NCBI GenBank assembly: GCA_038998335.1
Contig: JAVZHQ010000001.1
Location: forward strand, 594,165-658,164
Length of the DNA: 64,000 nt
From: Candidatus Aenigmatarchaeota archaeon
GTDB taxonomy: Archaea > Aenigmatarchaeota > Aenigmatarchaeia > CG10238-14 > SCSR01
Direction of reading: 5' to 3'
Shown here: piece by piece, positions 1 through 64,000 of the stretch
How the letters are laid out: each line of letters begins with the position of its first letter
Numbering within the stretch: the first letter of the stretch is position 1
Position numbers and translations under genes: made by a program
Notes under the pieces: generated by a model
What the model was told of the DNA's origin: nothing
What the model saw: the letters and a program-made list of their open reading frames with translations, nothing else
Database searches by the model: none

Positions 1-1
1 C

Positions 2-3000
2 ATTTATAGTGTTGCTGAAAACGCAAGCGTTTCACCAAGCGAAGCAGGTTGGTCAAGAGTTTTTAATTATTCGATTGAAGTTTATGATCAAGAAGGGGAT
101 ACAATAAACTGCTCTTTATTCGTTAGTAAAGATAACAAGCAAACCTGGGAGTATAAAGGAAGTTATATAATTCAAGGAACTCCTGGAATTCCTACACAAG
201 GAACTTGTTGGGTTGCTTTGCATGATTTTTCATGCGAAGATATAGATAAACCAGAAGGTCAAGAGTGGATTGTAAGTAAGGCAAAATGGTTTAAGTGGAA
301 GATTGAAAATGGAGAACCTAGCAATACTTATAATACTTCAGAGTTTCAAGGGCCAAACATAACTGAATCTCAAGTTTTAATTAGTTATATAGTTGGTGAT
401 AATAGCTATGTTAATAGAAGTTCTGGAATAAATCAAGTTGTAAGATTAGCTGTAAACGTTTTTGATTTGGAAAACTTAAGCTGTGCTTCTAACGTAAACG
501 TAAGCTTCTGGGTTACTCATGACAATTCTAATTATCAGCTCGATATAGTAAACCAAACTGATAGTTACGGAAATGCAAGCTATTACTTTAACCCAGATTG
601 TTCTTACTCAACAGGAAAACAATACTGGATAGCTGGAGTAACTGATTCTTGCTATATGAATACAAATGCTTCAAGCAATTTCACGGTTTATGTTATAGGA
701 GATTTGATTCCAATTATACTTTCACCGAAAGGAGAGAAGTACTTAAGAAGTAATTATGAAGACGGTCAGCTTGTTCCTTTCAAAACTTTTGTAAAAGATG
801 AGTGCGGCTTAGCTATAGTTAATGCTCAAGTTAATTTCAGTGGAATAAAAGATTCAGAAGTTAAGTGGTGTTCTCAAGTTACAAACCTTGGTGATGGCAA
901 TTATACTTGCGAACTTAACACGAGCAACTTTAAAGCACAAGGTTGGAATTCTAGTGTAAACGTTTCTGCAAACTTTTACAATTCAAACTCTTCTTTAGAA
1001 ATTTTTGTTATCTGGCAGAAAGGATTCTGGGTTGAAACTAAACCAATACTAACAACAGATTGGTGGTATGAAAGCAGAGATTATCTTGGGAATTTGGGAG
1101 ACGGAAGCTGGGGAGAAACCTGGTACTTTAGAGTTAATGCTAGCGATGAAGATTATGACATTTTGGAAGTTAAACTTTGGGTAAACTCAAGTCAAGTTGG
1201 AGGTGACTGGGCCCAACCATTACCAGTATACATGACAAACTCAAGCGTTCAAGGGAAAAATGTAACAGTTATTTTTATCATACCAGGATGGCCAAGCCAT
1301 TCAAACCCAGGTCTAGGCTTTCATGTATTCAAGTTTAACGTTAGCGAAGTAAAAGATATCTATAACAATGCAACAAAAGATTTTGTTAATAACACTTATG
1401 AAATAGGAAATGGAAACTTTACAATAACAAAAGATGATTTGCTTCTAATACATGTTGAAGGAAATAACACTTCTGTTCATAGACCAGGAAACAATTACCA
1501 AACTTTAAGTGTAAAAGTTTTCGATAGAGATAAAGGAAGTGATGTAACAAGTGGAATTTTAAGCACAAACGTAAGAATATGGGTAACTAACGATCTAGCT
1601 TCCAACTTTACTTCAATTCCTTCAACCTTCTCTTCAGGTTATATAAACACTTCTGCCTTACAATTCGATCCTGATTGCAGCTTTAGAGTTGGACCACAAA
1701 AGTGGAAGGCTGGTGTGCTTTATACAGATGCTTACAAGGCAACAAACTCTTCTGACTTCTTTATAAACATAACAACAGATCCTTTGAAGGTTGAACTTTT
1801 ACAACCGTTAGATGCAAAACTTTACTTGAAAGGAATAGAAGATGTTCCTGTTAAAGTTAAAGTTACAGATGAATGTGGAGGAGTAAGCGAAGCAAACGTT
1901 ACAATAATTTCTCAGCAGCTAGGAGCCTATCCTCCAAACAAGGATTGTGTTGAAGATCAAAGTCCAAAAGGTCAAATATTTTACGAAGGAAGTGGAATTT
2001 ATAACTGCACCTTCAGAGCAGACACAACTGCACAAGAAGAACCGGCATGGCTTTATGGTTATACTAATGTTTCAGTCCAAGCTTTCAAAGCTTACTATAA
2101 CTCTAGTGAAGTAAATTTCACGATAAACTCTTACTATTTAGCATCCAAACCAGAAATTACTCTGAAATCCCTCTACACAGATTATGGAACAAGTGGGTGG
2201 GGAGAAAACTGGCATTTCCCAGTTGACATAGAAGATAAAGATTATAATGCTCAGCTTGGGTCAACTATAAACGTATACTTCTGGCTAAACTTGACAGGAA
2301 GCTGGCAGCTTTTTGCAAGCAAAACTTGTGTTCCTGCAACCGGAAACTGCACAAACTTAGAGTTCTATCCTGTTAACTTTACTTGCAACAGAACTTATAG
2401 CGATATAGGAGTGAAAGGTTACAAGGTAAATGCAAGCGATAATTTTGGTTATAAAGATGAGAAAGAAGCAACCTTTACCATAACTCAAGATCAGGCTGAC
2501 ATAGCTGACGTTAAATACTCAAAATCAATTATCGCAAGAGAGTTTAGCGACTCTGCATGGTTTGCTGCCTTGTTTGTTGACACGATAAGAGGGTTAGAAA
2601 TAACTTATGAAAATGTTAGTGGAAGAATTTACATAACAACCGACAACTCAAACTATTTGTTCAATTCAAGCTTATTATCTCAACCAAACGGTTACTTGAA
2701 CTATACTTTTGATCCTAATTGTAGCTTTTCAGTTGGAATACAAAAATGGAAGATTAACTTAGAAGATTCTTGCTATTATACTGCAACTTCAGGAGATCAA
2801 GAGTTTACTGTAGTTGGACAACTAAAGAATTTCTTGGTAGAGCCTTCTTATGGCTCAATAATAGAAATAGAAGTAGGAAAAACTGCTAACATAACTTCAA
2901 GTATAAAGGGAGAATGCGGAGAAAATGTTGAAGGGGCAAGCGTAACTCACGAAGCAAGATGGCCAGACTCAACTTTTGAAAATATTGTTCCAGTGGAAGA

Positions 3001-6000
3001 ATTGGGCTCAGGCTTGTACAATTCAACATGGAACTTAACTTTCAAGAAAGGAGGTTATTATGGCTTTAGAATTAACTCAAGTAAAGAATATTACTATCCA
3101 AACTCGAGCTTGTTTGCTGATTGGGTTTACTTGAACAACACTCCACCTCTCTATTCAAACCCAAGAGTTTCTCCTGGAACAGAAGGTTGGGGTTCCTACT
3201 TTAACTTTAGTATAGAAATTAACGATGCTCAGCAAGATAATGTTACTTGTACTCTATTTACTTCAACAGATAATCAGCAAACTTGGGTTGAAAGAGGAAG
3301 TACAATAGTTTATGGTGGTATAGGCTTATGTAGCATAAACGTTACTTTTGAGTGTAGCGATATAGGAGAAGATAATTGGTTTAAGTGGCAGTTAGATGAT
3401 GGGACAAACGTTTTTAACATTTCAGCTGTTCAAGGACCAAACATCACAGCAGATGATGTAATAATCTATTATATTTATGGAAATGAAACAAAAGTAAATA
3501 GAAGCGATAGTTCTATTGGTAATATTCAACTTTTAGTAGTTGGAGTTAACGATACTGACAGAAAAGTTCCAGCTAATGCTACAGTAACATTTTACGTAAC
3601 AAAGGACGGTAACACTTTCTTGTACGAAAGTAATATAACAAATTCAAGTGGAATAGCAACTTACTACTTTAACCCAGATTGTAACTATAACCCTGGCTTA
3701 CAAAAATGGTATGCAGCAGTAACAGATTACTGCTATTCTTACCAAAGAACTCAAAACTACAGTATAGAAATTTATGCAGATTTTGTTTATTCCCCATCAG
3801 CTTACAGACAAGGCTTTACTACTGATAAAACAATTTTACGCTCAGAGCAAAACGTTACTCTTGATGCAGGAAACCCAAACATTGCTGAAGAAATGACAAT
3901 AAGAGATGATTGTGGAGGAGAAATTGATGTTGATTGGATAAGCATGCAAGCAATTCATAACTTAACCGGAGAAACTTATAGCTGCACTGAAATAATTAAT
4001 CCTGCAGTAGGAATTTACAGATGCGCAAGAAATACAAGCGATATGAAAGCAAGGTGGTACGATGTTTTGGTTAGCGTTTCAAAAGAATATTTCAACAATA
4101 AATCAGTAAGAAAAACGCAAGAATTCTTCGTAGAAACTAAGCCTGAACTAAGGAATTTAACCGTAAAATCAACTCAAGGAGGAGAAACAGGAGGATGGGG
4201 CGAGAGATTCTACTTTAACGTTACTGTTACTGATGAAGATTATGATTTTGTTAATGTTACTCTTTATGTGAGAAGGGTTGGCTCAACTTACTGGATACTA
4301 GCAAACAAAACAGACTTGGATTCACCAGTAATAAACAGAACAATAACTTTAAGCTGGGTAAGAGAAACATGCGATGCAAGCCATTCAGACCCATATCCTC
4401 ATGCTTGGGAGTTTAAGTTTAACGCAAGCGACGATCCAAACTATCCATTGCCTTACGAGGATATGTATGAAAGTACAATAGAGCCAGCAAACTTCTACTT
4501 GGAAAAAGACGATGTAAGCTTGCAGCTAATGAGTGGAAATAACGTTGAAGTTTGGAGGAACGGAACTGATTCAAAATTGCTAAGCTTAAAAGTAATAGAT
4601 ACAGACTTAAACAATTTGCCAGTAGGTTCAGGAGTTAACGGAAGCTTCTGGGTAACAACTAATGGGTTAATTTTTGCAGGACAAAAGATTTCTGAAACTG
4701 ATGAATACGGAAACTTAACTTACAACTTCCCGCAAGACTTGCCTTCTGGCCAAAACAAGTGTGATTTCAAGACAGGAATACAAAAATGGTTTGCAGGCGT
4801 TTATAACGATGCTTGCTATAAGGATAAAAACAGCACAAACTATACTATAACAATAAAATCTTTGCTTTTGCCTTTAATTTACTATCCTTCAGGGCAAGGT
4901 TTCCTTAGAGGAGATAATGTTCCAGTTCAAGGTTTCTTAACAGATGAATGCAGCTATGTGGAAAATGCGACTGTAGTCTTTACCTTTATTCCTCAAGCTG
5001 GTTCGCCTTATCAGTGCACAATAACTGATAATAATGGTTGGATAGAAGGTGAAGGTTGGTATAATTGTACTAAGAATACTGCAGGAAAACCAAAAGGTTG
5101 GTACAACCTTAGCATGAGCACTAGTAAAACTTATTATGCAAGCAATTCAACCCTCAAACCTTTTGCCTTCTTCTTAGGAGATAAGCCAGTTTTGAGCAAC
5201 CCAAGGGTTGACCATTACACTGGAGGTTGGGGTGAGCAGTATACTTTTACTGTTACTTTCACTGATGCTGACTTGAACATAAACAACGTAAGCTTGTGGA
5301 AGAGTTATGATAATGTTACTTGGTACTTAGTTGAGATGAAGCAAGTCCAAGGAATAGGAATAGACGTAAGCTTTACTCACAGGTTTACTTGCGAAGATTA
5401 TGCAAAGCAAGCGCCTTACTTCTACTTCAAGTTTAACACTACTGATCCCTTTGGCTTTACAGACGAAACAGCTTCAAGAAACATGACCTTGGAAAGAGAT
5501 AACGTTACTTTAACCTTAAGCTTAGCAAGCAACTCAAGCGTGAGAAGAATAGGAGATAACTTTGCTTACTTAGAGTTTAGGATTTATGATACAGATTATC
5601 AAAACTATCCAAGCAATGCTAACGGAACTATTTGGGTGACAAAAGATGGCCTAAACTTTTCTGTTGCTTATGAGTGCACTTCCTCTCAAGGGTACTGCTC
5701 TGCTTTGCACAATCCAGATTGCGACTCTTCTGTTGGTTTACAATACTGGAAAGGAGGAATAGTAGAGAAAGATGGTTTTAGCTGCTACCAAGTTATCAAT
5801 TCTTCAGTTTTCAACTTTACTGTTTACGGTCAGCTTAATATTTCAATAATTTCACCTGAACAAGGAAAAATATTGAACAGAGGAAAAACTCACAGCTTTA
5901 ACGCAAGCGTTAAGAATGACTGTGGAGAAGAAGTAAACGATGCAAGTATTAACTGGTACAACTCTTCCTGGCACTCCTTAGCTTCTGGTTATAATACAAG

Positions 6001-6110
6001 CTGGCTTGTTCCTATAACATACAAGCTTGGGCCTGAAACTATTTATTCAAACGTTTCAAGGCAATACTACGACGGAAACTACAACTTCAGCTCAGTCTAC
6101 ATTTATGGTT
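2..6110 (+). repeat. Six in-frame tandem supermodules of ~1.0-1.09 kb (~330-360 aa each) within the giant ORF
   Basis: A recurrent G-W-G-E/S-x-(W/F/Y)-x-F motif followed by an acidic D-E-D-Y-D-like patch occurs near nt 47, 1108, 2195, 3186, 4194 and 5228. A recurrent F-N/D-P-D/N-C-x-(F/Y)-x-x-G-x-Q-K/Y-W-x-A/G-G-V..D-x-C-Y motif occurs once per unit. Copies are divergent at the DNA level. Confidence 0.8.
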
Positions 6111-9100
6111 GGAGCGAAATAGACTCAATTTCTCCTGCCAATTCTTCAAGCTATGCTGCTGGCACACCAATAACAATAACTTGTCATGTGAGAGATTCTA
6201 ATACTTCGCAACCAATACCAAACTATACTGTCAGCTTTTTGAAGAACGGAGAATCTTTGGAAAACGCAAGTACAGATTCACAAGGATATGCAAGCATAGT
6301 TTGGTACACTAACTTGGAAGGGGCAGGATGGTACAACTTAACTTGCTTTATTGAAAGCAACTCAACTTTATACTATAATGCTACTTTAGCACAAATGGAA
6401 ACTTGGATAAGGCTCAGCAGACCTTTACAAATTGATCAAATAATTCCTCAATATCCTTGGGTTTATAGAAACGATTCTTTCACTCCTTACCAAACAAACA
6501 TAAGCGTTCATGTTAGGGATGCTCAAATAGGGCATGCTAGCAACGCAAACATTAGCTTCTACAACTCAACTCATTTCTTATTCAGTTGCTTAACAAACTC
6601 AACAGGATGGTGCGAGCTAATTGACTTTAACCCACCAGACGATTACACTCCTTCACCTTATTGGATATACATAAACGCAACAAGGCCAGGAAATGAAGAT
6701 TCTCTCACTAATTCAACTTCAATAACAGTTAAAGGAATTTTATTTGTTAACATTACTTCACCACTAAACGAAAGTCTTCATCCAAAATCAGAAGCTATAG
6801 ATTTAAGCGCAACTGTAATAAGTGAAAATGGAGAAAACTCTTCTGTTCTTAACCCGACAGTTAAATGGTACAACGAAACTGCATTGCTTGCTGTAGGCTT
6901 AGAAGTAACTCTGCCTCAGCCAATAGTTGCTCAGCAAAGAACAGGACCTCATCAGCTTATGGCAATTGCAAGCAAAAGTTATTATGAAGATGGAAAATCA
7001 AACGTTAGTATAATAATAACTGGTTTAGCAGATGTTGTTTGGATTTCGCCAATAGGAATAACTCCCTATCCAGAAGAATTCTATCCAACTTGTTTGGTAA
7101 AAGATCATGAATCTGGAGCAGGAATTTCTGATTATGAGGTCAACTTTTCTTACAAGTGGGAACCTTCCTCTGAATTTATATTTAACGGAAGTTATACAAC
7201 TAATTCTTCTGGTTATGCAAGTTATGTTTTTATTCCAACACAAAAAGGAAACATTACTTTTAATTGTTCTATAGGACCAAACGCTACTCAGTACTATTCA
7301 CCAAACATAAAAGAAGCGATAGAAACGATTTGGGTAAAAGATATAAGCTTGCCAAAAATCTTTAACTTTTCTGTAATTCCAAACTCAAGCATAGAAGCAA
7401 ACCTTAATCTTACTTACATAAACGCAACAATAATTGACAATTATGCTGTAGAATCTGTCTGGGCAAACATTACTTTGCCGAATGGAAGCATAGTAATAGT
7501 TCCTATGAGCAATATAAGTGTGCCGGAAACAGGTTTTGGATTTTTCAGAGCAACTTATTCCGCAAGCTACCTTCCACCGATCGGAGGAGAGTATAACATA
7601 AGCGTTTATGCAAGAGATTATCCACCAGAATCTAACGTTAATAGTACTTTTGTTGGTAACATAAGCGTTTGGGGGAAGATTTCTGGCTTGGTTGAGCAAC
7701 TTCCTGCCAACATAGTAGCTTATAACATAACTCAAACTCAAGGCTTTACTTTTGAAGTTTCTGTTAACTTTACTAACTTAGGACCAGCAACCGCTTATTC
7801 TGTTAACTTGACTCATGCAGAAGATCCTTTAGGTTCGCTAACTTATAATGAAAGCAGAAAAGAGTGTGGAACAGTTTATGCAGGACAAACCTGCTCTTGG
7901 GTTTTCAAAATAACTGTACCAGAAAAAACTTCTCCGCAGCTAATAAGAGCTTATACTATAGCTACATGGCAAAACCCTGATAAAACTGTTGAGCAAAAAC
8001 TGAATGAAACATCAATAACAGTTTCTTCAAATCCTGTAATAGAGATTATTCCAAAGAGCATAAACAAAACAACTCCTCACGACTTGACAACTTATATTGG
8101 TAATATAACAACTTATGCCTCTGGAAATGATGAAGTAAGAGATGTTTCAATAAGCACAGTTGGAGGAAACCTTGCTTTTGATTGTCCACTTTGTGTTTTA
8201 TCTATAATTCCAAACTCTTATGGCTTGCTTCCAGCAGGCGAAAGTTTTGTCTCAGATATAACGATAACAGTACCTGCAGGTCAAGCACCAGGAATTTACT
8301 GGACAAAAGTAAGAGCAAGCTCTAGTAATGCAGGCTATGATGAAATGCTTCTCAACTTAACAATACCAATAAATACTTCTTGGATAAGAAGCCCAGAAAG
8401 CTTCGGTTATGTTTTACTTCCCTTAAACACAAGCGGAACCATAGGGAATATAACCGTAACAAACATAGGAAATGTAAAAATACCTTTCGAGATTCTTAAG
8501 TCTGGAAATGGAAGTATTTTTGTTACTGCTTATCCTTCAGGAGCAAAAGGAACAACTGCCTTTGACTTAGAAAAACAAGTTTCAAGAAACGTTAGTGTTG
8601 ACTATTCAGTTCCTTGGAATGCTTATCAAGCAATTTACACTGTAAACATAGTTATAAGAAACGTTACTTTTGCAAACCCACCTGAAAGAATAACAACAAT
8701 AATACTTAACGTTACTGATGTCCCACCAACAATAACTGACATAATAGTTGAGCCAAGAGTTTTTGAAATAGGTTTTGAAAACGTTACTATACAAGCAAAG
8801 ATTACTGATAATTTTGCAGTGGATAAAGCATGGGTTAACATTACTTTACCAAACGGCTCAAGCTTTGTTCAGTTTATGGATTCCTTTGCTGGTTCAATCT
8901 ACAACACAACTTATTCAAGCTTACAAGAAGGAATTCATTTAATTAGAATATGTGCAAACGACACTCGCTCTTTAGAAGGATGCACTTCGCCAATAGAAGT
9001 TGAGGGTTCGGCAACTACAAGACTAGAAATAATTCCAAACATTACTCACATTTTAGCAAACGATATAACAATAGAGTATGGACAAAGCTTTGCCGTTAAC

Positions 9101-12100
9101 ATAACTTTGAATAATACTGGCGGCTCAAGAGCTTTTGATTCTAATTTAACCATAGATTCTGGTTTTATTTCAAGCGAACCAAGCTTCTTTGATTTTGGAA
9201 CTATCTTGAAATGGAAATCAAAGTCAAACATAACTTTAATAAGCATACCGAACGGGACTGAAACAGGAATCTATTACATAAACTTGACAGCAAAATGGAA
9301 GAACTTGAACGAAACTTATAACTCAAGCTTTGCTCAAATTCTTGTAAACGTTACTCCAAACCCAAAGCTTAAAGTTATAGAAGAAAACATAACAAAAATA
9401 ATTCCTCCAGGAGCAAAGGATAGTGTAAACATTACTCTCAAATCAATAGGAAATAAAAACGTTACAAATGTTGAAATAAACTGCACAAGAGGAATAGTTT
9501 GTCAAGACTTTAACGTTTCCTTTGAACCCAAAAACTTCACTTCAATACCGATTGGTGAAACAAGGCAAGTTAATGTAAGCTTTGAAGTTCCTCCAAACTA
9601 CTTAGCAGGAACTCATAACGGAACAATAGAAATAAGATGGGATTCTGAGTTTTACTTAGAGCTTCCTGTTTTCATAACAGTTCCTGTAAACATAACTTGG
9701 GAGCATAACCCGAAAGTTTTAAGCTCTTATGTTTTGCAAGATGATAAAGGATACTTTGGAAGCATAGATATAATAAACACAGGAAACTCAGAAATAGAGC
9801 TTGAGCTTATAAAAACAGGTGAAATAGCTCCTTATCTTAACTTGAGTGAAACAAGAATAGTTTTGCCTTACAACGGAATAAAAACAATTCATATAACCTA
9901 TTCTTCACCTGACATTCAATTTGACAAAAACTACACAGGAAAGATAATAAGCAACATAACAGGAAGTTTGAGAGAAAACGCAACAGAAAAGACAAGAGAG
10001 ACTTTTGTAAGCATGTTTGTTTCTGTTTACAAGGTTAAGATAATAAGTCCAACAAGCTCTAATCCTATAATTGGAGTTGTTAATGGAAACGAAATTCTAG
10101 CAAAAGTTAACGTTACTGCAAACTCAAGCTTTGTTACTCAAAACGTAAGCTTTAACGTTTCTATCTTTGATTATGAAAGAAAGGCAGAAGCTTTTGTTAG
10201 CTCTGCTTATTACAACTCAACTGAAAAGCTATGGTTTGTTAGGTTTATAGCTCCTGATTTAGAGGAAGCAAGAGTTTATAACTTAAACATAACCGCAAGC
10301 TACAATGGAACAAGGTATTTAGTGAGAAGTGATGTAGAAAATGATTCAATAGTTTATCGCGACACTCAAGCTCCTTTAATAGAGCTAATTACTCCTGTAA
10401 GAATACCTGCAAACTCTACAGTTAGAGTTTTGGTTAACGTTACAGAAAGCGGAGGAATCAAGAATGTAAGCGGAGAAATAACTTATCCTGACAACACAAC
10501 CCAAAACATAAGCTTTACTTTAATCTCAAGAATCAAGGATAATTACTTGTTTGAGTATAACTTGACAAACACTTCAAGCCTAGGAAATTACACAATATCA
10601 GCTTTTGTTTGTGACTTAAGCGAAAATTGCAACTCTGCTTCAAAATCTTTTGAAATCTATCCTGTTGCTATATTTTCAGGCTATGCTAAGGACTTGGAAC
10701 AAATTTCTGAACCTGCCTTAAGAGTTAACTTCAAGTTTTACGATCAAGGAAGTGAAACAATAAGGTTTGACTTTAACTCAAACGCAACCGATGGCTATTA
10801 CAACGAAACTATAGATATGAAAACTTATGATTTGAAAATAAGCTTGCTTGAACCTACTTTTAGCCATCAAATTCTTTTGTACAACTTGACCATAGCTACA
10901 GATTATTTCAACCCAATAGTTTTTGGTAATGTTCCTAACGTGAGAACAACGAGCTCAGCAGTAAAAGGAGTTTATCTTAACACTGTCTTAAGACCAGCTT
11001 ACTTTATACTTAAAATCAACTTTTCTGATTGTGTTTTAGGTTTATGTAACGTTCCTATTCATGACCCAAACAAGCTTGGAATTTATAAGTATGGTGGAAA
11101 CTGGACACCAAAAGTTTCTACTGCCCAAAACACTAATTGGGTGAGAATTACTAACAGAGAAATGGACAACTCAGATAAGTCAGTAAACTTAACTGATTAC
11201 ACTGTTACAGTAAACTTAAGTGATATAAGAGGAGTTTATATTCTTGCAGAATTTATTTGTGGGAATGGAGAATGCGAATCTGAAGCAGGAGAAAGCACTA
11301 GTAATTGCCCAATAGATTGCCCAGCAATACCTCCTGCTCCTCAAGTTCCGATTTACATTCCACCTACAATTCCACCAATAGTAGGAGGACCTGGTGGACC
11401 AGGAGGACCTGGAGCAGGTCCTGCTGCTCCTCCTGTAGCCTTAGTTCCCTTGGAAGTAAAAACTACTTTGATAGAAACAACTCTTACTCCTGGTGAAGAA
11501 AAAGTATTTTCTATTGACGTGACTAACAACTTAGACACAGCTACAAACGTAAGAATTACTGTAGAAGGTCCTGTCTTTCAACTTTTAACAGTTCAGAAGC
11601 CTACGTTTACTGTCGCTCCTAAATCTACTGAAGTTACTGCTGTAAGAGCTTATGCTCCTCCAAGAATTGCACCAGGAATTTACACTGGCGATCTAGTGGT
11701 TACTGCAGGGAATATTGTTCATAGGACTCCTGTAACCATAGTTGTGCAACAAGTTCCTGAACCTTTGCTTGACGTGAGCGTAAAAATACTTTCAAAAGCA
11801 ATCAACCCAGGAACAAACCTTACTTTTGAGGTTAAGCTTATAAACATGGGCCCAACTGCTAAGGTTGAAGATATAACAGTAACTTACACTGTTAAGCCAC
11901 TAAACGAAGATAGAATAATAGCAACTTCAAAAGAAACTCTTGCAGTAGAGACAGAAAAAACTTATGTGAGAAGTTTGGAAATTCCTTCTGACACACCAGA
12001 AGGAAGGTATGTCTTAGAAGTTAACGCAAGCTATTGGTATGGTATAAAGTATGCTATTTCAACAGATAGCTTTGAAGTAACAGTTCTTCCTCTACCAATC

Positions 12101-13303
12101 TTTATACTCAGAAGTGTATTCATGCATTGGCTAACTTATGTTATTCTTTTTGTTGTGGTTCCTCTGTTGATAATAGGAATTAAATGGTACGGTGCTTACA
12201 GAGCAGCGAAAGCAGCAAAAGCAAGGTATATTGCACCAGTAGAATTTAAGAAACTGCCTCAGGCAAGTCCTAACTCCATAGAAGTTGGAAAAATTGCCGA
12301 AACTGATGTCAAAGCTTACCTAGATATTTCTCAGTTGTTAATGCATTCTATAGCAGCTGGTGGCACCGGCTCAGGCAAAAGTGTCTCTGCAATGGTTTGT
12401 GCTGAAGAATTACTGAAAAGAAAAGTTCCTGTAATAGTCTTTGATCCTACTGCTCAATGGACAGGATTTATGAAACCTTGCAGGTTCAAAGAAATGCTTG
12501 ACCTCTATCCAAAGTTCGGTCTTAAGCCAACAGATGCAAGAAGCTTCAAAACTAACATAATAGTTGTAGAAGACCCAGAAATGCCCATAGACATAAAGAA
12601 GTACATGAACCCGGGAGAGATTACTGTTTTTGTTATGAATAGGCTGCCTCCTGAGCAGTTAGACAAGTTTGTTAGAAGAAGCATTCAGGCAATATTTGAC
12701 ATGAGACCTCCAGAATCAAAGCAAATTAAATTGTTACTTGTTTATGACGAGGTTCATAGATTATTACCAAAGTATGGAGGAAAGGGAGGTTATGTAGCAA
12801 TAGAAAGAGCTTGCAGAGAGTTTAGAAAGTGGGGAATTGGAGTTTTCTTAATCTCGCAAGTATTACAAGATTTCAAGGGAGCCATAAGAGCTAACATAGC
12901 AAACGAGATTCAGCTAAGAACAAAGTACGAAGGAGATATAGGAAGAGTAAGGTCAAAGTATGGCATAGATTATGCTTCTAGAGTAACGAAGCTAACAGTT
13001 GGTACAGGAATGGTACAGAATCCTGAGTACAATTATGGTAAGCCATGGTTCGTTAGCTTTAGGCCTTTGTTGCATTCGCCTTTTGCTTTGACCGATGAGG
13101 AGCTTAACCTTTACATGAAGCTTACGAAGAAGATTGAAGAGTTGGAGAAGAGAATTGAGAAGCTAAAGGCGAAGAAGGTTGACACTTACGATGTTGAAAT
13201 TGAGCTGAACATAGCTAAGGATAAAGTTAAGACTGCAGCTTTCAAGATGGCCGAAACTTATCTTGAGTCTGTTGAAAAGAGAATAGAAAAAATGGGTGGA
13301 TAA
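2..13303 (+). CDS. Giant cell-surface protein (>=4,433 aa, 5' end outside window) with one C-terminal TM helix and a cytoplasmic HerA/FtsK-superfamily (DUF87-like) P-loop ATPase domain
   Basis: The frame of track ORF 218..13303 stays open back to nt 2; the track start is an internal TTG. The upstream residues (..EAGWSRVFNYSIEVYDQEGDTINCSLF..) continue the repeat unit. The ectodomain is built of repeated beta-rich modules with dense N-x-S/T. It is followed by a Cys-rich knot, a Pro/Gly linker, TM FMHWLTYVILFVVVPLLIIGI, Walker A AAGGTGSGKS, Walker B LLLVYDEVH and REFRKWGIGVFLISQ. Confidence 0.9.
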   Translation: MYSVAENASVSPSEAGWSRVFNYSIEVYDQEGDTINCSLFVSKDNKQTWEYKGSYIIQGTPGIPTQGTCWVALHDFSCEDIDKPEGQEWIVSKAKWFKWKIENGEPSNTYNTSEFQGPNITESQVLISYIVGDNSYVNRSSGINQVVRLAVNVFDLENLSCASNVNVSFWVTHDNSNYQLDIVNQTDSYGNASYYFNPDCSYSTGKQYWIAGVTDSCYMNTNASSNFTVYVIGDLIPIILSPKGEKYLRSNYEDGQLVPFKTFVKDECGLAIVNAQVNFSGIKDSEVKWCSQVTNLGDGNYTCELNTSNFKAQGWNSSVNVSANFYNSNSSLEIFVIWQKGFWVETKPILTTDWWYESRDYLGNLGDGSWGETWYFRVNASDEDYDILEVKLWVNSSQVGGDWAQPLPVYMTNSSVQGKNVTVIFIIPGWPSHSNPGLGFHVFKFNVSEVKDIYNNATKDFVNNTYEIGNGNFTITKDDLLLIHVEGNNTSVHRPGNNYQTLSVKVFDRDKGSDVTSGILSTNVRIWVTNDLASNFTSIPSTFSSGYINTSALQFDPDCSFRVGPQKWKAGVLYTDAYKATNSSDFFINITTDPLKVELLQPLDAKLYLKGIEDVPVKVKVTDECGGVSEANVTIISQQLGAYPPNKDCVEDQSPKGQIFYEGSGIYNCTFRADTTAQEEPAWLYGYTNVSVQAFKAYYNSSEVNFTINSYYLASKPEITLKSLYTDYGTSGWGENWHFPVDIEDKDYNAQLGSTINVYFWLNLTGSWQLFASKTCVPATGNCTNLEFYPVNFTCNRTYSDIGVKGYKVNASDNFGYKDEKEATFTITQDQADIADVKYSKSIIAREFSDSAWFAALFVDTIRGLEITYENVSGRIYITTDNSNYLFNSSLLSQPNGYLNYTFDPNCSFSVGIQKWKINLEDSCYYTATSGDQEFTVVGQLKNFLVEPSYGSIIEIEVGKTANITSSIKGECGENVEGASVTHEARWPDSTFENIVPVEELGSGLYNSTWNLTFKKGGYYGFRINSSKEYYYPNSSLFADWVYLNNTPPLYSNPRVSPGTEGWGSYFNFSIEINDAQQDNVTCTLFTSTDNQQTWVERGSTIVYGGIGLCSINVTFECSDIGEDNWFKWQLDDGTNVFNISAVQGPNITADDVIIYYIYGNETKVNRSDSSIGNIQLLVVGVNDTDRKVPANATVTFYVTKDGNTFLYESNITNSSGIATYYFNPDCNYNPGLQKWYAAVTDYCYSYQRTQNYSIEIYADFVYSPSAYRQGFTTDKTILRSEQNVTLDAGNPNIAEEMTIRDDCGGEIDVDWISMQAIHNLTGETYSCTEIINPAVGIYRCARNTSDMKARWYDVLVSVSKEYFNNKSVRKTQEFFVETKPELRNLTVKSTQGGETGGWGERFYFNVTVTDEDYDFVNVTLYVRRVGSTYWILANKTDLDSPVINRTITLSWVRETCDASHSDPYPHAWEFKFNASDDPNYPLPYEDMYESTIEPANFYLEKDDVSLQLMSGNNVEVWRNGTDSKLLSLKVIDTDLNNLPVGSGVNGSFWVTTNGLIFAGQKISETDEYGNLTYNFPQDLPSGQNKCDFKTGIQKWFAGVYNDACYKDKNSTNYTITIKSLLLPLIYYPSGQGFLRGDNVPVQGFLTDECSYVENATVVFTFIPQAGSPYQCTITDNNGWIEGEGWYNCTKNTAGKPKGWYNLSMSTSKTYYASNSTLKPFAFFLGDKPVLSNPRVDHYTGGWGEQYTFTVTFTDADLNINNVSLWKSYDNVTWYLVEMKQVQGIGIDVSFTHRFTCEDYAKQAPYFYFKFNTTDPFGFTDETASRNMTLERDNVTLTLSLASNSSVRRIGDNFAYLEFRIYDTDYQNYPSNANGTIWVTKDGLNFSVAYECTSSQGYCSALHNPDCDSSVGLQYWKGGIVEKDGFSCYQVINSSVFNFTVYGQLNISIISPEQGKILNRGKTHSFNASVKNDCGEEVNDASINWYNSSWHSLASGYNTSWLVPITYKLGPETIYSNVSRQYYDGNYNFSSVYIYGWSEIDSISPANSSSYAAGTPITITCHVRDSNTSQPIPNYTVSFLKNGESLENASTDSQGYASIVWYTNLEGAGWYNLTCFIESNSTLYYNATLAQMETWIRLSRPLQIDQIIPQYPWVYRNDSFTPYQTNISVHVRDAQIGHASNANISFYNSTHFLFSCLTNSTGWCELIDFNPPDDYTPSPYWIYINATRPGNEDSLTNSTSITVKGILFVNITSPLNESLHPKSEAIDLSATVISENGENSSVLNPTVKWYNETALLAVGLEVTLPQPIVAQQRTGPHQLMAIASKSYYEDGKSNVSIIITGLADVVWISPIGITPYPEEFYPTCLVKDHESGAGISDYEVNFSYKWEPSSEFIFNGSYTTNSSGYASYVFIPTQKGNITFNCSIGPNATQYYSPNIKEAIETIWVKDISLPKIFNFSVIPNSSIEANLNLTYINATIIDNYAVESVWANITLPNGSIVIVPMSNISVPETGFGFFRATYSASYLPPIGGEYNISVYARDYPPESNVNSTFVGNISVWGKISGLVEQLPANIVAYNITQTQGFTFEVSVNFTNLGPATAYSVNLTHAEDPLGSLTYNESRKECGTVYAGQTCSWVFKITVPEKTSPQLIRAYTIATWQNPDKTVEQKLNETSITVSSNPVIEIIPKSINKTTPHDLTTYIGNITTYASGNDEVRDVSISTVGGNLAFDCPLCVLSIIPNSYGLLPAGESFVSDITITVPAGQAPGIYWTKVRASSSNAGYDEMLLNLTIPINTSWIRSPESFGYVLLPLNTSGTIGNITVTNIGNVKIPFEILKSGNGSIFVTAYPSGAKGTTAFDLEKQVSRNVSVDYSVPWNAYQAIYTVNIVIRNVTFANPPERITTIILNVTDVPPTITDIIVEPRVFEIGFENVTIQAKITDNFAVDKAWVNITLPNGSSFVQFMDSFAGSIYNTTYSSLQEGIHLIRICANDTRSLEGCTSPIEVEGSATTRLEIIPNITHILANDITIEYGQSFAVNITLNNTGGSRAFDSNLTIDSGFISSEPSFFDFGTILKWKSKSNITLISIPNGTETGIYYINLTAKWKNLNETYNSSFAQILVNVTPNPKLKVIEENITKIIPPGAKDSVNITLKSIGNKNVTNVEINCTRGIVCQDFNVSFEPKNFTSIPIGETRQVNVSFEVPPNYLAGTHNGTIEIRWDSEFYLELPVFITVPVNITWEHNPKVLSSYVLQDDKGYFGSIDIINTGNSEIELELIKTGEIAPYLNLSETRIVLPYNGIKTIHITYSSPDIQFDKNYTGKIISNITGSLRENATEKTRETFVSMFVSVYKVKIISPTSSNPIIGVVNGNEILAKVNVTANSSFVTQNVSFNVSIFDYERKAEAFVSSAYYNSTEKLWFVRFIAPDLEEARVYNLNITASYNGTRYLVRSDVENDSIVYRDTQAPLIELITPVRIPANSTVRVLVNVTESGGIKNVSGEITYPDNTTQNISFTLISRIKDNYLFEYNLTNTSSLGNYTISAFVCDLSENCNSASKSFEIYPVAIFSGYAKDLEQISEPALRVNFKFYDQGSETIRFDFNSNATDGYYNETIDMKTYDLKISLLEPTFSHQILLYNLTIATDYFNPIVFGNVPNVRTTSSAVKGVYLNTVLRPAYFILKINFSDCVLGLCNVPIHDPNKLGIYKYGGNWTPKVSTAQNTNWVRITNREMDNSDKSVNLTDYTVTVNLSDIRGVYILAEFICGNGECESEAGESTSNCPIDCPAIPPAPQVPIYIPPTIPPIVGGPGGPGGPGAGPAAPPVALVPLEVKTTLIETTLTPGEEKVFSIDVTNNLDTATNVRITVEGPVFQLLTVQKPTFTVAPKSTEVTAVRAYAPPRIAPGIYTGDLVVTAGNIVHRTPVTIVVQQVPEPLLDVSVKILSKAINPGTNLTFEVKLINMGPTAKVEDITVTYTVKPLNEDRIIATSKETLAVETEKTYVRSLEIPSDTPEGRYVLEVNASYWYGIKYAISTDSFEVTVLPLPIFILRSVFMHWLTYVILFVVVPLLIIGIKWYGAYRAAKAAKARYIAPVEFKKLPQASPNSIEVGKIAETDVKAYLDISQLLMHSIAAGGTGSGKSVSAMVCAEELLKRKVPVIVFDPTAQWTGFMKPCRFKEMLDLYPKFGLKPTDARSFKTNIIVVEDPEMPIDIKKYMNPGEITVFVMNRLPPEQLDKFVRRSIQAIFDMRPPESKQIKLLLVYDEVHRLLPKYGGKGGYVAIERACREFRKWGIGVFLISQVLQDFKGAIRANIANEIQLRTKYEGDIGRVRSKYGIDYASRVTKLTVGTGMVQNPEYNYGKPWFVSFRPLLHSPFALTDEELNLYMKLTKKIEELEKRIEKLKAKKVDTYDVEIELNIAKDKVKTAAFKMAETYLESVEKRIEKMGG
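11258..11449 (+). other. Cys-rich knot (CGNGECESEAGESTSNCPIDC) followed by a Pro/Gly-rich linker (PAIPPAPQVPIYIPPTIPPIVGGPGGPGGPGAGPAAPPVA)
   Basis: Read directly from the translation of the giant ORF. The linker separates the repeat-rich ectodomain from two membrane-proximal beta-sandwich-like domains. Confidence 0.7.
12119..12193 (+). other. Single predicted transmembrane helix of the giant protein
   Basis: Hydrophobic stretch FMHWLTYVILFVVVPLLIIGI is followed by the basic KWYGAYRAAKAAKARY (positive-inside). N-x-S/T sequons are abundant before it and absent after it. Confidence 0.75.
12200..13303 (+). other. Cytoplasmic HerA/FtsK-type (DUF87-like) ATPase domain plus C-terminal coiled coil
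   Basis: VGKIAETDVKAYLDISQLLMHSIAAGGTGSGKSVSAMVCAEELL contains Walker A at 12353-12382. KLLLVYDEVHRLLP contains Walker B at 12731-12757. REFRKWGIGVFLISQ resembles the conserved HerA/VirB4-type EGRK-G-hhhhh-SQ motif. The tail LTKKIEELEKRIEKLKAKK is coiled-coil-like. Confidence 0.75.
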
Positions 13304-15004
13304 ATGGCAAAGAAAAAAACCAAGAAAGTAAAAAGAGAGAAAGGTAAGAAGTTGGAGAAAACTGAAAAGAAAGTTGAGAGAAAAGAAAAATTTGAAAGAG
13401 AAAAAATTGAGAAGATTCAGGAAGAAAAAGCTGAGCTTGAAAGTATGCTGGGCTTTTTGGAAGATCAGTACAGAAAGGCAGAAATAAGCGAGAAAAGTTA
13501 CTTGGAAACAAAGCTAAAATACCTTGAAAAACTTGAGAAGATAAACAAATTTTTAGAGAGGATGGGAGTTAGAGCTGAAGTTAAGCCAAGGGAAGAAAAG
13601 GTTGAGGTTAAAACTGAAGAAGTTGAAAAAGAAGTTGAAGTTCCGAAAGAGGAAAAGAAAGAGGAGAAAACTGAAGTTAAAACTTTTGAAACAATAGAAC
13701 CTAAGGCAAGGCTTGGGTTTTTGAGTAAAATTTTTGGGAGAAAGAAAGAACAAAAAGTAGCTAAAAGTGAAGAAGAAACGAAAGCTGAAGAAGCTAAGCT
13801 TGAAGTAGCGATGTCTCCTCCAGTTTCTCCTCCTGCAGAAGAACCTAAAGCTATGGAAACTCCAATAAAGGAAGTTAGGGAAGAAACAAGTGAAAAAATC
13901 TTAAAGAAAATTGAAGCAGAGCAGTTTATGGTTGAAATAGAGAAGTTGAAAGTTATGATAGAAACTATGAGAGAAAGTTTGAGAGTTACTGATGAAAGTA
14001 TAAGAACGATATCTGAAAGTATAGGCGAGCTGAGAAGCATGATTTTAACTGCTGACACAAGCATAAGAGAGACTGCAATAAAACTTGAGAAAATAGAGGA
14101 TGAAGTTTCTGAGGTTAAGCCACAAGAAATTTCTAAGAAGTTTAGGGAAGTTTTAGGTGTAATAGATAAACACCAGCTTGCTCTGGAGAAACTTGAGAGA
14201 AAAACAGAAGATTTAGGAACAAAGATAAACGCGGTTTATGAAATGCTGAAAGGAATTGGAAGTTTGGAAAACATAGGAAGAATTAACAAGGAAATTCAGA
14301 AAAAAGTTGAAGATATAAACGAAGCAGTGAAGTATATAGAAAGAATTGGAGTAAAGACTGAGAAAATATTTGTTGATTTGGGTAAAGGCTTGGAAGATTT
14401 AACTCTTTATAAGGTTAAGCAAGAAGATGTTGAGGAAAGCTTGAAGGAAATAATCAAATCTTTAGATGCTTTGAACGTTAAGTTTGAAGGTTATGTTAGC
14501 AAAAGGGATTTGGAGGAAATTAAGGAAGACATTCTTGTTATGAAAAAGCAGATAGAAGAAATAAACAAAGTCTTGCCAATAGTTCAGGTTAAGCTTCCCG
14601 AAAGTATAATTGAACTGAGAAGAAATAGAGAAGATATTCTTTTGCTTTTGAGCTCTTTGGAAGAAAAGATGAGAGAAGGGAAGATAAGTAAAGAGGAATA
14701 TGAAAGCGTGAAGAGAATAAATGAAAAAAAGTTGAAAGAAATAGAAGAGCTTTTGAAAAAAGAGTGGAAAAGAGTGGAAAAAATCATTAGGGTTGCTGAA
14801 AAAGAAAAACCAGAAGTAAAGTCTGAAGAGAAAAGAAGCGAAGAAGCTGGAGAAGAAACTCCTAAGGAAACTCCAAAAGAAGAAGTTGAGAAAGAAAGCA
14901 AAGTTGAGGGAAAAACTGAAACAAAAGTTGAGGGAAAGGAAGTTAAAGCGAAGGAAGAGGCAACCAAAAAGTTAAGAAAGGAAAAAGTTAAGGAAAAAAC
15001 CTAG
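13304..15004 (+). CDS. KE-rich coiled-coil protein (566 aa), start codon directly abutting the giant gene stop
   Basis: The stop and start abut (..GGA TAA ATG GCA..) and GGGTGGA lies just upstream (SD-like). Heptad-like K/E/L/I composition runs throughout. A short Pro-rich segment (MSPPVSPPAEEP) is present. SHOCT-like motifs: AEISEKSYLETKLKYL and EGKISKEEYESVKRINEKKL. Confidence 0.75.
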   Translation: MAKKKTKKVKREKGKKLEKTEKKVERKEKFEREKIEKIQEEKAELESMLGFLEDQYRKAEISEKSYLETKLKYLEKLEKINKFLERMGVRAEVKPREEKVEVKTEEVEKEVEVPKEEKKEEKTEVKTFETIEPKARLGFLSKIFGRKKEQKVAKSEEETKAEEAKLEVAMSPPVSPPAEEPKAMETPIKEVREETSEKILKKIEAEQFMVEIEKLKVMIETMRESLRVTDESIRTISESIGELRSMILTADTSIRETAIKLEKIEDEVSEVKPQEISKKFREVLGVIDKHQLALEKLERKTEDLGTKINAVYEMLKGIGSLENIGRINKEIQKKVEDINEAVKYIERIGVKTEKIFVDLGKGLEDLTLYKVKQEDVEESLKEIIKSLDALNVKFEGYVSKRDLEEIKEDILVMKKQIEEINKVLPIVQVKLPESIIELRRNREDILLLLSSLEEKMREGKISKEEYESVKRINEKKLKEIEELLKKEWKRVEKIIRVAEKEKPEVKSEEKRSEEAGEETPKETPKEEVEKESKVEGKTETKVEGKEVKAKEEATKKLRKEKVKEKT

Positions 15005-15633
15005 GCAACTTCTAGCTTTATTTTCTCGCTAATCAAATCCAAAATTTTTCTTATATCATCGCTTTTGAAAAGCAAAACAATTTTTTGTTTAATTCTTTCT
15101 TCTGGAATTTCAAACTCTGATAAAAAAACTAGAGTATAGATTTCTTCTTTATAAACTTGACCAAGCTCGAATTCCTCTATTGCTCTAAAAGGGTTAACAG
15201 AAAGAAAAGGTTCTGACAAAACATACTTTGTGTTGAACAATTTTTGGAGAATGTTTATGAAATATCCTGAAAGGATGTTTGCAAGCTCTTTTAAAACAGG
15301 CAAGTTTTCGTCGCTCAAATCCTTAAAATAACCTTTCTCTTTTTTAAGGAAAATGTCGGCCATTCTTAATATATCCTTAAGGGAAGAAGAAAGCAAAATC
15401 ACCCCATTTACAGTGTTCTTAAGCTTGATGAAGAATATCGTAGTTGAAATTTTTTCTGGGTTTAAAAGTTTTGGAACTTCGTTCAAAAGTAAAACCTTTA
15501 AAAAGGAGGAAGAAACTTTAACTTCCTTGTTTATCATTTCCTTTAAAGCTTTTGCCGTAACTTCTGAACAGGATAGCCACATCTTTTTCAAAAGTTTTGA
15601 TTCGATTTTTGGGAGAGATATTTTCTTTGTCAT
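15001..15633 (-). CDS. CheC/CheX-family (CheY-P phosphatase-like) protein
   Basis: Two E-x2-N segments are present (KEMIN; KELANILSGYF...SEP). The second fits E-x2-N-x22-P by hand count. The gene sits directly downstream of a receiver-domain gene on the same strand. Confidence 0.5.
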   Translation of the reverse strand: MTKKISLPKIESKLLKKMWLSCSEVTAKALKEMINKEVKVSSSFLKVLLLNEVPKLLNPEKISTTIFFIKLKNTVNGVILLSSSLKDILRMADIFLKKEKGYFKDLSDENLPVLKELANILSGYFINILQKLFNTKYVLSEPFLSVNPFRAIEEFELGQVYKEEIYTLVFLSEFEIPEERIKQKIVLLFKSDDIRKILDLISEKIKLEVA

Positions 15634-15643
15634 CTTACCATTT

Positions 15644-16015
15644 CTAATCTCCCAAAATTTTTTTTACCCTTCTCACCAAATCCTCGTTGTCAAAAGGTTT
15701 TGTTATAAAATCCAAAACATTCAATTTTTCCATTTCTTCCATCCCAACTTCCGAAAGTCTAACAACTGTAAGAAAAGCTATTTTTAAGTTTTTTGTTTTC
15801 GGGTTTTCCCTTATTTTTTTTGTCGTTTCTTTCCCGGTCATTCCCGGCATCATCATATCCATAAGAATCAAGTCTGGCTTAACCTTTTCCAGTTTTTCTA
15901 GGCATTCTTTTCCACTATAAGCAGGAATTACCTCATATCCTTCTCTTTCAAAAATCGCTTTCACAAGCTCGACCAAATTTTCCTCGTCATCAACTATCAT
16001 TATCTTCTTCTTCAC
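15644..16015 (-). CDS. Single-domain response regulator (CheY-like receiver)
   Basis: MKKKIMIVDDEENLVELV...PDLILMDMMMPGMTGKETTKKIR...KIAFLTV shows the acidic pocket DD, the phospho-acceptor D in LILMD, and the conserved T and K. Confidence 0.9.
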   Translation of the reverse strand: MKKKIMIVDDEENLVELVKAIFEREGYEVIPAYSGKECLEKLEKVKPDLILMDMMMPGMTGKETTKKIRENPKTKNLKIAFLTVVRLSEVGMEEMEKLNVLDFITKPFDNEDLVRRVKKILGD

Positions 16016-16065
16016 TTCAAACCTCCTTAAATATTTATTTTTTTCTCTGATTAATATTTATTTGA

Positions 16066-16749
16066 ATGGTGAGCGAAAAAGTTAATTTGGGTTTTTGCCC
16101 TGTAGAAGTTGGTATAGGAAGTCATATGGTTATGCTCTACGAAGAAGAAGGAGAACTTTTAGACGCTTTATCAAAATTTTTCGTCACAGGATTAAAAAAT
16201 AATGAATTCTGTATTTTTCTCTATCCTAGAGAGGAATTAGCTAAAAAGATAGAAGAAAAAATTGGCTTAGAAAAATCTTTAAAAGAGAAAAGAATGCATT
16301 TCATTTACTACAAAAATTTCTACTTTAAAGGTAATCGTTTTAGCAAAAAAAATGCATACATTTTGATTAAAAATGCATTGGATGAAATTATTGTTAAAGG
16401 TCTAAAGCTCCTGAGAGGAGCTTCTGAGATGTCATGGGTGATTAATACTAACCTTTTTAAAAAAGTTGTGAATTTTGAAAACGAAATAACAGAAAAATTT
16501 TCAGATTCTAAGGTTTTGTTCGTATGTGCGTATCCAGTAAGAAGCCTTTCGACTCCTGACCTGATAGATATAATTCAATCTCATATGATGTTAATCTATA
16601 AGAAGGGAAGAAAGTGGTGTGTTTCTGAAACTGTAGAAAGAAAAATCTTAAAAGGCAAGATAGAAGACTTAGAAAAGTTTTATAAAATTGCAATAAAGAG
16701 AGAGTTAGAGCTAAAGAAACTTAAAGAAAAAATTAAAAAAGCTGGTTGA
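16066..16749 (+). CDS. MEDS-domain-like sensory protein
   Basis: GSHMVMLYEEEGELLDALSKFFVTGLKNNEFCIFLYPRE matches my recollection of the MEDS (DcmR-like) N-terminal signature. The C-terminus is coiled-coil. Confidence 0.5.
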   Translation: MVSEKVNLGFCPVEVGIGSHMVMLYEEEGELLDALSKFFVTGLKNNEFCIFLYPREELAKKIEEKIGLEKSLKEKRMHFIYYKNFYFKGNRFSKKNAYILIKNALDEIIVKGLKLLRGASEMSWVINTNLFKKVVNFENEITEKFSDSKVLFVCAYPVRSLSTPDLIDIIQSHMMLIYKKGRKWCVSETVERKILKGKIEDLEKFYKIAIKRELELKKLKEKIKKAG

Positions 16750-16785
16750 TGCTTGGTATTTATTTAAGGAAGTTAAACTTAAATT

Positions 16786-17166
16786 ATGAGCTTGTACGAA
16801 GATGCTAAGAGAATAATTCTTGACCTTTTTGGTCCAAAGTTTCTAAATGTTCTAGATAGCTTTGAGGATCCAAAAAAGTATCCGATGGAATTCTTGGAAG
16901 AGCTTAAGTATTTTTTAGAAAAAGCCATAGGCAAAGAAGCTGCAGAAGAATATGTCAAACCCCTTTACGAAAAGTATGGAAAAACTAGAAAGATTAAGAA
17001 AATTGCAAAAGAATCTACTTCTTCAAAAGGTCTTTCATTATTTTTCTGTGGTGGAAAAATCCCACTGCTAATAGAATGTAGCTCAAATCCCACCACAAAT
17101 CTATTAAATTACTGCTTGCATAAGTTTCTAGAAACTTCATGTAGTAGATATCCGCTATGCTCATAG
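16786..17166 (+). CDS. Small hypothetical protein (questionable 3' part)
   Basis: The first ~76 aa look protein-like (KE-rich, helical). The last ~50 aa overlap convergently with the membrane-protein gene on the other strand and look like antisense junk. Confidence 0.3.
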   Translation: MSLYEDAKRIILDLFGPKFLNVLDSFEDPKKYPMEFLEELKYFLEKAIGKEAAEEYVKPLYEKYGKTRKIKKIAKESTSSKGLSLFFCGGKIPLLIECSSNPTTNLLNYCLHKFLETSCSRYPLCS

Positions 17167-17773
17167 AAATTATTCCCAAAATTATTAAGAAATATGCTCT
17201 AAAAATTTTTGTTTCGAAGAGATTTACCACTGCAAATGTTGAAGAAATTATCAGTACTATATCACAAACAACATAGCCAACACTGAAAATTTTCTCTGAT
17301 AGTAGAACCTCTGGGTTAAAAACATCTTCTTTGATCAAATAAAAAGTAAAAACAAGTACAAGAATCGAAAAGAAAAGCAGAAAAAGTAGCTTAGGTTTTC
17401 TAATTTTTGTTGAAGAAATTTTTCGAACATACCATAAACCTAATAAGAAAAGGGGATAACCAACTAGCCAAAAAACATCAGCTATTGTACCAACAGGCGA
17501 CTTGATTCCAAAAATTATTTCATAAATTCCCCAAGTAGTTTCACCTAAAAACCAAAAGAATGTCCCAAGGGTTAAAAACAAGAATGCCTTGCCTTGAAGG
17601 CTAGCACTACCGTAAAACTTGTAAGAATAGAGTCCAAAAACAAAAGCTAAAAACGAGAGAAAAATTGGTATAATATCAGAAATTATAAAGAAGTTTTCTC
17701 CTAAAGGCTGATAAACATAGAGAAAGAGAATGAACAAGAATAACAAACCAAAAACTAAGTAAACTTTTCCCAT
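17015..17773 (-). CDS. Polytopic membrane protein (about 8 TM), last gene of the PAS-SBP-HK operon
   Basis: Hydrophobic segments run along the whole 252 aa. Its start lies 2 nt after the histidine kinase stop. Confidence 0.7.
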   Translation of the reverse strand: MGKVYLVFGLLFLFILFLYVYQPLGENFFIISDIIPIFLSFLAFVFGLYSYKFYGSASLQGKAFLFLTLGTFFWFLGETTWGIYEIIFGIKSPVGTIADVFWLVGYPLFLLGLWYVRKISSTKIRKPKLLFLLFFSILVLVFTFYLIKEDVFNPEVLLSEKIFSVGYVVCDIVLIISSTFAVVNLFETKIFRAYFLIILGIISMSIADIYYMKFLETYASSNLIDLWWDLSYILLAVGFFHHRKIMKDLLKK

Positions 17774-17774
17774 A

Positions 17775-19463
17775 CTATTTATTTGTCTTCTTTTCCTTAT
17801 ATTTTAAAGGTAGCGTAAAGTAAAAAGTAGTTCCTTTTCCTACCTCACTATCAAACCATATTCTACCTCCTAAAAGCTCTACAAGCTCTTTACATATAGA
17901 AAGACCTAAGCCACTTCCTTTAGCTTTTCTTGTGTAAGGTGAAGAAACCTGAAAGAATCTTGTGAAAATTTTATTGAAATGTTCTTTTGGTATACCTATA
18001 CCAGTATCCGAAACACTAAACTTTATTTCATCGCCTTCTTTCTCAGCTTTAATCGTTATTCCACCTTTTTCTGTGTATTTTATTGAATTACTAACTAGGT
18101 TCAACAATATTCTTTTCAGCTTTTCCCTGTCAGTCAGTACATTTGATATTCCTTTTTCAACTTCAACATTTAGGTATAGGCTCTTTTCTTTAGCAAGTTC
18201 AATCATTTCATTTTTCACGTCATTCAAAATCTCATTTATGTTTACTTCTTCAACAAAAACTTTTATCGTTCCTAAATCTATTCTTGATAAATCTAAAATA
18301 TCTGTAATAAGAGCGCTTAACCTTTTAATTTCATCTTCAATGATTTTAAGGTATCTTAAACGCTTCTCTTTGTCTTTGATTATCTCTTCATCCTTCAAGA
18401 GCTGAGCAAACCCTGAAATTGCAGTCATGGGAGTTTTGAGCTCGTGAGCAGCTATTGAAATAAACCTGTCTTTTTCCACATCTAGCTTCTTGAGTTCCAT
18501 ATAACTTTTTTTCAATTTTTTCTGAGCTTCGAGAAGCTTTTTGTTCGTTTCGTTCAAATCTTCCATCATATTCATTAGAGCAATCTTAGTTTCTGTCAAT
18601 TCTTTTACCTTCTCGTTCAGTTCTTTCGTTCTTTCTCTTACAGTCTTTTCTAATTCTTTTTGGTGAGACTCGATCTTTCTTTTAAACTCTAGAAGTTTCT
18701 TTGACATCTCGTTAAAATGTAAAGCTAACTTTCCAAGTTCATCCTTACTTTTTACTTCTATCGTTAACCCAAACTCACCTTCAGCTATTCTGGTTGTAGC
18801 TTCCTCAAACTTACTTATTGGGTCTAAAATGCTTTTAGCCACCAAGAAAGAATAAACCAAACTTGAAGTTGTTAAAAGAGCGATTACCATAATTGATATC
18901 AAAATATTTAGAAAGTGAAAGTTTTCTAATTCTTCTGACGCTTCTAGAGTTTTCTTTTCTACTTCTTTCGAGAGCAAATCCAGTTTTGATAAGATTGCAT
19001 TTTCTAGTAAAGAATCTATTCTATTCTTCTTAATGTTTAGAGTTTCTGTATCTTCTGGGTTGCTTTTGTAGTAATTTATTAGATTGTCTGTCAGCAGAAA
19101 ATAAGAGCTGAAAGAACTTTTCAGCTCTTCTAGCATTTCATTTTTTTCCATAAACTTACTTTCGAGAAGAAAAATCTGGTTTTCAGTTTTATTCATTAAA
19201 TTTTTCATAGATTGAAGATAAACTTCACTGTTTGTGAAAAGATACTCGTCCAAATTTAACCTGTAAGTTAGGGATAAAATTTTCAAGTAATCTATCGAAC
19301 TTAAAAGAAACTCATATTCATGAATTACTAGGTTTGTAGTTTGATGAGCTTTTTGAACTAAAAAATTATTTACAGAAGTTAAAACTAAAACCGACAGGAT
19401 AAAAATTAGTGAGAATAAAATTAACTTCCTTCTTATGGTTAAGTATGGTTTTATTCTAACCAT
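17775..19463 (-). CDS. Membrane sensor histidine kinase (2 TM, helical periplasm-like sensor, HAMP, HisKA, HATPase_c)
   Basis: H-box SIAAHELKTPMTAISGFAQLL. HAMP-like ISKFEEATTRIAEGEFGLTIEVKSKDELGKLALHFNEMSKKL. N-box LVSNSIKYT. G-boxes VSDTGIGIP and GSGLGLSICKELVELLGGRIW. Confidence 0.92.
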   Translation of the reverse strand: MVRIKPYLTIRRKLILFSLIFILSVLVLTSVNNFLVQKAHQTTNLVIHEYEFLLSSIDYLKILSLTYRLNLDEYLFTNSEVYLQSMKNLMNKTENQIFLLESKFMEKNEMLEELKSSFSSYFLLTDNLINYYKSNPEDTETLNIKKNRIDSLLENAILSKLDLLSKEVEKKTLEASEELENFHFLNILISIMVIALLTTSSLVYSFLVAKSILDPISKFEEATTRIAEGEFGLTIEVKSKDELGKLALHFNEMSKKLLEFKRKIESHQKELEKTVRERTKELNEKVKELTETKIALMNMMEDLNETNKKLLEAQKKLKKSYMELKKLDVEKDRFISIAAHELKTPMTAISGFAQLLKDEEIIKDKEKRLRYLKIIEDEIKRLSALITDILDLSRIDLGTIKVFVEEVNINEILNDVKNEMIELAKEKSLYLNVEVEKGISNVLTDREKLKRILLNLVSNSIKYTEKGGITIKAEKEGDEIKFSVSDTGIGIPKEHFNKIFTRFFQVSSPYTRKAKGSGLGLSICKELVELLGGRIWFDSEVGKGTTFYFTLPLKYKEKKTNK

Positions 19464-21031
19464 ACTCCATAGAACTCCTCGTCAGAACCCTGAACAGGGC
19501 AATAATTAAACCCTTTAACTTTTTTGCTCATAACATGAAAGTCTAGGGGAGAAACTCCAAAGATGTTTGGAGCATCTTCAACTATTATTTCCTGTGCTTT
19601 AAAGTATAATTCTCTTCTTTTTTCTTTGTCCAAAGTTCCTAAAGCTTCTTCCAGTATTTTATCTACTTCAGAATTTTTATAATGCCCTGGGTTTGTCCAC
19701 TCGCCAGCAGTTGAAGAGTGATAAGCTGACCACAAATAGTTGTTTGGGTCTGGATAAGCTGAACTAGAATAAAGTGGAAACATATCTGGCGAGGTTTTTG
19801 GGTCTTTAAATGAATTCACAGCATCGGCCCAACTCATAGGAATTATGTTTACAGTTATGTTTAACTCAGCAAGTTGTTTTTTTAGCAGCAAACCAACTGC
19901 TTTTTCTTCTTCCAAACCAGCAACATAAACATAATCCAAAGAAAAACCGCCATTTGGCCAAGGAGATTTTGCTAATTCTTCCCTTGCCTTAGTCATGTTT
20001 AACCTGTAAACGTTTAGATTTTCGTTTACCCACTCGCTTGGTGGCAAAGGCCCTTTAAGTAATTTTGCTCTTCCAACCCACAATTTTTCCAGAGCATCGT
20101 AATCAAAAGCATAAGATATTGCTTTTCTTACATGCTTGTTAGAAGTTGGTCCATACTGATTGTTCATTTTTATTTCAAAAGTATGGATTGCTGGTTCTTC
20201 CACTAATAAGAATCCATAAGCATCTCTCAAAAGAACTTGATCTTCAGGAGAAACCCAATCAATTATGTGGACCTCTTCCTTAACCAAAGCGTTAATTCTT
20301 TCAGAAGACTCTTTTATAACTTTTCTTGTAAATCCTTTTAGTCTTTTTTCAGACCATCCTTTCCAGTAGTTTTCAAAAGCCTCAAACTCATAGACTTGAC
20401 CAGGAATGAAATTTTTAATGGTAAACGGGCCAGAACCTGCTTCATGGGAAGCAAGCCAACTCTGACCAAAATCTTCGCCCTTATGCTCCTCAACAATTTT
20501 TGGATTAACTATAAACAACCAAGGTATAATATCAAGAAAAGGTGCAAAAGGCTTAAGAAGCTTAATCCTAACTGTGTAGTTGTCAGGAGTTTCTATACCA
20601 CTTTCGTTCACTATTCCTTTAAACATGTAAGCAGGACCTTTACCTATTTTTAAAAGTCTTTCCAAAGAATACTTTACAGCGTAAGAGGTTACTGGCGAGC
20701 CGTCATGAAAATAGGCATCTTTTCTTAAGTGAAAAATCCAAGTTGTCCCGTTGTCTAAAACTTCATGACTTTCTGCAAGCCAAGGAATAACTCTTGGTGG
20801 GTTGTCAACATGCCTGTATAGATTATCGTAAAGATTTTTTAATGTACTACTTATTGCTTCATCAAACCCAACAGCAGGGTCTATGGTGTACAAGTCAACA
20901 GCAGAACCTATGAAAAGAATTTTCTCTTCTGTTCTTTTTTCCTCAACTCTTTCCTCGTGCCTAAAAGTAAAAAATGCAAGTAAAACGATTGTTACAACTA
21001 TTAAAACTAACACTAATGCTAACTTCTTCAT
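19451..21031 (-). CDS. Family-5 solute-binding protein (DppA/OppA-like SBP) with N-terminal anchor
   Basis: IGSAVDLYTIDPAVGFDEAISSTLKNLYDNLYR...PWLAESHEVLDNGTTWIFHLRKDAYFHDGSPVTSYAVKYSLERLL is a typical SBP_bac_5 signature. Overlaps the HK start by 13 nt and the PAS gene stop by 4 nt. Confidence 0.85.
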   Translation of the reverse strand: MKKLALVLVLIVVTIVLLAFFTFRHEERVEEKRTEEKILFIGSAVDLYTIDPAVGFDEAISSTLKNLYDNLYRHVDNPPRVIPWLAESHEVLDNGTTWIFHLRKDAYFHDGSPVTSYAVKYSLERLLKIGKGPAYMFKGIVNESGIETPDNYTVRIKLLKPFAPFLDIIPWLFIVNPKIVEEHKGEDFGQSWLASHEAGSGPFTIKNFIPGQVYEFEAFENYWKGWSEKRLKGFTRKVIKESSERINALVKEEVHIIDWVSPEDQVLLRDAYGFLLVEEPAIHTFEIKMNNQYGPTSNKHVRKAISYAFDYDALEKLWVGRAKLLKGPLPPSEWVNENLNVYRLNMTKAREELAKSPWPNGGFSLDYVYVAGLEEEKAVGLLLKKQLAELNITVNIIPMSWADAVNSFKDPKTSPDMFPLYSSSAYPDPNNYLWSAYHSSTAGEWTNPGHYKNSEVDKILEEALGTLDKEKRRELYFKAQEIIVEDAPNIFGVSPLDFHVMSKKVKGFNYCPVQGSDEEFYGVWLE

Positions 21032-22317
21032 TCTTTCACTCTAAGTTTTTCCTCCAGCTCTTTTATTCTTTTTTTCAGTTCAACCATTTTCAACTCTCTC
21101 CCAACTGCAAACTTTTTGAATTTCTCAAGCTCTTTTATTTTTTCCTGAAGATTTTTGTTCAGCTCTTCCAGCTTTTCCTCATAACTTTTTCTTTCTGTTA
21201 TATCTCTTACAACACTTACCCATCCGATTCTATTTCCCTTTTCATCTTTTAACGGGAAAACTGAATGCTCGGTCGGAAAAATTTCTCCATTTTTCCTTTT
21301 CATCCTAAACTCGAAGTTTGTTAAACTTCCTTTCTTTTCTATTGTCTGGTACAAAACTTTTTGGAATTCTAGCAAGGTTTCTTTGCTTACATGTAAAAAC
21401 TCTGTTGTCTTACCTATCATCTCTTCCTTTTTATAACCAAAGATTTTACTAGCAGCTGGATTGCAATCAATAATAGTTGGTGGTTTTTTACTGCCAAGAA
21501 TGAATACGGCACAATCCAAGCTTAAGAAAATTTTTTCTAAGAGTTCTTTAGATTTCCTAATTTCTTCTTCTACTTTCTTTCTAAAAGTTATGTCTCGAAT
21601 TATTACCATATCGCCTACTATTTTTCCTTTCTCTTTTATGGGAACTGCGTTAATTTCACCTATGAGTATTTCTCCGTTTTTCTTTATCACTTCAACATCG
21701 TAAGGTTTAATCTCAAACCCAGCCATTCTCTTGAGAAAGTTCTTGTAAGTTATCAAGATACTTTTTTTGGTTAAAACTCCTGCTTCAGTAAACTTTTTTC
21801 CTATCAAGTCCTCTTTTTTATAACCCAAAAGCTCTTCAACTTTTTTATTTATTTCTATAAACCTTCCTTTTCTGTCAAGAATAACAATAGGGTCAACAGC
21901 AAGTTCAAAAAGATCTCTGTACTTTTCCTCAGATTTCTTAATTTCTTCTTCCATCTCTTTTTTCTCAGTCAAATCACTTATCACAACTAATTTTCCGATG
22001 AGCTTTCCTTCAGAAAAATAAGGCACAGAATAACCTTCAAAAAACCTTCCGTCCTTGGTTTCTATTGAACCTTCCACCCTTTCTTTTGAAATTAAAACCT
22101 TTTTAATTAAATCTTCAAACTTGTCAGGATTTTTTACTTTTTTAGAAGCAACCTTGAGAAAATCTTTAAGATTTCCAGATTTAAGCACTTCTTCCTCAAT
22201 CCTAAACATCTCTAAAAACTTTTTGTTGTGGTGAATTATTTTTCCTTCTGAATCAACAAAGACTACAGCCTCGTTAAGCAGATTACACATTTCATTTAAA
22301 AACTCTTTTTCAACCAT
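21028..22317 (-). CDS. Cytoplasmic triple-PAS domain protein with C-terminal coiled coil (no kinase domain)
   Basis: Three PAS-like repeats each end in D(I/L)T(E/F)(K/R)K: SDLTEKKEMEEE, RDITFRKKVEEE, RDITERKSYEEK. First gene of a tightly overlapped 4-gene operon. Confidence 0.8.
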   Translation of the reverse strand: MVEKEFLNEMCNLLNEAVVFVDSEGKIIHHNKKFLEMFRIEEEVLKSGNLKDFLKVASKKVKNPDKFEDLIKKVLISKERVEGSIETKDGRFFEGYSVPYFSEGKLIGKLVVISDLTEKKEMEEEIKKSEEKYRDLFELAVDPIVILDRKGRFIEINKKVEELLGYKKEDLIGKKFTEAGVLTKKSILITYKNFLKRMAGFEIKPYDVEVIKKNGEILIGEINAVPIKEKGKIVGDMVIIRDITFRKKVEEEIRKSKELLEKIFLSLDCAVFILGSKKPPTIIDCNPAASKIFGYKKEEMIGKTTEFLHVSKETLLEFQKVLYQTIEKKGSLTNFEFRMKRKNGEIFPTEHSVFPLKDEKGNRIGWVSVVRDITERKSYEEKLEELNKNLQEKIKELEKFKKFAVGRELKMVELKKRIKELEEKLRVKE

Positions 22318-22398
22318 CCTCTCTAATATAAGTTTAAGAATTTTCTGTGTTTATTTTTAATCCTTAACTAAAAATAATTCGTTTTCCAATAATTAATT

Positions 22399-25300
22399 AT
22401 GGAAAAAAGGATTTTTTACGCTCTTCTATTAGCTTTACCCTTAATTTTTTCTATCCTTTATTTTTCTGGTTTTCTTAAATTGACAGGCTTTTTTGTTGGT
22501 TTTGGCCAGCCTGCAAGTGAATTCAAATGGTGGAACATTTCCTGGCATTATAGGGTAAGACTAGAAGTTAACACTTCTTCTTTTGAAAGAAAAAACTGGC
22601 CGGTAGAGTATAAAATAAACTTTACTGACTTGCTTCCCTATGGAAGTTTTGACGAGAACTCCACAAGAGTAATCGAATACAGCCAGGAAGGAGAGCTTTT
22701 AGGCGAGGTTCCAAGCCAGTTTGAAAAAGATGATGATTTTAACTCAGAAAATAACGCTTTAGGTACTTTAGTCTTTTTCTTGAACGGTAGCAATCCAGCA
22801 AACACAAAAAGAATATTCTTTGTCTATTATGATATTTTGGAAAACGGACCAAAAGAAAAAAGAGAATACCCTTCAAGCATAAGCTATTTTTGGGATGGTG
22901 AAGAGCTTAACGTTAACGCTTCTGGTCTTTCCTACTGGATAGACACTTTAAGAGGAGAAAACACTTCTGGTTTATATAGAGTAAGGGGAATCGCTTCTCA
23001 GCAGGATATTTGGTCTATTCCAGACGAAACAAAAAGAACAATAGAGTATTCTCAATACTCAAATGGGAGCAATAACCTTAGCTTTGATTTCAAACACAAC
23101 ATGAGCCTAAAATTTTCAGGTCCAGTTAGGCTAGTTTTTGAGCAGAAAGGTTATGAAACCCTTTGGAATTCTGAAGAAAGAACAAACGAGGGTTTTATGA
23201 TAAAAAGGTATTACTTTTACGATTTTGGTCTAGATGAAGAAAAATGGATAAAGATTGAAACTATTTTCAAAAATTTAGCATCTTACGAAATAGAAAGAAA
23301 CTCAACTTTTGCAGGAGCCTTAGGCTTAGATGCATCAAGGGCTTTTGGCTCAAGCTGGCAGTCTGCTTTTGGGAATACAAGCTATCCTGGATGGTGGTAT
23401 GCTTCTGATTTTTATAGTAGCTTCCACACAGGAATAATTCATTTTAACAGAAGCGTAGAGAATTTCTTTATTCAAAACAGTAGTTCAAAGGATAGAATTG
23501 GAATAGAGCTTAATTTAACTTCCATTCCTCCAGGAAGCTCTATTTCAACAATAGCAATTCTTCACTTTAACGATACTTCAGGAGACTATACTCAAGTTAG
23601 AGAATTGAGAAACAAAATAGAAAATCCAGAGATAATTATCCAATTCCTTCCAGAAGCTTGGTATGTTGAAATTATTCCTTCAACCAACTTTTCAATCTAC
23701 AACAGGAATGAAAGCATTTTAATAAAAGCAAACATTTCTTTAGGCGACCCTTACAACTTAACAAAATTTATTAACGCTACTCTTGACATGGGAACTTCTT
23801 CTGAAGCTGACGACCAAACTATAATTTTATACGATGATGGAAGCCATGAAGATGAAGTAGCTAACGATAAAGTTTTTACTAACTCTTTTGTTTTACCAAA
23901 CAACGCACAAGTAGGAATATGGACGATTAACTTTACTGCTTACTCAGAAGATCTTAAGTTCCTCAACTCAACTCTTTTAAGCTTTAACGTTACTGATGTT
24001 TTAAACGTAAGTGTAGTAGTCTTGAACAAAAAACCTATGGTAAATTCTTTGGTAGTAGCAAACGTTTACGTGAAAAATTACAGACAAGATTCTTGGATTG
24101 CGGGAGCAGAAATAAACTGCACCTATGACTCTTCTGAAGTTTTAAACAAAACAGATTACAATAACGGAACTTATTCAGTTAACTTTACTGCTCCTTCAGA
24201 AGAAGGAGTTTATTATTTATTTTGCAACGCAACAAAAAACGGAAACTTTGGTAATAATTCAGATAGCTTTACAACAGAACCAGGAAAAACAAACTTGACA
24301 ATAACAGCTGAACCTTCAAACCCAATTGTTTATAACATAACTTTATACCGAAACCAAAGCTTTGCTATTCTCGCAAACGCAACAAACTACGGAAATGGAA
24401 CTGCTTATTCTACAAACATAAGCTTAGAGCTTCTTAATGGCTGGACTGCAAACTCAACTCTTGAAGAATGCGGAGATATAGAAAAGCAAACTTTTTGTTT
24501 AAAATCTTTTAACATTACTGTTCCTAATGCTACGCCTCCTGGAGATTATTATATAAACGTTAGCGTTGCATGGAGAAACCCTGACACTACAATTTCTATC
24601 AACAAAACTGAAGTAAAGGTTACTGTTGCTTCAAATCCTTTGATTAATATTAGCGAAGAAAAAGTTTCTGGTGAAGCAGGAGATGGAATTTGGAACTTGA
24701 TTGGCAACTTTACTATTCTTTCAATAGGAAATGATAAACTAGAAAACATAAGTTTTAGTTGTTATTTTGGTAGAGTGTGTAGTGATTTTGAAGTTGAGTT
24801 TATTCCAAGTAATGTTTCTGTTATTCCTGCTGGTTCTAATTATAGTGTAGCTATTAATGTTTCAGTACCCCTAGGATATCCTAATGGAACCTATACTGGA
24901 ATTGTAAATGTTTCTTCTGAGAATGATGGGTTTGATAGTTTTGAAATAGAAATAAATATTCCGCCTAAAACTACTGTTAACGTTTCAACAAGCATAGCAA
25001 ACTACACAGCAAAAAATATAACTCAAAAAGATAATGAAACGTTTTCTTTTGAAACTAGTGCAACAAACATAGGAAAAACAAGCGCAAGAAGCTTAAACTT
25101 AAGCTTGGAACTGCCAACAAGCTGGAAAGCAAACTTAACTTTTGAAAGCTGCAACAATTTAACAAAAGACGAATCCTGCTTAAAATCTTTTAGCATTACT
25201 GTTCCTAATGCTACGCCTCCTGGAGATTATTATATAAACGTTACTGCAAACTGGACTAACTTGGACAATTCTATAGGAACAAACAAAACATCGTTAAGAG

Positions 25301-28263
25301 TTACTGTTGCTTCCCATCCTTTGATTAATGTAAGTGAAGAAATAATTTATGGAATTGTGCCAGACGCTACTGAGCAAACCGTTGGTAACTTTACTATCCT
25401 TTCGATAGGAAATGATAAGTTGGAAAATGTAAGTTTTAGTTGTTATTCTGGAATAGTATGCAGTGATTTTTTTGTTGAGTTCATTCCAAGCAATGTTTCT
25501 AGTATTCCAGCTGGTTCTAATTATAGTGTGGCTATAAATGTTTCTGTACCTTTAGGATATGCTACTGGAACTTATACTGGAATTGTAAATGCTTCTTCTG
25601 GAAATGATGGGTTCGATAGTTTTGAAGTAGAAATTTTCGTTCCGATAAACAGAACTTGGACTATATTCCCAGAGTATTGTCAAAGAGCAGAAACTCCTGA
25701 GTATGGAGTAGCTTGCGAAGTAAACGTTTCGAACCTTGGAAACACTTACATAAACTTTAGTGTTTATCCTGAAGAAGGAAATTACACAAAAGTAAATGAA
25801 ACTTATTTCTCTATAGAAAGACAAAGCTGGCATGTTTTCTCTATAACTTATAATGTTACTGGAGTTCCCATGGGAATTTACAACTCTACTTTTATAATAG
25901 ACGCTATAGAAGAAGCAAACCCTGATAATAAAACTTTAACTGTTACGCTACTTCCTTACGTTGAGCCAATAATAAACATAAGCATAATTCCAAACACTAC
26001 TGAGCAATTCTCTCCCATAGAAATTTTTGCAAACATTACTGATAAATCAAACACAGGAATTGCCTGGGCAAGAGTTAACATTACTCAGCCTAATGCTACT
26101 CTACAAACTTTTGAAATGGAAAAAATTTATGAAAGCGGAAACCTTTCAACTTGGTATTTAAAGTATGAGGCTGAAAATACGAGCTTGCAAGGAAGGTATA
26201 ATATTACTGTTTTTGCAAGGGATAATGTTGGCAATACAGGAGAGAAAAACTCTTCTTTCATAATATTTGCAAAGTTAAGCATTTCAGTTTCAACGCTTTC
26301 AGAAAAGTATTACCAAGGTGATACTGGTTCAATATATTATTCTGTGAGAGATGCTAGCAATCAACCTTTAGCAAAAGTTAACGTAACTTTCAGGATAGAA
26401 GATTCAAACAAAAATCTAACGTTTAAAGCAAGCTATTTAACTAACGAAGACGGAATGATTTATCCTTTGCCAAGCTTTACTCTTCCTTCTGATTCTCCTT
26501 TAGGAGTTTATACTCTAATTTCAGACTCAGAATATGTTGATGAAGAATCAGGAACTGTTTCCAGAGTTCAAAGGAATAGTAGCTTCCAAGTTCTTTCAAG
26601 AACAGTCACTGTTACTGGTTTGTTTGCTGATGTAGAAACTGCTGTTGTTTGGTATCCTGAAAACATAATGAAGTTCGGGATTCTTGTTTATAATGGCGAA
26701 GGCAAACCTGTTGACCCTACTTCGATGAATTTAACAGTTTATGATCCTGCAGGCAACTTATACTTTTCTTCTTCTCTTTCACAAATGTCTAGACAAGCTA
26801 CAGGCTTTTACACTTACAGCTATGCCATGCCTGCTAATACTCCTAGCGGAATGTACTTAGCAGTCTTGAACGCAACTCAAAACGAGTTTCAAACAATGAA
26901 GCTTAAGGCTTTTAGAGTAGCAAGAGGTGGACCTTATGACTTGTGGCTAGAGCTTTTTGAACATGAAGTGATGCAAGGCGATTACTTAGATTTTGCAGTA
27001 ACTATTGAAAATAAAGGCGAAGTTTCACAAGATGTTTATCTTGAATGGTGGGTTTCTTCTGAGAATAAAACTTACTATTCAAGCTCTGGTTGGGTTTATA
27101 CCCCTGCTCATTCAAACCAAACAGTAACTCAGCAAGCTTATATTTTCACTTCACAGCCAGTTGGAACTTACGAGCTAAACGTAAAGATGACTTACGATAC
27201 TGTTCAACCTCCTTTAATAGTAAGCGAAACTTTTATCGTTACAGTTAAAGAGCTAATCCTGCCAAACATAACTTATCCTAACATAACTTATCCTATATAC
27301 ATTCCATCTTATCCTGTAGTAACTCCTGCTCCTGTAGCAATACCAACACCCACAGCAGTTTTGCCCGCAAGTATTTCTATAATAAACTATAATAGCAACA
27401 TAAGCCTAGTAAGGGGAACTAAAAAGACTGAAAGCGTTACTGTAAAAAACACAGGAATAGCTGATTTAGCAAACGTAACTGTTTTTCTTGTAGGAATTCC
27501 AACAACTTGGTTTACTGTTGTCCCAGACTTTGTTAGTGTTTTACCACCAGAAAACTCTTCAGTATTCTTAATCAACTTTGACGTTCCGAAAAATGCTTTG
27601 CCAGGAGAGTACAGAGTAATATTAACTGCAGTTTCTGGAGTGGTAAGCGATCAAAAAACAATAACCATAACAGTTTACGAATCCTTAGAAGAGCTGCTTA
27701 AGGCTGAGATAGAAAAGCTGAAGGAAGATGTAAAAGCTCTAGAAAGAGAAATAAGTATAGCAGAAAAAGAAGGAAAAAATGTTAGTAGCGTTTTGGTTTA
27801 TCTTGAAGAAATAAAAACACAAATAGATCAAGCAGAAATAAACCTTGCGAACAACAGAACAGAAGAAGCAATTGAAAATATAGCAACAGCAAAAGGTTTG
27901 ATAGAAAAAGCTAGAGAAATACTCCTTAGGTTAAAACCTCCTGTTGTTGAAGTTTTTGTCTTGCCTTACTGGCTCATCTTGCTAATAGCTGTAATAATAG
28001 CTTGCCTAATAATAGCGATAATCTTGATAAGAAAGAAAGGGATGCCGAGCATAAGGATTAAACCTGCTTTGCCTGCCTTGCCCAAAAAAGTTGAAAAAGT
28101 TGAGGCTAAGGAAGAACTTGTAAGAGAAAAAGAAAAGCTCTTGAGAACTCTAGAAATTCTTGAAAAGGAAAGAAAAGAAGGGATAATAAGCCTTGCTTCC
28201 TATACTGAAATGAAAAAGAGTATAGAGGAAAGACTACAAAAAATAGAGAAAAAGCTCAAGTAG
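22399..28263 (+). CDS. Second giant surface protein (1,954 aa): N-terminal anchor, DUF2341-like domain, repeated beta-sandwich modules, Pro-rich linker, coiled coil, C-terminal TM and cytoplasmic SHOCT-like tail
   Basis: N-terminal hydrophobic segment. WWNISWHYRVRLEVNTSSFERKNWPVEYKINF...IFFVYYD resembles DUF2341 (from memory). N-x-S/T is dense. Linker NITYPNITYPIYIPSYPVVTPAPVAIPTPTA. TM VFVLPYWLILLIAVIIACLIIAIILI then RKKG. Tail EGIISLASYTEMKKSIEERLQKIEKKL. Confidence 0.9.
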   Translation: MEKRIFYALLLALPLIFSILYFSGFLKLTGFFVGFGQPASEFKWWNISWHYRVRLEVNTSSFERKNWPVEYKINFTDLLPYGSFDENSTRVIEYSQEGELLGEVPSQFEKDDDFNSENNALGTLVFFLNGSNPANTKRIFFVYYDILENGPKEKREYPSSISYFWDGEELNVNASGLSYWIDTLRGENTSGLYRVRGIASQQDIWSIPDETKRTIEYSQYSNGSNNLSFDFKHNMSLKFSGPVRLVFEQKGYETLWNSEERTNEGFMIKRYYFYDFGLDEEKWIKIETIFKNLASYEIERNSTFAGALGLDASRAFGSSWQSAFGNTSYPGWWYASDFYSSFHTGIIHFNRSVENFFIQNSSSKDRIGIELNLTSIPPGSSISTIAILHFNDTSGDYTQVRELRNKIENPEIIIQFLPEAWYVEIIPSTNFSIYNRNESILIKANISLGDPYNLTKFINATLDMGTSSEADDQTIILYDDGSHEDEVANDKVFTNSFVLPNNAQVGIWTINFTAYSEDLKFLNSTLLSFNVTDVLNVSVVVLNKKPMVNSLVVANVYVKNYRQDSWIAGAEINCTYDSSEVLNKTDYNNGTYSVNFTAPSEEGVYYLFCNATKNGNFGNNSDSFTTEPGKTNLTITAEPSNPIVYNITLYRNQSFAILANATNYGNGTAYSTNISLELLNGWTANSTLEECGDIEKQTFCLKSFNITVPNATPPGDYYINVSVAWRNPDTTISINKTEVKVTVASNPLINISEEKVSGEAGDGIWNLIGNFTILSIGNDKLENISFSCYFGRVCSDFEVEFIPSNVSVIPAGSNYSVAINVSVPLGYPNGTYTGIVNVSSENDGFDSFEIEINIPPKTTVNVSTSIANYTAKNITQKDNETFSFETSATNIGKTSARSLNLSLELPTSWKANLTFESCNNLTKDESCLKSFSITVPNATPPGDYYINVTANWTNLDNSIGTNKTSLRVTVASHPLINVSEEIIYGIVPDATEQTVGNFTILSIGNDKLENVSFSCYSGIVCSDFFVEFIPSNVSSIPAGSNYSVAINVSVPLGYATGTYTGIVNASSGNDGFDSFEVEIFVPINRTWTIFPEYCQRAETPEYGVACEVNVSNLGNTYINFSVYPEEGNYTKVNETYFSIERQSWHVFSITYNVTGVPMGIYNSTFIIDAIEEANPDNKTLTVTLLPYVEPIINISIIPNTTEQFSPIEIFANITDKSNTGIAWARVNITQPNATLQTFEMEKIYESGNLSTWYLKYEAENTSLQGRYNITVFARDNVGNTGEKNSSFIIFAKLSISVSTLSEKYYQGDTGSIYYSVRDASNQPLAKVNVTFRIEDSNKNLTFKASYLTNEDGMIYPLPSFTLPSDSPLGVYTLISDSEYVDEESGTVSRVQRNSSFQVLSRTVTVTGLFADVETAVVWYPENIMKFGILVYNGEGKPVDPTSMNLTVYDPAGNLYFSSSLSQMSRQATGFYTYSYAMPANTPSGMYLAVLNATQNEFQTMKLKAFRVARGGPYDLWLELFEHEVMQGDYLDFAVTIENKGEVSQDVYLEWWVSSENKTYYSSSGWVYTPAHSNQTVTQQAYIFTSQPVGTYELNVKMTYDTVQPPLIVSETFIVTVKELILPNITYPNITYPIYIPSYPVVTPAPVAIPTPTAVLPASISIINYNSNISLVRGTKKTESVTVKNTGIADLANVTVFLVGIPTTWFTVVPDFVSVLPPENSSVFLINFDVPKNALPGEYRVILTAVSGVVSDQKTITITVYESLEELLKAEIEKLKEDVKALEREISIAEKEGKNVSSVLVYLEEIKTQIDQAEINLANNRTEEAIENIATAKGLIEKAREILLRLKPPVVEVFVLPYWLILLIAVIIACLIIAIILIRKKGMPSIRIKPALPALPKKVEKVEAKEELVREKEKLLRTLEILEKERKEGIISLASYTEMKKSIEERLQKIEKKLK
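24289..25650 (+). repeat. In-frame tandem duplication, 2 x 681 bp (227 aa) inside giant protein 2
   Basis: AAAATCTTTT..CATTACTGTTCCTAATGCTACGCCTCCTGGAGATTATTATATAAACGTTA occurs at 24501 and 25182 (offset 681). There are further long identical blocks (GGAAATGATAA., CCAGCTGGTTCTAATTATAGTGT., GGAATTGTAAATG.) separated by diverged stretches. Confidence 0.9.
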
Positions 28264-30550
28264 GTTCCTTTTCAACTCTTTCTATCAAATCATTAAAAGC
28301 TTGAATAGGGCTTTCTTTTCTCCTTCTTATTTCCATCTTTATGTCCGAAAGCAAGTTTTTAATCCTTTCTCTTTCTTTAACTCTTTTCTTTGTTTTTTTA
28401 AGTACAAAAGCAAGAGAAACACAAAAAACAGCAAAAATCGAAAGGTAGATTAAATCAGATTTTGTTAAAGGTAGCTCAGGTAAGCTGAAAGCAGCAGAAG
28501 GCATGCTTATGCTTTGAGTTGCATTTTCGCTTACGATCGTTAAACCAAAAACTTCTTCCTTAGAAAAATCTTCTGAAAAGATTTTGAAAGTTAGGCTTAA
28601 AGTTTCTTCTTTTGCATCGCTTGGAATAGTAAAAATAACTGGTAAGTCAAGCTTTTCTCCTACTTCAATTTTATCTACTCTTTCCTGAACCTTAAAGTAG
28701 CTTTCTGGTAAACCTGTTATGCTTATAGATAAGTTTAGAATTTGTGTTTGACCTGTGTTTATTAAAGAGAAAATTATTGTTCTGTTTTCTCCTTTTAAAA
28801 TTCTTATAGTGTCTGGAACTACCAAAGAAACTTCTCTTTTTTTAACAACTTGGAAAGCTAAGGATTTGTTTGAGCTTATGTAGGAACCTTTCTCAGCACT
28901 TATTAGAACTTTATAAGTTCCTTCACTTTCTGGAGCAAAAAACTCAAAGTAAAATATTCCAGAAGAATCAGAATAAGTTGAAACGTTAAGCCCAAAATCT
29001 GAGCTAGCTTTTATTAAAGCGTTTGGAACTAAGCTATTAGTTTCATCTTTAACCAAACCCCTAACCTTAACGATTTCTTTTAGTGTGTAAGAGCTTTTTT
29101 CAAAGGAAAAGTCTAAAACTAAGGATTTTCTTGTTCCTATCGCATAAGCTGATAAGCTTTTTGTTTCTATCGTAACTAAATTACTCACTGCATCTATAGT
29201 TGCAACTTCTTTTTTCCATTCTGAGTTGCAAAACTTGTTCGAAGGGTTAAAATCACTACACTTATAAACAACTAAATCTTTCTCGTTAGAAACTTTTCTT
29301 TCGTCATATCTCATTGAAATTTTAGCACTTGAATAAGGAAGCTTAAACTCAAAGACAAAAAGTCCTGCAACTCTTATTCCCTCAACATCACTATCAAAGA
29401 AATAATACTTTATAGGATCTTCAAAACTGCTGATAGTTACGTTATAAAGATAAAGAGTTGCCTGAGGAAAGCTTATTTGCAAATTATAATTCCCAGGAAC
29501 TAAAAAACCAGAATAAGAGCCTGAAGAATCGGTAACAAACTTTCTTTCTTGTCCATCTTTAAAAAACTTTATTTCAGTAGAGATTCCTTGATTGTTAAGG
29601 TCAGCAATTTTTCCAGAAGCTTGGAAAACATAAGCTATTGTTTTTTTCTGTGCTACAGAATAATTTTTATAGTTCATAGTAACTAATAAATCATACTCTC
29701 CCGGACTTAGCTCAGGAGCTTGAAATTCTAGTTTAAAAGCACTTCCTGAAGAGTATAAGTTTATCTTATCTTTTTCTATTTCTTCTGAACCTACTTTAAT
29801 CGATAAATAATCTTTCGTTAATAAAACTGGCTCACCTCTTTCTAAAGCAGAAATTGTTAGGCTGATCGTATCTCCTGCTTTAACTTCTTTCTTATCTAAG
29901 GATAAACTTAGCTCTAAGGGTTGTTTAACTTCAAAAGTTTTTCCAAGCTTTATTTGTTTGATTTCATAGCCTTGAACAGAAACATTAGCTAAAACTTCAA
30001 GGTTGTAGGTTCCTAAAGCTTTAGGAACCTCTAAAAGCAAGGTGTAGAAAGGAGAAGAATAGTACCAACCTTTCAAGTTTATTGGCTTGGTAGAAAAGCT
30101 AACTTGATTCTCGCTTAAAGGCGAACCATCTTTTTTAACCGAAAGAACAAGGGTTGCTATTTCATCTCCCAAATAACCCTGGCTTAAAGACTCTATTTTT
30201 GCCTCAAGATTAGAGACATAAAAATTGTAAAGGCTTGAGAATTCTCCAGAAGAATTTTTGCAAGTTAGGTTAAGAGTGTAGAGAGAGGGTTTCGGAGCTA
30301 TTTCAAAAAAATAACTTGGAATTTCTGCTTTGAAAAGATTTTCCTTTGTGAAAGTAAAATCCATTTTTACAGGTTCTTCTATTCTTCCTGAAACCTGCGA
30401 AGCATCACTACAGTTAACTAAAATTTCAATTTTTTCACATTCGTTATATAAACAAAAAACATTCTCTGGATTGAGCTTTACTTCAAAGGCATAAGCTTTG
30501 CTTAGAATAAAGAAGAAAGCTAAAGCTGAAATTAGGAAGAGCTTTTTCAT
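28256..30550 (-). CDS. Secreted surface protein with carboxypeptidase-regulatory-like beta-sandwich domains and C-terminal TM anchor
   Basis: The likely start MKKLFLISALAFFFILSKAYA (signal peptide) forms an ATGA overlap with the upstream MinD-like gene. CarboxypepD_reg-like segments include GKIADLNNQGISTEIKFFKDGQERKFVTDSSGSYSGFLVPGNYNL. C-terminal TM LIYLSIFAVFCVSLAFVL plus KKTKKR. Confidence 0.8.
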   Translation of the reverse strand: MKKLFLISALAFFFILSKAYAFEVKLNPENVFCLYNECEKIEILVNCSDASQVSGRIEEPVKMDFTFTKENLFKAEIPSYFFEIAPKPSLYTLNLTCKNSSGEFSSLYNFYVSNLEAKIESLSQGYLGDEIATLVLSVKKDGSPLSENQVSFSTKPINLKGWYYSSPFYTLLLEVPKALGTYNLEVLANVSVQGYEIKQIKLGKTFEVKQPLELSLSLDKKEVKAGDTISLTISALERGEPVLLTKDYLSIKVGSEEIEKDKINLYSSGSAFKLEFQAPELSPGEYDLLVTMNYKNYSVAQKKTIAYVFQASGKIADLNNQGISTEIKFFKDGQERKFVTDSSGSYSGFLVPGNYNLQISFPQATLYLYNVTISSFEDPIKYYFFDSDVEGIRVAGLFVFEFKLPYSSAKISMRYDERKVSNEKDLVVYKCSDFNPSNKFCNSEWKKEVATIDAVSNLVTIETKSLSAYAIGTRKSLVLDFSFEKSSYTLKEIVKVRGLVKDETNSLVPNALIKASSDFGLNVSTYSDSSGIFYFEFFAPESEGTYKVLISAEKGSYISSNKSLAFQVVKKREVSLVVPDTIRILKGENRTIIFSLINTGQTQILNLSISITGLPESYFKVQERVDKIEVGEKLDLPVIFTIPSDAKEETLSLTFKIFSEDFSKEEVFGLTIVSENATQSISMPSAAFSLPELPLTKSDLIYLSIFAVFCVSLAFVLKKTKKRVKERERIKNLLSDIKMEIRRRKESPIQAFNDLIERVEKEPT

Positions 30551-31494
30551 CTTCTTAACCCCCAAAAAATGCTTTTAACTCTTTCTGAAAACGAGGAAGA
30601 ATACCTAAAACCTAGAAGCTTTGCAGCTATTTTCTTGAATTCTAGTGAAGATTTAGAGTAAGGGTTAAGGAAAAAAGCTGGAAACTGCTTGTGAATGCTT
30701 TTCCTTATCGTTTTATCCTCTGGTACAACTCCAAGAACAGGCAATTCACAAGCGCTTTCGATTTCCTTATAGTTTAGCTGCTCCTTCTCTTTTCTATACC
30801 GATTGACTATTATTCCTAAAGGTTTAGCACCAACTTCCTTACAAATCTCTATTGTTTTTATGGCATCTATAACAGAAGGAAGCTCGGGCAAAGTTACTAC
30901 TATCACTTCCTTACAAGCTTTTATTACTTCAACGCTATTCGAATCCAAACCAGGAGGAGAATCCACTAATACAATAGAATTTTCAAAAAAGTTTGAGCTC
31001 AAGACTTTTGAAAGATTGGAAATTTTTGTCTCTTCAAGGGAAAGAGAGGCAGGAATTATTCTTAAACCTGAAGGATGGATGTAAACTGCGCTGAGTATAT
31101 CTGCATTATCGTTTAAAACATCGTTAAGCGTTGTAGAGAAATAGTACATGCCAAGTTGCAAACCTAAGCCAGACATTTTTACGTCAGAGTCCAAAGCTAT
31201 AACATCTTTTCCAAAACTCATTAGGGCGCAAGCCAAGTTTATTGTAACTACAGTTTTGCCTACTCCTCCTTTTCCAGAAATTATCCCTATTGCTTTTGAG
31301 CTTTTTTCTTGCTTTAGAGTGTAAACGTTTGATTTCCCAACAACAAAAAGGTTGAGCTTACCTTGCTGCCTTAAGCTTTCTAGGTAGCCTGAAGCTTTGT
31401 CTTTGCTTATTCCTAGAGAATTTGCTACTTGCGTTACTGACATCAAACTTGAACTTAATAAAGATAGAATTCTTCTTTCGATATTCTCTTCCAC
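30547..31494 (-). CDS. Winged-HTH fused to MinD/ParA-type P-loop ATPase
   Basis: N-terminal LSLLSSSLMSVTQVANSLGISKDKASGYLESLRQQGKL (wHTH-like). Then the deviant Walker A GIISGKGGVGKTVVTINLA and Walker B-like IVLVDSPPG. Confidence 0.85.
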   Translation of the reverse strand: MEENIERRILSLLSSSLMSVTQVANSLGISKDKASGYLESLRQQGKLNLFVVGKSNVYTLKQEKSSKAIGIISGKGGVGKTVVTINLACALMSFGKDVIALDSDVKMSGLGLQLGMYYFSTTLNDVLNDNADILSAVYIHPSGLRIIPASLSLEETKISNLSKVLSSNFFENSIVLVDSPPGLDSNSVEVIKACKEVIVVTLPELPSVIDAIKTIEICKEVGAKPLGIIVNRYRKEKEQLNYKEIESACELPVLGVVPEDKTIRKSIHKQFPAFFLNPYSKSSLEFKKIAAKLLGFRYSSSFSERVKSIFWGLRR

Positions 31495-31568
31495 AATTAT
31501 AATTTGTTTTTTTGCAATATTATTTCTTTCACATGTCAGCCATATAGCAAGAAAAAATCTTCATATAG

Positions 31569-32306
31569 CTAAAGGTTAAGGACAACGCTAAGCTTGTCTG
31601 TTAAGAGGTGAAGATACTTAAGCAAACCTTCCTCCTTTTCTAAATAAAATGAGTTTGAGTAATAGTAGTTTCCATCCTCGCTAACTATTTCCAATTTAAT
31701 CTCATGTGGGAACCAAACTTGGTAGCTAAAGGGAATAACAACTTCTGTGTTCTTGTTTTCCTTGATTTCAAGCTTCTTTTGCTCAAAAACCCATCCTGGT
31801 AAGAAGTTGCTAGGAATAACGAAAACTTTTAGCGATTTGTTAGCTTTAACTTCAAACCTTATGTAATTATCGTAAACCCTGAAGTTCTTTACTTGAAAAA
31901 TGTTTTCAGGTTTTTTCTGGTTTTCCAAGGTTATGTTTAAATATTTTTCAAGCATTTCGTTCGCGTAGTAGACCCTTAACCTTAAAGTTAGATTTTCTGT
32001 TTTTGGAGAATAGTAAAATAGTTCAAAATTTTTCGCTTCACCTGGCATTAAGGTTTCCTCTTTGCTCCAGCCAGTAAAAAGAATTTCACTAGAGTTTAAA
32101 ACGTCAAGCCTGGCTCTTGCTTTGTAGGCAACGCTTCCTGTGTTAAAAAATTCTAGGTTGAGCTTTAAAATTCCGTCCTTAGCTTCAGAAAAAATTGCGG
32201 TAAAATTTCCTTTGAGTTCAGGCTTAATCCCAACTTTTAAAATAGATGCTGAGCTTAGGAAGAAAAATAAAAGAAAAACGACTAAGAGTAAAATAAGCGA
32301 TTTCAT
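31569..32306 (-). CDS. Secreted beta-sandwich protein with FxNTGSV (CARDB-like) domain
   Basis: Signal peptide MKSLILLLVVFLLFFFLSSAS. LNLEFFNTGSVAYKARARLDV...PGEAKNFELFYY is paralogous to domains in ORFs 32800..33768 and 34803..36062. Confidence 0.7.
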   Translation of the reverse strand: MKSLILLLVVFLLFFFLSSASILKVGIKPELKGNFTAIFSEAKDGILKLNLEFFNTGSVAYKARARLDVLNSSEILFTGWSKEETLMPGEAKNFELFYYSPKTENLTLRLRVYYANEMLEKYLNITLENQKKPENIFQVKNFRVYDNYIRFEVKANKSLKVFVIPSNFLPGWVFEQKKLEIKENKNTEVVIPFSYQVWFPHEIKLEIVSEDGNYYYSNSFYLEKEEGLLKYLHLLTDKLSVVLNL

Positions 32307-32309
32307 TTT

Positions 32310-32810
32310 TCACACCAAGCTTTCAAGAAAACTTAAGTTTGGCTTCCTAACTATAACATCTATCTGCCCTGAATAATTCCCTATTCTTGAAACTTTTGAA
32401 GTGTTAAGAAAAACTACTATCGTTTCAGACTGGTTTGAGTAGAGAATAAAATTGTCTTTGCTAAAGCTAACAAAAGGTTTGATCTCGCCGTAAACTTTAA
32501 AATAAACTCTTACTCTACTTTTTTCAAAGTTTGAGATAACAACTTGCCTTCTTCCGTAACCTGATAAAGGAATTATCCCAAAGTTAAGGTTCCATGGATC
32601 TGCAACTAAACCTACTGTTATGTTTTTTTCCTCAAAAGGAATTATCTCTACTCTTAAAGGATAGCTTGTTACTTCAAAAGTGAAGAAAAAGTTTGAAGAT
32701 TTTTGAAAGCTCATGTTTTCTACTAAGCTTTTTGGTTCAGAGTACCCTGGAAATAAAGCCATAAGCACTGCTAGAAAAATTAAAAACAAGATAAAAATTT
32801 TACTCTTCAT
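32310..32810 (-). CDS. Small secreted Ig/PapD-like beta-sandwich protein
   Basis: Signal peptide MKSKIFILFLIFLAVLMALF. NLNFGIIPLSGYGRRQVVISNFEKSRVRVYFKVYG...FILYSNQSETIVVFLNTSKVSRIGNYSGQIDVIV follows the alternating pattern typical of ASH/MSP/PapD-like sandwiches (fold guess only). Confidence 0.6.
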   Translation of the reverse strand: MKSKIFILFLIFLAVLMALFPGYSEPKSLVENMSFQKSSNFFFTFEVTSYPLRVEIIPFEEKNITVGLVADPWNLNFGIIPLSGYGRRQVVISNFEKSRVRVYFKVYGEIKPFVSFSKDNFILYSNQSETIVVFLNTSKVSRIGNYSGQIDVIVRKPNLSFLESLV

Positions 32811-33768
32811 GCCAAAACCTGTAAGCAATTATTATGATAATAATTATTGCTGCAATAAGTATTAAAAGCCAGAATGGAAACTCGAAAGGTTTTTCAGGTT
32901 TAACTAAAGCTAAGGTAGGAAGAATTTTTATCGTTGAGTTTTTCTCCACGCTACCTGAAAGATAATTAACTCTTGCGTAAATTTTGTATTCTCCTTCTTT
33001 TATTCCATCTAAAGGTAAAAAAGCAGCCAAAACCTTTTTCTCCTTAGGCTTAACCTTTTCTTGGGAAGAAGATAAAGTTTTAACTAAGTTTCCTTGAGAA
33101 TCAAAAATTTTTATTTCTTCTGCTCTTGCTGAAATCGTTACTGTTCCTGTGTTGAGAAAATGTATTAATAGCTGCAAGCTATTTCCTGAGTAGCTTCCTG
33201 TTGTTATGTCTAAAATTTTGCCTTCTCTTATAGCAGTGCCAGGAATTTTAAAAAGGATAATAACAGGAGTTATGGTTGCTATTCCTATTCCTACTTGACC
33301 AAAAGAAGATTGTGGCAAGCTAGGTTTAGGAGCTATTTCAACCAGATGATAGCCAGGTTCTGCGTTTTCTGGAACGTTTAGCAAAAAGTTTATTTCTCTC
33401 CAACCTTTTATTGCTCCGCCAAAAGTTGGTAGTTCGCCGGAAGGCTTAAGCTCAACAGGATTTGAAAAAGTTTGAACCCATGAAGAAGTTTGTTCTTCAG
33501 AATAGTTAAAAATATAGCTTTGATAACTTGGTGTGTTAAAAAAATCTATTAAAGGTTGGGAAGGTTGAAGGTAAACTACTATGGTTTCGTCTGAGGGAGA
33601 AACTATAAAAAAACTTACTGGTTTTGATGAGCCTTTTTGAAGCTCTCCTAAATCGATAAAAGAAGGTGAAACTCCTACTGAAAAATCTTTTGCGTAAGCT
33701 GAAGATAAAAGGATTAGGCAAAAGATTGAAACCATAAGTTTTTTCATATTATTAATTTGAAGTTTCAA
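32800..33768 (-). CDS. Secreted two-domain beta-sandwich protein with C-terminal TM anchor
   Basis: Signal peptide MKKLMVSIFCLILLSSAYA. Second domain LLIHFLNTGTVTISARAEEIKIFD...KEGEYKIYARVNY. C-terminus PFEFPFWLLILIAAIIIIIIIAYRFWHEE. Confidence 0.75.
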   Translation of the reverse strand: MKLQINNMKKLMVSIFCLILLSSAYAKDFSVGVSPSFIDLGELQKGSSKPVSFFIVSPSDETIVVYLQPSQPLIDFFNTPSYQSYIFNYSEEQTSSWVQTFSNPVELKPSGELPTFGGAIKGWREINFLLNVPENAEPGYHLVEIAPKPSLPQSSFGQVGIGIATITPVIILFKIPGTAIREGKILDITTGSYSGNSLQLLIHFLNTGTVTISARAEEIKIFDSQGNLVKTLSSSQEKVKPKEKKVLAAFLPLDGIKEGEYKIYARVNYLSGSVEKNSTIKILPTLALVKPEKPFEFPFWLLILIAAIIIIIIIAYRFWHEE

Positions 33769-33842
33769 AATTTTATTCTTAAAAAATTATCTTTAATATT
33801 TAACAATAATGTTTAAATATCAAGGTAAACAAAATTTTATAT

Positions 33843-34718
33843 ATGAAGTTTGGAAAAATAGCTTTTTTGATTGGTTTAATAAGCATGCTAGGAGCAGCTT
33901 TTTTAGTAAGCTTAACAAAACCAGCTTTTTCAGCAACCTCAAACCAAACAAACGTTACTGTAGAAGTAAAAGGAGTTTGCCAGATAACAGTTGCACCAAC
34001 AAACCATACCTGGTTTAGCGTTACTCCAGGCTCAGAAGGAGGAGTAAAAACATTAAACATAAGAAATAGTGGTTCAAAAAACCTTACAAATATTTATGGC
34101 TATGTTGACACACTCACAGTAGAAACCACTAACCCAATTCCTACAGGTGACCCTTCAAGATATGCTTCCGGTGGAGTTCTTGTTTTAAACGCAGGAAGTG
34201 GCTTTTATTATGTAGGAAGGTTGGAGTGGAATGTGAGTAAACCAGCAGGAGCAGGTAATACTAATTGTGATGCAACATGGTCAACTTGGGGTTGGTACAG
34301 AAACGCTACTGTAGGAAATTATCTTTGGTGCATGGTTAACGGAAGCGACGGAACTTGTAATGCAAGTAATGCAAAAATCTATATAGAATCTGATGTTGAC
34401 ACAGGTGACCCAAGTACAAGAGACCCAGATAAAGGTGGCAACGTTGAAAGCCAAGCTCCAGATTGGGCAATATTTGGTTTTAGTGATGGACCTTTGGCTG
34501 GGCACTGTGTAGCCTTATACAAAGACTGCACAAAAATATACATATATAAATATGATCCAACCTTTGGCGACTGCGATATGGAAAGTTTCATAAGAACAGA
34601 AGCCTTGACACCAAGCTCAGAGTTTTCAGTTAGCTTAGACGTTTGGGTACCAAAGGGAATTCCAGCAGGATGGTTAGCTTCTAATTGGCTAACTATTGAA
34701 GGAAGCTGCCCACCATAA
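33843..34718 (+). CDS. Secreted Gly/Trp/Cys/Asp-rich 291-aa protein, compositionally distinct from its neighbours
   Basis: Signal peptide MKFGKIAFLIGLISMLGAAFLVSLTKPAFSA. The mature part has 8 Cys and many W/G/D with few K/E. Transcribed divergently from the 33768 operon. Confidence 0.75.
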   Translation: MKFGKIAFLIGLISMLGAAFLVSLTKPAFSATSNQTNVTVEVKGVCQITVAPTNHTWFSVTPGSEGGVKTLNIRNSGSKNLTNIYGYVDTLTVETTNPIPTGDPSRYASGGVLVLNAGSGFYYVGRLEWNVSKPAGAGNTNCDATWSTWGWYRNATVGNYLWCMVNGSDGTCNASNAKIYIESDVDTGDPSTRDPDKGGNVESQAPDWAIFGFSDGPLAGHCVALYKDCTKIYIYKYDPTFGDCDMESFIRTEALTPSSEFSVSLDVWVPKGIPAGWLASNWLTIEGSCPP

Positions 34719-34802
34719 ACCTAAGTAAAAACCCAGAAAAACTTGGCTTCTTTTTAGGTTTCATTCTTTTGAAATTTATTGTTAAAATTACAATTTGATA
34801 TT

Positions 34803-36062
34803 ATGAAAAAGTTTCTTTACCTCTTTATCATCTCAATTGTAGCAATTCTTATTTTTAACTTCATTTCTAACTTTTTTTCTTTAAGAATTACAGGCTTTGT
34901 TGGAGCTAACTTTTCCGTTAACATTTCAGAAGTTTTGAAAGGAGAGCTTTTGATTAGCTATAAAGAGGAGTTAAACTGGGGTGAGTTTCAAAACATAACA
35001 GTAGATTTTTTAAACACAGGAAGCGTTCCTTTTCAAGAAAAAATTGAAGTTAGAATATATTACAACTACGGAGGAAAGCTTCAACCTTTAGCCTATTATT
35101 ATGATTCCATAGTAACTTTAAAGCCAGGTGAAAGAAGAAGTTATAGAGTTAACTATCTTCCGCCTACCATAGGAACCTATTATATAAAAGTAAGGGTTCC
35201 TTATGACGGAAAAACTGTAGAAACATGGAAAGCTTTTATAGTAATTTATATTCCTCCTCCACCTCCTGTTCAAATAATCACCCTGCCTCCTGAAGTTCCT
35301 GCTCCACCTGTTGAAGTAGTTGAAACTGGAAAGCCTGGAATGGAAATAGATTACCCAGAAAAAATAACTATAGCTCAAGGAGAGTCGAAACTTTTTAGTG
35401 TTATAGTTAAAAATACAGGACAAGTTTCTTTAAGGAACATGAGGCTAGCTATTTCCCTTCCTAGCTCTTTTAGCATAGAGGTGAACCCGAAAGAAATCTT
35501 TAAAGTTATACCGAACGAAACAGCAGTTTTTCTTGTCTATTTAACAATTCCGAACCAAACTTTACCTGGAATCTATCCTTTGGATTTTGAAGTGATAACC
35601 GACAAGATAAAAGAAGGGAGAAGAATAAGCGTAGAAGTTGTTTCTGGTTTACCAGATATAGAAAAAGAAGTAAAGGAAACGATCCAATACTACGAGTACT
35701 TAATCTCAGAAATCCAGAATCAAATAGATGCTGCTTTTTTGAAAGGAATTGACGTAAGCAAAGCCCAAGAAAGCTTGGATAAAGCAAAAATAGCCTTAGA
35801 AGAAGCAAAAACCTATTATAACCTAGGAAAATACTTAGACGCTAAGAAAAAGCTAGATGAAGTAAAAGATCACTTACAGGAAACAGTTTTCCAGCTTTCC
35901 TTAGCTTTAATTCCTGTTTATTATCCTGCTTTTCCTTTCTTACCTCTTATTCTTCTTCTGATAATAATCCTAGCAATAATTCTAGCACTGATTCTTTCTA
36001 GAAGAAGAAAGAAAAAGGAAGAGCTTAAGAGACCAAAGCTTTTGAGAGGAATAGAAACTTAA
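34803..36062 (+). CDS. Membrane-anchored surface protein: FxNTGSV domain, poly-Pro linker, CARDB-like domain, coiled coil, C-terminal TM
   Basis: ATG at 34803 (the track start 34779 is TTG). ITVDFLNTGSVPFQEKIEVRIYY. IYIPPPPPVQIITLPPEVPAPPVE. SVIVKNTGQVSLRNMRLAISLP...LPGIYPLDFEVITD. YYPAFPFLPLILLLIIILAIILALILSRRRKKK. Confidence 0.8.
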   Translation: MKKFLYLFIISIVAILIFNFISNFFSLRITGFVGANFSVNISEVLKGELLISYKEELNWGEFQNITVDFLNTGSVPFQEKIEVRIYYNYGGKLQPLAYYYDSIVTLKPGERRSYRVNYLPPTIGTYYIKVRVPYDGKTVETWKAFIVIYIPPPPPVQIITLPPEVPAPPVEVVETGKPGMEIDYPEKITIAQGESKLFSVIVKNTGQVSLRNMRLAISLPSSFSIEVNPKEIFKVIPNETAVFLVYLTIPNQTLPGIYPLDFEVITDKIKEGRRISVEVVSGLPDIEKEVKETIQYYEYLISEIQNQIDAAFLKGIDVSKAQESLDKAKIALEEAKTYYNLGKYLDAKKKLDEVKDHLQETVFQLSLALIPVYYPAFPFLPLILLLIIILAIILALILSRRRKKKEELKRPKLLRGIET

Positions 36063-36085
36063 GTTAAAAAATCAATAAAAAAATT

Positions 36086-36340
36086 ATGGGACTTTTTTCA
36101 CCTTTTGTCTACACAAACAAGCAAGGAAAAAAGTTTTGGCTTCATGTTAGAGAAAAAGGGAAACAAAAAATCTATTATTTTTCAAAAGACCCTACAGGAG
36201 CTTTAAGGGATTTACCAAAAGGTTATGAAGTTGTAGAAAACGAAATAACAGGAATGCCTTTTCTAAAGAAAAAGGAAGCAAAGGGCTTTCTCTCAGTTTT
36301 TAAACCAAAAAAAGAAGAAAAACAAGAGCAACAAGCTTAA
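36086..36340 (+). CDS. Small basic hypothetical protein (84 aa)
   Basis: ORF with a plausible globular N-terminus (GKKFWLHVREKGKQKIYYFSKDPTGALRDLPKGYEVVENEITGMPFLKKK) and a KE-rich tail. No family recognised. Confidence 0.5.
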   Translation: MGLFSPFVYTNKQGKKFWLHVREKGKQKIYYFSKDPTGALRDLPKGYEVVENEITGMPFLKKKEAKGFLSVFKPKKEEKQEQQA

Positions 36341-36365
36341 ATAGTTTACTGTTCATCAGTATTTC

Positions 36366-36842
36366 ATGAAATTTAGCAACCATTCAGTAGTAACACTTCA
36401 AATACTCTTAAAAATAATTATAGTTAACATAATAGTCTTGCTATCACTTGTTTCTGTGCATGAGTTTGGCCATTTAGTTATGGGCTTACTCACAGGCTGC
36501 TCAAGCGCAAGAATTGTTCTTTTTGACACAAGTAGAGAAGGCCCTTACACTGAGCTTTTTTGCAATTCTTCTAACCCTATAACTTATTCAGGAGGAATTT
36601 TATTTAGCTTAGCTTTTTCTTCGCTTTTCCTTTTTTTAAAAGAAGCTGAAGACAAAAAGCTTTTTTTTGTAGCTGTTGGTTTATCCTTAATGCTTTCTGG
36701 CCTTGACATAATAGCTTTAACTTCTACCTACTTTTCCTTTTATATTACGACAATTTTTGGTTTTTGTCTTACAATCTTTGGAGAGTACAACATAACTTTA
36801 AGCTACGCGAAAAAAGAAGAGCTTTTAAAGTACTACCTTTGA
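36366..36842 (+). CDS. Small polytopic membrane protein with HExxH motif (M50/site-2-protease-like)
   Basis: VSVHEFGHLVMGLLTGC lies within or next to the first TM segment. About 4 further hydrophobic segments follow. Confidence 0.5.
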   Translation: MKFSNHSVVTLQILLKIIIVNIIVLLSLVSVHEFGHLVMGLLTGCSSARIVLFDTSREGPYTELFCNSSNPITYSGGILFSLAFSSLFLFLKEAEDKKLFFVAVGLSLMLSGLDIIALTSTYFSFYITTIFGFCLTIFGEYNITLSYAKKEELLKYYL

Positions 36843-36887
36843 AACTTAAGATTATTAATTTAGAATACAATTTTATATTGTGAGAAA

Positions 36888-37649
36888 TTGGCAAGGGTAA
36901 TAGGGATAATTTCTGGAAAAGGAGGAGTTGGAAAAACAACTTTAACCGCAAACTTAGGAGCTTCTTTAGCACATTTTTTCAAAAAAAACGTTACTGTTAT
37001 AGATTGCAACATAACAACTTCCCACTTAAGCCTTTACTTGGGAATTCACTTTTGTCCAACTAGCTTGAACAAAGTTTTAAGGAATGAAATCTCCATAGAA
37101 GAAGCGCTTTACAAGCATTACAGCGGAGCTAACATTGTTCCTGCCTCTTTATCCTGGAAAGATTTGGAGGGCGTGGATGTAATTCAGATTAAAGATAGTA
37201 TAAAAAAGCTTTTTGACAAAACTGATATAATATTGCTCGATGCTGCTCCTGGCCTAGGAAGGGAAGCTTTGGCTGCTATAAAAGCTTGTGATGAAGTTAT
37301 TTTTGTTACCATGCCTTACGTTCCTTGCGTTATGGACATTATAAGATGCTTAGAAGTTGTAAACGAAATTGGAGTTAAGCCCTTAGGAATTGTTTTGAAC
37401 ATGGTTGGGAATGAAAGGTATGAGATGAAGAAAAAGGAAATAGAGCAGCTTACTGGTTTGCCAGTGATTGCTTCAATTCCTTCAGACAAAAATGTTTTGA
37501 AAAGCTTAGCTTTAAGGACTCCTGTTGTTCTTTTTAACAAAAAATCAAAAGCAAGTAGAGAAATAATAAAACTTGCTGGCAATTTGATAGGAGAAAATTA
37601 TAGAGAAGAAGGATTTTTCTCAAGAATTTTCAAAAAGCTTAGGTTATAA
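36888..37649 (+). CDS. MinD/ParA-family P-loop ATPase (archaeal MinD-like)
   Basis: TTG start. IGIISGKGGVGKTTLTANLGASLA (deviant Walker A). IILLDAAPGLG (Walker B). Similar along its length to the ATPase part of ORF 30547..31494. Confidence 0.9.
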   Translation: MARVIGIISGKGGVGKTTLTANLGASLAHFFKKNVTVIDCNITTSHLSLYLGIHFCPTSLNKVLRNEISIEEALYKHYSGANIVPASLSWKDLEGVDVIQIKDSIKKLFDKTDIILLDAAPGLGREALAAIKACDEVIFVTMPYVPCVMDIIRCLEVVNEIGVKPLGIVLNMVGNERYEMKKKEIEQLTGLPVIASIPSDKNVLKSLALRTPVVLFNKKSKASREIIKLAGNLIGENYREEGFFSRIFKKLRL

Positions 37650-38273
37650 GAATTTGTAAATTAGGAAAGAGATTAATAAAATTAAAGCTATTGCTGAAGC
37701 TAAAATTGTAAATCTTAAGTCAAAGCTTGGTAAAGAGATTCTTGAACTTATTTTTTCTTCTTCACTTACTTGCTTGCTCTTTTCTTTTTGTTCAACTTCC
37801 CTTTTTTCTTGCTCTGAAGAAAAATGTTCAAGAATTTTTATCTTGAAAACAAAAGTTTTTTCTTGAGCAACTTTAATTCCTGAATCTAAGCTTTCTGCTC
37901 TTGTTTTTATTCTTATTTCATTCTCTCCTTTTGCAGAATCTAAGGCTTTGATCAAAACTTTTACAGGAAATGCTTTAACATCACCTACCGAAAGCTTAAC
38001 GTATTCTCCTTCCTCATAAGGAGGACCAATTTTAGAAGCGTTTAACAAAAATTCTTTTGGCTCAACTATTACAACAAAACTTTCTTGTGAAAAAGGTTCA
38101 AGAGTAACTAAACAAGGAGAGTTTTCAAGATTCCAGAAAAGAAGAGTAAATTCTTTCGTTTCTCCTTTTACCATTTCTGCATAATTGCCTTTTTGCAAGC
38201 TTCCAAAGCTTAAAGCTTTAGCAGAAGGGATAAACAATAAAAAAATTATTGCAATCAAAATTTTCTCTTTCAT
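37644..38273 (-). CDS. Secreted beta-sandwich protein with KE-rich linker and C-terminal TM anchor
   Basis: Signal peptide MKEKILIAIIFLLFIPSAKA. GETKEFTLLFWNLENSPCLVTLEP...VKAFPVKVLIKAL. SLPSFDLRFTILASAIALILLISFLIYKFL. Confidence 0.7.
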   Translation of the reverse strand: MKEKILIAIIFLLFIPSAKALSFGSLQKGNYAEMVKGETKEFTLLFWNLENSPCLVTLEPFSQESFVVIVEPKEFLLNASKIGPPYEEGEYVKLSVGDVKAFPVKVLIKALDSAKGENEIRIKTRAESLDSGIKVAQEKTFVFKIKILEHFSSEQEKREVEQKEKSKQVSEEEKISSRISLPSFDLRFTILASAIALILLISFLIYKFL

Positions 38274-38274
38274 T

Positions 38275-41034
38275 TCAATCACACAACGAAGAGCAATTTC
38301 CGCATATTGTTATGGTTCCTTTATAAATTCCTGCATAAACGCTTGGTACAGAAAGCCAATAATAAAGTGTTAAGTTTGAGTTTGGTGGAAGAGCAGAATA
38401 AGCAAGTTTGTAATAATAGTCAAGAGGATAAACTGTGCTTGGGTTGTAAATATTGCTTGAATTGCTCCAGGTTAAATTGCCAACAGCTATAACAGAATTG
38501 TAAGTTGAATTTGTAAGGTCTGTTCCTTTAATCCAAATGTTCGGACTGCATGCTCCTATGACTGTTATGTTGTATAAATTGTTTTCATTTCCAGGGGCAG
38601 GGTTGTTTTCTGCTGGAGTGTTTGGAATTAAAAAGCCAAAGTCTATAAAGTCCCAAGACAGAATCAAGCTTTCTATTTCTATTCCAGAAACAATAGTTAT
38701 TGTTGAATTTTGGGTGTGGTTTTGCTGAACTTCTGTTAAAGAAGAATTAAAAAGTACGCCAATTTTCCAGACCGAACTAACATCACCGCTTGCATTAACA
38801 ACCCAAGTTAGATTGCAGAATTCATTCTCATCTAAGGGATTTGTTGGACAAGCTTTCGTTGCTAAAGCAGAAGCTTCTTGAATAAAAAATGGTTTATCTC
38901 CTTGAGTTGTGCTTATTGGTGTATCTGGAAAAGGAGAAGAAGCGTTATATCTTACGGTTCCGTAAACGTTGCCACAACTTCCAGCTTTACAGTAAACTGT
39001 TGCGTTTATAATAAAGGTAGAATTCTGAGGAACGTTGTAGCTTAAAGGCGGTGATGAAAGCCAAGCTTCCAGATAAGGTGGTGAAGGAAATGGACATACT
39101 GTTAGGTTATTATAAATTATGCTGTAGGGTGAAGAAGTTCCTTTTCTATAGATAAACTCTACACAATCTTTTGACTGATACTTTGAATTTGGATAAACAT
39201 TATCTCCTGTAACGTCTGTAGTAATCCAGACAGGATTTCCCCAACTTCCAGAATTATTCCTGTAAATTATGTTCCATCCTCTATTATTAGTTGTATCGTT
39301 TTGCTGCCATAAAACAAGAGGATAACCTAAGGAATTGGTTGTTATGCTTGAATATTGAGCTTTGCTTGTATCTGTTATAGTATCAATTCTTTCTCCGGTC
39401 CAGGTTGAACCATAATCAGAGCTTGAGTTAAAGTATATTCTATTATCTGAAGAATAATAGGAAACGTAAACTTTGCTTCCGTTATAAGTTATGCTTGGTG
39501 TATAGAAAATCATAGCATCTGAAGAGATTAAATCTTTATAAGAAGACCAGCTAACTCCAGAATCAGAGGAATTTTTATAAGTGATATAATAATAAAAGTT
39601 ACCTGTATCATAATACTTTTCCCTGACGACAACATGCATTCTATCGTTTGAGCTTCCGTTTCCGTCAACAGCAATAGAAGGCTCGTAATAATAAGAACCA
39701 TACTGAAGTATTCTTCCTACATATGTTTCATAACCATCAAATACAACTTTTATTGGACCCCATGTATTCCCAGCATCGCTCGAATTAAAAAACTCTATAT
39801 CAGTTGCATCTTCATTATCCTGATAAACAACATAAATTCTTTGCCCTTTTCTTTCAACGCTAACATATTCTCCTATTCCACTTGAATAAGGAACTTTTTC
39901 TTCAAAGCTTGCTCCGTTGTTTTCTGAGATATAAATTACAACTCCCGAAGTTCCATTTCTATAACCTATTGTTATATTATTGCCATCACAAGAAATTGAA
40001 GGCAAGCCTTTTGAGCCAGTTGAATTAACTATTGTTCTATTAACTATCCAAGTTTTACCGTTATCTATGCTTCTAGCATAACTTATAGTATTAGCATCGT
40101 ATTTCCAAACAACATGTATATAATTTTTTCCATCCCTACAAATTGCTCTTTGGTTCGGAGAAAAAGGAGTTGTAGTTGTTTGAAGATAGGATGTAGTTGT
40201 ATAGCTGAAAGGATTTAAACAAGAACTTCCATTCCAGTTATTATTAGTGTCGTTGGCATAAACGCACCACCTTATAGTGCACCCAACAGTTGAGTTTATT
40301 AGTACACTAAAGTTACTCCATGCTTCAGTTCCAGACAAGCTCATACCCGAAATATTTTGTAAGCTCCCTGTACAATTATCAAAGCTGAAAATGGCATAGC
40401 TTAACCCAACATCATCAGTCCATTTCAAAGAATGTTGTACTACAGTTCCTGCTATAGTTGAGTTTGTTGAATTAAGAGAATAAATTGGCGGTGAAATTTT
40501 AACAGTTATTGTTCTTATAGTAGAAGCATTCACTTCATTTGCAGAATCATTAGCATACTGTCTCCAACCTATAACTTTCCCTTCACAAACTGCTGGAATA
40601 ATTTGAGTTTCGTTGTGCCAAGTAGAGTTAACGTTGTTTCTTGCTGTAAAGGAAATGTTTACCCAAGTATCGCAATTAGCTCCAGAAGCATTCCAAGAAA
40701 ACCAAGTATAGTTTATTCCTAAGCCCATTCCTGCTGCACCAACAACATCAGTCCAGTTAACACTAAACTTTACTGTCTCTCCAACCTTTGGGTTTGTACT
40801 ATTTTCAGAAGGGGTAAACCATTGTGGAGCTTGATTCTCGCAGCCATTAGTTACTATTCCATCATCGTTGAACCAGCCAGGATTGCAAGTATAAGTGCAA
40901 CTTCCTGTAGAAGAGCAAGTACAACTTCCTCCACTTCCTAAACAGCAATAATAAGCCAAAACACTTTTTATACTTAAAAAGAAAAGGCCTAAAAAAATAA
41001 ACACGATGAAATACTTTTTTCTCATATCTATCAC
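38275..41034 (-). CDS. Secreted 919-aa protein: Cys-rich N-terminal cap, two Ig-like domains, BNR/Asp-box beta-propeller, C-terminal beta-sandwich domains
   Basis: Signal peptide. AYYCCLGSGGSCTCSSTGSCTYTCNPGWFNDDGIVTNGCE. Asp-box (S-x-D-x-G-x-T-W) copies: SIDNGKTW, SENNGASF, SSDAGNTW, SSDSGVSW, SSDYGSTW. C-terminal ITICGNCSSLCD. Confidence 0.8.
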   Translation of the reverse strand: MIDMRKKYFIVFIFLGLFFLSIKSVLAYYCCLGSGGSCTCSSTGSCTYTCNPGWFNDDGIVTNGCENQAPQWFTPSENSTNPKVGETVKFSVNWTDVVGAAGMGLGINYTWFSWNASGANCDTWVNISFTARNNVNSTWHNETQIIPAVCEGKVIGWRQYANDSANEVNASTIRTITVKISPPIYSLNSTNSTIAGTVVQHSLKWTDDVGLSYAIFSFDNCTGSLQNISGMSLSGTEAWSNFSVLINSTVGCTIRWCVYANDTNNNWNGSSCLNPFSYTTTSYLQTTTTPFSPNQRAICRDGKNYIHVVWKYDANTISYARSIDNGKTWIVNRTIVNSTGSKGLPSISCDGNNITIGYRNGTSGVVIYISENNGASFEEKVPYSSGIGEYVSVERKGQRIYVVYQDNEDATDIEFFNSSDAGNTWGPIKVVFDGYETYVGRILQYGSYYYEPSIAVDGNGSSNDRMHVVVREKYYDTGNFYYYITYKNSSDSGVSWSSYKDLISSDAMIFYTPSITYNGSKVYVSYYSSDNRIYFNSSSDYGSTWTGERIDTITDTSKAQYSSITTNSLGYPLVLWQQNDTTNNRGWNIIYRNNSGSWGNPVWITTDVTGDNVYPNSKYQSKDCVEFIYRKGTSSPYSIIYNNLTVCPFPSPPYLEAWLSSPPLSYNVPQNSTFIINATVYCKAGSCGNVYGTVRYNASSPFPDTPISTTQGDKPFFIQEASALATKACPTNPLDENEFCNLTWVVNASGDVSSVWKIGVLFNSSLTEVQQNHTQNSTITIVSGIEIESLILSWDFIDFGFLIPNTPAENNPAPGNENNLYNITVIGACSPNIWIKGTDLTNSTYNSVIAVGNLTWSNSSNIYNPSTVYPLDYYYKLAYSALPPNSNLTLYYWLSVPSVYAGIYKGTITICGNCSSLCD

Positions 41035-41038
41035 TTCT

Positions 41039-42115
41039 TTAAGTCGGACATGGTGTAGCAGAATAATAACAACAACTAGTTGAAGAGGCAGGAGCTGGCC
41101 GGCAAGTGTTTGAGCTTAAGTAAGAGTTTGGATAAGGAGAAGGACAGCTTACTGTACAAGATGTTAAAATGTAGCAATTTTCTGTTGTACAAAGGAGCCC
41201 CCAATTACTATAGTCGCAAGAGCAAGTCCCTCCAACATTGCAAGCTAAAGTATAACCAGAGGCATCTTCCCAGTAAAATTCTGAATTTTTCTCTTCACCA
41301 GGAGCAACGCTTCCTATGTGCTGCTTTAAAGTTATTGCTGAATTGTACTGCCCTTCGTCACTAACGTTCAACTCATAATCATAATCGCTTAGCCAATCAA
41401 GCCTTATCCTCCATAAAAGCAAATCCTTATAATTTCTTTTGTGAACTTCATACTTCTTTTCTTTTAAATAAGTTGAGTTGAAAATAGCGTTCAAACCATG
41501 CAAATCATAAACTTCAACTTCATTCAAAGTTGAATTTATAACGAAAGCATTATCTTCATAAGAATTGTTTATTTTTATCTCAGTAGTTTTCCACCAAAAC
41601 CAAAGGTCATCGATAGCTTTTGAACCAGTATTATAGCCATAAAAGCTTACGCTAAGCTTTCTATCGTTATCTTTAAGGAAATACCTAACCTTAAAGTAAA
41701 ACTTATAACCTCCTGGCGCATTATACTCCTTTGAAGTACCGTTAAGTTCAACCCATGTTGCCTCTTCGTTTGTTGCGTTAGTCCATGTTAATTCAAAAGA
41801 ATCTGTGCAAATTCCTTCGAATTTAAAATTCCCTACAGTTGCGTTTATGCAAATCCAATTTCTGCTCCACCAGTTTGGCAAGTCTTGAGTTATCTGAAGG
41901 CCTGAAGTTTTATTTACCCAGTAAACCTCTTGATCGTTCCAAATTTTAAAGGTTTGTGTTGTTGAATTGTACTCAAGAAAAGTAGAATTTCTTGGTTTAC
42001 ATTGAGCTTTAACCAAGGTAAAATTGCTTTCAACTAATTTATCTTGTTTTATTTGGATTAAACTCAAAGCTAAAATAAAAACTAGTGCAAGTATTATTAT
42101 TTTTAAAATTTTCAT
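41039..42115 (-). CDS. Secreted 358-aa protein with Cys-rich C-terminal module
   Basis: Signal/anchor MKILKIIILALVFILALSLIQI. C-terminus ACNVGGTCSCDYSNWGLLCTTENCYILTSCTVSCPSPYPNSYLSSNTCRPAPASSTSCCYYSATPCPT. Its stop lies 4 nt upstream of the 919-aa gene start. Confidence 0.75.
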   Translation of the reverse strand: MKILKIIILALVFILALSLIQIKQDKLVESNFTLVKAQCKPRNSTFLEYNSTTQTFKIWNDQEVYWVNKTSGLQITQDLPNWWSRNWICINATVGNFKFEGICTDSFELTWTNATNEEATWVELNGTSKEYNAPGGYKFYFKVRYFLKDNDRKLSVSFYGYNTGSKAIDDLWFWWKTTEIKINNSYEDNAFVINSTLNEVEVYDLHGLNAIFNSTYLKEKKYEVHKRNYKDLLLWRIRLDWLSDYDYELNVSDEGQYNSAITLKQHIGSVAPGEEKNSEFYWEDASGYTLACNVGGTCSCDYSNWGLLCTTENCYILTSCTVSCPSPYPNSYLSSNTCRPAPASSTSCCYYSATPCPT

Positions 42116-42178
42116 CTACTATTATTTCTTGGTTTAAACTATAAATTTAATTCAAAAGAAAGAAAAAAAGCAAAAAAC

Positions 42179-42460
42179 CTACTTCTCAAAGAGAACTTCA
42201 TAGGCAACAAAAAGTGTTCCTATCAAAGCTAGAATCCATCCTATTGCTGCGAATATTGTATCTAAACCAATAGTTCCAAAAGTTAAGTAGTTAAGAACTA
42301 CTTGGGGGAAAACTCCTGCAAACAGGAAGAAAACTCCTGCAGTTGCCAGGAAACCAAAACCCTTTTCTGATTTTTTCGTAAACTTTGCGTACTCAGCTAA
42401 GGCTATTCCTAGAAGTAAAGCTATACCCCATTCAATAAAGGTTGCTTCAAACAAAGCCAT
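42179..42460 (-). CDS. Small 3-TM membrane protein
   Basis: 93 aa, almost entirely hydrophobic segments (LLGIALAEY, FLATAGVFFLFAGVF, ILALIGTLFVAY). Confidence 0.6.
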   Translation of the reverse strand: MALFEATFIEWGIALLLGIALAEYAKFTKKSEKGFGFLATAGVFFLFAGVFPQVVLNYLTFGTIGLDTIFAAIGWILALIGTLFVAYEVLFEK

Positions 42461-42578
42461 TTTTCCACCTATTTTTCATTTCAAAGAAAAGAAATATAAA
42501 TTCTTCTCTTACCTATTTAAACATTACTTTCAAAAAGTGGTAACATACTTTTATGCTTAAGGAAAAGAAAAATTAATT

Positions 42579-43130
42579 ATGAAATATCCGTTAGATAAGT
42601 CTTATCGCTTGCTTTCGCCAAGGCTTGTAATCTTGGTAACAACTAATAATTCGAAAGGTGGAGTTAACGCTGCACCGGTAAGCTTTTGCTCGCCCGTAAG
42701 TTTTACTCCTCCTATAGTTATGATTTCTTTAACTCCAGAGATAAGAACTCATAAAAACATTCAGGAAACAAGAGAGTTTGTGATAAACATTCTGTCAAAA
42801 CAATACGTTGACCAAGTTTTAAGATGTGCTGCTCGTTATCCTAACGGAATAAACAAGCTTGAGGTTGTTGGCTTAAGAAAATTTTCCTCTGTTTTGGTTA
42901 AGCCAGCAAGAGTGAAAGAAGCCTTTGCTTGGCTTGAATGCAGGCTAATAGAAGAAAAAAAGCTTGGCGACCACTTTGCAATTTTTGGCGAAGTTTTAAC
43001 TGCAGAGATAAAAGATGAGATAGTAAAAGAAGGTGAAATAGATTTTTCTAAGGTAAGTCCAATATTGCATTTGTTCAAAGAATACTTTGCTTTTGATTTT
43101 AAAATCGCAAAGCAAAAGAGGTATGATTGA
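42579..43130 (+). CDS. Flavin reductase-like (FMN-binding split-barrel) protein
   Basis: LSPRLVILVTTNNSKGGVNAAPVSFCSPVSFTPPIVMISL...AWLECRLIEEKKLGDHFAIFGEVL is a typical Flavin_Reduct pattern. Confidence 0.8.
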   Translation: MKYPLDKSYRLLSPRLVILVTTNNSKGGVNAAPVSFCSPVSFTPPIVMISLTPEIRTHKNIQETREFVINILSKQYVDQVLRCAARYPNGINKLEVVGLRKFSSVLVKPARVKEAFAWLECRLIEEKKLGDHFAIFGEVLTAEIKDEIVKEGEIDFSKVSPILHLFKEYFAFDFKIAKQKRYD

Positions 43131-43303
43131 TGCTCTGCCCAACATGCTCAAATGAAACAAGAGAACTTGTTGCATGCGACAGATGTAAGAAAATAGGTTG
43201 CGTAAGATGTGTAGTTAAAAAAGGGAAAGAATGGCTTTGCGAGAAATGTAGAAAAGAAGAAAAGCAAGGACCAGAAAGCGCTTTAGCCTCTCTTTTTGGT
43301 TAA
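43130..43303 (+). CDS. 57-aa zinc-ribbon protein, absent from the ORF track
   Basis: MLCPTCSNETRELVACDRCKKIGCVRCVVKKGKEWLCEKCRKEEKQGPESALASLFG. Four CxxC pairs. Its ATG overlaps the TGA of the upstream gene (TGATG). Confidence 0.55.
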   Translation: MLCPTCSNETRELVACDRCKKIGCVRCVVKKGKEWLCEKCRKEEKQGPESALASLFG

Positions 43304-43890
43304 AAAACTTTTACGACTTCACCTTCAGGCTCTTTTTCCTTGAAAGCTTCAACTCTAAACCTAAAAATTTTTGTTTTTTTATTCTTCCAGGTTTCTGGTG
43401 ATAAACCAGCCTTTAAACAAAGCGATTCCAAAAATTTTTCTTTTTCTTGAATTATCTCCCAAACTTGAGGTAAGTAAAGAGCGCTAAAGCCTTCATACTC
43501 TATTATTAAACCATCCTTTCCTTCTTCTATTACCTTAAGGTATTCTTGCGAATCTTTTACTTTTATTAGCTCAGGTTTTGTTAGAACAGAAACTTCAAAA
43601 GTCACTTTTTTAAGCTCTTCTTTTTTCAAAGGTTCGAACCTAAAATCCTCAAAAGCAGCAGAAATTGAAGCTTTTTGAACTGCTTCATAAAGAGGAAAGT
43701 AAGGTAAAGGAAAACCTATACAACCTCGCAGCTCATTTTCAGGATAAGTTTCTATGGTTACAAAAACTCCTCTTTTTTCCTTAAACTCTTTTTCTTTACT
43801 TTCTTCTATTTCTAACTTATTTTTCTCGAAGAACTTTTCCACACTTTTTCTTGCAAGCTTTACCAAAATCTTTCCTTTTTCAAGCTCCAT
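43300..43890 (-). CDS. AMMECR1-domain protein
   Basis: RGVFVTIETYPENELRGCIGFPLPYFPLYEAVQKASISAAFEDFRFEPL is the hallmark AMMECR1 motif. Confidence 0.88.
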   Translation of the reverse strand: MELEKGKILVKLARKSVEKFFEKNKLEIEESKEKEFKEKRGVFVTIETYPENELRGCIGFPLPYFPLYEAVQKASISAAFEDFRFEPLKKEELKKVTFEVSVLTKPELIKVKDSQEYLKVIEEGKDGLIIEYEGFSALYLPQVWEIIQEKEKFLESLCLKAGLSPETWKNKKTKIFRFRVEAFKEKEPEGEVVKVF

Positions 43891-43947
43891 AAGTTAAATA
43901 AAGAATTAAAAAAATAAAAAAGAAAAGAGTGAAAGAAGCGTTACTAG

Positions 43948-44037
43948 CTACCACTCTTCTTCTGGAATTTCCTCTTCCTCTTCTTCTTCCTCTTCTCCTT
44001 CTTCCTCTTCTTCTTCAGCCCATTCTTCTTCTGCCAT
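43948..44037 (-). CDS. Possible 29-aa hyper-acidic micro-ORF (MAEEEWAEEEEEEGEEEEEEEEEIPEEEW)
   Basis: The ATG is preceded by AGGTGA 7 nt upstream (SD-like), and AT-rich TATA-like boxes lie further upstream. Otherwise it is a GAA/GAG-rich low-complexity stretch. Confidence 0.25.
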   Translation of the reverse strand: MAEEEWAEEEEEEGEEEEEEEEEIPEEEW

Positions 44038-44133
44038 TCACTTTTCACCTACTCACTATAAAAGAATTTAACAAATATTTATAGTTTTCTGTTTAGCTTA
44101 CAAATAATTTTTATTCAAAATAAATTATAATTT

Positions 44134-46074
44134 ATGGGGTTTGTTATAAAAAAAGAGAATTTATTCTTTCCTTCTAAAGAAATGAAAAAGATTGCTTGGA
44201 TTAAGGACAAAAAAATTTATAAGCGAGCTGAAAAGAATCCTGTAAAATTTTGGGAAAGCTTAGCAAAAGAACTTTTTTGGTTTGAAAAATGGAAAAAAAC
44301 TTTTCAGCATAAAGCACCTTACTTCAAGTGGTTCTTAGGTGGGAAAATCAACATAACTTCTAACATTTTTGAAAAAAACTTGCTTGGTTGGGAAAAAATT
44401 AAAGACAAAGTTGCGTTGATTTGGGAACCAGAAACTTTGGAAGAGAGACCAAGAATTTTAACCTATAAAGAACTTTTTAAAGAAGTTTGTAAGTTTGCTA
44501 ATGCTTTAAAAAAACTGGGGGTAAAAAAAGGAGATATAGTTGGAATTTATTTGCCAATGGTTCCAGAAACAATAATTTCTATGCTTGCTTGTGCAAGAAT
44601 TGGTGCAGTTCATACAGTAATATTTTCTGCTTTTTCTCCCGAAGCCTTAAGAATAAGATTGCAAATAACCGAAGCAAAAATTTTGATTACTGCTGACGGT
44701 TACTACAGAAGAGGAAAAATAATAAACCTAAAGCAAAGTGCTGACGAAGGAATAAAAGAAACTAAGGTTGAAAAGGTTATTGTTGTTAAAAGAGCAAAAA
44801 ATGAAATTCCTTGGAATCCTGAAAAAGATGTTTGGCTTGAGGATTTGATTAAAGAAGCAAGCGATGAATGTGAACCAGAAAAAATGGACTCAGAAGATTT
44901 ACTTTTTATCTTGTTTACTTCAGGAACCACTGGTATCCCAAAAGGAATAATTCATACTTGTGGAGGCTATACAGTACAAGCTTATTGGACTGGAAAATGG
45001 ATTTTTGACTTTCATGAAAAAGATATTTTATGGTGCACTTCAGACTTTGGTTGGATTACAGGTCATACTTATACTTGCTATTCTCCCTTGCTTAACGGGA
45101 TAACAACTTTGATTTTCGAAGGAGCTCCGGATTATCCTACTCCTGACAGATGGGCACAAATAATAGAAAAGTATAAAGTAACGATTTTTTACACAGCGCC
45201 AACTGCTATAAGAATGTTTGAGAAAATGGACGGAAGCGTTGCTCAAAAATATAAGTTTAAAACTCTTCGTTTATTAGGCTCAGTAGGCGAAACGATAGAC
45301 GAATCAACATGGCTTTGGTACTTTAAAAATGTTGGAAAAGAAAAATGCCCGATAGTTGATACTTGGTGGCAAACAGAAACTGGAGGAATATTAATTTCTT
45401 CTTTACCAGGAATTGGTCCTTTTAAGCCTGGTTTTGTTGGTTTGCCTTTTCCGGGAGTAAAAGTTGAAATTCTTGACGAAAAAGGTAAAGTTTGTAAAAA
45501 AGGGAAGGAAGGAAATTTAGTAATTCTTTCGCCTTTTCCTCCTGGTATGTTAAGAGGAATTTATAAGGACGAAAAAAAGTATCTGGAAACTTACTGGAGC
45601 AAGTATGGAAGTAAAATTTATTTTACAAGCGATGGAGCTTTTAAAGATGAAAATGGTTTAATAAGAATTGTTGGAAGGGTTGACGATGTAATAAAAGTTG
45701 CTGGTCATAGGATTACAACAGGAGAAATAGAAAATGCCTTGAATTCTCATCCTAGTGTAGTTGAGTCTGCTGTTGTTGGATTACCTGATGAAATTAAAGG
45801 TGAAGTTCCTTTTGCTTTTGTTGTTCTTAAGCAAGGTCTCAAAGGTTCAAAAGAATTAGAAGAAGAACTAATAAAGCAAGTTGATAAAAAAATTGGACCA
45901 ATAGCAAAACCTGCAAGAATTGCTTTTGTTGAAGACTTACCAAAAACAAGAAGTGGAAAAATTGTAAGAAGAATTTTGAGAAGTATTTTGAGAAACGAAG
46001 CCTTAGGAGACTTGTCAACTGTTGCAAACCCTGAAGCCATAGAAAAAATAAAAAAAGAATTGAAAGGAAGCTAA
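44134..46074 (+). CDS. acs: Acetyl-CoA synthetase (AMP-forming acetate--CoA ligase)
   Basis: 646 aa. FTSGTTGIPKGIIHT (AMP-binding motif), WWQTETGG, DGYYRRGK, and C-terminal PKTRSGKIVRRILR. Confidence 0.93.
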   Translation: MGFVIKKENLFFPSKEMKKIAWIKDKKIYKRAEKNPVKFWESLAKELFWFEKWKKTFQHKAPYFKWFLGGKINITSNIFEKNLLGWEKIKDKVALIWEPETLEERPRILTYKELFKEVCKFANALKKLGVKKGDIVGIYLPMVPETIISMLACARIGAVHTVIFSAFSPEALRIRLQITEAKILITADGYYRRGKIINLKQSADEGIKETKVEKVIVVKRAKNEIPWNPEKDVWLEDLIKEASDECEPEKMDSEDLLFILFTSGTTGIPKGIIHTCGGYTVQAYWTGKWIFDFHEKDILWCTSDFGWITGHTYTCYSPLLNGITTLIFEGAPDYPTPDRWAQIIEKYKVTIFYTAPTAIRMFEKMDGSVAQKYKFKTLRLLGSVGETIDESTWLWYFKNVGKEKCPIVDTWWQTETGGILISSLPGIGPFKPGFVGLPFPGVKVEILDEKGKVCKKGKEGNLVILSPFPPGMLRGIYKDEKKYLETYWSKYGSKIYFTSDGAFKDENGLIRIVGRVDDVIKVAGHRITTGEIENALNSHPSVVESAVVGLPDEIKGEVPFAFVVLKQGLKGSKELEEELIKQVDKKIGPIAKPARIAFVEDLPKTRSGKIVRRILRSILRNEALGDLSTVANPEAIEKIKKELKGS

Positions 46075-46075
46075 G

Positions 46076-46516
46076 CTATTTTTCTTTAAGCGTTAGAAAA
46101 GCGATTGCTGCAAGCAAGTAGCCAATTGGTGTAATAATTATTGAAAGAATGCTTGCTGCTTTTAGCAAACCAGAGTTAAACTTTGTTCCTGCTTTCCATA
46201 AACCTATTAACTGAAGAATTGCATAAACTAGGAATAATAGTAAGACTGGTGCAAGAACTAAAAAGTTCGAAAGTACTGCTGAAACATCCAAAATTCCAGC
46301 TGCCATTGCAAATATACTTCCCATTAGTGTTGCAAAAGCTAGAATCGAAGCTATTATAGCTAATATTGCAGAATAACCAACCCATTTCCAAAGGTTTTCG
46401 TTGTACTTATTCCCTAGTTTTATCCATCCTAGTATCAAAAGAATTAAACCCACTATGTTTAGCACTGGTATTATTGAAAGAATGTAAGCTATCCCAAGAA
46501 GTTTCTTTTCTTCCAT
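46076..46516 (-). CDS. 4-TM membrane protein (possibly DUF996-like)
   Basis: 146 aa, hydrophobic. LLGIAYILSIIPVLNIVGLILLILGWIKLGNKY. The family assignment is from memory only. Confidence 0.55.
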   Translation of the reverse strand: MEEKKLLGIAYILSIIPVLNIVGLILLILGWIKLGNKYNENLWKWVGYSAILAIIASILAFATLMGSIFAMAAGILDVSAVLSNFLVLAPVLLLFLVYAILQLIGLWKAGTKFNSGLLKAASILSIIITPIGYLLAAIAFLTLKEK

Positions 46517-46554
46517 AATTTATTTTTTTTGTTTTTATTTAAAAATTGCTAACC

Positions 46555-46562
46555 TTTAAATA
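46555..46562 (+). promoter_or_regulatory. TATA-box-like element upstream of SRP RNA
   Basis: TTTAAATA is centred about 27 nt upstream of the first base of the terminal helix of the SRP RNA. Confidence 0.4.
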
Positions 46563-46585
46563 TTCCTTCAGAAAAATCAATTAAT

Positions 46586-46871
46586 GCAGGAGGCTAGGTC
46601 GCGGAGCTAGGCCTTCCGTGCTGCTGAAAAAGCAGTGGCAAATGGTCTACATGGCCGACCGAAGCCTGAGGGCGGTATAAGCTTACAAAAAGGTCCAAGC
46701 TTCCGACTGAGAAGCCTCGCCTTTCAGGGTGGGTAGCTTAACGAAACCGAGGAGGTCCGGAAGGAAGCACTCGTAAGTTAAGCTGTCTCATGCTTGAAAG
46801 ATACGGGGTGGAGAAGGAAGTTTGGAGCAACCTTTTTGTAAGCTTATATCCACCAAGGGCGTGCCTCCTGC
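46586..46871 (+). ncRNA. Archaeal signal recognition particle RNA (7S/SRP RNA)
   Basis: A GC-rich ~286-nt island in an AT-rich intergenic region. The 5' GCAGGAGGC and 3' GCCUCCUGC ends are complementary. It contains the conserved helix-8 motif GGUCCGGAAGGAAGCA. Confidence 0.85.
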
Positions 46872-46914
46872 AATTTCTTTAAAATTTAAATCTTAAAGTG
46901 GAGAATTAAGTGAT

Positions 46915-47664
46915 ATGGAAGACAGCATTAAGATTATTTTGATTGCCATAGTTTTACTCTTAGTTTTTTCTGTAGCGTCAAACCTTACTTTAAAAAGTAT
47001 AATTCTTCCCAATGTAACTATTGGTGAAACAAAAAAAATTATTTTAAGTAATGAAACGATTCTAAGAACTTCTATGAACATCCCTGCTGTAGACTCTGAA
47101 GGAAATGGTGTTGTTACAAAGCTTATAGTTGAAGCAAAACCTGGAACAGGAAGAGTTCTAGTTGACATAAATCAATTACTTTTCTGGGTTGATACTCAAA
47201 ACTCTATAAGAGTTGCTCAAAAAGTCGCTCAAAATTATACTAAAACAGATTTGTCCAACATAGATTTAATATATGCTATAGAAACAAACGCTTCTGTAAT
47301 AGGTGGGCCATCGGCAGGAGCTGCTATGACAATAGCAACAATAGCTTTGCTTGAAAATAAAACTTTAAATCAGAGTGTGATGATAACAGGGACTATAAAC
47401 TCTGACGGAAGTATCGGACCAGTAGGAGAAATAGTTGCAAAAGCTAAGGCTGCAAAAGACATAGGAGCCAAACTTTTTTTGGTTCCCTCAGGCCAAGCAA
47501 TTCAAACATATTACAAGCCAATAGAGCATTGCGAAAGGTTTGGGCCAGTGACTTACTGTTCTACTGAATACAGACCAGAAAAAATAGACGTAAGCAAAGA
47601 AGTTGGAATTACTGTTAAAGAAGTCAGTAATATTCAAGAAGCTTTACAATACTTTTTAATCTAG
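46915..47664 (+). CDS. Membrane-anchored Lon-type (S16) serine protease domain protein
   Basis: N-terminal TM. VIGGPSAGAAMTIATIALLENKTLNQSVMITGTINSDGSIGPVGEIVAKAKAAKDIGAKLFLVP shows the Ser-Lys dyad context of the Lon C-terminal domain. Confidence 0.8.
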   Translation: MEDSIKIILIAIVLLLVFSVASNLTLKSIILPNVTIGETKKIILSNETILRTSMNIPAVDSEGNGVVTKLIVEAKPGTGRVLVDINQLLFWVDTQNSIRVAQKVAQNYTKTDLSNIDLIYAIETNASVIGGPSAGAAMTIATIALLENKTLNQSVMITGTINSDGSIGPVGEIVAKAKAAKDIGAKLFLVPSGQAIQTYYKPIEHCERFGPVTYCSTEYRPEKIDVSKEVGITVKEVSNIQEALQYFLI

Positions 47665-47672
47665 GCGATGTT

Positions 47673-48272
47673 ATGCAATACTTTTCAAAGGAAGAGGTAA
47701 AGGATATAATAATATCTGTCCTAGTTGTTTCGCTAATTTTCTCTTATAATGCTTCTAACCCAAGAAGAACTTTTGAGCTTTTTCCCTTTTATTTGATAAT
47801 AGTTGTTCTTACTTTCCTCCTTCATGAACTTGCTCATAAAAGTGTTGCAAGGAAGTTTGGCTGTTTATCCTTTTATAAAATGTGGACGACAGGGCTTTTA
47901 TTAAGTTTAGTCTTCATGCTTTTAGGTTTTAAATTCATAGTTCCTGGTGCTGTCGTAATCTATCCTTTCACTTTTGGAAGATGGGGGTTTAGAAGAATAA
48001 GATTAACTGCTCAGGAAATTGGTTTAATATCGGTTAGTGGAATCTTGGTAAACATTTTTATCGCTTTAATTTCTAGGCCTCTGGTTGGTTTGTTTTTTGT
48101 ACAAAATTTTGATTTTTTCTTCGCTCTATCTTCTATCAACTCTTTCCTTGCTTTCTTCAACCTTTTACCAATTCCTCCCCTGGACGGAAGTAAAGTTATA
48201 GTATGGAAACTTTGGCTTTGGTTCTTCCTGTTTGTTATTTCTATAGGTTTATTTTTATCCTTCGCTTTCTAA
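47673..48272 (+). CDS. Site-2 protease family (peptidase M50) membrane metalloprotease
   Basis: HELAHKSVARKFG (HExxH) and FNLLPIPPLDGSKV (NxxPxxxLDG). Polytopic. Confidence 0.85.
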   Translation: MQYFSKEEVKDIIISVLVVSLIFSYNASNPRRTFELFPFYLIIVVLTFLLHELAHKSVARKFGCLSFYKMWTTGLLLSLVFMLLGFKFIVPGAVVIYPFTFGRWGFRRIRLTAQEIGLISVSGILVNIFIALISRPLVGLFFVQNFDFFFALSSINSFLAFFNLLPIPPLDGSKVIVWKLWLWFFLFVISIGLFLSFAF

Positions 48273-48285
48273 AGGTTATTATGTA

Positions 48286-49572
48286 GTGATGAAAGAATCA
48301 AGTGAGACAATGATTGTTATAGCAGACTTTCACCTTCATTCTCTTTATAGCAGAGCAACCAGCAAGCAAATGAACTTGGAAGGAATAAGTAATGGTGCAA
48401 AAATAAAAGGTTTAAATCTTGTTGGAACCGGAGATTTTACTTTTAAAAAATGGCTTGATGAATTAAAGAAAAAGTTAAAACCAGTAGAAGACTCTGGACT
48501 GTTCGAGTATAACAAAACTCTTTTTATGTTAACAAGTGAAGTTGCGACATATTTTGAATTTGAAAAAATGATAAAGAGAGTACATCATGTAATTCATGCA
48601 CCCACTTTTGATGTTGTTGAACAAATAAATGAAGCTCTTTCAAAATTTGGCAGTTTAGCTTCTGATGGTAGACCTATTTTAAACTTGACTGCAGCAGAGC
48701 TTGTTGAAATTTTAATGCAAATTAGTAAGGATATTTTGATTTATCCTGCCCATGCTTGGACTCCTTGGATGTCTTGCTTAGGAAGTAAGTCTGGGTTTGA
48801 TTCAATAGAAGAATGTTATCAGGATCAAACAAAAAATATCTTTGCTTTAGAAACAGGGTTAAGCAGCGATCCTGCTATGAACTGGAGGTTAAGCTCTTTA
48901 GATAAGTTTACTTTACTTAGCAACTCAGATTCGCATAGTCCGCATCCTTGGCGTTTAGGAAGAGAAGCGAATGTTTTTGATTTAGAAAAAGTAACTTATT
49001 GGGAAATTCTTGACGCGATAAAGAAAAAAGATAAGAAAAGGTTTTTATATACTGTAGAGGTTGACCCAAACTATGGAAAATACCATTTCGACGGACATCG
49101 TAATTGCAGCATAAGTTTGCATCCTAAGGATGCTATAAAGTTAAATAACATTTGCCCAAAATGCAAAAGAAAATTAACTGTAGGAGTATTGCATAGAGTT
49201 GAGGAATTGGCAGATAGACCAGAAGGTTTTATCCCAAAAGATGCCATTCCTTTTAAAACTTTGTTGCCTTTGTATGAAATAATTTCTTTTGCTTGGGGCT
49301 CTGGAGAGCTTTATTCAAAAAAGGTTTTGGAAGAACATGATAAACTAATAGAAAAATTTGGAAACGAGCTAAACGTTTTGCTTAATGTTCCAAAGGAAGA
49401 ATTGTTAAAAGTTACGAACGAAAAGATTGCTGAAGCAATAATAAAAGTGAGAGAAGGAAAAATCAAGTACATTCCTGGATATGATGGAAATTATGGTAAA
49501 CCTGTGTTTGATGAAAATTTTGAGATAAAAAAGCAAAAGTTTCATGTCCAAAAAAACTTAAAGCAATTTTAA
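48286..49572 (+). CDS. Endonuclease Q-like (PHP-domain nuclease with C-terminal zinc finger)
   Basis: IADFHLHSLYSRATSKQM...KGLNLVGTGDF...YPAHAWTPWMS...NSDSHSPHPWRLGREANVF...CPKCKRKLTVGVLHRVEELA. Collinear with my recollection of Pyrococcus EndoQ. Confidence 0.75.
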   Translation: MMKESSETMIVIADFHLHSLYSRATSKQMNLEGISNGAKIKGLNLVGTGDFTFKKWLDELKKKLKPVEDSGLFEYNKTLFMLTSEVATYFEFEKMIKRVHHVIHAPTFDVVEQINEALSKFGSLASDGRPILNLTAAELVEILMQISKDILIYPAHAWTPWMSCLGSKSGFDSIEECYQDQTKNIFALETGLSSDPAMNWRLSSLDKFTLLSNSDSHSPHPWRLGREANVFDLEKVTYWEILDAIKKKDKKRFLYTVEVDPNYGKYHFDGHRNCSISLHPKDAIKLNNICPKCKRKLTVGVLHRVEELADRPEGFIPKDAIPFKTLLPLYEIISFAWGSGELYSKKVLEEHDKLIEKFGNELNVLLNVPKEELLKVTNEKIAEAIIKVREGKIKYIPGYDGNYGKPVFDENFEIKKQKFHVQKNLKQF

Positions 49573-49585
49573 TTTATTTAAAAGT

Positions 49586-50236
49586 ATGAGTAAACAATGG
49601 GATAAGATTTTTAAAGAAGAGGGAAAAGTTTTTATTAAACCACATGAAGAAATGCCAAAAATAGTTAAAATTTTCAAGGAAAATAAAGTTAAAAAAGTTC
49701 TTGATTTGGGCTGTGGTTCGGGAAGGCACTTGGTTTATTTAGCAAAGTATGGTTTTGAAGTTTATGGTATAGATATAGCTAAGCATGGAATTAAAATTGC
49801 AAGGAACTGGCTTAAAGAGGAAAATCTTAAAGCAGAGTTGAAAGTTGGTGATATTTATAAAAAACTTCCTTATCCTGATAATTTTTTTGACGGAATAGTA
49901 AGCATTGCTACCTTACATCACAATAGAATAGAGAAAATTAGGAAATTAATAAAAGAAATTGAAAGAGTTTTAAAGCCAGGTGGTTTAATTTTTATTACTG
50001 TAAGCAAGAAAAGAAGTAAAGAAGAACTTAAGAAAATGTCAAAAAATGAAATCTGGAAAATAAAAATGATTGCTCCAAGAACTTACATTCCTTTAAACGG
50101 AAGAGAAAAAGGTTTAATTCATTTTTGGTTTAATAAAACTCTTTTGAGAAAGGAGTTTAAAAATTTTAAAATTTATAAAATTTGGGTAGAGCTAAACAAA
50201 AAGCATTACTGTGTTCTTGCAAGTTTAAAGACTTAA
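49586..50236 (+). CDS. Class I SAM-dependent methyltransferase
   Basis: Motif I VLDLGCGSGRHLVYLA, then YGIDIA and LKPGGLIFI. Confidence 0.85.
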   Translation: MSKQWDKIFKEEGKVFIKPHEEMPKIVKIFKENKVKKVLDLGCGSGRHLVYLAKYGFEVYGIDIAKHGIKIARNWLKEENLKAELKVGDIYKKLPYPDNFFDGIVSIATLHHNRIEKIRKLIKEIERVLKPGGLIFITVSKKRSKEELKKMSKNEIWKIKMIAPRTYIPLNGREKGLIHFWFNKTLLRKEFKNFKIYKIWVELNKKHYCVLASLKT

Positions 50237-50240
50237 GTTT

Positions 50241-50249
50241 TTTATTTAT
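50241..50249 (+). promoter_or_regulatory. TATA-box-like element upstream of tRNA-Val
   Basis: TTTATTTAT is centred about 26 nt upstream of the tRNA 5' end. Confidence 0.35.
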
Positions 50250-50270
50250 TTGTTTTAATCTAATTTTAAA

Positions 50271-50341
50271 GGGCCTGTAGTCTAACGGTAGGACGCCACC
50301 CTCACACGGTGGAGAAAGGAGTTCGACTCTCCTCAGGCCCA
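50271..50341 (+). tRNA. tRNA-Val (anticodon CAC), no intron, CCA not encoded
   Basis: Hand-folded cloverleaf: GGGCCUG UA GUCU AACGGUA GGAC G CCACC CUCACAC GGUGG AGAA AGGAG UUCGACU CUCCU CAGGCCC A. Confidence 0.85.
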
Positions 50342-50410
50342 CTTTTCTTCCATTTAAACCGGAGAATATAGAATAGACTTCTAACAATAATCACATAAGA
50401 TTAAGAAAAA

Positions 50411-50710
50411 TTATTTCTTAGGCCTAAATTCTCTTATCAAACAATACAACAAAAATAAGAACAAAGCTATGGAAGAAAAGAAAAAAGGAAGTATAGGAAC
50501 TAGAATAGATGGGTAAAAAATTAAGTAAAATAAATCTGAGCCTGCCAAATAAATTGCATACTCAAATAAACCCCAAGCTGAAAAGCCAAACAAAATGGAA
50601 AATGCTAGAAAAACTTTTTTATAAACTTTTGACAGAAAAGTGAGCAAGAGAAAAGAACCTGAAAATATAGTAGAGCACAAAGCCATTATCCCTATCACTA
50701 TGCTTAACAT
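50411..50710 (-). CDS. Small 3-TM membrane protein
   Basis: 99 aa, hydrophobic, with a basic C-terminus (REFRPKK). Confidence 0.55.
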   Translation of the reverse strand: MLSIVIGIMALCSTIFSGSFLLLTFLSKVYKKVFLAFSILFGFSAWGLFEYAIYLAGSDLFYLIFYPSILVPILPFFFSSIALFLFLLYCLIREFRPKK

Positions 50711-50718
50711 CTATTTCA

Positions 50719-51573
50719 CTATAAAAGTCTTGAAACACTAATAGAAGCTGTAGCTTCAACATAATAATAATAACTTAGCTTTACTTCTAGAGGAAGGGTT
50801 GTATAATCCGTAACCTCAGGAACATAAAATTGACAGGTAATAGAGTAACCTGAAGTTGGGTCTATTCTAACTTCCTTAGGAAAGTTATGGTTAATACATT
50901 CATTACCATCAATAGTTATTTTTTCTATAACTACTTTTTTATCATCCATTTTATTAATATAGGGAGAACCTTGGCCGACATTTTTAAAGGTAAGGGGTAT
51001 TGTTCCTATTTGACCAGGTTTTATGTACGTGAAAGGTTGAACTGTTTCCACGCTAATTTGAATTGGTGCTTGTGAAGCAATAAAACCTTCTATTCCTTTT
51101 GTTTCTTGAGGATGTGTTCTTTTGTACTCTTGACTCATAACTTTAATTCTTCCGTTAGCAGTTGAGGCATACTTATAGAAAACTTTTACAGTAGCTGGGC
51201 AATTTGGAATATCTTTATCTTCTGGGGAAGTTACTTCCCATTCTAAGTAACTTAAACCACCAGGAGAGTTAGGCAATCTTTTGGGTAAGAAACCTATTTC
51301 TTTTTGGTAATTTACCTCACCACCCCAATCAGTACCTAAACCTGTAAGTACAGCCTTTACTTCTTCTGCATCTTCTTCCCCAACATTCTCTACAGTAAGA
51401 TAAAAAGTTACGCTTTGGCCAGCATAAATCTTTGATTCTCCTGGCTTAAAGCTTTTTATTATTACACCTATGGCTTGTTTTTGCTGATCTGTAGGCTGTT
51501 GTTGGCCTAGAAGAGTGCAGCCAGAGAGAAATACAAACACAAGTAAAAATAAAAGTATGGCATAACTTTTCAT
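50719..51573 (-). CDS. Lipobox-bearing secreted protein (paralog A)
   Basis: MKSYAILLFLLVFVFLSGC has an L-S-G-C lipobox-like cleavage site. CARDB-like segment QSVTFYLTVENVGEEDAEEV. GGAG lies 7 nt upstream of the ATG. Confidence 0.8.
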   Translation of the reverse strand: MKSYAILLFLLVFVFLSGCTLLGQQQPTDQQKQAIGVIIKSFKPGESKIYAGQSVTFYLTVENVGEEDAEEVKAVLTGLGTDWGGEVNYQKEIGFLPKRLPNSPGGLSYLEWEVTSPEDKDIPNCPATVKVFYKYASTANGRIKVMSQEYKRTHPQETKGIEGFIASQAPIQISVETVQPFTYIKPGQIGTIPLTFKNVGQGSPYINKMDDKKVVIEKITIDGNECINHNFPKEVRIDPTSGYSITCQFYVPEVTDYTTLPLEVKLSYYYYVEATASISVSRLL

Positions 51574-51587
51574 TCTATCTCCTAATA
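51485..51587 (-). repeat. 103-nt exact direct repeat, copy 1 (5' UTR plus signal peptide of paralog A)
   Basis: Identical base for base to 52435..52537 by direct comparison (TGATCTGTAGGCTGTTGTTGGCCTAGAAGAGTGCAGCC...CATTCTATCTCCTAATA). Confidence 0.95.
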
Positions 51588-51614
51588 TTAAATTAATTTG
51601 AATCGATTTAAACT

Positions 51615-52523
51615 TTATCTTAAGATTTCTTTGACAGTAAAAACTTCCTTTCTTCTAAACTTAAATGTATAAGAAAATTCTGCAGAAATTGGTGCTATAC
51701 TTTCAAATTCTGAGATAACAAGAGGCCTTAAGTTGCAAATTAACTCAGCGGGAACTTTCAAATCTTCTTTTGGATAAAGGTTATTACCAACTTCTTCAAA
51801 TTCGCAGTAAAGATTTGGCTCTTTTTCAAAATTATTATTAAGGTTGATAGCAAAATCGGACTTTGATATCATTATAGGTTCATAATTTGTAATAGTTCCT
51901 ACATATCTTACTTTTATTTTCAGTTCAAAGGGTTCGTCACTTATCACCCAATACTCCTTAATTATCTGTTTATCTATAGTTGTAGTTCTTTGGGCAGGAA
52001 ATTCAAACTCAAGTAGAACTGGCCCTAAAGAAGGAGGAGTTTGAGAAAACTTGGCTTTGGGGGTTACAGAGATATCGTTAACTATTGGTATTCTTGCTTC
52101 TCTATATCCTTTCCAAGGATAGCTTATCTCATACTCTACAAAAGGATTTTTTATTGTATGCTCAGGAACTTTAAGCGTAAGCTTTATGATTCTTGTCTCT
52201 AAACTTCCAAAACCATTAAAAACACAACCGCTATCTTCTCTAATACCTTCTTCGCACCGAAGCTCTTTTAATTCTAAACCTACTATATTATCAAATTCTA
52301 TTCTAAGATTATCCACGCTTTTATCTCCGTTGTTTTTTAAGAGAATTTGCAAAGATGTTGTACTTCCTGGATATGGGTTTGAATTTGAAATGGTTGTATG
52401 CTCTACTGTTATTATATCATTTTTATACTTAGTTTGATCTGTAGGCTGTTGTTGGCCTAGAAGAGTGCAGCCAGAGAGAAATACAAACACAAGTAAAAAT
52501 AAAAGTATGGCATAACTTTTCAT
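51615..52523 (-). CDS. Lipobox-bearing secreted protein (paralog B)
   Basis: The first 30 aa and the 5' UTR are identical to paralog A. The mature part is diverged (SLQILLKNNGDKSVDNLRIEF). Confidence 0.8.
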   Translation of the reverse strand: MKSYAILLFLLVFVFLSGCTLLGQQQPTDQTKYKNDIITVEHTTISNSNPYPGSTTSLQILLKNNGDKSVDNLRIEFDNIVGLELKELRCEEGIREDSGCVFNGFGSLETRIIKLTLKVPEHTIKNPFVEYEISYPWKGYREARIPIVNDISVTPKAKFSQTPPSLGPVLLEFEFPAQRTTTIDKQIIKEYWVISDEPFELKIKVRYVGTITNYEPIMISKSDFAINLNNNFEKEPNLYCEFEEVGNNLYPKEDLKVPAELICNLRPLVISEFESIAPISAEFSYTFKFRRKEVFTVKEILR

Positions 52524-52537
52524 TCTATCTCCTAATA
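52435..52537 (-). repeat. 103-nt exact direct repeat, copy 2 (5' UTR plus signal peptide of paralog B)
   Basis: Identical to 51485..51587. The offset is 950 nt. Confidence 0.95.
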
Positions 52538-52563
52538 AATAATTTAACTAAGTAAATTATTAT

Positions 52564-53343
52564 ATGGCTAACTTTTACGATTACCTTGACTTTCTTCTTA
52601 AGCCAGCAATAGAAACAGGCTATACTTGGGATAAAACTTTGCTCTATGGTATAATTCTGATTGTAGCAGTCTTACTGATTTTTAAGATGCTTAAAAAACT
52701 TAAGGTTAAAGTTGATGGAAAATTTTCTTTAGCAGTATTTCCTTTTGTAATTTTTGGCGGAGTTTTAAGAGTTTTGAGAGATTTAGGAATTCTAACTTCC
52801 TTTCTCTTTGCTACTCCTTACATTTACTTTTTAGTTGCCTTCATTACCATTTTAACTCTTCTCATTTCTTTACTTATAGAGAAAAAGTTCGGAATTTCTT
52901 ACAGTAAAATTGTTTTTTTAACTGGTTTTATTCTTTTTTCCTTAACAATAGCGAAAATTCCCCAACTGGACTTAACTAGGGTATTTTATGTCCTAACTTT
53001 CTCTTTTCCATTTCTTGCTCTCATTCTTCTTGTAAAATGGAAAAGAGAAAATAAGGTAGTAACTTTAATCCAAACTTTTGACGGAATCGTAACTTTTGTT
53101 TCTATAAACTTTTTTGGCTACTCTGAACAACATGTTCTCCCAACTCTTTTGATTCAAACTTTTGGAAGTTTTACTTTTCCACTAATTAAAATAATAGCAA
53201 TAGTTATTGCTTTGGTTTTAATTGACAAGTTTTTTGAAGATAATGAGTTAAAAAATTTTGTCAAGCTTTGCATAGCAATTTTAGCAGGAGGAACAAGCAC
53301 AAGAGATTTTACTTGCCTACTTTCTTCCTGTTCACCTTCTTAA
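52564..53343 (+). CDS. Polytopic membrane protein (possibly DUF63-like)
   Basis: 259 aa with about 7 hydrophobic segments. The family guess is from memory only. Confidence 0.55.
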   Translation: MANFYDYLDFLLKPAIETGYTWDKTLLYGIILIVAVLLIFKMLKKLKVKVDGKFSLAVFPFVIFGGVLRVLRDLGILTSFLFATPYIYFLVAFITILTLLISLLIEKKFGISYSKIVFLTGFILFSLTIAKIPQLDLTRVFYVLTFSFPFLALILLVKWKRENKVVTLIQTFDGIVTFVSINFFGYSEQHVLPTLLIQTFGSFTFPLIKIIAIVIALVLIDKFFEDNELKNFVKLCIAILAGGTSTRDFTCLLSSCSPS

Positions 53344-54452
53344 CCCATATAACTGATAATTAGAGTAACATCAGCCAAATTATAGAAACCGTCAGGAGGT
53401 TCTGTAGAAAAGGATATAAGATTCATTCCTTTTCTTAAATTTATTTCACCAGGATAAAGTGTTTTGCTTATAATTTCACCAGCTTTTTTATTAACCTTAT
53501 AAGCTTCTTTTTCGTTTATTTTTACTATCAAATCTTTTGTTGGGTTAGAGTCTTTAACTCTTGCACTAAGTAAAGCGTACTTAAAATTGTTAACCTCTTT
53601 ATCACCAAGCTCAAAATTAAAACTTTTCTCACTAACTCCATAGTAAAATATTCCAAACTTTGCACTAGAGATTTTGTAAACAGTGCTCATCCAGAACTTC
53701 CATCCAGGCAAACCTGCTTTTATTGTAACATAGTTTGATTTCTCTATTTTAGAAGCATTTAGTGGGATAACTACTTCTCCAGGTTTTACGTTTTGGTTGT
53801 AAACTTCTTCGCCGTTAAACTCAACTATCAAATTTCCTGCGTTGTTTGTATCTTCTACCAAAATACTGATAAAACCACCGTTGATCATTCGAAACATTTC
53901 CTCGCTTATTGATTCATGTGTTAGAGTTGAGGAATACTCTGAAAAATAACCTTTAGAAACCTCAAAACTATACTTTGAAGCTAAAACTTCTGAACCAACT
54001 GAATGACTTACAGAAAAGTCTCCAAAGTAAAAGTTTCTCTGGAGTTGCTGAACTAGAACTTTTGTTACGTTTATGGTTACAGGAATCGAGACATTTCCAC
54101 CAGTAAAAGCTATTTGAATCTTTCCTCTGTATACTTTTTCGACTGTCATTTCTGGCACAAATATAGTAACAGTAACAACTTCTGAACCAGAAACGTCAAA
54201 ATTTTCTTTATCAAAACTTAAGAAAGACCTTACTTCTCCTGTTACTATAAAAGTAACGTTTGTTGCAGTACCGTTTAAATTTAACTCTAAAGTTTGATAA
54301 TTTCCTGGTTCAATTTTTACTGAAATGGAAGAAGGAGTAACGTTCAAAAATTCTGGTGGTGCTGAAGTCCAAGCCACCATCATGACTATTATTAGAACAA
54401 GCCCTGCGAGTAAAACAAAGGCAAACTCGTCTATTCTTGCCTGTGCTTTCAA
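53340..54452 (-). CDS. N-terminally anchored extracellular beta-rich protein
   Basis: MKAQARIDEFAFVLLAGLVLIIVMMVAW is followed by beta-strand-like sequence with N-x-S/T sites. No family recognised. Confidence 0.65.
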   Translation of the reverse strand: MKAQARIDEFAFVLLAGLVLIIVMMVAWTSAPPEFLNVTPSSISVKIEPGNYQTLELNLNGTATNVTFIVTGEVRSFLSFDKENFDVSGSEVVTVTIFVPEMTVEKVYRGKIQIAFTGGNVSIPVTINVTKVLVQQLQRNFYFGDFSVSHSVGSEVLASKYSFEVSKGYFSEYSSTLTHESISEEMFRMINGGFISILVEDTNNAGNLIVEFNGEEVYNQNVKPGEVVIPLNASKIEKSNYVTIKAGLPGWKFWMSTVYKISSAKFGIFYYGVSEKSFNFELGDKEVNNFKYALLSARVKDSNPTKDLIVKINEKEAYKVNKKAGEIISKTLYPGEINLRKGMNLISFSTEPPDGFYNLADVTLIISYMG

Positions 54453-54505
54453 AAAAACACCTAATTTAACTTTGTTTTTTTAACAATTAATTTTTATTTA
54501 TTATT

Positions 54506-55165
54506 ATGAAAACTATTGAAAAAAACTTTGAAAAGGGTTTTGTAAGGCTTATTCCTGAGAATTTTTTAGACTTATGGCATCTTTCTAAAATAATTGAAGT
54601 TAAAGATAGAATAACAGCTAGAACTACAAGAAACATTTTTGTTGAAAGAGAAGGAAAAAAGGAAAAATCAAGAAAAGTTGCTTTAGTTCTTTCTCTCGAA
54701 GTAGAAAAAGTTGAGCTAGAAAAAAATAAGTTAAGAATAAAGGGAAAGATAGTAGAAGCTCCGGAAGAAGTTCAAAAAGGAAGTTATCACACGATTGAAA
54801 TTCTTATAGGAAATAGTTTTACTTTAGAGAAAAAAGAGTGGAAAAAAGAACAAGTAGAAAAAATAGAAAAACTAACAAAAAGAATTAAAAAAGCTACTTC
54901 GCTGAAAGAGTTTTTTGTTCATATAAACAAGCTTGACGGCTTAGCAATTTATGGTTTGGAAGAAGTTAGAAACGCTGCTTTAATTGGAGCGATAAAAATT
55001 CTTTTTGTTCCTTTTGAAAATTTGAGTGAAAAAATTGAGGAAGTAATAGAAGAGGTGGAGAAAAAAGGCGGAGAAATAGAGTTCGTTAGCGAGAAGGAAG
55101 AGCTTGGTAAAAAATTTTTGAAAGAACATGGAATTGGAGCAATTCTCAGGTTTAAAATTAGCTAG
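54506..55165 (+). CDS. Pelota/Dom34-like protein, short form (219 aa) apparently lacking the central domain
   Basis: The N-terminus GFVRLIPENFLDLWHLSKIIEVKDRITARTTR...LRIKGKIVEAPEEVQKGSYHTIEI is the Pelota domain-1 pattern. The C-terminus LAIYGLEEVRNAALIGAIKILFV...GGEIEFVS...HGIGAILRFKI is the eRF1_3-like domain. Only about 25 aa link the two. Confidence 0.7.
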   Translation: MKTIEKNFEKGFVRLIPENFLDLWHLSKIIEVKDRITARTTRNIFVEREGKKEKSRKVALVLSLEVEKVELEKNKLRIKGKIVEAPEEVQKGSYHTIEILIGNSFTLEKKEWKKEQVEKIEKLTKRIKKATSLKEFFVHINKLDGLAIYGLEEVRNAALIGAIKILFVPFENLSEKIEEVIEEVEKKGGEIEFVSEKEELGKKFLKEHGIGAILRFKIS

Positions 55166-55346
55166 CTCTTTTCTTCAAAGAAGTTATGTAGCCTGCTATC
55201 ATGTTCCTTAACTTCTTTGATTTTATTTCTATAAGTTGTTTAACAACTTCTTTATTCTTGGAAAAATCACTTGAAAACTTGTCTGGATATTTTTCTACAA
55301 GCTCTAAAGCGATGCTTTTGACAAAAGAAGTTTTAATTCTTCCCAT
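55158..55346 (-). CDS. rps17e: 30S ribosomal protein S17e
   Basis: MGRIKTSFVKSIALELVEKYPDKFSSDFSKNKEVVKQLIEIKSKKLRNMIAGYITSLKK. The start is taken at the MGR methionine. Confidence 0.9.
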   Translation of the reverse strand: MGRIKTSFVKSIALELVEKYPDKFSSDFSKNKEVVKQLIEIKSKKLRNMIAGYITSLKKRAS

Positions 55347-55382
55347 GCAAATCACTCGCTTTTCTGAAATACATAGAGACCA

Positions 55383-55949
55383 CTAAGGTGTGACTCTTGA
55401 TAAAGAATAATAAGTTACATCTCCTTCCTTATCTACAACAGCCCACCACATAGTAGCTCTTATGTTGTGTGCAAGCCTAACTGCACGAGACATTTCTGGT
55501 AATGAAAAAGCAGCTTCCTCAGCAACTGCATGAACTATTGCTTTTGTATGCTCATGAGGTGCTTTTGGTCCTCTCTTCAGTTTAACTCCTCTTTCATAAA
55601 GTCTAAAGTGAGCACCAAACTTGAAACCAGTTTTAACAAGATAACCTCTATTCCTTAAGTCCCGATAAACTATAAATTGTGGATGAAATTGGTTAACATT
55701 TTTTGTTCCTATTTCTATTAATTCAGAAAGTTCGATTTTTCTTTTTTTATCATTTTCTTTAACAAAAACTCTAATCTTTCCCTTTTCAAGTAAGTAAGCA
55801 GCCTCTACCAAATCCAACTCAAGTCTGTTTGGGTTTTCTTCTGGTAACGGTTTACCATAACCAGAATCATCGTAAAGAATTACTGCTTCAGGATCCCAAA
55901 TTATTACTCTATTTTCTAATAGTTCACCTTCCCAAACTTTTTCGCTCAT
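55383..55949 (-). CDS. endA: tRNA-splicing endonuclease subunit (EndA family, 188 aa)
   Basis: VYRDLRNRGYLVKTGFKFGAHFRLYERG...HEHTKAIVHAV...RLAHNIRATMWWAVVDKEGDVTYYSL is collinear with the Methanocaldococcus EndA C-terminal domain. Confidence 0.88.
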   Translation of the reverse strand: MSEKVWEGELLENRVIIWDPEAVILYDDSGYGKPLPEENPNRLELDLVEAAYLLEKGKIRVFVKENDKKRKIELSELIEIGTKNVNQFHPQFIVYRDLRNRGYLVKTGFKFGAHFRLYERGVKLKRGPKAPHEHTKAIVHAVAEEAAFSLPEMSRAVRLAHNIRATMWWAVVDKEGDVTYYSLSRVTP

Positions 55950-55983
55950 GAAATCACTTATTCTTTATAATTTAGCTTATACC

Positions 55984-56496
55984 TTAAATTTTTAATTGTT
56001 TCCTGCATTTTTCGCAAACATTTTTTGTTTTTCTGTCAACATCGAAAACAGTGTTTGAAAAACACATTACGCATTCTGGATTTTCACAGTGTTTTAAGCC
56101 TAAAACATGACCCATTTCATGTATAGCTTCTTTTACTGCTCTTTTTATTAAAATTTCTTCGTTGTAAGCCTGTTTGTAAAAAGTGGGGTTAAGTCTTGCG
56201 ATGGAAACTACAGCGACTCTTCCATTTAGCTGGGCTTGACCAAAAACAAAGTTTAGTTCTTCTGCGTACAAATCTTGGTCTGTTATACCCAAAATTCTTC
56301 CCTTAAAGTTTCTTGAAAGAAAGTCTAAGATTTGAGGGGCTATGTACTGATGTCTGTAAGGATTGTAATATTCTTTTGGTAAACCTTTTTCTGGAAGAAT
56401 TTCTGAAATTAAACCAAATTCGTTTCTTAGCTCGTCTTTTACACTGTTTAAAACTCTTTCAGGAATTTTTCCAAAGGGAATTATTGTCAATTTCAT
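55984..56496 (-). CDS. amzA: Archaemetzincin (peptidase M54)
   Basis: HEMGHVLGLKHCENPECVMCFSNTVFDVDRKTKNVCEKCRKQL is the extended HExxHxxGxxH motif plus the Cys4 zinc site. Confidence 0.9.
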   Translation of the reverse strand: MKLTIIPFGKIPERVLNSVKDELRNEFGLISEILPEKGLPKEYYNPYRHQYIAPQILDFLSRNFKGRILGITDQDLYAEELNFVFGQAQLNGRVAVVSIARLNPTFYKQAYNEEILIKRAVKEAIHEMGHVLGLKHCENPECVMCFSNTVFDVDRKTKNVCEKCRKQLKI

Positions 56497-56663
56497 AATT
56501 AAATAATGGTTAAAAGAATAAAAAGAATTAACTAGTTAAAATTTTTTAGTAGTTTTAAAACAATAAAAAATTATGCATTCAAAAATTGAAACTTGTTATG
56601 AAAAAATTTGTAAAATGGCAAGAGTTGCCTCAAGCGTTAATAGAGAATATGTATAAAAACTTA

Positions 56664-56766
56664 TGGGACAGGAGGGATTTGAACCCTCGACACACCGGTA
56701 ACCGCTTAGTTCTTCAGCCGGTTGCTCTCCCGGGCTGAGCTTACAGCACATTAGTGATACTGTCCC
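56664..56766 (-). tRNA. tRNA-Phe (anticodon GAA) with two introns: 17 nt at 9/10 (56741-56757) and 12 nt at 37/38 (56699-56710)
   Basis: Minus-strand read: GGGACAG UA [UCACUAAUGUGCUGUAA] GCUC AGCCCGGGA GAGC A ACCGG CUGAAG[AACUAAGCGGUU]A CCGGU GUGUC GAGGG UUCAAAU CCCUC CUGUCCC A. The mature form would be 74 nt. Confidence 0.8.
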
Positions 56767-57538
56767 TACGACTGTCCCATTTCCTACATAATAAAATGGT
56801 TTCTAATTTATTTTGCTTGTTTAGATTTTGAAATCCTATCTCCTCTTTAAAATTAATTAATGAATTTAACCTTTTAATACGTAACCTTATTCCACAAGTT
56901 ATTACCCCATCCTTTCGTACATTGAGTGTGTTTGATATAAATATTGTTGATTTTATATTAAAGAATTTTTCAAGACCTTCTTTAATCTCATTTAAGAATT
57001 GGAAACCATTATCAAGTAAATTTTGGGATTTCCACATTTCCAAACCTATAAATGGGTTGTGTTTGCTGATGTCGACCGTGCCTTCACAATTGAAAACCAT
57101 CCTAACAAAACTTCTGAAACACTCTTTTTCGTTTTTAATCCAAGTTGGTACAGAAAACTCTTGCATTACCTTACAACCTTTTGGAACCCCTACTAAATGA
57201 AGTACTCTACTCAACAATTTACAATTCACGCCAAAATTGAAAGTTTTTCCAAATTTGTTTCCCTTACAAGGCCTCACTCTTCCTTTGATACCGAACAAAT
57301 TAAAAATTTCATTTCCAAATATTTCTAACTCTTGGAGATCTTTTGAAGTAAAATCAAATCTCCATTTAGGTTCACCTTGGAGATGCCCATCACACATCAA
57401 GGCTGCAACTATAGATGCTAGTTGTGGAGAAGAACGAACAGGAAACCAATTGCTATGTAAATTAATTGAATTTATTGCATGATCTCTCGATTTGAATAAC
57501 TTTATTACATCTTCTTCAGTTACTAAAATCTCACTCAT
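56741..57538 (-). CDS. Double-motif LAGLIDADG homing-endonuclease-like protein
   Basis: Motif 1 LASIVAALMCDGHL and motif 2 FVRMVFNCEGTV are about 100 aa apart. ATG at 57538 (the track start 57547 is GTG). The stop codon (56741-56743) is the last 3 nt of tRNA-Phe intron 1. Confidence 0.7.
   Translation of the reverse strand: MSEILVTEEDVIKLFKSRDHAINSINLHSNWFPVRSSPQLASIVAALMCDGHLQGEPKWRFDFTSKDLQELEIFGNEIFNLFGIKGRVRPCKGNKFGKTFNFGVNCKLLSRVLHLVGVPKGCKVMQEFSVPTWIKNEKECFRSFVRMVFNCEGTVDISKHNPFIGLEMWKSQNLLDNGFQFLNEIKEGLEKFFNIKSTIFISNTLNVRKDGVITCGIRLRIKRLNSLINFKEEIGFQNLNKQNKLETILLCRKWDSRRDSITNVL
56788..56797 (-). promoter_or_regulatory. TATA-box-like element for tRNA-Phe, embedded in the 3' end of the LAGLIDADG ORF
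   Basis: Minus-strand ATTTTATTAT spans -31 to -22 relative to the tRNA 5' end (56766). Confidence 0.35.
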
Positions 57539-57638
57539 TTTTAACACAAAATAAATAAGAGATAGCCATTTATTTATCTTTCGAAAGTTTAGTTCCGGTA
57601 AGTTCTTCTTTTAAGAACTTAGAATCTCTACAAACTAT

Positions 57639-58319
57639 TTATTTCTTACCAAGCCTAAACTTTATTCCCTCTTTTATAATAAAAATTAATACCCCCAAAA
57701 CAACTCTTACTCCTCTTATTATTCCACTTTTCTTCTTGTAAAGAACTTTTACAGGAACTTGTTTTATTTTAAGCCTATTTTTTAAGGCTTGAATAAACAA
57801 AGCATTTTCTATTATGTAGCCTCCATAAACAGCCTTGCTTAAAGTTTTAATTTTGTTTCCAGCTATAGCTATTAAACCACAATTTGTATCTTTAAAGCTA
57901 GTTCCAAAAAGTAGATTAAAAGAGTTCTTCCATACAAAATTTCCAAGTTTATGTCTAAAAGGAATTTTTTTAAAATCTCTATAGCCTGTAACAAACTCAG
58001 CTTCTTTTGCTTCTATCGGAGCTAAAAGTTTTAAGGCTTCTTCTGGGAAGTATTGTAAATCAGCATCAAGAAGAACAACGGCCTTGACATCTTTCCTTCT
58101 TTTCAGGAATTCAAAGCCTGTTTTTAAAGCTTCGCCTTTTCCTTTGTTTACTTCATGTTTTAACACTATGGCTCCAGCTTTTTTTGCTAGCTCGTAAGTT
58201 TTATCATGAGAGCAATCGTCGATAACTATTGGAACCATATCAAGTTTTTTAACTCTTTTTACAACTTCATAAATCGTTTTTTCCTCGTTATAAGCTGGTA
58301 TTAGACTAAAAACTTTCAT
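57639..58319 (-). CDS. Family-2 glycosyltransferase (dolichyl-phosphate hexose synthase-like)
   Basis: SLIPAYNEEKTIYEVVKRV...VIDDCSHDKTYELAKKAGA...NKGKGEALKTGF...LLDADLQY shows the GT-A fold DxD. Confidence 0.85.
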   Translation of the reverse strand: MKVFSLIPAYNEEKTIYEVVKRVKKLDMVPIVIDDCSHDKTYELAKKAGAIVLKHEVNKGKGEALKTGFEFLKRRKDVKAVVLLDADLQYFPEEALKLLAPIEAKEAEFVTGYRDFKKIPFRHKLGNFVWKNSFNLLFGTSFKDTNCGLIAIAGNKIKTLSKAVYGGYIIENALFIQALKNRLKIKQVPVKVLYKKKSGIIRGVRVVLGVLIFIIKEGIKFRLGKK

Positions 58320-58565
58320 AAATAGGTTAAGAAAAAATAAACTTTTAAAGGTAAACTTTTTTGATTTCAGCCCACCAATTTTTTCGATTGTACAGATTAA
58401 GAGTATCTATAAGCTTATCAAAACTTTCCTTTGATTCAAAAATTGAAGGACGAGAATCTGGCAGGTAAATATGAAAAAATTTTTTTCTACTTTTTGGGTT
58501 TTTAGCTCTACTAAAATTTCATAAACAGGTTCTGTTGCTTTTCCTTTTAAAAATGGTTAAAGTAG

Positions 58566-59108
58566 CTAAAGATTTATTTTTAAACTTCTCAAAGTATCTT
58601 CAAAAATTTTGTAAGTTTTTGAATCGTAAAGGAAAAACACAACTCTTTCTATGTTCGTTTTTTCCTTCAAGTAGTTTATAATAGCTTCTAACATTATTCT
58701 TGCACATCTTTCTTTTGGAAAACCAAAAGCTCCTGTTGAGATAGCAGGAAAAGCTATGCTTCTCAAATTATACTTTTCAGCAAGCTTTAGGCTATTCAAA
58801 GTTGCGTTTCTTAACTTTTCGTCTTCATTTCCTTCCCCATAAACAGGACCAACCGCATGGATAACATATTTTACTTTTAGGTTTCCTCCTGAAGTTATTC
58901 TTGCTTCCCCAACAGGACAAAAACCTATTTTATCGCACTCTTCCTGAATTTTTGGTCCGCCTTTTTTTCTTATCGCTCCTGCTACTCCTCCGCCAAGCTT
59001 AAGTTTAGAGTTAGCAGCGTTAACTATTGTATCGCCTTCGAAATCTGTTATATCACCTTGAATAAGTTCTAAAATGCTTTTGTTAATTTTTACTTTCATA
59101 ACGCTCAA
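58566..59108 (-). CDS. Macro-domain protein (ADP-ribose / O-acetyl-ADP-ribose processing)
   Basis: LIQGDITDFEGDTIVNAANSKLKLGGGVAGAIRKKGG...VIHAVGPVY...SIAFPAISTGAFGFP. Confidence 0.9.
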   Translation of the reverse strand: MSVMKVKINKSILELIQGDITDFEGDTIVNAANSKLKLGGGVAGAIRKKGGPKIQEECDKIGFCPVGEARITSGGNLKVKYVIHAVGPVYGEGNEDEKLRNATLNSLKLAEKYNLRSIAFPAISTGAFGFPKERCARIMLEAIINYLKEKTNIERVVFFLYDSKTYKIFEDTLRSLKINL

Positions 59109-59159
59109 AAATTTAGAGAAAAATACTGTTTAAATAATTTTCGGTAAAAATTACTTTAC

Positions 59160-59669
59160 ATGAAAAAACTAACTACCAAACAATACGTTTCAATATTTTT
59201 TTTAATACTCCTTGCGTTTTTCTTTTTAAGTTTTGCAGAAATAGCAGTAGAAGGTCCTTATGGAGGAGCGACTAAGAGTTATGGTTGGAAGATTCAGATT
59301 TATGATTCTGTCTATCTAAGAGAGTATCACTTTTTTCTATTTTATTTAACAATACCAACACTACTTTCAATTTCTATAATCTTAGTTGGGTTTGATTTAA
59401 GATTAATCAGTATTTTAATTTTAGGGTATTCAATTGGTAGTATTTTAGAAGACTTTTGTTGGTTTGCTTTTAACCCTTACTACGGAATCCACAAATTTTC
59501 GCCAGAATTTTATACCTGGACCATTTGGATAAATGTTTTAGGTTTAAAAATCCCTATACTGTACTTCATTTACTCACTAATAATTCTTGCTGATGTTTTC
59601 TTTATTTTAAAAATAATCCCAATTATCGAAAAACATAAACAAAATAAACCAGAAATGTTCGGATTTTAA
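59160..59669 (+). CDS. Polytopic membrane protein, unknown function
   Basis: 169 aa with about 5 hydrophobic segments. Confidence 0.6.
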   Translation: MKKLTTKQYVSIFFLILLAFFFLSFAEIAVEGPYGGATKSYGWKIQIYDSVYLREYHFFLFYLTIPTLLSISIILVGFDLRLISILILGYSIGSILEDFCWFAFNPYYGIHKFSPEFYTWTIWINVLGLKIPILYFIYSLIILADVFFILKIIPIIEKHKQNKPEMFGF

Positions 59670-59674
59670 TTTAG

Positions 59675-59761
59675 CGCCCTCGCTGGGATTTGAACCCAGG
59701 ACCTACCGGTTAACAGCCGGGTGCTCTACCACTGAGCTTTCCTCGTAATTACTACGAGGGC
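59675..59761 (-). tRNA. tRNA-Asn (anticodon GUU) with a 15-nt non-canonical intron at 8/9-9/10 (about 59738-59752)
   Basis: Minus-strand read: GCCCUCG UA [GUAAUUACGAGGAAA] GCUC AGUGGUA GAGC A CCCGG CUGUUAA CCGGU AGGUC CUGGG UUCAAAU CCCAG CGAGGGC G. The mature form would be 72 nt. Confidence 0.75.
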
Positions 59762-60512
59762 TGCGAGGGCTTAATATATTTTTTAACAACTTGTTTTCAT
59801 CAATTAAATATTCTTCTATACTTTTATAGAATTTCCTTAAATTATTAGGCGTTATAACAAAAACTTTATAACCTCTTTGTTGTAAATCCTTTATCTTCTT
59901 TTTTAATTTCATAGCTTTATCAAAACCTTTCCACATGCTACATTCTACAATAAGGTTACCAACCTTGAAATCTGGGAAATAATATTTTTTATTGACATTT
60001 ATACAAGGTTCGTATTGATAATTTATTCCAAATTGAAATAATGTATCAGCAATTTTCTTTTCTAAAGTATTTCTGACGAGTTCACCACGTTTGGTTTTAA
60101 ATTTGTAGCTTCCAATCTTCTTAAACCGTTCATATTGCTCTAAGAAATATTTTTCACCTAATTCTTTTCTAAGTTTTTTATGTAACCTGCTAGAAGCTTT
60201 TTTCATCTTAATTAGATTTTTTCTGAATGTTTTGCTTCTAACCTTCTTTAAGTAGCTGGCTTTACCACCAATCCTTTGTTTCCAGTTTTTATCTAACCGT
60301 TTTTGAATAATTTGCACGATATCAACTTCTTCTAAACCTAAAAATTTCATGAGTTTGTTAAGAACATATCGAGAAATAGGTCTACCTTTATGTTTATAAT
60401 AATATATTGCAGATTTCACTACATTTAAGGTTTTTGCCAACTTTCTTTCACTACCAGCCTTTTTTATGGCCATGTTAATTATGTTTTTCTGATCTTTTAA
60501 TTTAAAATACAT
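59703..60512 (-). CDS. HTH plus putative restriction-endonuclease-like (PD-(D/E)xK?) protein immediately upstream of, and reading into, tRNA-Asn
   Basis: N-terminal ERKLAKTLNVVKSAIYYYKHKG is HTH-like. C-terminal GELVRNTLEKKIADTLFQFGINYQYEP...YYFPDFKVGNLIVECSMWKG is nuclease-like by eye. The last ~60 nt of the ORF are tRNA-Asn sequence (..SPRSPRSNYEESSVVEHPAVNR), so the true C-terminus is uncertain. Confidence 0.55.
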   Translation of the reverse strand: MYFKLKDQKNIINMAIKKAGSERKLAKTLNVVKSAIYYYKHKGRPISRYVLNKLMKFLGLEEVDIVQIIQKRLDKNWKQRIGGKASYLKKVRSKTFRKNLIKMKKASSRLHKKLRKELGEKYFLEQYERFKKIGSYKFKTKRGELVRNTLEKKIADTLFQFGINYQYEPCINVNKKYYFPDFKVGNLIVECSMWKGFDKAMKLKKKIKDLQQRGYKVFVITPNNLRKFYKSIEEYLIDENKLLKNILSPRSPRSNYEESSVVEHPAVNR

Positions 60513-60548
60513 AATAAAAACTTTGTTTATTACTATTTAAAGTTACTT

Positions 60549-60567
60549 CCAACTGAGCTACGAGGGC
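60549..60567 (-). repeat. Orphan copy of tRNA-Asn positions 1-19 (GCCCTCGTAGCTCAGTTGG) upstream of the nuclease ORF
   Basis: Reverse complement of CCAACTGAGCTACGAGGGC. It is a perfect acceptor 5' strand plus U8A9, the D-stem 5' strand and the start of the D-loop, with no matching 3' half nearby. It lies 806 nt upstream of the 5' end of the complete gene. Confidence 0.85.
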
Positions 60568-60617
60568 TTTTAAACTACTAATATATTATTAGAAAAAATT
60601 TTAAAAGTAAGTTTAAT

Positions 60618-61697
60618 CTAAGGTAAGAAATCCTTTTTCTCTATTTTTTCTGGCAAATAGTTTTCTGTTATAAATTTCAGGCCTTTTCCTGACAAAGCTT
60701 CCAACTCAGCTTTTATTTTCCTTTCAATCATAAGCTTAAGCTCTTTTTGCCAGACTGGATGTTTGAACCATTCATAATTCAACATTTCTTTTGCTCTTTT
60801 TATGTCAACCTCTTCTGCTTTTATAGTAAAATCTTTTAAACCAAACTTATCTATGTCGCTTATCGTTAAACCTAAAAATTTTGCGTTTGGTGTACCAAGT
60901 CTGTCAGAAACATGAGCTAAGCTCATCGAGCCATATTTTATAACCGAATAAATGTACCAACCGTAACTGTCTGCATCAGTAAAAACATAAACTGGAAGGT
61001 TAAACTCTGTAGCCAATCTTTGAATTAATCTTCTTGTCCCTCTTGCAGCCTGACCTTGAGTTGTGACTAAAATACACTTGTGTTTTTTCCAAAACTTATC
61101 CTCATGCAACCTTTCAAAAGCTGCGTTCTTTTCTATAACAAGAATAAAATTAGCGTTAACTTTTTTAAATTCTAAATCTTCTACGTTGCTTGGGATAGCC
61201 CAACCCCCTGAACCAAGCTTTGACCAATCAATAGTGTCTCCTCTATCTCTAATTATCACATCACCTACAACCCTTCCTCTTACGTCAGCGTTTAAATGTA
61301 GCTGTTCTCTTAAAACATCTAGCATAACTTCTAAATCAACAACTATAGGATCACTTTCATTTTGTTCGTTGAACGTGTTTTCCTGAGAGTTTGGTAAAGT
61401 TCTTTTCAAGGCATAAAACAAATCCCTTAGGCTTGTATGAAGGTTTTGCTCTAGTAATTCCTTACAAAAAGCAGCAACTAACATAGTTTGCATAAATTTC
61501 TTTGCATGTCCAGTGTGAAACAAAAATCTTTTTGCAGTTTTTTCTCCTAAGGTTAGCATTCCTGTTTTTTTATCGTAAATAATATTAGAAAGTGAACGAA
61601 TAGGAACTTCTATGTTTGGGTTCTCTTTTTTCTCTATATCACTTAGAACTTTTTTCCCTAAATCTTCAAGTTTTTTCTTCGTTTCTTTCATTTCCAA
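60618..61697 (-). CDS. top6A: DNA topoisomerase VI subunit A (Spo11-like)
   Basis: LRDLFYALKRTLP (catalytic Tyr region). Toprim VIEKNAAFERL ... VFTDADSYGWYIYSVIKYGS. Overlaps the top6B stop by 32 nt. Confidence 0.92.
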   Translation of the reverse strand: MEMKETKKKLEDLGKKVLSDIEKKENPNIEVPIRSLSNIIYDKKTGMLTLGEKTAKRFLFHTGHAKKFMQTMLVAAFCKELLEQNLHTSLRDLFYALKRTLPNSQENTFNEQNESDPIVVDLEVMLDVLREQLHLNADVRGRVVGDVIIRDRGDTIDWSKLGSGGWAIPSNVEDLEFKKVNANFILVIEKNAAFERLHEDKFWKKHKCILVTTQGQAARGTRRLIQRLATEFNLPVYVFTDADSYGWYIYSVIKYGSMSLAHVSDRLGTPNAKFLGLTISDIDKFGLKDFTIKAEEVDIKRAKEMLNYEWFKHPVWQKELKLMIERKIKAELEALSGKGLKFITENYLPEKIEKKDFLP

Positions 61698-63333
61698 CTA
61701 CCTCTTTTAAAGTTGTCTGCTTTACCTTTTTAATTTTTTCCTCTTGCTTTTCTTTTTCAATTTCTTCTTCAGCTTTACTTTCCATTTCCTCTATTGTTAA
61801 GTCAACTTTTTTCTTTATCATTTCTTCCAATTTCTTCAAAATAGTTTTGTAATCTTTATTTGTAAGTTTTGCCACCGCTCTTGCAACTTCTGGCACATAC
61901 CTTTCAAATATTTGTCTTCTTAAAAGCCTTTCTCTTGCTTTTCTCTTTTGTCTTATATAGCTTGCAAGCTTCCTTCCTGCATCTTGTAAAGCAAGTTTTA
62001 TTTCTTTAACAATTTCTGGATAGTTAGCTATTGCCTGCTTTCCTTCAGAAGTAAAAGGAACCCAAACAGAAGCAAAATGAACAAGAATTGCTAAAGGTCC
62101 TACAGGTAAAGAGCCTGCTGATTGTTGTAAGCCATATCTTCTCCAATCAACTTCTGCTATTGCTTCTGTTATTGCACAATCTCCTTGATGGTAAAGTAAA
62201 GGAACCTTATTCGCAAACCTTAAAATTTTTGCAGTTTCATTTTCTTGTAACTTTCCTCCATAGGCTAAACCACATTCAACTAAAAATGGATAACCTCTAT
62301 AAACTGTTGGTGGTCTAGAAACAGCAACATAATACTCAGCCTCTATTTCTTTTTTCAAACCCTCCTCTATTAACTTTTCTGTTAGCGGAGATAGACAATT
62401 TGTTGGTGGAGACATAAGCTTAACCATTTGCATAGCTTTATGTAACTTTTCAGATTCTTCTGGAGTAAGGTCTTGTGGTTTTCTGTTGAGTTCAATTTTT
62501 GCTAGCTTACAAATTTGTTCTGCAGAATTTTTTCCAACTCTGCAGAACTCTGTTGTCAAAAAGCTAAGCATATTCTTTGCTTTTGTATCCTTAAGCATTC
62601 TTCTCAAAATCCCAAGCTCAACGCCATAAGGATGAGGTTTAATTTCTTTTGGTTGGGCAGGAATTTCGTTAATTGTTCTTTCAAACTCTATTTTTCCGTT
62701 TGGACCATCAAAAATGATACGAGCATAAGGATTGACTATTGCTGTTTGTTTTATGTATTCTAAAACGGAAGGTGGTTTTTCTGTGTACCTTCCTTCTATT
62801 TCCATCTCTATTCTTACACCATGCCATTTTTTTGAATTTTTTTCTTTCTTGAAAGAAATTATGTGAGGCTCATTTTTTGCAACGTCTATCATAAGTTCAA
62901 AAATTGTAATATCTTTGCCTGTGCTTGTAATAATTTTTGTTGGTTTGCCTGTAGTTAATTGAGAATATAGAATTGCACCATGGATGCCTAAACCTTGAAC
63001 TCCTCGACTTTGTCTAAGCCTATGGAACTTACTTCCGTACAAAAACTTACCAAAAGCATAAGGTACTTTTGATTCAACTACTCCTGGGCCGTTATCTTCA
63101 ACTATAACTTTAAACCTATCGATGCCAACTTGCTTAACTGAAACATAAATTTCTGGTAAAATGTTTGCTTCATTGGTGGCATCTAACGCGTTATCTAAAG
63201 CCTCTTTTACTACTGTAATCAAACTTTTTGTTGGATTTTCATAACCTAACAAATGCCTATTTTTCTCGAAAAATTCTGCTACACTAACTTCTCTCATTTC
63301 CTTTGCCATTTTTTCAGCAATACTCTCTTCCAT
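61666..63333 (-). CDS. top6B: DNA topoisomerase VI subunit B (GHKL ATPase) with KE-rich C-terminal extension
   Basis: VSVAEFFEKNRHLLGYENPTKSLITVVKEALDNALDA (Bergerat fold N-box). DNGPGV. SRGVQGLGIHGAILYSQLTTG. Confidence 0.92.
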   Translation of the reverse strand: MEESIAEKMAKEMREVSVAEFFEKNRHLLGYENPTKSLITVVKEALDNALDATNEANILPEIYVSVKQVGIDRFKVIVEDNGPGVVESKVPYAFGKFLYGSKFHRLRQSRGVQGLGIHGAILYSQLTTGKPTKIITSTGKDITIFELMIDVAKNEPHIISFKKEKNSKKWHGVRIEMEIEGRYTEKPPSVLEYIKQTAIVNPYARIIFDGPNGKIEFERTINEIPAQPKEIKPHPYGVELGILRRMLKDTKAKNMLSFLTTEFCRVGKNSAEQICKLAKIELNRKPQDLTPEESEKLHKAMQMVKLMSPPTNCLSPLTEKLIEEGLKKEIEAEYYVAVSRPPTVYRGYPFLVECGLAYGGKLQENETAKILRFANKVPLLYHQGDCAITEAIAEVDWRRYGLQQSAGSLPVGPLAILVHFASVWVPFTSEGKQAIANYPEIVKEIKLALQDAGRKLASYIRQKRKARERLLRRQIFERYVPEVARAVAKLTNKDYKTILKKLEEMIKKKVDLTIEEMESKAEEEIEKEKQEEKIKKVKQTTLKEVVGNERNEEKT

Positions 63334-63337
63334 TTTA

Positions 63338-63832
63338 TCATGCCCTTTGTTTTTCTAGAAACCTATAAACTGAGGAATGTAAGCTTCCTGACAAAAGCAT
63401 TTCTATTGCTTTTTTTGCAATCATTATTTTGTCCCACTTTCCTATTATACTTATTGTTTTTCCATAGATTGAAATTTTAACGTCAGCATACTTTTCAATT
63501 AACTTTTTGGTTTTTCCTTCTGTTCCTATAACCCTTCCTCTTAAGGTTATCATTCTATTTCTAGACTTTTTTGAATAATCTTTTATGTCAATTATCTCAA
63601 GGTAATAGTCTTCGTCTAAAAGGTTAAGAGCAACGTTAAAATCAAAACCTCTTCCAAAAGCTTTCAAAACTTCCTTTATTCTCATAAGCCTTAGAGGATC
63701 TTCGCACTCTATCGAAATTTCTTCGTTTATTTCAATTTTTGAATCAGTAAATTTTTCAAGTTGTTCTATAAGCTTCTTGTTTTTTCTCAAAATTTTTAAC
63801 CTTTCTTCTGGAATTGCTATGTAATCTATCAT
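63338..63832 (-). CDS. Two-KH-domain RNA-binding protein (archaeal Dim2/Pno1-like)
   Basis: LKAFGRGFDFNVALNLL and RGRVIGTEGKTKKLIEKYADVKISIYGKTISIIG (GxxG KH motif). ATGA overlap with the upstream RIO kinase gene, a pairing I recall as common in archaea. Confidence 0.8.
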   Translation of the reverse strand: MIDYIAIPEERLKILRKNKKLIEQLEKFTDSKIEINEEISIECEDPLRLMRIKEVLKAFGRGFDFNVALNLLDEDYYLEIIDIKDYSKKSRNRMITLRGRVIGTEGKTKKLIEKYADVKISIYGKTISIIGKWDKIMIAKKAIEMLLSGSLHSSVYRFLEKQRA

Positions 63833-64000
63833 TTTTTCATCAACTCCAAAAGCTCTCCAAAAATTTTTTGCTCATCTTTCACTTTAACTCCAACCTTTTT
63901 GAAGTATGAATTAATATTTTTTATATCTCTAAGTAAAAATTCTTTTGCTAAAGGGTGAGAATGAGGCACAGCCTGACTAAAATCTATTAGGTAAGGCTTT
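63829..64000 (-). CDS. RIO-type serine/threonine protein kinase, 3' end only (gene continues beyond window)
   Basis: The minus-strand translation KPYLIDFSQAVPHSHPLAKEFLLRDIKNINSYFKKVGVKVKDEQKIFGELLELMKK shows the RIO C-lobe motif IDFSQAV...RD..N...F. Confidence 0.75.
   Translation of the reverse strand, partial: KPYLIDFSQAVPHSHPLAKEFLLRDIKNINSYFKKVGVKVKDEQKIFGELLELMKK

Follow-up and report, generated by a model that had tools for sequence, protein, structure and literature searches.

The DPANN archaea are tiny, host-dependent cells whose means of attaching to and feeding from their hosts are little understood, and proteins of the SPEARE type are among their most conspicuous genes. The SPEARE architecture was described in the Nanohaloarchaeota, with Aenigmarchaeota relatives already among those listed, and its ectodomain was reported to carry at least one laminin-G domain together with other adhesion domains (Hamm et al., 2019; PMC6642349). 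Proteomics in the same study showed that a family member is expressed and placed the ectodomain and the transmembrane (TM) plus cytoplasmic parts in separate gel size fractions. In the re-analysis by Reva et al. (2023; PMC10266531), a signal peptide is followed by Ig-like repeats and a TM helix, and the cytosolic part is a VirB4/TraG-like ATPase with a coiled coil. Published sizes are 5,998 aa (NAR1_1133), 8,553 aa (SG9) and 9,409 aa (SVXNc_0300), and a short form from Lake Tyrrell has 717 aa. The “dark matter” papers of Makarova (2014 and 2019) do not mention the family, and no link between giant proteins and this ATPase is made by West-Roberts (2023), by Sakai (2022) or in the ARM-1 cryo-ET preprint. 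Halomucin, the bacterial Ig-repeat adhesins and the giant proteins of Omnitrophota are likewise multi-thousand-residue, repeat-built, glycosylated or Ig-like surface proteins of cell-attaching organisms, but none has been described with a C-terminal cytoplasmic P-loop motor. TM-anchored ATPases of the HerA clade are known from the crenarchaeal Ced system, in which CedB and CedD are genetically essential for DNA import.

We analyzed a stretch of 64,000 nucleotides (the window) from a hot-spring Candidatus Aenigmatarchaeota archaeon (GCA_038998335.1, JAVZHQ010000001.1:594165-658164), which opens inside a giant gene (Table 1). An earlier note on this DNA had read the gene as a motor tethered to a giant adhesin and knew of no described system of this kind. 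[quoted passage not shown] S18 of Hamm et al., 2019). The window protein also displays the published traits of being mostly extracytoplasmic, with a single TM segment near the C-terminus, a P-loop region like that of NAR1_1133 and a C-terminal coiled coil. Because of this match over 616 aa and the same published architecture, sequence comparison places the window's protein, with near certainty, in the SPEARE family, as the final 4,433 residues of a member from hot-spring Aenigmatarchaeota (DPANN). The supposed lack of precedent therefore does not hold, as the architecture is that of the published SPEARE proteins and the orthologues belong to a family already described (Hamm et al., 2019; Reva et al., 2023). 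The feature is real but is no new class; our additions are the clade assignment of the motor, a downstream gene module and a motif shared within that module.

Relatives of SPEARE occupy at least 559 loci in species-representative genomes and reach sizes of ~12,000 aa. The nanohaloarchaeal proteins resemble the window protein in their long Ig-like-rich exterior, Gly-rich linker, two NEW3-type Ig domains, TM helix, P-loop and coiled coil, with a poly-Gly linker in Nha. antarcticus where the window protein has a Pro/Gly linker. The window protein differs from them in its hot-spring aenigmatarchaeal origin, and its relatives of 11,499-12,230 aa exceed the published maximum of 9,409 aa.

Table 1. 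Coordinates of the features discussed, counted from the first nucleotide of the window; aa numbers refer to the visible part of the giant protein.
Feature	Position (nt)	Strand	Basis
3' 13.3 kb of SPEARE-family gene, 4,433 codons and stop	2..13303	+	open frame; collinear with L005 and L001
Six copies of ~350-aa super-repeat (aa 1-2040), sequon-rich	2..6121	+	tile-versus-self BLASTP
Repeats, 2 x ~300 aa (aa 2008-2446) and 2 x ~445 aa (aa 2393-3273)	6023..9820	+	tile-versus-self BLASTP
Non-repeated ectodomain region	9821..11257	+	tile-versus-self BLASTP
Cys-rich knot (CGNGECESEAGESTSNCPIDCP), then Pro/Gly-rich flexible linker	11258..11449	+	start of conserved core
Two juxtamembrane NEW3/CARDB-like Ig domains, sequon-poor	11450..12097	+	SPEARE alignment; alignment A1
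Single TM helix, predicted N-terminus outside, C-terminus inside	12098..12199	+	hydropathy, K/R count, sequon asymmetry
HerA-clade P-loop ATPase domain	12212..13087	+	Pfam, AF2, Foldseek, PDB sequence alignments
Walker A, AAGGTGSGKS	12353-12382	+	motif position
Walker B, LLLVYDEVH	12731-12757	+	motif position
HerA-type R-K-x-G...S-Q motif, REFRKWGIGVFLISQ	12815-12859	+	aligned to HerA
C-terminal coiled-coil tail of ATPase	13088..13300	+	AF2 helices; SPEARE-tail alignment
566-aa highly charged coiled-coil partner	13304..15004	+	junction sequence; homologues downstream
1,954-aa MG2/NEW3 type-I membrane protein, ~70-aa cytoplasmic tail	22399..28263	+	Pfam; downstream homologues
ParA/MinD-type ATPase, 253 aa	36888..37649	+	Pfam ParA, CbiA, AAA_31

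Continuity of the giant reading frame

The giant gene enters the window with its 5' end outside and runs through 4,433 sense codons to a TAA at 13301-13303 with zero internal stops, which bears out the earlier description of one uninterrupted frame of at least that length. At a GC content of ~36%, ~7% of random codons are stops and the probability of such an open run arising by chance is, by arithmetic, near 1e-142. We weighed the possibility that the fusion is an assembly artefact, in which an adhesin gene and a stand-alone TM-ATPase gene were brought into one frame by a chimeric join, a missed stop or a frameshift. In its favor, a separate ATPase ORF of ~400 aa begins just before the TM helix in two related loci, L001 (P0003) and L020, and the ectodomain and TM-plus-cytoplasmic parts had been found in different gel size fractions (Hamm et al., 2019). 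The gel result, however, points to post-translational processing rather than to separate genes, and L001 is collinear with the window gene despite six frame changes within 5 kb and has a close relative, L085, in which the gene is intact.

The junction between ectodomain and ATPase is also intact in L005, an independent assembly that is collinear with the window and 98.1% identical to it over 17 kb, and in 72 of 80 genome loci. A full 10-kb upstream flank was available for 45 related loci, and in 42 of these the ATPase frame stayed open to the edge. The same module closes complete genes of 11,499, 12,230 and 4,833 aa. Of the 150 representatives listed for clusters at 50% identity, most run to several thousand residues and have the ATPase at or close to their C-terminus. 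Because the junction is kept in an independent assembly, in related loci and in complete genes, the fusion of ectodomain, TM helix and ATPase is genuine, and neither the split gene pair nor the mis-join that the earlier note had flagged accounts for it. An assembly chimera was rejected, given that the join is conserved across loci, and we regard an artefact of any of these kinds as virtually impossible. The full-length protein probably comprises about 10,000-12,000 aa; collinear relatives extend to 11,499 aa, and more than 5,000 N-terminal residues probably lie off-window.

Ectodomain and membrane topology

About 4,030 residues of ectodomain are visible in the window; the earlier note had this part right as repeat-built, although its length of ~3,960 residues was an underestimate. 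The six super-repeat copies are 23-42% identical to each other (tile-versus-self BLASTP; alignment A3), and a profile built from them gave only weak Ig-like matches (phage tail-tube Ig-like region, E=0.003; Big_1, E=0.002). In the repeats that follow, Pfam recognized Big_1 (34.7 bits) and NEW3 (NPCBM_assoc, 31.1 and 45.9 bits; cut-off 24.4). The region between these repeats and the Cys-rich knot, in which tile-versus-self BLASTP detected no internal repeat, is still sequon-rich up to about aa 3750. Overall, the 4,043 ectodomain residues carry 202 strict sequons, N-x(not P)-S/T, versus ~59 expected from their own composition. The first 163 residues hold 7 strict sequons rather than the 9 counted earlier. 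Complete representatives of the family (e.g., P0133, P0136 and P0159) open with a hydrophobic, signal-like segment. We predict from these features that the ectodomain consists of N-glycosylated Ig-like or beta-sandwich repeats. Pfam gave weak Ig matches besides Big_1 and NEW3 but found no laminin-G domain in the visible ~4,030 aa and, unlike the SPEARE protein of Hamm et al. (2019), the visible ectodomain is also free of protease-like and toxin-like regions, with over half of the protein off-window.

A conserved core begins at the Cys-rich knot. It is also carried by short forms of ~720 aa (P0048, P0055, P0058 and P0043), in which a signal peptide leads into a Cys-rich stretch and then a PGGPGG linker; forms of this size occur among the nanohaloarchaeal proteins as well. 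The juxtamembrane Ig pair has only ~2 sequons, is conserved in alignment A1 and aligns to the juxtamembrane region of SPEARE. We are close to certain of the order of the core, which is Cys-rich knot, Pro/Gly linker, two NEW3 Ig domains, TM helix, HerA-clade ATPase and coiled coil.

The TM segment (aa 4033-4066; core at nt 12131-12181) is the sole strong hydrophobic segment, with a Kyte-Doolittle maximum of 2.38 in a 19-residue window, and contains the helix placed earlier at 12119-12193. Lysine and arginine are absent from the 17 residues before the helix and account for 6 of the 23 residues after it. The 367 cytoplasmic residues have 0 sequons, as noted before for the part from Walker A to the C-terminus, with ~0.8 expected. 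Because the K/R counts (0 versus 6) fit the positive-inside rule and the sequons are divided 202 versus 0, the data support the N-out, ATPase-in orientation originally proposed, and the same pattern was repeated in those family representatives that could be parsed. By these sequence signals, the protein is predicted with near certainty to be a type-I membrane protein with the ectodomain outside and the ATPase inside.

The cytoplasmic ATPase and its relatives

About 365 cytoplasmic residues follow the TM helix and comprise the ATPase and its coiled-coil tail. They had been read as a HerA/FtsK-superfamily ATPase from Walker A, Walker B and a third motif, all of which are present as quoted, and the profile searches and structure prediction suggested at the time recovered a P-loop translocase fold. 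Pfam DUF87 (46.3 bits; cut-off 23.2) and HerA_C (30.9 bits; cut-off 22) both scored above cut-off and were detected in 34/34 and 31/34 family members, respectively. The AlphaFold2 (AF2) model of the cytoplasmic part (pLDDT 91.9, pTM 0.91), in which the tail forms helices at model residues 296-321, 327-341 and 345-361, had as its top Foldseek matches the HerA hexameric translocases 8woc (E=4e-13), 4d2i (E=2e-12) and 9x1m, followed by TcpA and FtsK. All sequence-level PDB matches were to HerA and none to VirB4 or VirD4. In these alignments (Tko, Sso and SIR2-associated HerA), REFRKWGIGVFLISQ paired with the HerA sequence REGRKFGVGL..VSQ. The Walker A Lys, the Walker B Asp-Glu, the R-x-x-R-K-x-G motif and the sensor Gln are invariant in 34 aligned family members, and the conserved Arg residues in REFRKWG are a candidate trans-acting arginine finger. 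As judged by profiles, alignments and the model, the motor is of the HerA clade; it is neither a VirB4 ATPase nor a restriction enzyme and is probably not a TraG ATPase either. This assignment is new in this analysis.

Archaeal HerA, known from the HerA-NurA end-resection helicase (4D2I, 9X1L), shares with the window protein the P-loop fold, the Walker A and B motifs and RE-x-RK-x-G...SQ, and gave the best sequence and structure matches. The window protein differs in being membrane-tethered and in leaving no room for the N-terminal HAS-barrel, with only three short strands before the P-loop in the AF2 model. NCBIfam HerA equivalogs scored 25-38 bits versus cut-offs of 800-970, and NurA, Mre11 and Rad50 genes were found neither in the window nor in related loci. 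A canonical HerA-NurA machine was rejected on these grounds. Close structural relatives with known function are all nucleic-acid pumps or coupling ATPases (HerA, TcpA, FtsK and viral packaging ATPases). The viral relatives are generic FtsK-HerA pumps and give support at the superfamily level only.

A reading of this part as an anti-virus defence HerA, or as the restriction-enzyme domain of the original SPEARE annotation, that degrades incoming DNA (Hamm et al., 2019; PMC6642349) would fit the SIR2-HerA antiphage complexes at the top of the Foldseek matches, the match of PADLOC HerA models (E=6e-15) and the weak Pfam ResIII matches in 13/34 members. Yet the ResIII matches are limited to the shared P-loop, and the NCBIfam antiphage HerA models reached 21-23 bits versus cut-offs of 800-850. 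Nor did we find a SIR2, DUF4297 or nuclease partner or domain, in agreement with the lack of an endonuclease domain noted by Reva et al. (2023; PMC10266531), and anchoring in the membrane behind a ~10,000-aa ectodomain is unlike known defence HerA systems. We consider a role in DNA degradation highly improbable. A defence HerA was rejected for want of an effector partner, the PADLOC matches being those of a generic HerA, and a type III restriction enzyme because no nuclease domain was found and ResIII was not reported for the window protein.

Membrane-anchored pumps provide another comparison. VirD4/TrwB/TcpA, FtsK/SpoIIIE and Streptomyces TraB resemble the window protein in placing a cytoplasmic hexameric pumping ATPase after an N-terminal membrane anchor, but they span the membrane with 2-5 TM helices and have hardly any domain outside, and the Pfam FtsK_SpoIIIE match was below its cut-off. 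CedB and CedD are closer in being TM-anchored HerA-clade ATPases at cell-cell contacts, and NCBIfam CedD matched the window protein weakly (37.8 bits versus a cut-off of 600). However, the Ced proteins have no ectodomain, and the window lacks the VirB4-like N-terminal domain, the CedA (VirB6-like) channel and nearby Ced pilins.

To our knowledge, tandem Ig-like rods do not form conduits, as they would in the effector-export “straw”, a T4SS-like device in which a VirB4/TraG ATPase pushes protein effectors through or along the ectodomain into the host. This model was published for nanohaloarchaeal homologues, and a VirB4-family ATPase with PF03135 was reported downstream in SVXNc and BNXNv (Reva et al., 2023; PMC10266531). 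The coupling protein TcpA among our fold matches could be taken in its support, as could the weak matches of Pfam T4SS-DNA_transf (PF02534, VirD4/TraG) in 18/34 family members (E<1e-3, P-loop region only) and of TrwB_AAD_bind in 5/34. In the window protein, PF02534 scored 21.5 bits versus a cut-off of 20.1 with no single stretch passing. Against the model, the VirB4 N-terminal domain (PF03135, CagE_TrbE_VirB) is absent from the window protein and from 34/34 family members, and the PDB matches, as described above, are all HerA. Furthermore, VirB6, VirB3, VirB8 and pilin-like genes are absent from the window ORFs scanned and from five annotated gene tables, no relaxosome or T4SS context was found around the window gene, and the gene directly downstream encodes a coiled-coil protein in place of VirB4. 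We judge effector export to be quite improbable.

Downstream genes and possible roles at the host contact

The ATG of the coiled-coil partner gene directly abuts the TAA of the giant gene, and in 82 of 84 loci the next gene downstream, on the same strand, encodes a partner homologue (73 of 80 when at least 40% coverage is required). The AF2 model of the partner is all-helical (pTM 0.26), and Foldseek returned no structural relative (best match E=0.5), leaving the fold unassigned. The protein matched no Pfam family, and NCBIfam gave weak SMC/Rad50-like coiled-coil noise. Because the partner has no recognizable fold, its role in the complex is a guess. The MG2-type protein further downstream (Pfam MG2, 78.1 bits; NPCBM_assoc, 108.5 bits) has a homologue in 39 of the 54 loci with at least 6 kb of downstream sequence, and its cytoplasmic tail is conserved in 41 loci. 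This tail and the partner have a motif in common, as an HMM of the tail motif matched 19/34 partner homologues and 0 decoys. By eye the motif is SHOCT-like, but a SHOCT identity was not assigned (Pfam SHOCT_2, E=0.14). Its presence in the SPEARE tail was rejected, with 0/265 tails matching the motif HMM. In 32 loci a ParA gene lies downstream of the module, on the same strand in 30, and the ParA/MinD-type ATPase of the window is the best match to these genes and orthologous to the ParA gene that follows the module elsewhere. By gene order and homology, SPEARE, the coiled-coil partner, the MG2-type giant and ParA/MinD are a same-strand module conserved across loci. We did not find this four-gene module in the literature searched.

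The likeliest function, by analogy with relatives of the motor, would be that of a membrane-docked hexameric translocase of a polymer, probably DNA, at the contact with the host; for this explanation combined with the SPEARE identity, our belief and our doubt are evenly balanced. The ectodomain would bind the host cell surface and the ATPase domains would form a hexameric ring lying flat on the inner face of the symbiont membrane, docked as in HerA, FtsK and T4SS coupling proteins and held by six TM helices, with ~27 residues between the helix and the fold's first strand. At the contact site, ATP hydrolysis could then drive a polymer through this ring, most likely host-derived DNA if the analogy with the TM-anchored HerA-clade CedB and CedD applies. 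The translationally coupled partner, the MG2-type protein and ParA/MinD would, as a conserved module, probably scaffold and position the complex. Taken together, the HerA clade, the lack of a T4SS context and the partner module make the import of DNA or another polymer, and a scaffolded site of contact, more promising hypotheses for the cultivable nanohaloarchaeal systems than effector injection or restriction. Contact-coupled translocation in an episymbiont, which the earlier note had put forward as a plausible reading, is essentially what Hamm et al. (2019) and Reva et al. (2023) had already proposed; its “force-generating” variant gained no supporting result in this analysis. Against translocation, a set of six single TM helices may not suffice to surround a DNA conduit, and HerA rings can serve as scaffolds or activators instead of pumps, the SIR2-HerA complexes at the head of the fold search being an example. 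Both the portion that faces the host and any region that forms a pore lie outside the window.

The same module could also serve an organizer that pumps nothing, in which ATP-dependent hexamerization, the partner and ParA/MinD cluster, position or switch the giant adhesins and the MG2 protein into a contact patch or envelope scaffold. Consistent with this, a coiled-coil protein, a ParA/MinD positioning ATPase and a second giant membrane protein of type I are all conserved parts of the module, the partner and the MG2-protein tail have a motif in common, and HerA is an assembly platform in the SIR2-HerA and DUF4297-HerA complexes, which are top fold matches. A channel component was also not found: neither the window nor the Pfam-annotated gene tables of L001, L002, L085, L086 and L088 contain a polytopic (CedA/VirB6-like) channel or another T4SS component. 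On the other hand, the residues for catalysis and sensing that typify active pumps do not vary among the aligned family members, every one of the nearest relatives whose substrate is known moves nucleic acids, and the SPEARE tail is without the shared motif. We view a purely organizing role as doubtful. The membrane-docked translocase can be extended to a still bolder and, in our estimate, unlikely scheme, in which the four-gene module would be operon-like and DPANN-wide, with SPEARE at its head, the partner would bridge its components through the MG2-tail motif, and the resulting positioned host-contact organelle would import host DNA or another polymer through a HerA-clade ring with neither a T4SS nor a Ced channel. 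If true, such a single-pass translocon coupled to an adhesin would be of a new kind.

Family assignment and topology of the giant protein

The name SPEARE was given to very long nanohaloarchaeal proteins (Hamm et al., 2019; PMC6642349). Most of their length lies outside the cytoplasm, a single TM helix sits close to the C-terminus, and that study interpreted the conserved region inside the cell as a type III restriction enzyme. It also recorded comparable regions from Woesearchaeota, Aenigmarchaeota, Micrarchaeota and Altiarchaeales, reported a 717-aa short form and demonstrated expression by proteomics, with the ecto part and the TM plus cytoplasmic part recovered from different gel size fractions. 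A re-analysis of 9,409-aa and 8,880-aa homologues described a signal peptide followed by ~75 Ig-like domains and a TM helix, then a “VirB4/TraG-like ATPase” in the cytosol with a coiled coil at the end, and proposed a T4SS-like “straw” (Reva et al., 2023; PMC10266531). The last 616 residues of the window protein aligned with the SPEARE of Ca. Nha. antarcticus (Hamm et al., 2019, SI) at E=1e-113, from the Ig pair through the TM helix and ATPase to the tail. Given this alignment and the published architecture, the window almost certainly encodes a SPEARE-family member. The earlier note had taken an adhesin-ATPase fusion to be without described precedent, a claim refuted on its own terms by the published family; the gene is striking, was correctly observed and is a new member of that family.

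The giant gene, which begins beyond the window edge, runs through 4,433 sense codons to a TAA with zero internal stops. At ~36% GC, stops are expected at ~7% of random codons, so such an open run is not chance (~1e-142 by our arithmetic). Around its only strong hydrophobic segment, K/R residues number 0 in the preceding 17 positions and 6 in the following 23. The ectodomain carries 202 N-x(not P)-S/T sequons against ~59 expected from its own composition, and the 367 cytoplasmic residues carry none. Both asymmetries support well an N-out/C-in topology. The single frame of at least 4,433 codons, the single TM helix, the three ATPase motifs and the topology read in the earlier note all stood, as did its absence of cytoplasmic sequons; its 9 sequons in the first 163 residues became 7 by strict count, a trivial difference. 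Tile-versus-self BLAST of the window protein revealed a modular ectodomain (see table), and a super-repeat profile search returned only weak Ig-like matches. The conserved core follows the order Cys-rich knot, Pro/Gly linker, two NEW3-type Ig domains, TM helix, ATPase and coiled-coil tail.

Features of the giant protein and of the surrounding window
Feature	Position	Strand	Remarks
Giant gene	2-13303	+	
Six ~350-aa super-repeats	aa 1-2040		tile-versus-self BLAST, alignment A3
Two ~300-aa repeats			tile-versus-self BLAST
Two ~445-aa repeats			Big_1 and NEW3 Ig-like domains; tile-versus-self BLAST, Pfam
Unique stretch	after repeats		tile-versus-self BLAST
Hydrophobic segment	12098-12199		aa 4033-4066
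Walker A	12353-12382		
Walker B	12731-12757		
REFRKWGIGVFLISQ motif	12815-12859		
Coiled-coil partner gene	13304-15004	+	566 aa
Signalling/transport block	15001-22317		MEDS-domain protein, HAMP-HisKA-HATPase histidine kinase, SBP_bac_5 solute-binding protein, triple-PAS protein
MG2 gene	22399-28263	+	displaced by inserted genes
Surface cluster	28256-30565 (-), 31569-36062, 38275-41034 (-)		769 aa (CarboxypepD_reg), 427 aa (NEW3), 919 aa (BNR-like); 245, 172, 322, 291 aa (no family)
ParA/MinD-type gene	30547-31494	-	315 aa; extra N-terminal HTH (DUF7343/HTH_5)
ParA/MinD-type gene	36888-37649	+	253 aa; orthologue of module ParA elsewhere; displaced by inserted genes
Archaeal SRP RNA	46587-46870	+	130.9 bits
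tRNA-Val(CAC)	50271-50342	+	
eRF1-like ORF	54506-55165	+	219 aa
tRNA-splicing endonuclease	55383-55949		
tRNA-like match	56664-56750	-	Rfam; 87 nt; overlaps 3' end of LAGLIDADG-like ORF (56741-57547, -)
tRNA-like match, partial	59683-59738	-	Rfam; model positions 9-63
Topoisomerase VI A/B	60618-63333		

Pfam DUF87 and HerA_C scored above curated cut-offs in the window protein and were found in 34/34 and 31/34 family members, respectively; the catalytic residues are conserved. An AlphaFold2 model of the ATPase domain, built from the 34-sequence alignment, was confident (pLDDT 91.9, pTM 0.91) and matched SIR2-associated HerA, Sulfolobus HerA and Thermococcus HerA-NurA best among PDB structures, followed by the TcpA coupling protein and FtsK. 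PDB matches at the sequence level were exclusively to the HerA family and paired REFRKWGIGVFLISQ with HerA REGRKFGVGL..VSQ, and viral relatives were HerA-like proteins, FtsK-like translocases and packaging ATPases. Profile, predicted fold and PDB alignment place the domain in the HerA clade of the FtsK-HerA superfamily, in agreement with the P-loop type proposed in the earlier note. Canonical HerA was rejected (NCBIfam equivalogs at 25-38 bits versus cut-offs of 800-970), and no NurA gene neighbors the giant gene. A VirB4 identity was discarded because Pfam detected the VirB4 N-terminal domain in 0/34 members, and NCBIfam, Pfam and PADLOC searches ruled out an antiphage HerA. Weak Pfam ResIII matches in 13/34 members explain the original “restriction enzyme” label; a defence or restriction role is very improbable.

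Integrity and breadth of the fusion

The ectodomain-ATPase junction is intact in L005, an independently assembled hot-spring Aenigmatarchaeota MAG locus with 98.1% identity to the window over 17 kb (319 mismatches, 3 gap openings). The ATPase frame was open to the sequence edge in 72 of the best 80 genome loci and, where a full 10-kb upstream flank was available, still open at ~3,690 aa or more in 42/45. The fusion is therefore genuine: the chimeric join or missed stop considered in the earlier note is excluded, and an assembly artefact has a negligible chance of accounting for it. A 50%-identity representative library yielded 369 clusters at E<=1e-30, and most of the 150 listed representatives were several thousand residues long and carried the ATPase at the C-terminus or close to it. 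Those parsed by our motif and hydropathy filter had a single TM helix ~52-62 residues upstream of Walker A, the sequon asymmetry of the window protein and, when complete, a signal-like N-terminal segment.

Using partner homologues as handles, we located complete genes ending in the TM-ATPase module that encode 11,499 aa (L085, JGI Ga0450852_000062), 12,230 aa (L086, Ga0467084_000115) and 4,833 aa (L088). Contig arithmetic places the first two wholly within their contigs; both exceed the 9,409-aa protein described as the largest in cultivated archaea. Shorter complete forms have about 720, 1,087 and 2,714 aa. As to fusion versus a split gene pair, most loci are fused and two, L001 and L020, have a stand-alone ATPase ORF (~390 aa in L020). 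In L001 (JGI Ga0527077_0545, 6000-10000) the giant gene shifts frame six times over its final ~5 kb, which accounts for the 400-aa TM-ATPase ORF (P0003) and could reflect pseudogenisation, an error in local assembly or a real gene split; L085, a close relative of L001, has the gene intact. Since L001 aligns collinearly with window aa 714-4430 and has an intact 25.8-kb upstream ORF that alone encodes at least 8,615 aa, the full window gene probably encodes 10,000-12,000 aa.

Relatives are encoded at no fewer than 559 loci of species-representative genomes, with record titles, as deposited, naming Aenigmat-, Micr-, Nano-, Woese-, Nanohal-, Parv- and Altiarchaeota bins. Two short contigs (3.5-6.9 kb) labelled Heimdallarchaeota/Heimdallarchaeaceae, P0043 and L038, share 58% and 69% identity with the window cytoplasmic module and are probably mis-binned, because all other close relatives are DPANN.

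Downstream module and candidate activity

The partner gene, which encodes a charged coiled-coil protein, starts at the base immediately after the giant gene's stop, and a homologue lies directly downstream in 82/84 loci (73/80 at >=40% coverage). An MG2/NEW3 protein of ~1,600-1,950 aa follows in 39 of the 54 loci with enough downstream sequence, near the partner gene in most, and a ParA/MinD ATPase was identified in 32 loci. The four genes are a conserved same-strand module. The MG2-type product, 1,954 aa long in this window, is itself a type-I membrane protein. Its cytoplasmic tail of ~70 aa is conserved in 41 loci and carries a motif (consensus KIKRMLELLEREYKEGIISEEAYEELKKRNEEKLKKIEKKLK). 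An HMM of this motif (Z set to 100,000) matched 19/34 partner homologues (i-E<0.01) at N- and C-terminal positions, often twice per protein, and had 0 matches in reversed decoys, other window ORFs and 265 SPEARE tails. The shared motif suggests that the partner may associate with the MG2 tail. It is not assignable to Pfam SHOCT (E=0.14). Neither module nor motif is described in the literature searched, a limited set that is not proof of novelty.

The ATPase could form a hexameric ring under the membrane, docked via six TM helices, and drive a polymer at a host contact that the ectodomain would set up. We tentatively regard such a contact-site translocase as the likeliest reading. Import of DNA or other nucleic acid would be its favoured activity, because close relatives with a known substrate are all nucleic-acid pumps and because CedB/CedD of Sulfolobales, HerA-clade and TM-anchored, are genetically required for DNA import. 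Furthermore, no T4SS parts accompany the giant gene among the window ORFs or the gene tables of L001, L002, L085, L086 and L088, which also favours import and makes T4SS-like effector export improbable. The main weakness of the translocase reading is that no conserved polytopic channel protein was found. This absence leaves room for a non-translocating organiser or scaffold, where giant adhesins would be positioned by the coiled-coil partner together with ParA/MinD, an arrangement we consider rather unlikely.

Remainder of the window

The remaining window is ordinary archaeal chromosome, a context confirmed by the SRP RNA, tRNA-Val(CAC) and topoisomerase VI A/B; archaemetzincin and acetyl-CoA synthetase genes are also present. 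The signalling/transport block between the partner and MG2-type genes is shared with L005, and its two-component-like sensor set is unusual in a reduced DPANN genome. Two ParA/MinD-type genes are present, the 315-aa one adjoining the gene for the 769-aa surface protein. The dense cluster of predicted secreted or membrane-anchored proteins, most with signal-like N-termini and several sequon-rich, looks like a cell-surface gene island. The eRF1-like ORF matches domains 1 and 3 of eRF1 only, domain 2 being missing. Two tRNA-like Rfam matches absent from the ARAGORN calls lie near the tRNA-splicing endonuclease gene, and the 87-nt match may contain an intron.

Follow-up and report, generated by a model that had tools for sequence, protein, structure and literature searches.

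What kind of cell-surface system might be encoded by a block of about 12 unannotated genes that recurs across the phylum Aenigmatarchaeota and includes two MinD-type ATPases? The block lies in a 64-kb window (the whole stretch of DNA analyzed here) from the genome of a Candidatus Aenigmatarchaeota (DPANN); members of this phylum are tiny symbiotic archaea. Every open reading frame listed in the original prediction is present in the window. Gene calling carried out independently on the contig of origin (NCBI GCA_044343295.1, JAVZMN010000001.1) is concordant and differs only in start codons. Synteny enlarges the locus by a convergent gene of 1954 codons. Proteins are named below by their length in residues, with lengths from the independent gene call in brackets where they differ.

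22399–28263, plus strand: 1954, giant glycoprotein with a signal peptide, NEW3/MG2 Ig-like domains, a membrane-proximal NEW3-coiled-coil stalk and a C-terminal TM helix
28256–30550, minus strand: 769 (764), type I membrane protein with a signal peptide, two CarboxypepD_reg-like and other β-sandwich domains and a C-terminal TM helix
30547–31494, minus strand: module A MinD, a wHTH-MinD fusion; residues 1–65 are an ArsR/DUF7343-like winged helix and residues 66–315 an archaeal MinD
31569–32306, minus strand: 245, secreted β-sandwich protein, N-terminal domain homologous to 322 domain 2 and to the 427 N-terminal domain
32310–32810, minus strand: 172 (166), secreted protein, borderline-related to 212 and 322 domain 1
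32800–33747, minus strand: 322 (315), anchored Ig-tandem protein with a signal peptide, two β-sandwich domains and a C-terminal TM helix
33748–33842, no strand: divergent promoter region separating the 322 and 291 genes; contains opposed TATA-like boxes TTTAAACATTATTGTTAAATATTAAAG
33843–34718, plus strand: 291, unanchored secreted β-sandwich protein rich in Cys, Trp, Asn and Thr
34803–36062, plus strand: 427 (419), stalk protein; an N-terminal signal or anchor segment is followed by two β-sandwich domains (one of them NEW3), a linker rich in Pro, a coiled coil and a C-terminal TM helix
36086–36340, plus strand: 84, basic cytoplasmic protein; N-terminus conserved (MGLFGP), tail Lys-rich; upstream of module B MinD on the same strand
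36366–36842, plus strand: 158, polytopic membrane protein with an HEFGH motif
36888–37649, plus strand: module B MinD, 253 residues, an archaeal MinD; its Walker A motif is deviant and its C-terminal helix GFFSRIFKKLRL is amphipathic
37644–38273, minus strand: 212 (209), anchored protein with a signal peptide, one β-sandwich domain, an acidic linker and a C-terminal TM helix; paralog of 322 domain 1
38275–41025, minus strand: 919 (916), unanchored Cys-rich secreted protein with a variable N-terminal region and a conserved C-terminal domain (919C)
41039–42115, minus strand: 358, Cys/Trp-rich secreted protein encoded by the first gene of the 919 operon, an accessory gene that is species-specific

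Conservation of the locus and topology of its products

The cluster of paralogous anchored β-sandwich proteins, unanchored secreted proteins and two archaeal-type MinDs described in the original prediction is genuine, conserved and unannotated. Relatives of 322 were found in 115 species-representative genomes, and homologs of the locus genes are tightly linked across related genomes rather than scattered. Synteny of the gene set extends to at least 80 species-level genomes and, with dozens of species sharing it, the locus is more than a chance assembly. Downstream of the 322 gene lie the 172 gene (directly adjacent in 64 of 66 loci), the 245 gene (within 2.5 kb in 57 of 59), MinD (40 of 49) and the 769 gene (41 of 49); a 291 homolog lies upstream in 33 of 47. 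The second module, 919C-212-427-84-MinD, is often collinear after the first, as in L014, L021, L042, L050, L068 and L069. Among relatives with 74–96% protein identity (L006–L009, L011), the divergent promoter region hardly varies. Repeats are present in this region.

A signal peptide or N-terminal hydrophobic segment is predicted for 322, 172, 245, 291, 427, 212, 919, 358, 769 and 1954, and C-terminal TM anchors for 322, 769, 427, 212 and 1954. Anchored and unanchored proteins are separable by topology and by composition. The odd composition ascribed earlier to 291 is real (GC 0.40 compared to about 0.33; K+E 7.9% compared to 12–24%; W 3.4% and C 2.7%), and the unanchored 919 and 358 resemble it, such that these proteins are poor in Lys and Glu and rich in Cys, Trp, Asn and Thr. 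None of the secreted proteins matches an enzyme family. Type IV pilus parts, whose absence the original prediction had noted, were not detected in or beside the locus, nor were a sortase or a signal peptidase; no described surface system has its gene set.

The 1954 protein carries 99 NxS/T sequons and a cytoplasmic coiled-coil tail of roughly 70 residues. Its gene is convergent with that of 769, its homologs in L002 and L003 are syntenic and 56% identical, and of 17 fully flanked loci, 7 have a giant of this type no more than 10 kb away. The C-terminal stalks of 1954 and 427 are homologous (BLAST E 6e-10). The 1954 protein is an associated envelope component.

The reading that we favor, at a rough probability of 0.45, is that the anchored Ig-tandem proteins hold the unanchored Cys/Trp-rich outer proteins, and that membrane-binding MinDs organize them. 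Its main rivals are a fiber and an S-layer.

Paralogous domains and fold similarities

The FxNTG(S/T)V domain proposed to be common to 322, 245 and 427 was recovered by profile comparison. After trimming of signal peptides and TM helices, hhalign matched 322 domain 2 to 245 (95.9%) and to 427 (97.0%), and 322 domain 1 to 212 (97.1%, E 8e-11). The FxNTG motif itself is a generic CARDB/NEW3-type motif; the domains here are nonetheless truly homologous. The two modules are paralogous, with 322 domain 1 related to 212, and 322 domain 2 to 245 and 427. The 172 protein is matched to 212 and to 322 domain 1 with hhalign probabilities of 77% and 58%, respectively.

The AF2 model of 322 (pLDDT 92.1) has as its best Foldseek match 9i25_C, a WxLIP in complex with a long WxL protein (E 1.3e-11, TM 0.46/0.55), followed by the chaperone-usher chaperones CfaA, FimC, DraB and Caf1M (E about 1e-8); RbmA and HYDIN-like proteins are matched at similar E-values. 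Ig tandems are common, and the likeness to the Enterococcus WxL-interacting protein is one of fold only, with no match to DUF916 or DUF3324 in any 322-family member. The family comprises 264 protein clusters, all hypothetical, and a loop at about residues 147–160 is conserved and modeled with low confidence. WxLIP, an Ig tandem with a TM anchor, has been proposed to retain secreted WxL proteins via strand insertion (PMC10599100). On the basis of the modeled fold, we propose that 322 may be an anchor or receptor for the 291 family.

The 291 protein, which we propose to be an outer cargo or subunit, is present in 1–4 tandem copies in relatives. Its AF2 model (pLDDT 91.3) is unstructured and of low confidence at residues 23–40. 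Immediately after the signal peptide lies the segment NVTVEVKGV, conserved by column conservation and with alternating hydrophobic residues; this TVxVxV segment is unpacked in the monomer model and is retained in all tandem paralogs. Such a strand would suit a donor-strand fiber, in which 291 would be a TasA/AbpA/CanA-like subunit whose N-terminal strand inserts into the next subunit, with tandem paralogs as major and minor subunits, 322 as a membrane-anchored PapD/WxLIP-like chaperone or basal anchor, 919 as a tip or matrix adhesin, and the MinDs placing the assembly site. The best PDB fold match of 291 is indeed the TasA fiber 8aur (Foldseek E 5e-3, probability 0.69), with the CanA cannula fiber at rank 4 and FaeG at rank 37; two of 77 family members weakly match Peptidase_M73 (Pfam; camelysin/TasA family; best E 0.013), the chaperone matches of 322 point the same way, and archaeal fibers of the donor-strand type are well established (threads, ABP, tafi and cannulae). 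However, the TasA match has TM-scores of 0.22–0.26 and an rmsd of 17 Å, no PDB structure is matched at E≤1e-3, the 291-family profile does not retrieve TasA from PDB sequences, and 291 of the window does not match Peptidase_M73. Moreover, no SipW/TafD-type signal peptidase was found in the locus, the N-terminal pattern is also generic for CARDB-like sandwiches, and known archaeal donor-strand fibers assemble without a chaperone and have no MinD. A fiber is unlikely. The earlier suggestion of an appendage or coat assembled by some route not yet described is an inference, and the evidence of 291 for a fiber is weak.

In 919, the original prediction had recognized a BNR propeller. Four canonical SxDxGxTW Asp-boxes are present in the sequence, but the BNR_2 match is below the cut-off (28.5 vs 31.4 bits). 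The C-terminal roughly 265 residues (652–918) are the sole conserved part of homologs that range from 278 to 1876 residues, and are proposed to be a docking domain. In relatives, the 212 gene always directly follows the 919C-family gene, and 212 is proposed as the anchor of this domain. No homology was detected between 291 and 919C, in contrast to the small and large WxL proteins. A homolog of 358 is found only in L006, whose 322 homolog is 96% identical. The 158 gene is linked in 13 loci; its product is a putative zinc metalloprotease of M50B/DUF3267 type, with a borderline match to Peptidase_M50B (PF13398, 26.6 bits vs a cut-off of 26) and a homolog in L002 called DUF3267.

Alternatively, the locus could encode the proteinaceous cell wall of the phylum, with 919, 291 and 1954 forming a canopy on SlaB-like coiled-coil stalks (427 and the 1954 C-terminus) and on short anchors (322 and 212), and the MinDs coupling insertion of new lattice to cell position, for example at midcell. 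The occurrence in apparently the whole phylum with conserved order is consistent with this, as are the sequons (43 for N-glycosylation in 919, in addition to those of 1954) and the low-charge, Thr/Asn/Gly-rich unanchored proteins. The 427 protein and the 1954 C-terminus combine a signal peptide, β-sandwich domains, a coiled coil and a C-terminal TM helix, which is the architecture of SlaB of Sulfolobales, and the order of a large unanchored protein followed by an anchored stalk mimics slaA-slaB. On the other hand, one or two genes usually suffice for an S-layer, compared to 12 here; the first two thirds of 919 are unconserved, which is more in keeping with a variable adhesin than with a lattice former; 291 differs in copy number among relatives; and a search for homology to known S-layer proteins found none. 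An S-layer is unlikely.

MinD ATPases and their candidate partners

Both ATPases exceed the NCBIfam threshold for archaeal MinD (TIGR01969, 222.9 and 223.1 bits vs 201.75), and the solved structures nearest to them are archaeal MinDs. The Walker A motif of module A MinD is deviant (SGKGGVGKT), and its C-terminal helix FSERVKSIFWGLRR is amphipathic and basic. Module B MinD is 67% identical to its counterpart in L003 and 41% identical to module A MinD. The wHTH fusion, highlighted in the original prediction, is not a defining feature of the locus: it is restricted to the subclade of the window, where the P-loop lies at about residues 73–93; other lineages have a plain MinD in its place, with the P-loop at about residues 9–14. 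The divergent 322/291 promoter region is a candidate operator for the fused wHTH.

Module A MinD is separated from the 245 gene by the 74-nt gap described earlier (31495–31568), and its stop codon forms the expected ATGA overlap with the start of the 769 gene. Start/stop overlap or abutment of neighboring MinD and 769 genes recurs in 52 gene pairs (35 with MinD first, 17 with 769 first). The 45-residue cytoplasmic tail of 769 carries a conserved motif, IKNLLSDIKMEI, which is kept across distant species, even where the 322 homolog is only 28–30% identical to that of the window; we propose that 769 is a MinD-binding partner. For module B, MinD lies within 700 bp of the 84 gene in 12 of 16 cases among relatives, with the 158 gene between them in the window and in L009. 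The 84 protein, which has no Pfam or PDB match, is proposed to be a MinD partner or adaptor.

No MinD was found in 9 of 49 loci. In at least one genome, L086, a single operon comprises all eight structural genes, and the locus contains neither a MinD nor the 84 gene; MinD may thus be dispensable or act in trans. It is very improbable, however, that the MinDs function in cell division or DNA segregation and are neighbors of surface-protein genes by coincidence, even though archaeal genomes hold several MinD paralogs of unknown role (TIGR01969 description; literature), L086 does without MinD and the fused HTH, which would fit DNA binding, resembles the N-terminal HTH of type Ia ParA: MinD is within the operon in most loci and coupled to 769 in both orders, two distinct paralogs each travel with their own module, neither ParB, parS, MinC nor MinE was detected with the locus, and the score with the ParA_partition model is 47.7 bits, far below its cut-off of 180, which sets both ATPases apart from partition ParA.

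A possible anchor-cargo complex

Under the anchor-cargo reading, the locus would specify a two-module cell-surface complex of Aenigmatarchaeota. The cargo would be the 291 family, the 919 family and the species-specific 358, exported by Sec and forming an exposed, unanchored layer tethered to the membrane by the paralogous, C-terminally anchored Ig-like proteins. The 322 protein, with its WxLIP/PapD-like fold, may serve 291 together with 172 and 245, and 212 and the SlaB-like stalk 427 may serve the 919 C-terminal domain. By analogy with WxLIP-WxL and chaperone-pilin pairs, we infer that anchor and cargo probably bind by β-strand augmentation. The type I proteins 769 and 1954 would be further anchored members, their charged cytoplasmic tails being candidate ATPase contacts. 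The roles given here to 172, 245, 158 and 84 are guesses.

Each module would have its own membrane-binding MinD, as suggested by the deviant Walker A motifs and C-terminal amphipathic helices. Module A MinD, translationally coupled to 769, would bind the tail motif of 769, and module B MinD may pair with 84. The wHTH would have been acquired by module A MinD in the lineage of the window and, by analogy with type Ia ParA, may autoregulate the divergent promoter. By analogy with MinD4, FlhG, TadZ and BcsQ, the MinDs may set the position or density of the complex, which could be placed, for instance, at a pole or where the cell touches its host. In 919, the variable N-terminal part, a BNR propeller here, would face outward as a ligand- or host-binding head. 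Given the near-universal presence of the locus in the phylum, a housekeeping envelope layer fits as well as an adhesin complex.

Gene content of the locus and its conservation

The original prediction described a candidate uncharacterized surface-structure assembly locus with two MinD/ParA ATPases. All of its ORFs are present in the window sequence, and gene calls made independently (GCA_044343295.1, JAVZMN010000001.1) differ from them only in start codons. The 74-nt gap ahead of the wHTH-MinD gene, the first ATPase gene, follows from the coordinates, and the ATGA overlap between its stop codon and the start of 769 (proteins are named here by length in residues) was read directly in the sequence. 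Near-identical homologues of this MinD carry the name Candidatus Aenigmatarchaeota. One flank of the locus contains two-component, PAS and SBP genes and the other housekeeping genes; no pilus, sortase or signal-peptidase genes were found in these flanks. The following features of the window are referred to in the text:

218–15004, plus strand: 4361-aa ORF and the 566-aa gene that follows it
36086–36340, plus strand: 84-aa gene, with homologues in 16 loci
38275–41025, minus strand: gene of 919
41039–42115, minus strand: gene of 358
46587–46870: archaeal SRP RNA
56664–56750, minus strand: extra tRNA match (Rfam), 87 nt, 30.9 bits, barely over threshold
59683–59738, minus strand: extra tRNA match (Rfam), covering model positions 9–63 only

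Both extra tRNA matches were missed by ARAGORN and could correspond to archaeal tRNAs that are split or contain introns. The 4361-aa ORF contains Big_1 and NEW3 Ig-like surface domains and a C-terminal HerA/DUF87 P-loop ATPase domain (approximately 4021–4107), an unusual combination of a giant surface protein and a cytoplasmic HerA-like ATPase in one chain. Directly after its stop codon, at 13304, begins the gene of a Lys/Glu-rich coiled-coil protein of 566 residues, which has weak SMC/Rad50-like matches.

A hydropathy scan separates the exported proteins into two groups. The anchored proteins (322, 769, 427, 212 and 1954) begin with a signal or hydrophobic segment and carry a C-terminal transmembrane (TM) helix, which in 769 and 1954 is followed by a charged cytoplasmic tail of 45–70 residues. 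The unanchored proteins (291, 919 and 358) have a signal peptide only, and share a composition that is low in Lys+Glu (6–13%), high in Trp (3–4%) and Cys (2.7–3.9%), and rich in Gly, Thr, Ser and Asn. The 291 gene also has a GC content of 0.40, compared to about 0.33 in neighboring genes, which together with its composition bears out the earlier description of this protein as compositionally odd. Two of these proteins contain dense Cys-rich stretches, 919 N-terminally (YYCCLGSGGSCTCSSTGSCTYTCNPGW) and 358 C-terminally (ACNVGGTCSCDYSNWGLLCTTENCYILTSCTVSCPSPYP).

Pfam and NCBIfam searches over all locus proteins returned only generic Ig-like domains, MinD and M50B: CarboxypepD_reg-like domains in 769, NEW3 domains in 427 and 1954 (Pfam), and a borderline M50B-like HExxH membrane protein, 158, which is the one protease-like gene of the locus. 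The BNR_2 match of 919 is sub-threshold, and four Asp-boxes are clear in its sequence. No match in either database was obtained for 322, 172, 245, 291, 212, 358 or the 84-aa protein, and PDB searches with sequence profiles of the 291, 322 and 84-aa families gave nothing meaningful. Thus, these databases provide no indication that the secreted proteins are unrelated enzymes.

The wHTH-MinD was traced to three contigs, where it is 55–66% identical. In all three, the gene order is 322-172-245-MinD-769 with a divergent 291-like gene, followed by a convergent gene for either a 1955-aa giant protein or another MinD. An all-against-all BLAST comparison of the window with these contigs recovered 13 of the 14 families, with conservation of 919 limited to its C-terminal ~265 residues; 358 is absent from the three contigs and was found in only one other locus (L006), a near-identical relative.

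The alignment of the 322 family was then scanned against one genome per GTDB species. Relatives of 322 are present in 115 species-representative genomes, of which 80 loci were fetched; the genomes are mostly labeled Aenigmatarchaeota, with a few Nanohalarchaeota, Nanoarchaeota, Altiarchaeales, Bathyarchaeota and Anstonellales. Locus members were identified by iterated HMM searches over six-frame ORFs, and linkage was counted only in loci with enough flanking sequence. Downstream of 322, 172 was found in 64 of 66 loci, 245 in 57 of 59, 769 in 41 of 49 and MinD in 40 of 49, while a 291 homologue lies within 2.5 kb upstream in 33 of 47. With 172 and 245 so regularly beside 322, the homologues are not scattered and unlinked, an outcome that would have counted against the original prediction. 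The locus is real and conserved. The 291 family occurs in one to four tandem copies per locus.

In many genomes, a second set of genes follows directly after the first on the same strand. For example, six loci (L014, L021, L042, L050, L068 and L069) have the order 322-172-245-769-MinD-919C-212-427-84-MinD, where 919C is the conserved C-terminal domain of 919 (residues 652–918) and its homologous genes. Since the second set is collinear in many relatives, the convergent layout in the window is a local inversion. A search with a distant 291 relative led to the same cluster again, in a locus (L086; GCA_013138805.1, WTCA01000030.1, 613–10885) in which eight structural families form one collinear operon, 322-172-245-769-919C-212-427-291, with neither a MinD nor an 84-aa gene. 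A gene for a T2SSE/PIN/KH ATPase is located 1 kb downstream of this operon. As L086 keeps all eight structural genes without MinD, these genes represent the core of the locus, and the MinDs are frequent companions that are not obligatory in cis.

Paralogous modules and predicted folds

Families were compared by hhalign profile–profile alignment after signal peptides and TM helices had been trimmed.

Relationships among locus families (hhalign probability)
245 and 427: 100%
322 domain 1 and 212 ectodomain: 97.1% (E 8e-11)
322 domain 2 and 427 N-terminal domain: 97.0%
322 domain 2 and 245 N-terminal domain: 95.9%
172 and 212: 77%, borderline
172 and 322 domain 1: 58%, borderline

The 291 family and 919C show no relation to this set in the profile–profile comparison, and homology between 291 and 919C, which would have made them versions of one pilin domain, is unsupported (probability 0.1–1.9%). 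Additionally, BLAST shows that 1954 and 427 have homologous C-terminal NEW3–coiled-coil–TM stalks, and that 1954 and 769 have a membrane-proximal domain in common. The paralogy of the 322 domains with 212, 245 and 427 divides the locus into two modules, A (291 with 322, 172, 245, MinD and 769) and B (919C, 212, 427, 84, sometimes 158, and MinD). Each module reads as an unanchored cargo, anchored Ig-like paralogues and a MinD of its own.

The AF2 model of 322, based on an alignment of 92 sequences, has a pLDDT of 92.1 and consists of a signal helix, two beta-sandwich domains (residues 28–175 and 183–282) and a C-terminal TM helix (residues 299–320). Among 1892 PDB matches, the best are to the WxL-interacting protein (WxLIP) of Enterococcus faecium: 9i25_C, bound to a long WxL protein (E 1.3e-11, TM-score 0.46/0.55, rmsd 6.5 Å over 283 columns, a moderate and not a close similarity), and 9i1y (E 4e-10). 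These are followed by other Ig tandems, such as RbmA and HYDIN-like proteins. The chaperones CfaA, FimC, DraB and Caf1M of chaperone-usher systems match with E-values of about 1e-8 and target TM-scores (TMt) of 0.38–0.45.

WxLIP has the architecture DUF916-DUF3324-TM, and it has been proposed to retain secreted WxL proteins at the surface of Firmicutes by beta-hairpin insertion. A typical WxL cluster encodes a single WxLIP together with two WxL proteins, a small one and a large one, of which the large one has its WxL domain at the C-terminus and N-terminal domains that vary (PMC10599100, PMC9772566). In both WxLIP and 322, a signal peptide precedes two Ig-like domains and a TM helix lies at the C-terminus, and in both systems the anchor accompanies one small and one large secreted protein, the latter with a conserved C-terminus and a variable N-terminus. 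The parallel of 322, 291 and 919 to a WxL cluster is striking, in fold and layout only. None of the 92 members of the 322 family matches DUF916 or DUF3324 of Pfam at E ≤ 1, the NQIDKxxxYFDLK motif of WxLIP is absent from the 322 sequence, and no WxL domain was found by Pfam among the locus proteins. A true WxL cluster is ruled out by these sequence differences and because no domain is common to the two secreted partners, which are mutually non-homologous. Moreover, WxL clusters lack MinD, stalk proteins such as 769, 1954 and 427, and a second paralogous module, and the host of the present locus is an archaeon. Archaea are not known to have bacterial peptidoglycan.

The similarity to two-Ig-domain chaperones of the PapD/FimC type is likewise one of fold, whereas 322 is membrane-anchored, there is no outer membrane, no usher was found in the locus, and 322 has no match to the PapD N- and C-terminal families of Pfam. 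In domain 1 of 322, a loop at approximately residues 147–160 contains Pro147, Pro149 and Gly160, which are invariant or nearly so, and has a pLDDT of 62; this loop is a candidate for an element that becomes ordered upon binding.

The 291 model, from an alignment of 77 sequences, is all-beta with a pLDDT of 91.3. A HMMER search of 1.84 billion representative proteins identified 516 family members at E ≤ 1e-3, and the named relatives among the homologue-search matches are all "hypothetical". In a giant protein of 2737 residues (P0440), 20 separate stretches match positions 49–84 of the 291-family profile, such that the N-terminal strand-PG-NxGS block of the family is also a tandem repeat unit there. 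Searches of viral structures with Foldseek returned nothing significant.

Several weak pointers in the 291 data, none of them decisive, suggest a donor-strand fibre. The best PDB match of the model is the TasA fibre (8aur_A, E 5e-3, probability 0.69), the Pyrodictium cannula fibre (CanA) ranks fourth and FaeG 37th. Two of the 77 relatives, although not the 291 of the window, match the TasA/camelysin family Peptidase_M73 of Pfam weakly (best E 0.013, under any curated threshold). Residues 37–45, which follow the signal peptide, form a conserved alternating-hydrophobic segment (consensus TVxVxVxxV) that has no secondary structure and reduced confidence in the monomer model, and is kept by all tandem 291 paralogues. 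Like the subunits of known donor-strand fibres (Bacillus TasA; archaeal ABP/AbpA, tafi/TafA, threads/Saci_0406 and cannulae/CanA), 291 is a Sec-secreted, unanchored beta-sandwich with a strand-like N-terminal extension and tandem paralogues, with TasA and CanA among its top fold matches. In contrast, the TM-score to TasA is only 0.22–0.26, no PDB match reaches an E-value of 1e-3, and the locus has no dedicated signal peptidase I, as no S24/S26 peptidase of the SipW/TafD type was found among its proteins. The published descriptions of threads and tafi include neither a MinD nor a WxLIP-like anchor, and the available parts of those of ABP and the cannulae mention no MinD or WxLIP-like component. 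We give a low and equal probability to two alternatives, that the exposed proteins form a fibre and that they form a lattice-like coat.

MinD ATPases and their proposed partners

The wHTH-MinD and the second, 253-aa MinD score 222.9 and 223.1 bits, respectively, with the NCBIfam model TIGR01969 (minD_arch, cut-off 201.75), and 47.7 and 55.4 bits with the partition ParA model NF041546 (cut-off 180). Pfam identified no ParB-like gene in the locus. The ATPases therefore do not group with partition ParA, as might have been feared for the original prediction, and a ParA/ParB partition system is ruled out. The nearest solved structures are Archaeoglobus fulgidus MinD-1 (1hyq, E 5e-41) and the Pyrococcus proteins 1ion and 1g3q (E about 1e-35), and next after the archaeal MinDs come FleN/FlhG. 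The deviant Walker A motif with its signature lysine (xKGGxGK[ST]) is present as SGKGGVGKT in both ATPases and in nearly all locus homologues. The C-termini are conserved, basic and amphipathic (e.g. FSERVKSIFWGLRR and GFFSRIFKKLRL), typical of MinD membrane-targeting sequences, and these peptides are putatively membrane-binding.

Stop and start codons of MinD and 769 overlap or abut in both gene orders: in 35 loci the MinD stop meets the 769 start, often as ATGA, and in 17 loci, where 769 comes first, its stop meets the MinD start. The cytoplasmic tails of the 769 homologues have in common a short amphipathic motif, approximately (I/V)KN(L/F)LxDIKxEI, which is kept even where the 322 homologue is only ~30% identical to that of the window; the tail peptide of the window's 769 is KERERIKNLLSDIKMEIRRRK. 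In the 84-aa family, the N-terminus (MGLFGP(F/Y)xYK) is almost invariant and the C-terminal tail is Lys-rich; the family has no Pfam or PDB relatives. The gene is located upstream of MinD on the same strand, and the distance to MinD is no more than 700 bp in 12 of the 16 loci; in the window and in one related locus (L009), the 158 gene stands between the two. In L086, the 84-aa gene and MinD are missing together. The 84-aa protein may be a partner of the MinE/McdB kind. That the linkage of the MinDs to the locus is mere coincidence is very improbable.

The ATPases of modules A and B (MinD-A and MinD-B) were also considered as two clean clades, but average-linkage clustering by identity gives no clean separation. 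In 11 loci with 769 ahead of MinD (L014, L015, L020, L021, L024, L025, L029, L042, L050, L068 and L069), the MinD clusters with the module B type and not with the MinDs that precede 769. Judging from these sequences, different MinD paralogues may have entered the module A position on more than one occasion.

The N-terminal extension of the first ATPase is an ArsR/DUF7343-like winged helix (Pfam), an arrangement that recalls type Ia ParA. It is found in the window's subclade only, and the HTH fusion was therefore dropped as the key novelty of the locus. Within this subclade, the 95 bp between the divergent 322 and 291 genes (33748–33842 in the window) contain opposed TATA-like boxes and are almost invariant, which is compatible with autoregulation. 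A direct repeat in the intergenic region, two copies of CAAAATTTTAT, probably reflects AT-rich chance or promoter elements. Small genes of DNA-binding type are found directly upstream of the 322 homologue in relatives, namely a 46-aa AbrB/MazE-like gene (L002, 7549–7689) and a 68-aa gene with a weak HTH_24 match (L005, 6794–7000); an unannotated 109-aa ORF has the same position in L003 (7281–7610). These genes suggest that a dedicated regulator recurs at the locus, even where the MinD is also HTH-fused.

Relation to known systems and interpretation

No class III signal peptides, prepilin peptidase, PilB/FlaI ATPase or PilC/FlaJ platform were found in the locus or its flanks, and direct reading of the N-termini of the locus proteins showed no [KR][GA] class III motif. 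A type IV pilus or archaellum and a sortase or archaeosortase system are thus excluded, each for lack of components in the locus or flanks, in agreement with the earlier statement that type IV pilin signals, prepilin peptidase, secretion ATPase and archaeosortase are not visible.

The archaeal secretion complex predicted by Makarova et al. (2015), which comprises arCOG01314/DUF4350, MoxR, vWA and the Ig-like arCOG02884/02487, is similarly a conserved archaeal neighborhood that combines Ig-like membrane or secreted proteins with a P-loop ATPase. However, the ATPase there is the AAA+ protein MoxR, and MoxR, vWA and DUF4350 are all absent here; this complex is ruled out by the different gene set.

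In SlaA/SlaB of Sulfolobales, the gene of a large unanchored glycoprotein is followed by that of a stalk, as in 427 and the C-terminus of 1954. The SlaB stalk consists of beta-sandwich domains, a coiled coil and a C-terminal TM helix. The likeness is to this architecture of SlaB only, with no homology to S-layer proteins detected in the Pfam, NCBIfam and PDB searches, and the present locus has far more genes in addition to MinD.

ATPases of the MinD/ParA class position envelope machines in several systems, such as Haloferax MinD4 with the archaellum and chemosensory arrays, FlhG/FleN with flagella, TadZ/CpaE with Tad pili and BcsQ with cellulose synthase. The MinDs of the present locus are likewise encoded beside the surface structure that they would organize. 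The locus differs from these systems in that the cargo consists of Ig-like surface proteins rather than a motor, pilus or synthase, in the coupling to the tail of a type I membrane protein, and in the presence of two MinD paralogues per locus, one with a lineage-specific wHTH. The locus is a further form of two known kinds of system, MinD-associated envelope structures and anchor-plus-secreted-partner surface complexes. No description of it was found in the literature on archaeal fibres, archaeal MinD or predicted archaeal secretion systems.

The simplest model that uses all of the data is an anchor–cargo surface complex of two paralogous modules, to which we assign a probability of roughly 0.45. 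The putatively membrane-binding MinDs would engage the 769 tail and the 84-aa protein, and would thereby organize the surface complex from the cytoplasm. A bolder reading is a new organelle in which 291 would form a donor-strand polymer with the assistance of the anchored PapD/WxLIP-like 322, 919 would be a variable adhesin docked by the paralogous anchors, and the MinDs would site the assembly via the 769 tail motif. Such chaperone-assisted, MinD-positioned host attachment by Aenigmatarchaeota would be unrelated to type IV, sortase and chaperone-usher pili and to known S-layers. We regard this reading as doubtful, and the chance of a truly new organelle as modest.

The two MinDs have genetic links to defined membrane proteins through start/stop coupling, the conserved motif in the cytoplasmic tail and the conserved 84-aa partner, and the locus thus yields directly testable MinD–cargo pairs. 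For most archaeal MinD paralogues, no cargo is known. Published work on archaeal MinDs concerns Haloferax MinD2 and MinD4, with motility and shape cargos. The modeled WxLIP/PapD-like fold of 322 suggests an archaeal counterpart of the anchoring of secreted proteins by strand augmentation, which by WxLIP has so far been described only in Firmicutes.

We found no description in the literature of what mediates cell contact in Aenigmatarchaeota. The common view of DPANN archaea is that they live attached to other cells. Syntenic, found across the phylum and entirely unannotated, this surface locus with its variable outward heads is a concrete candidate for an envelope or attachment apparatus.
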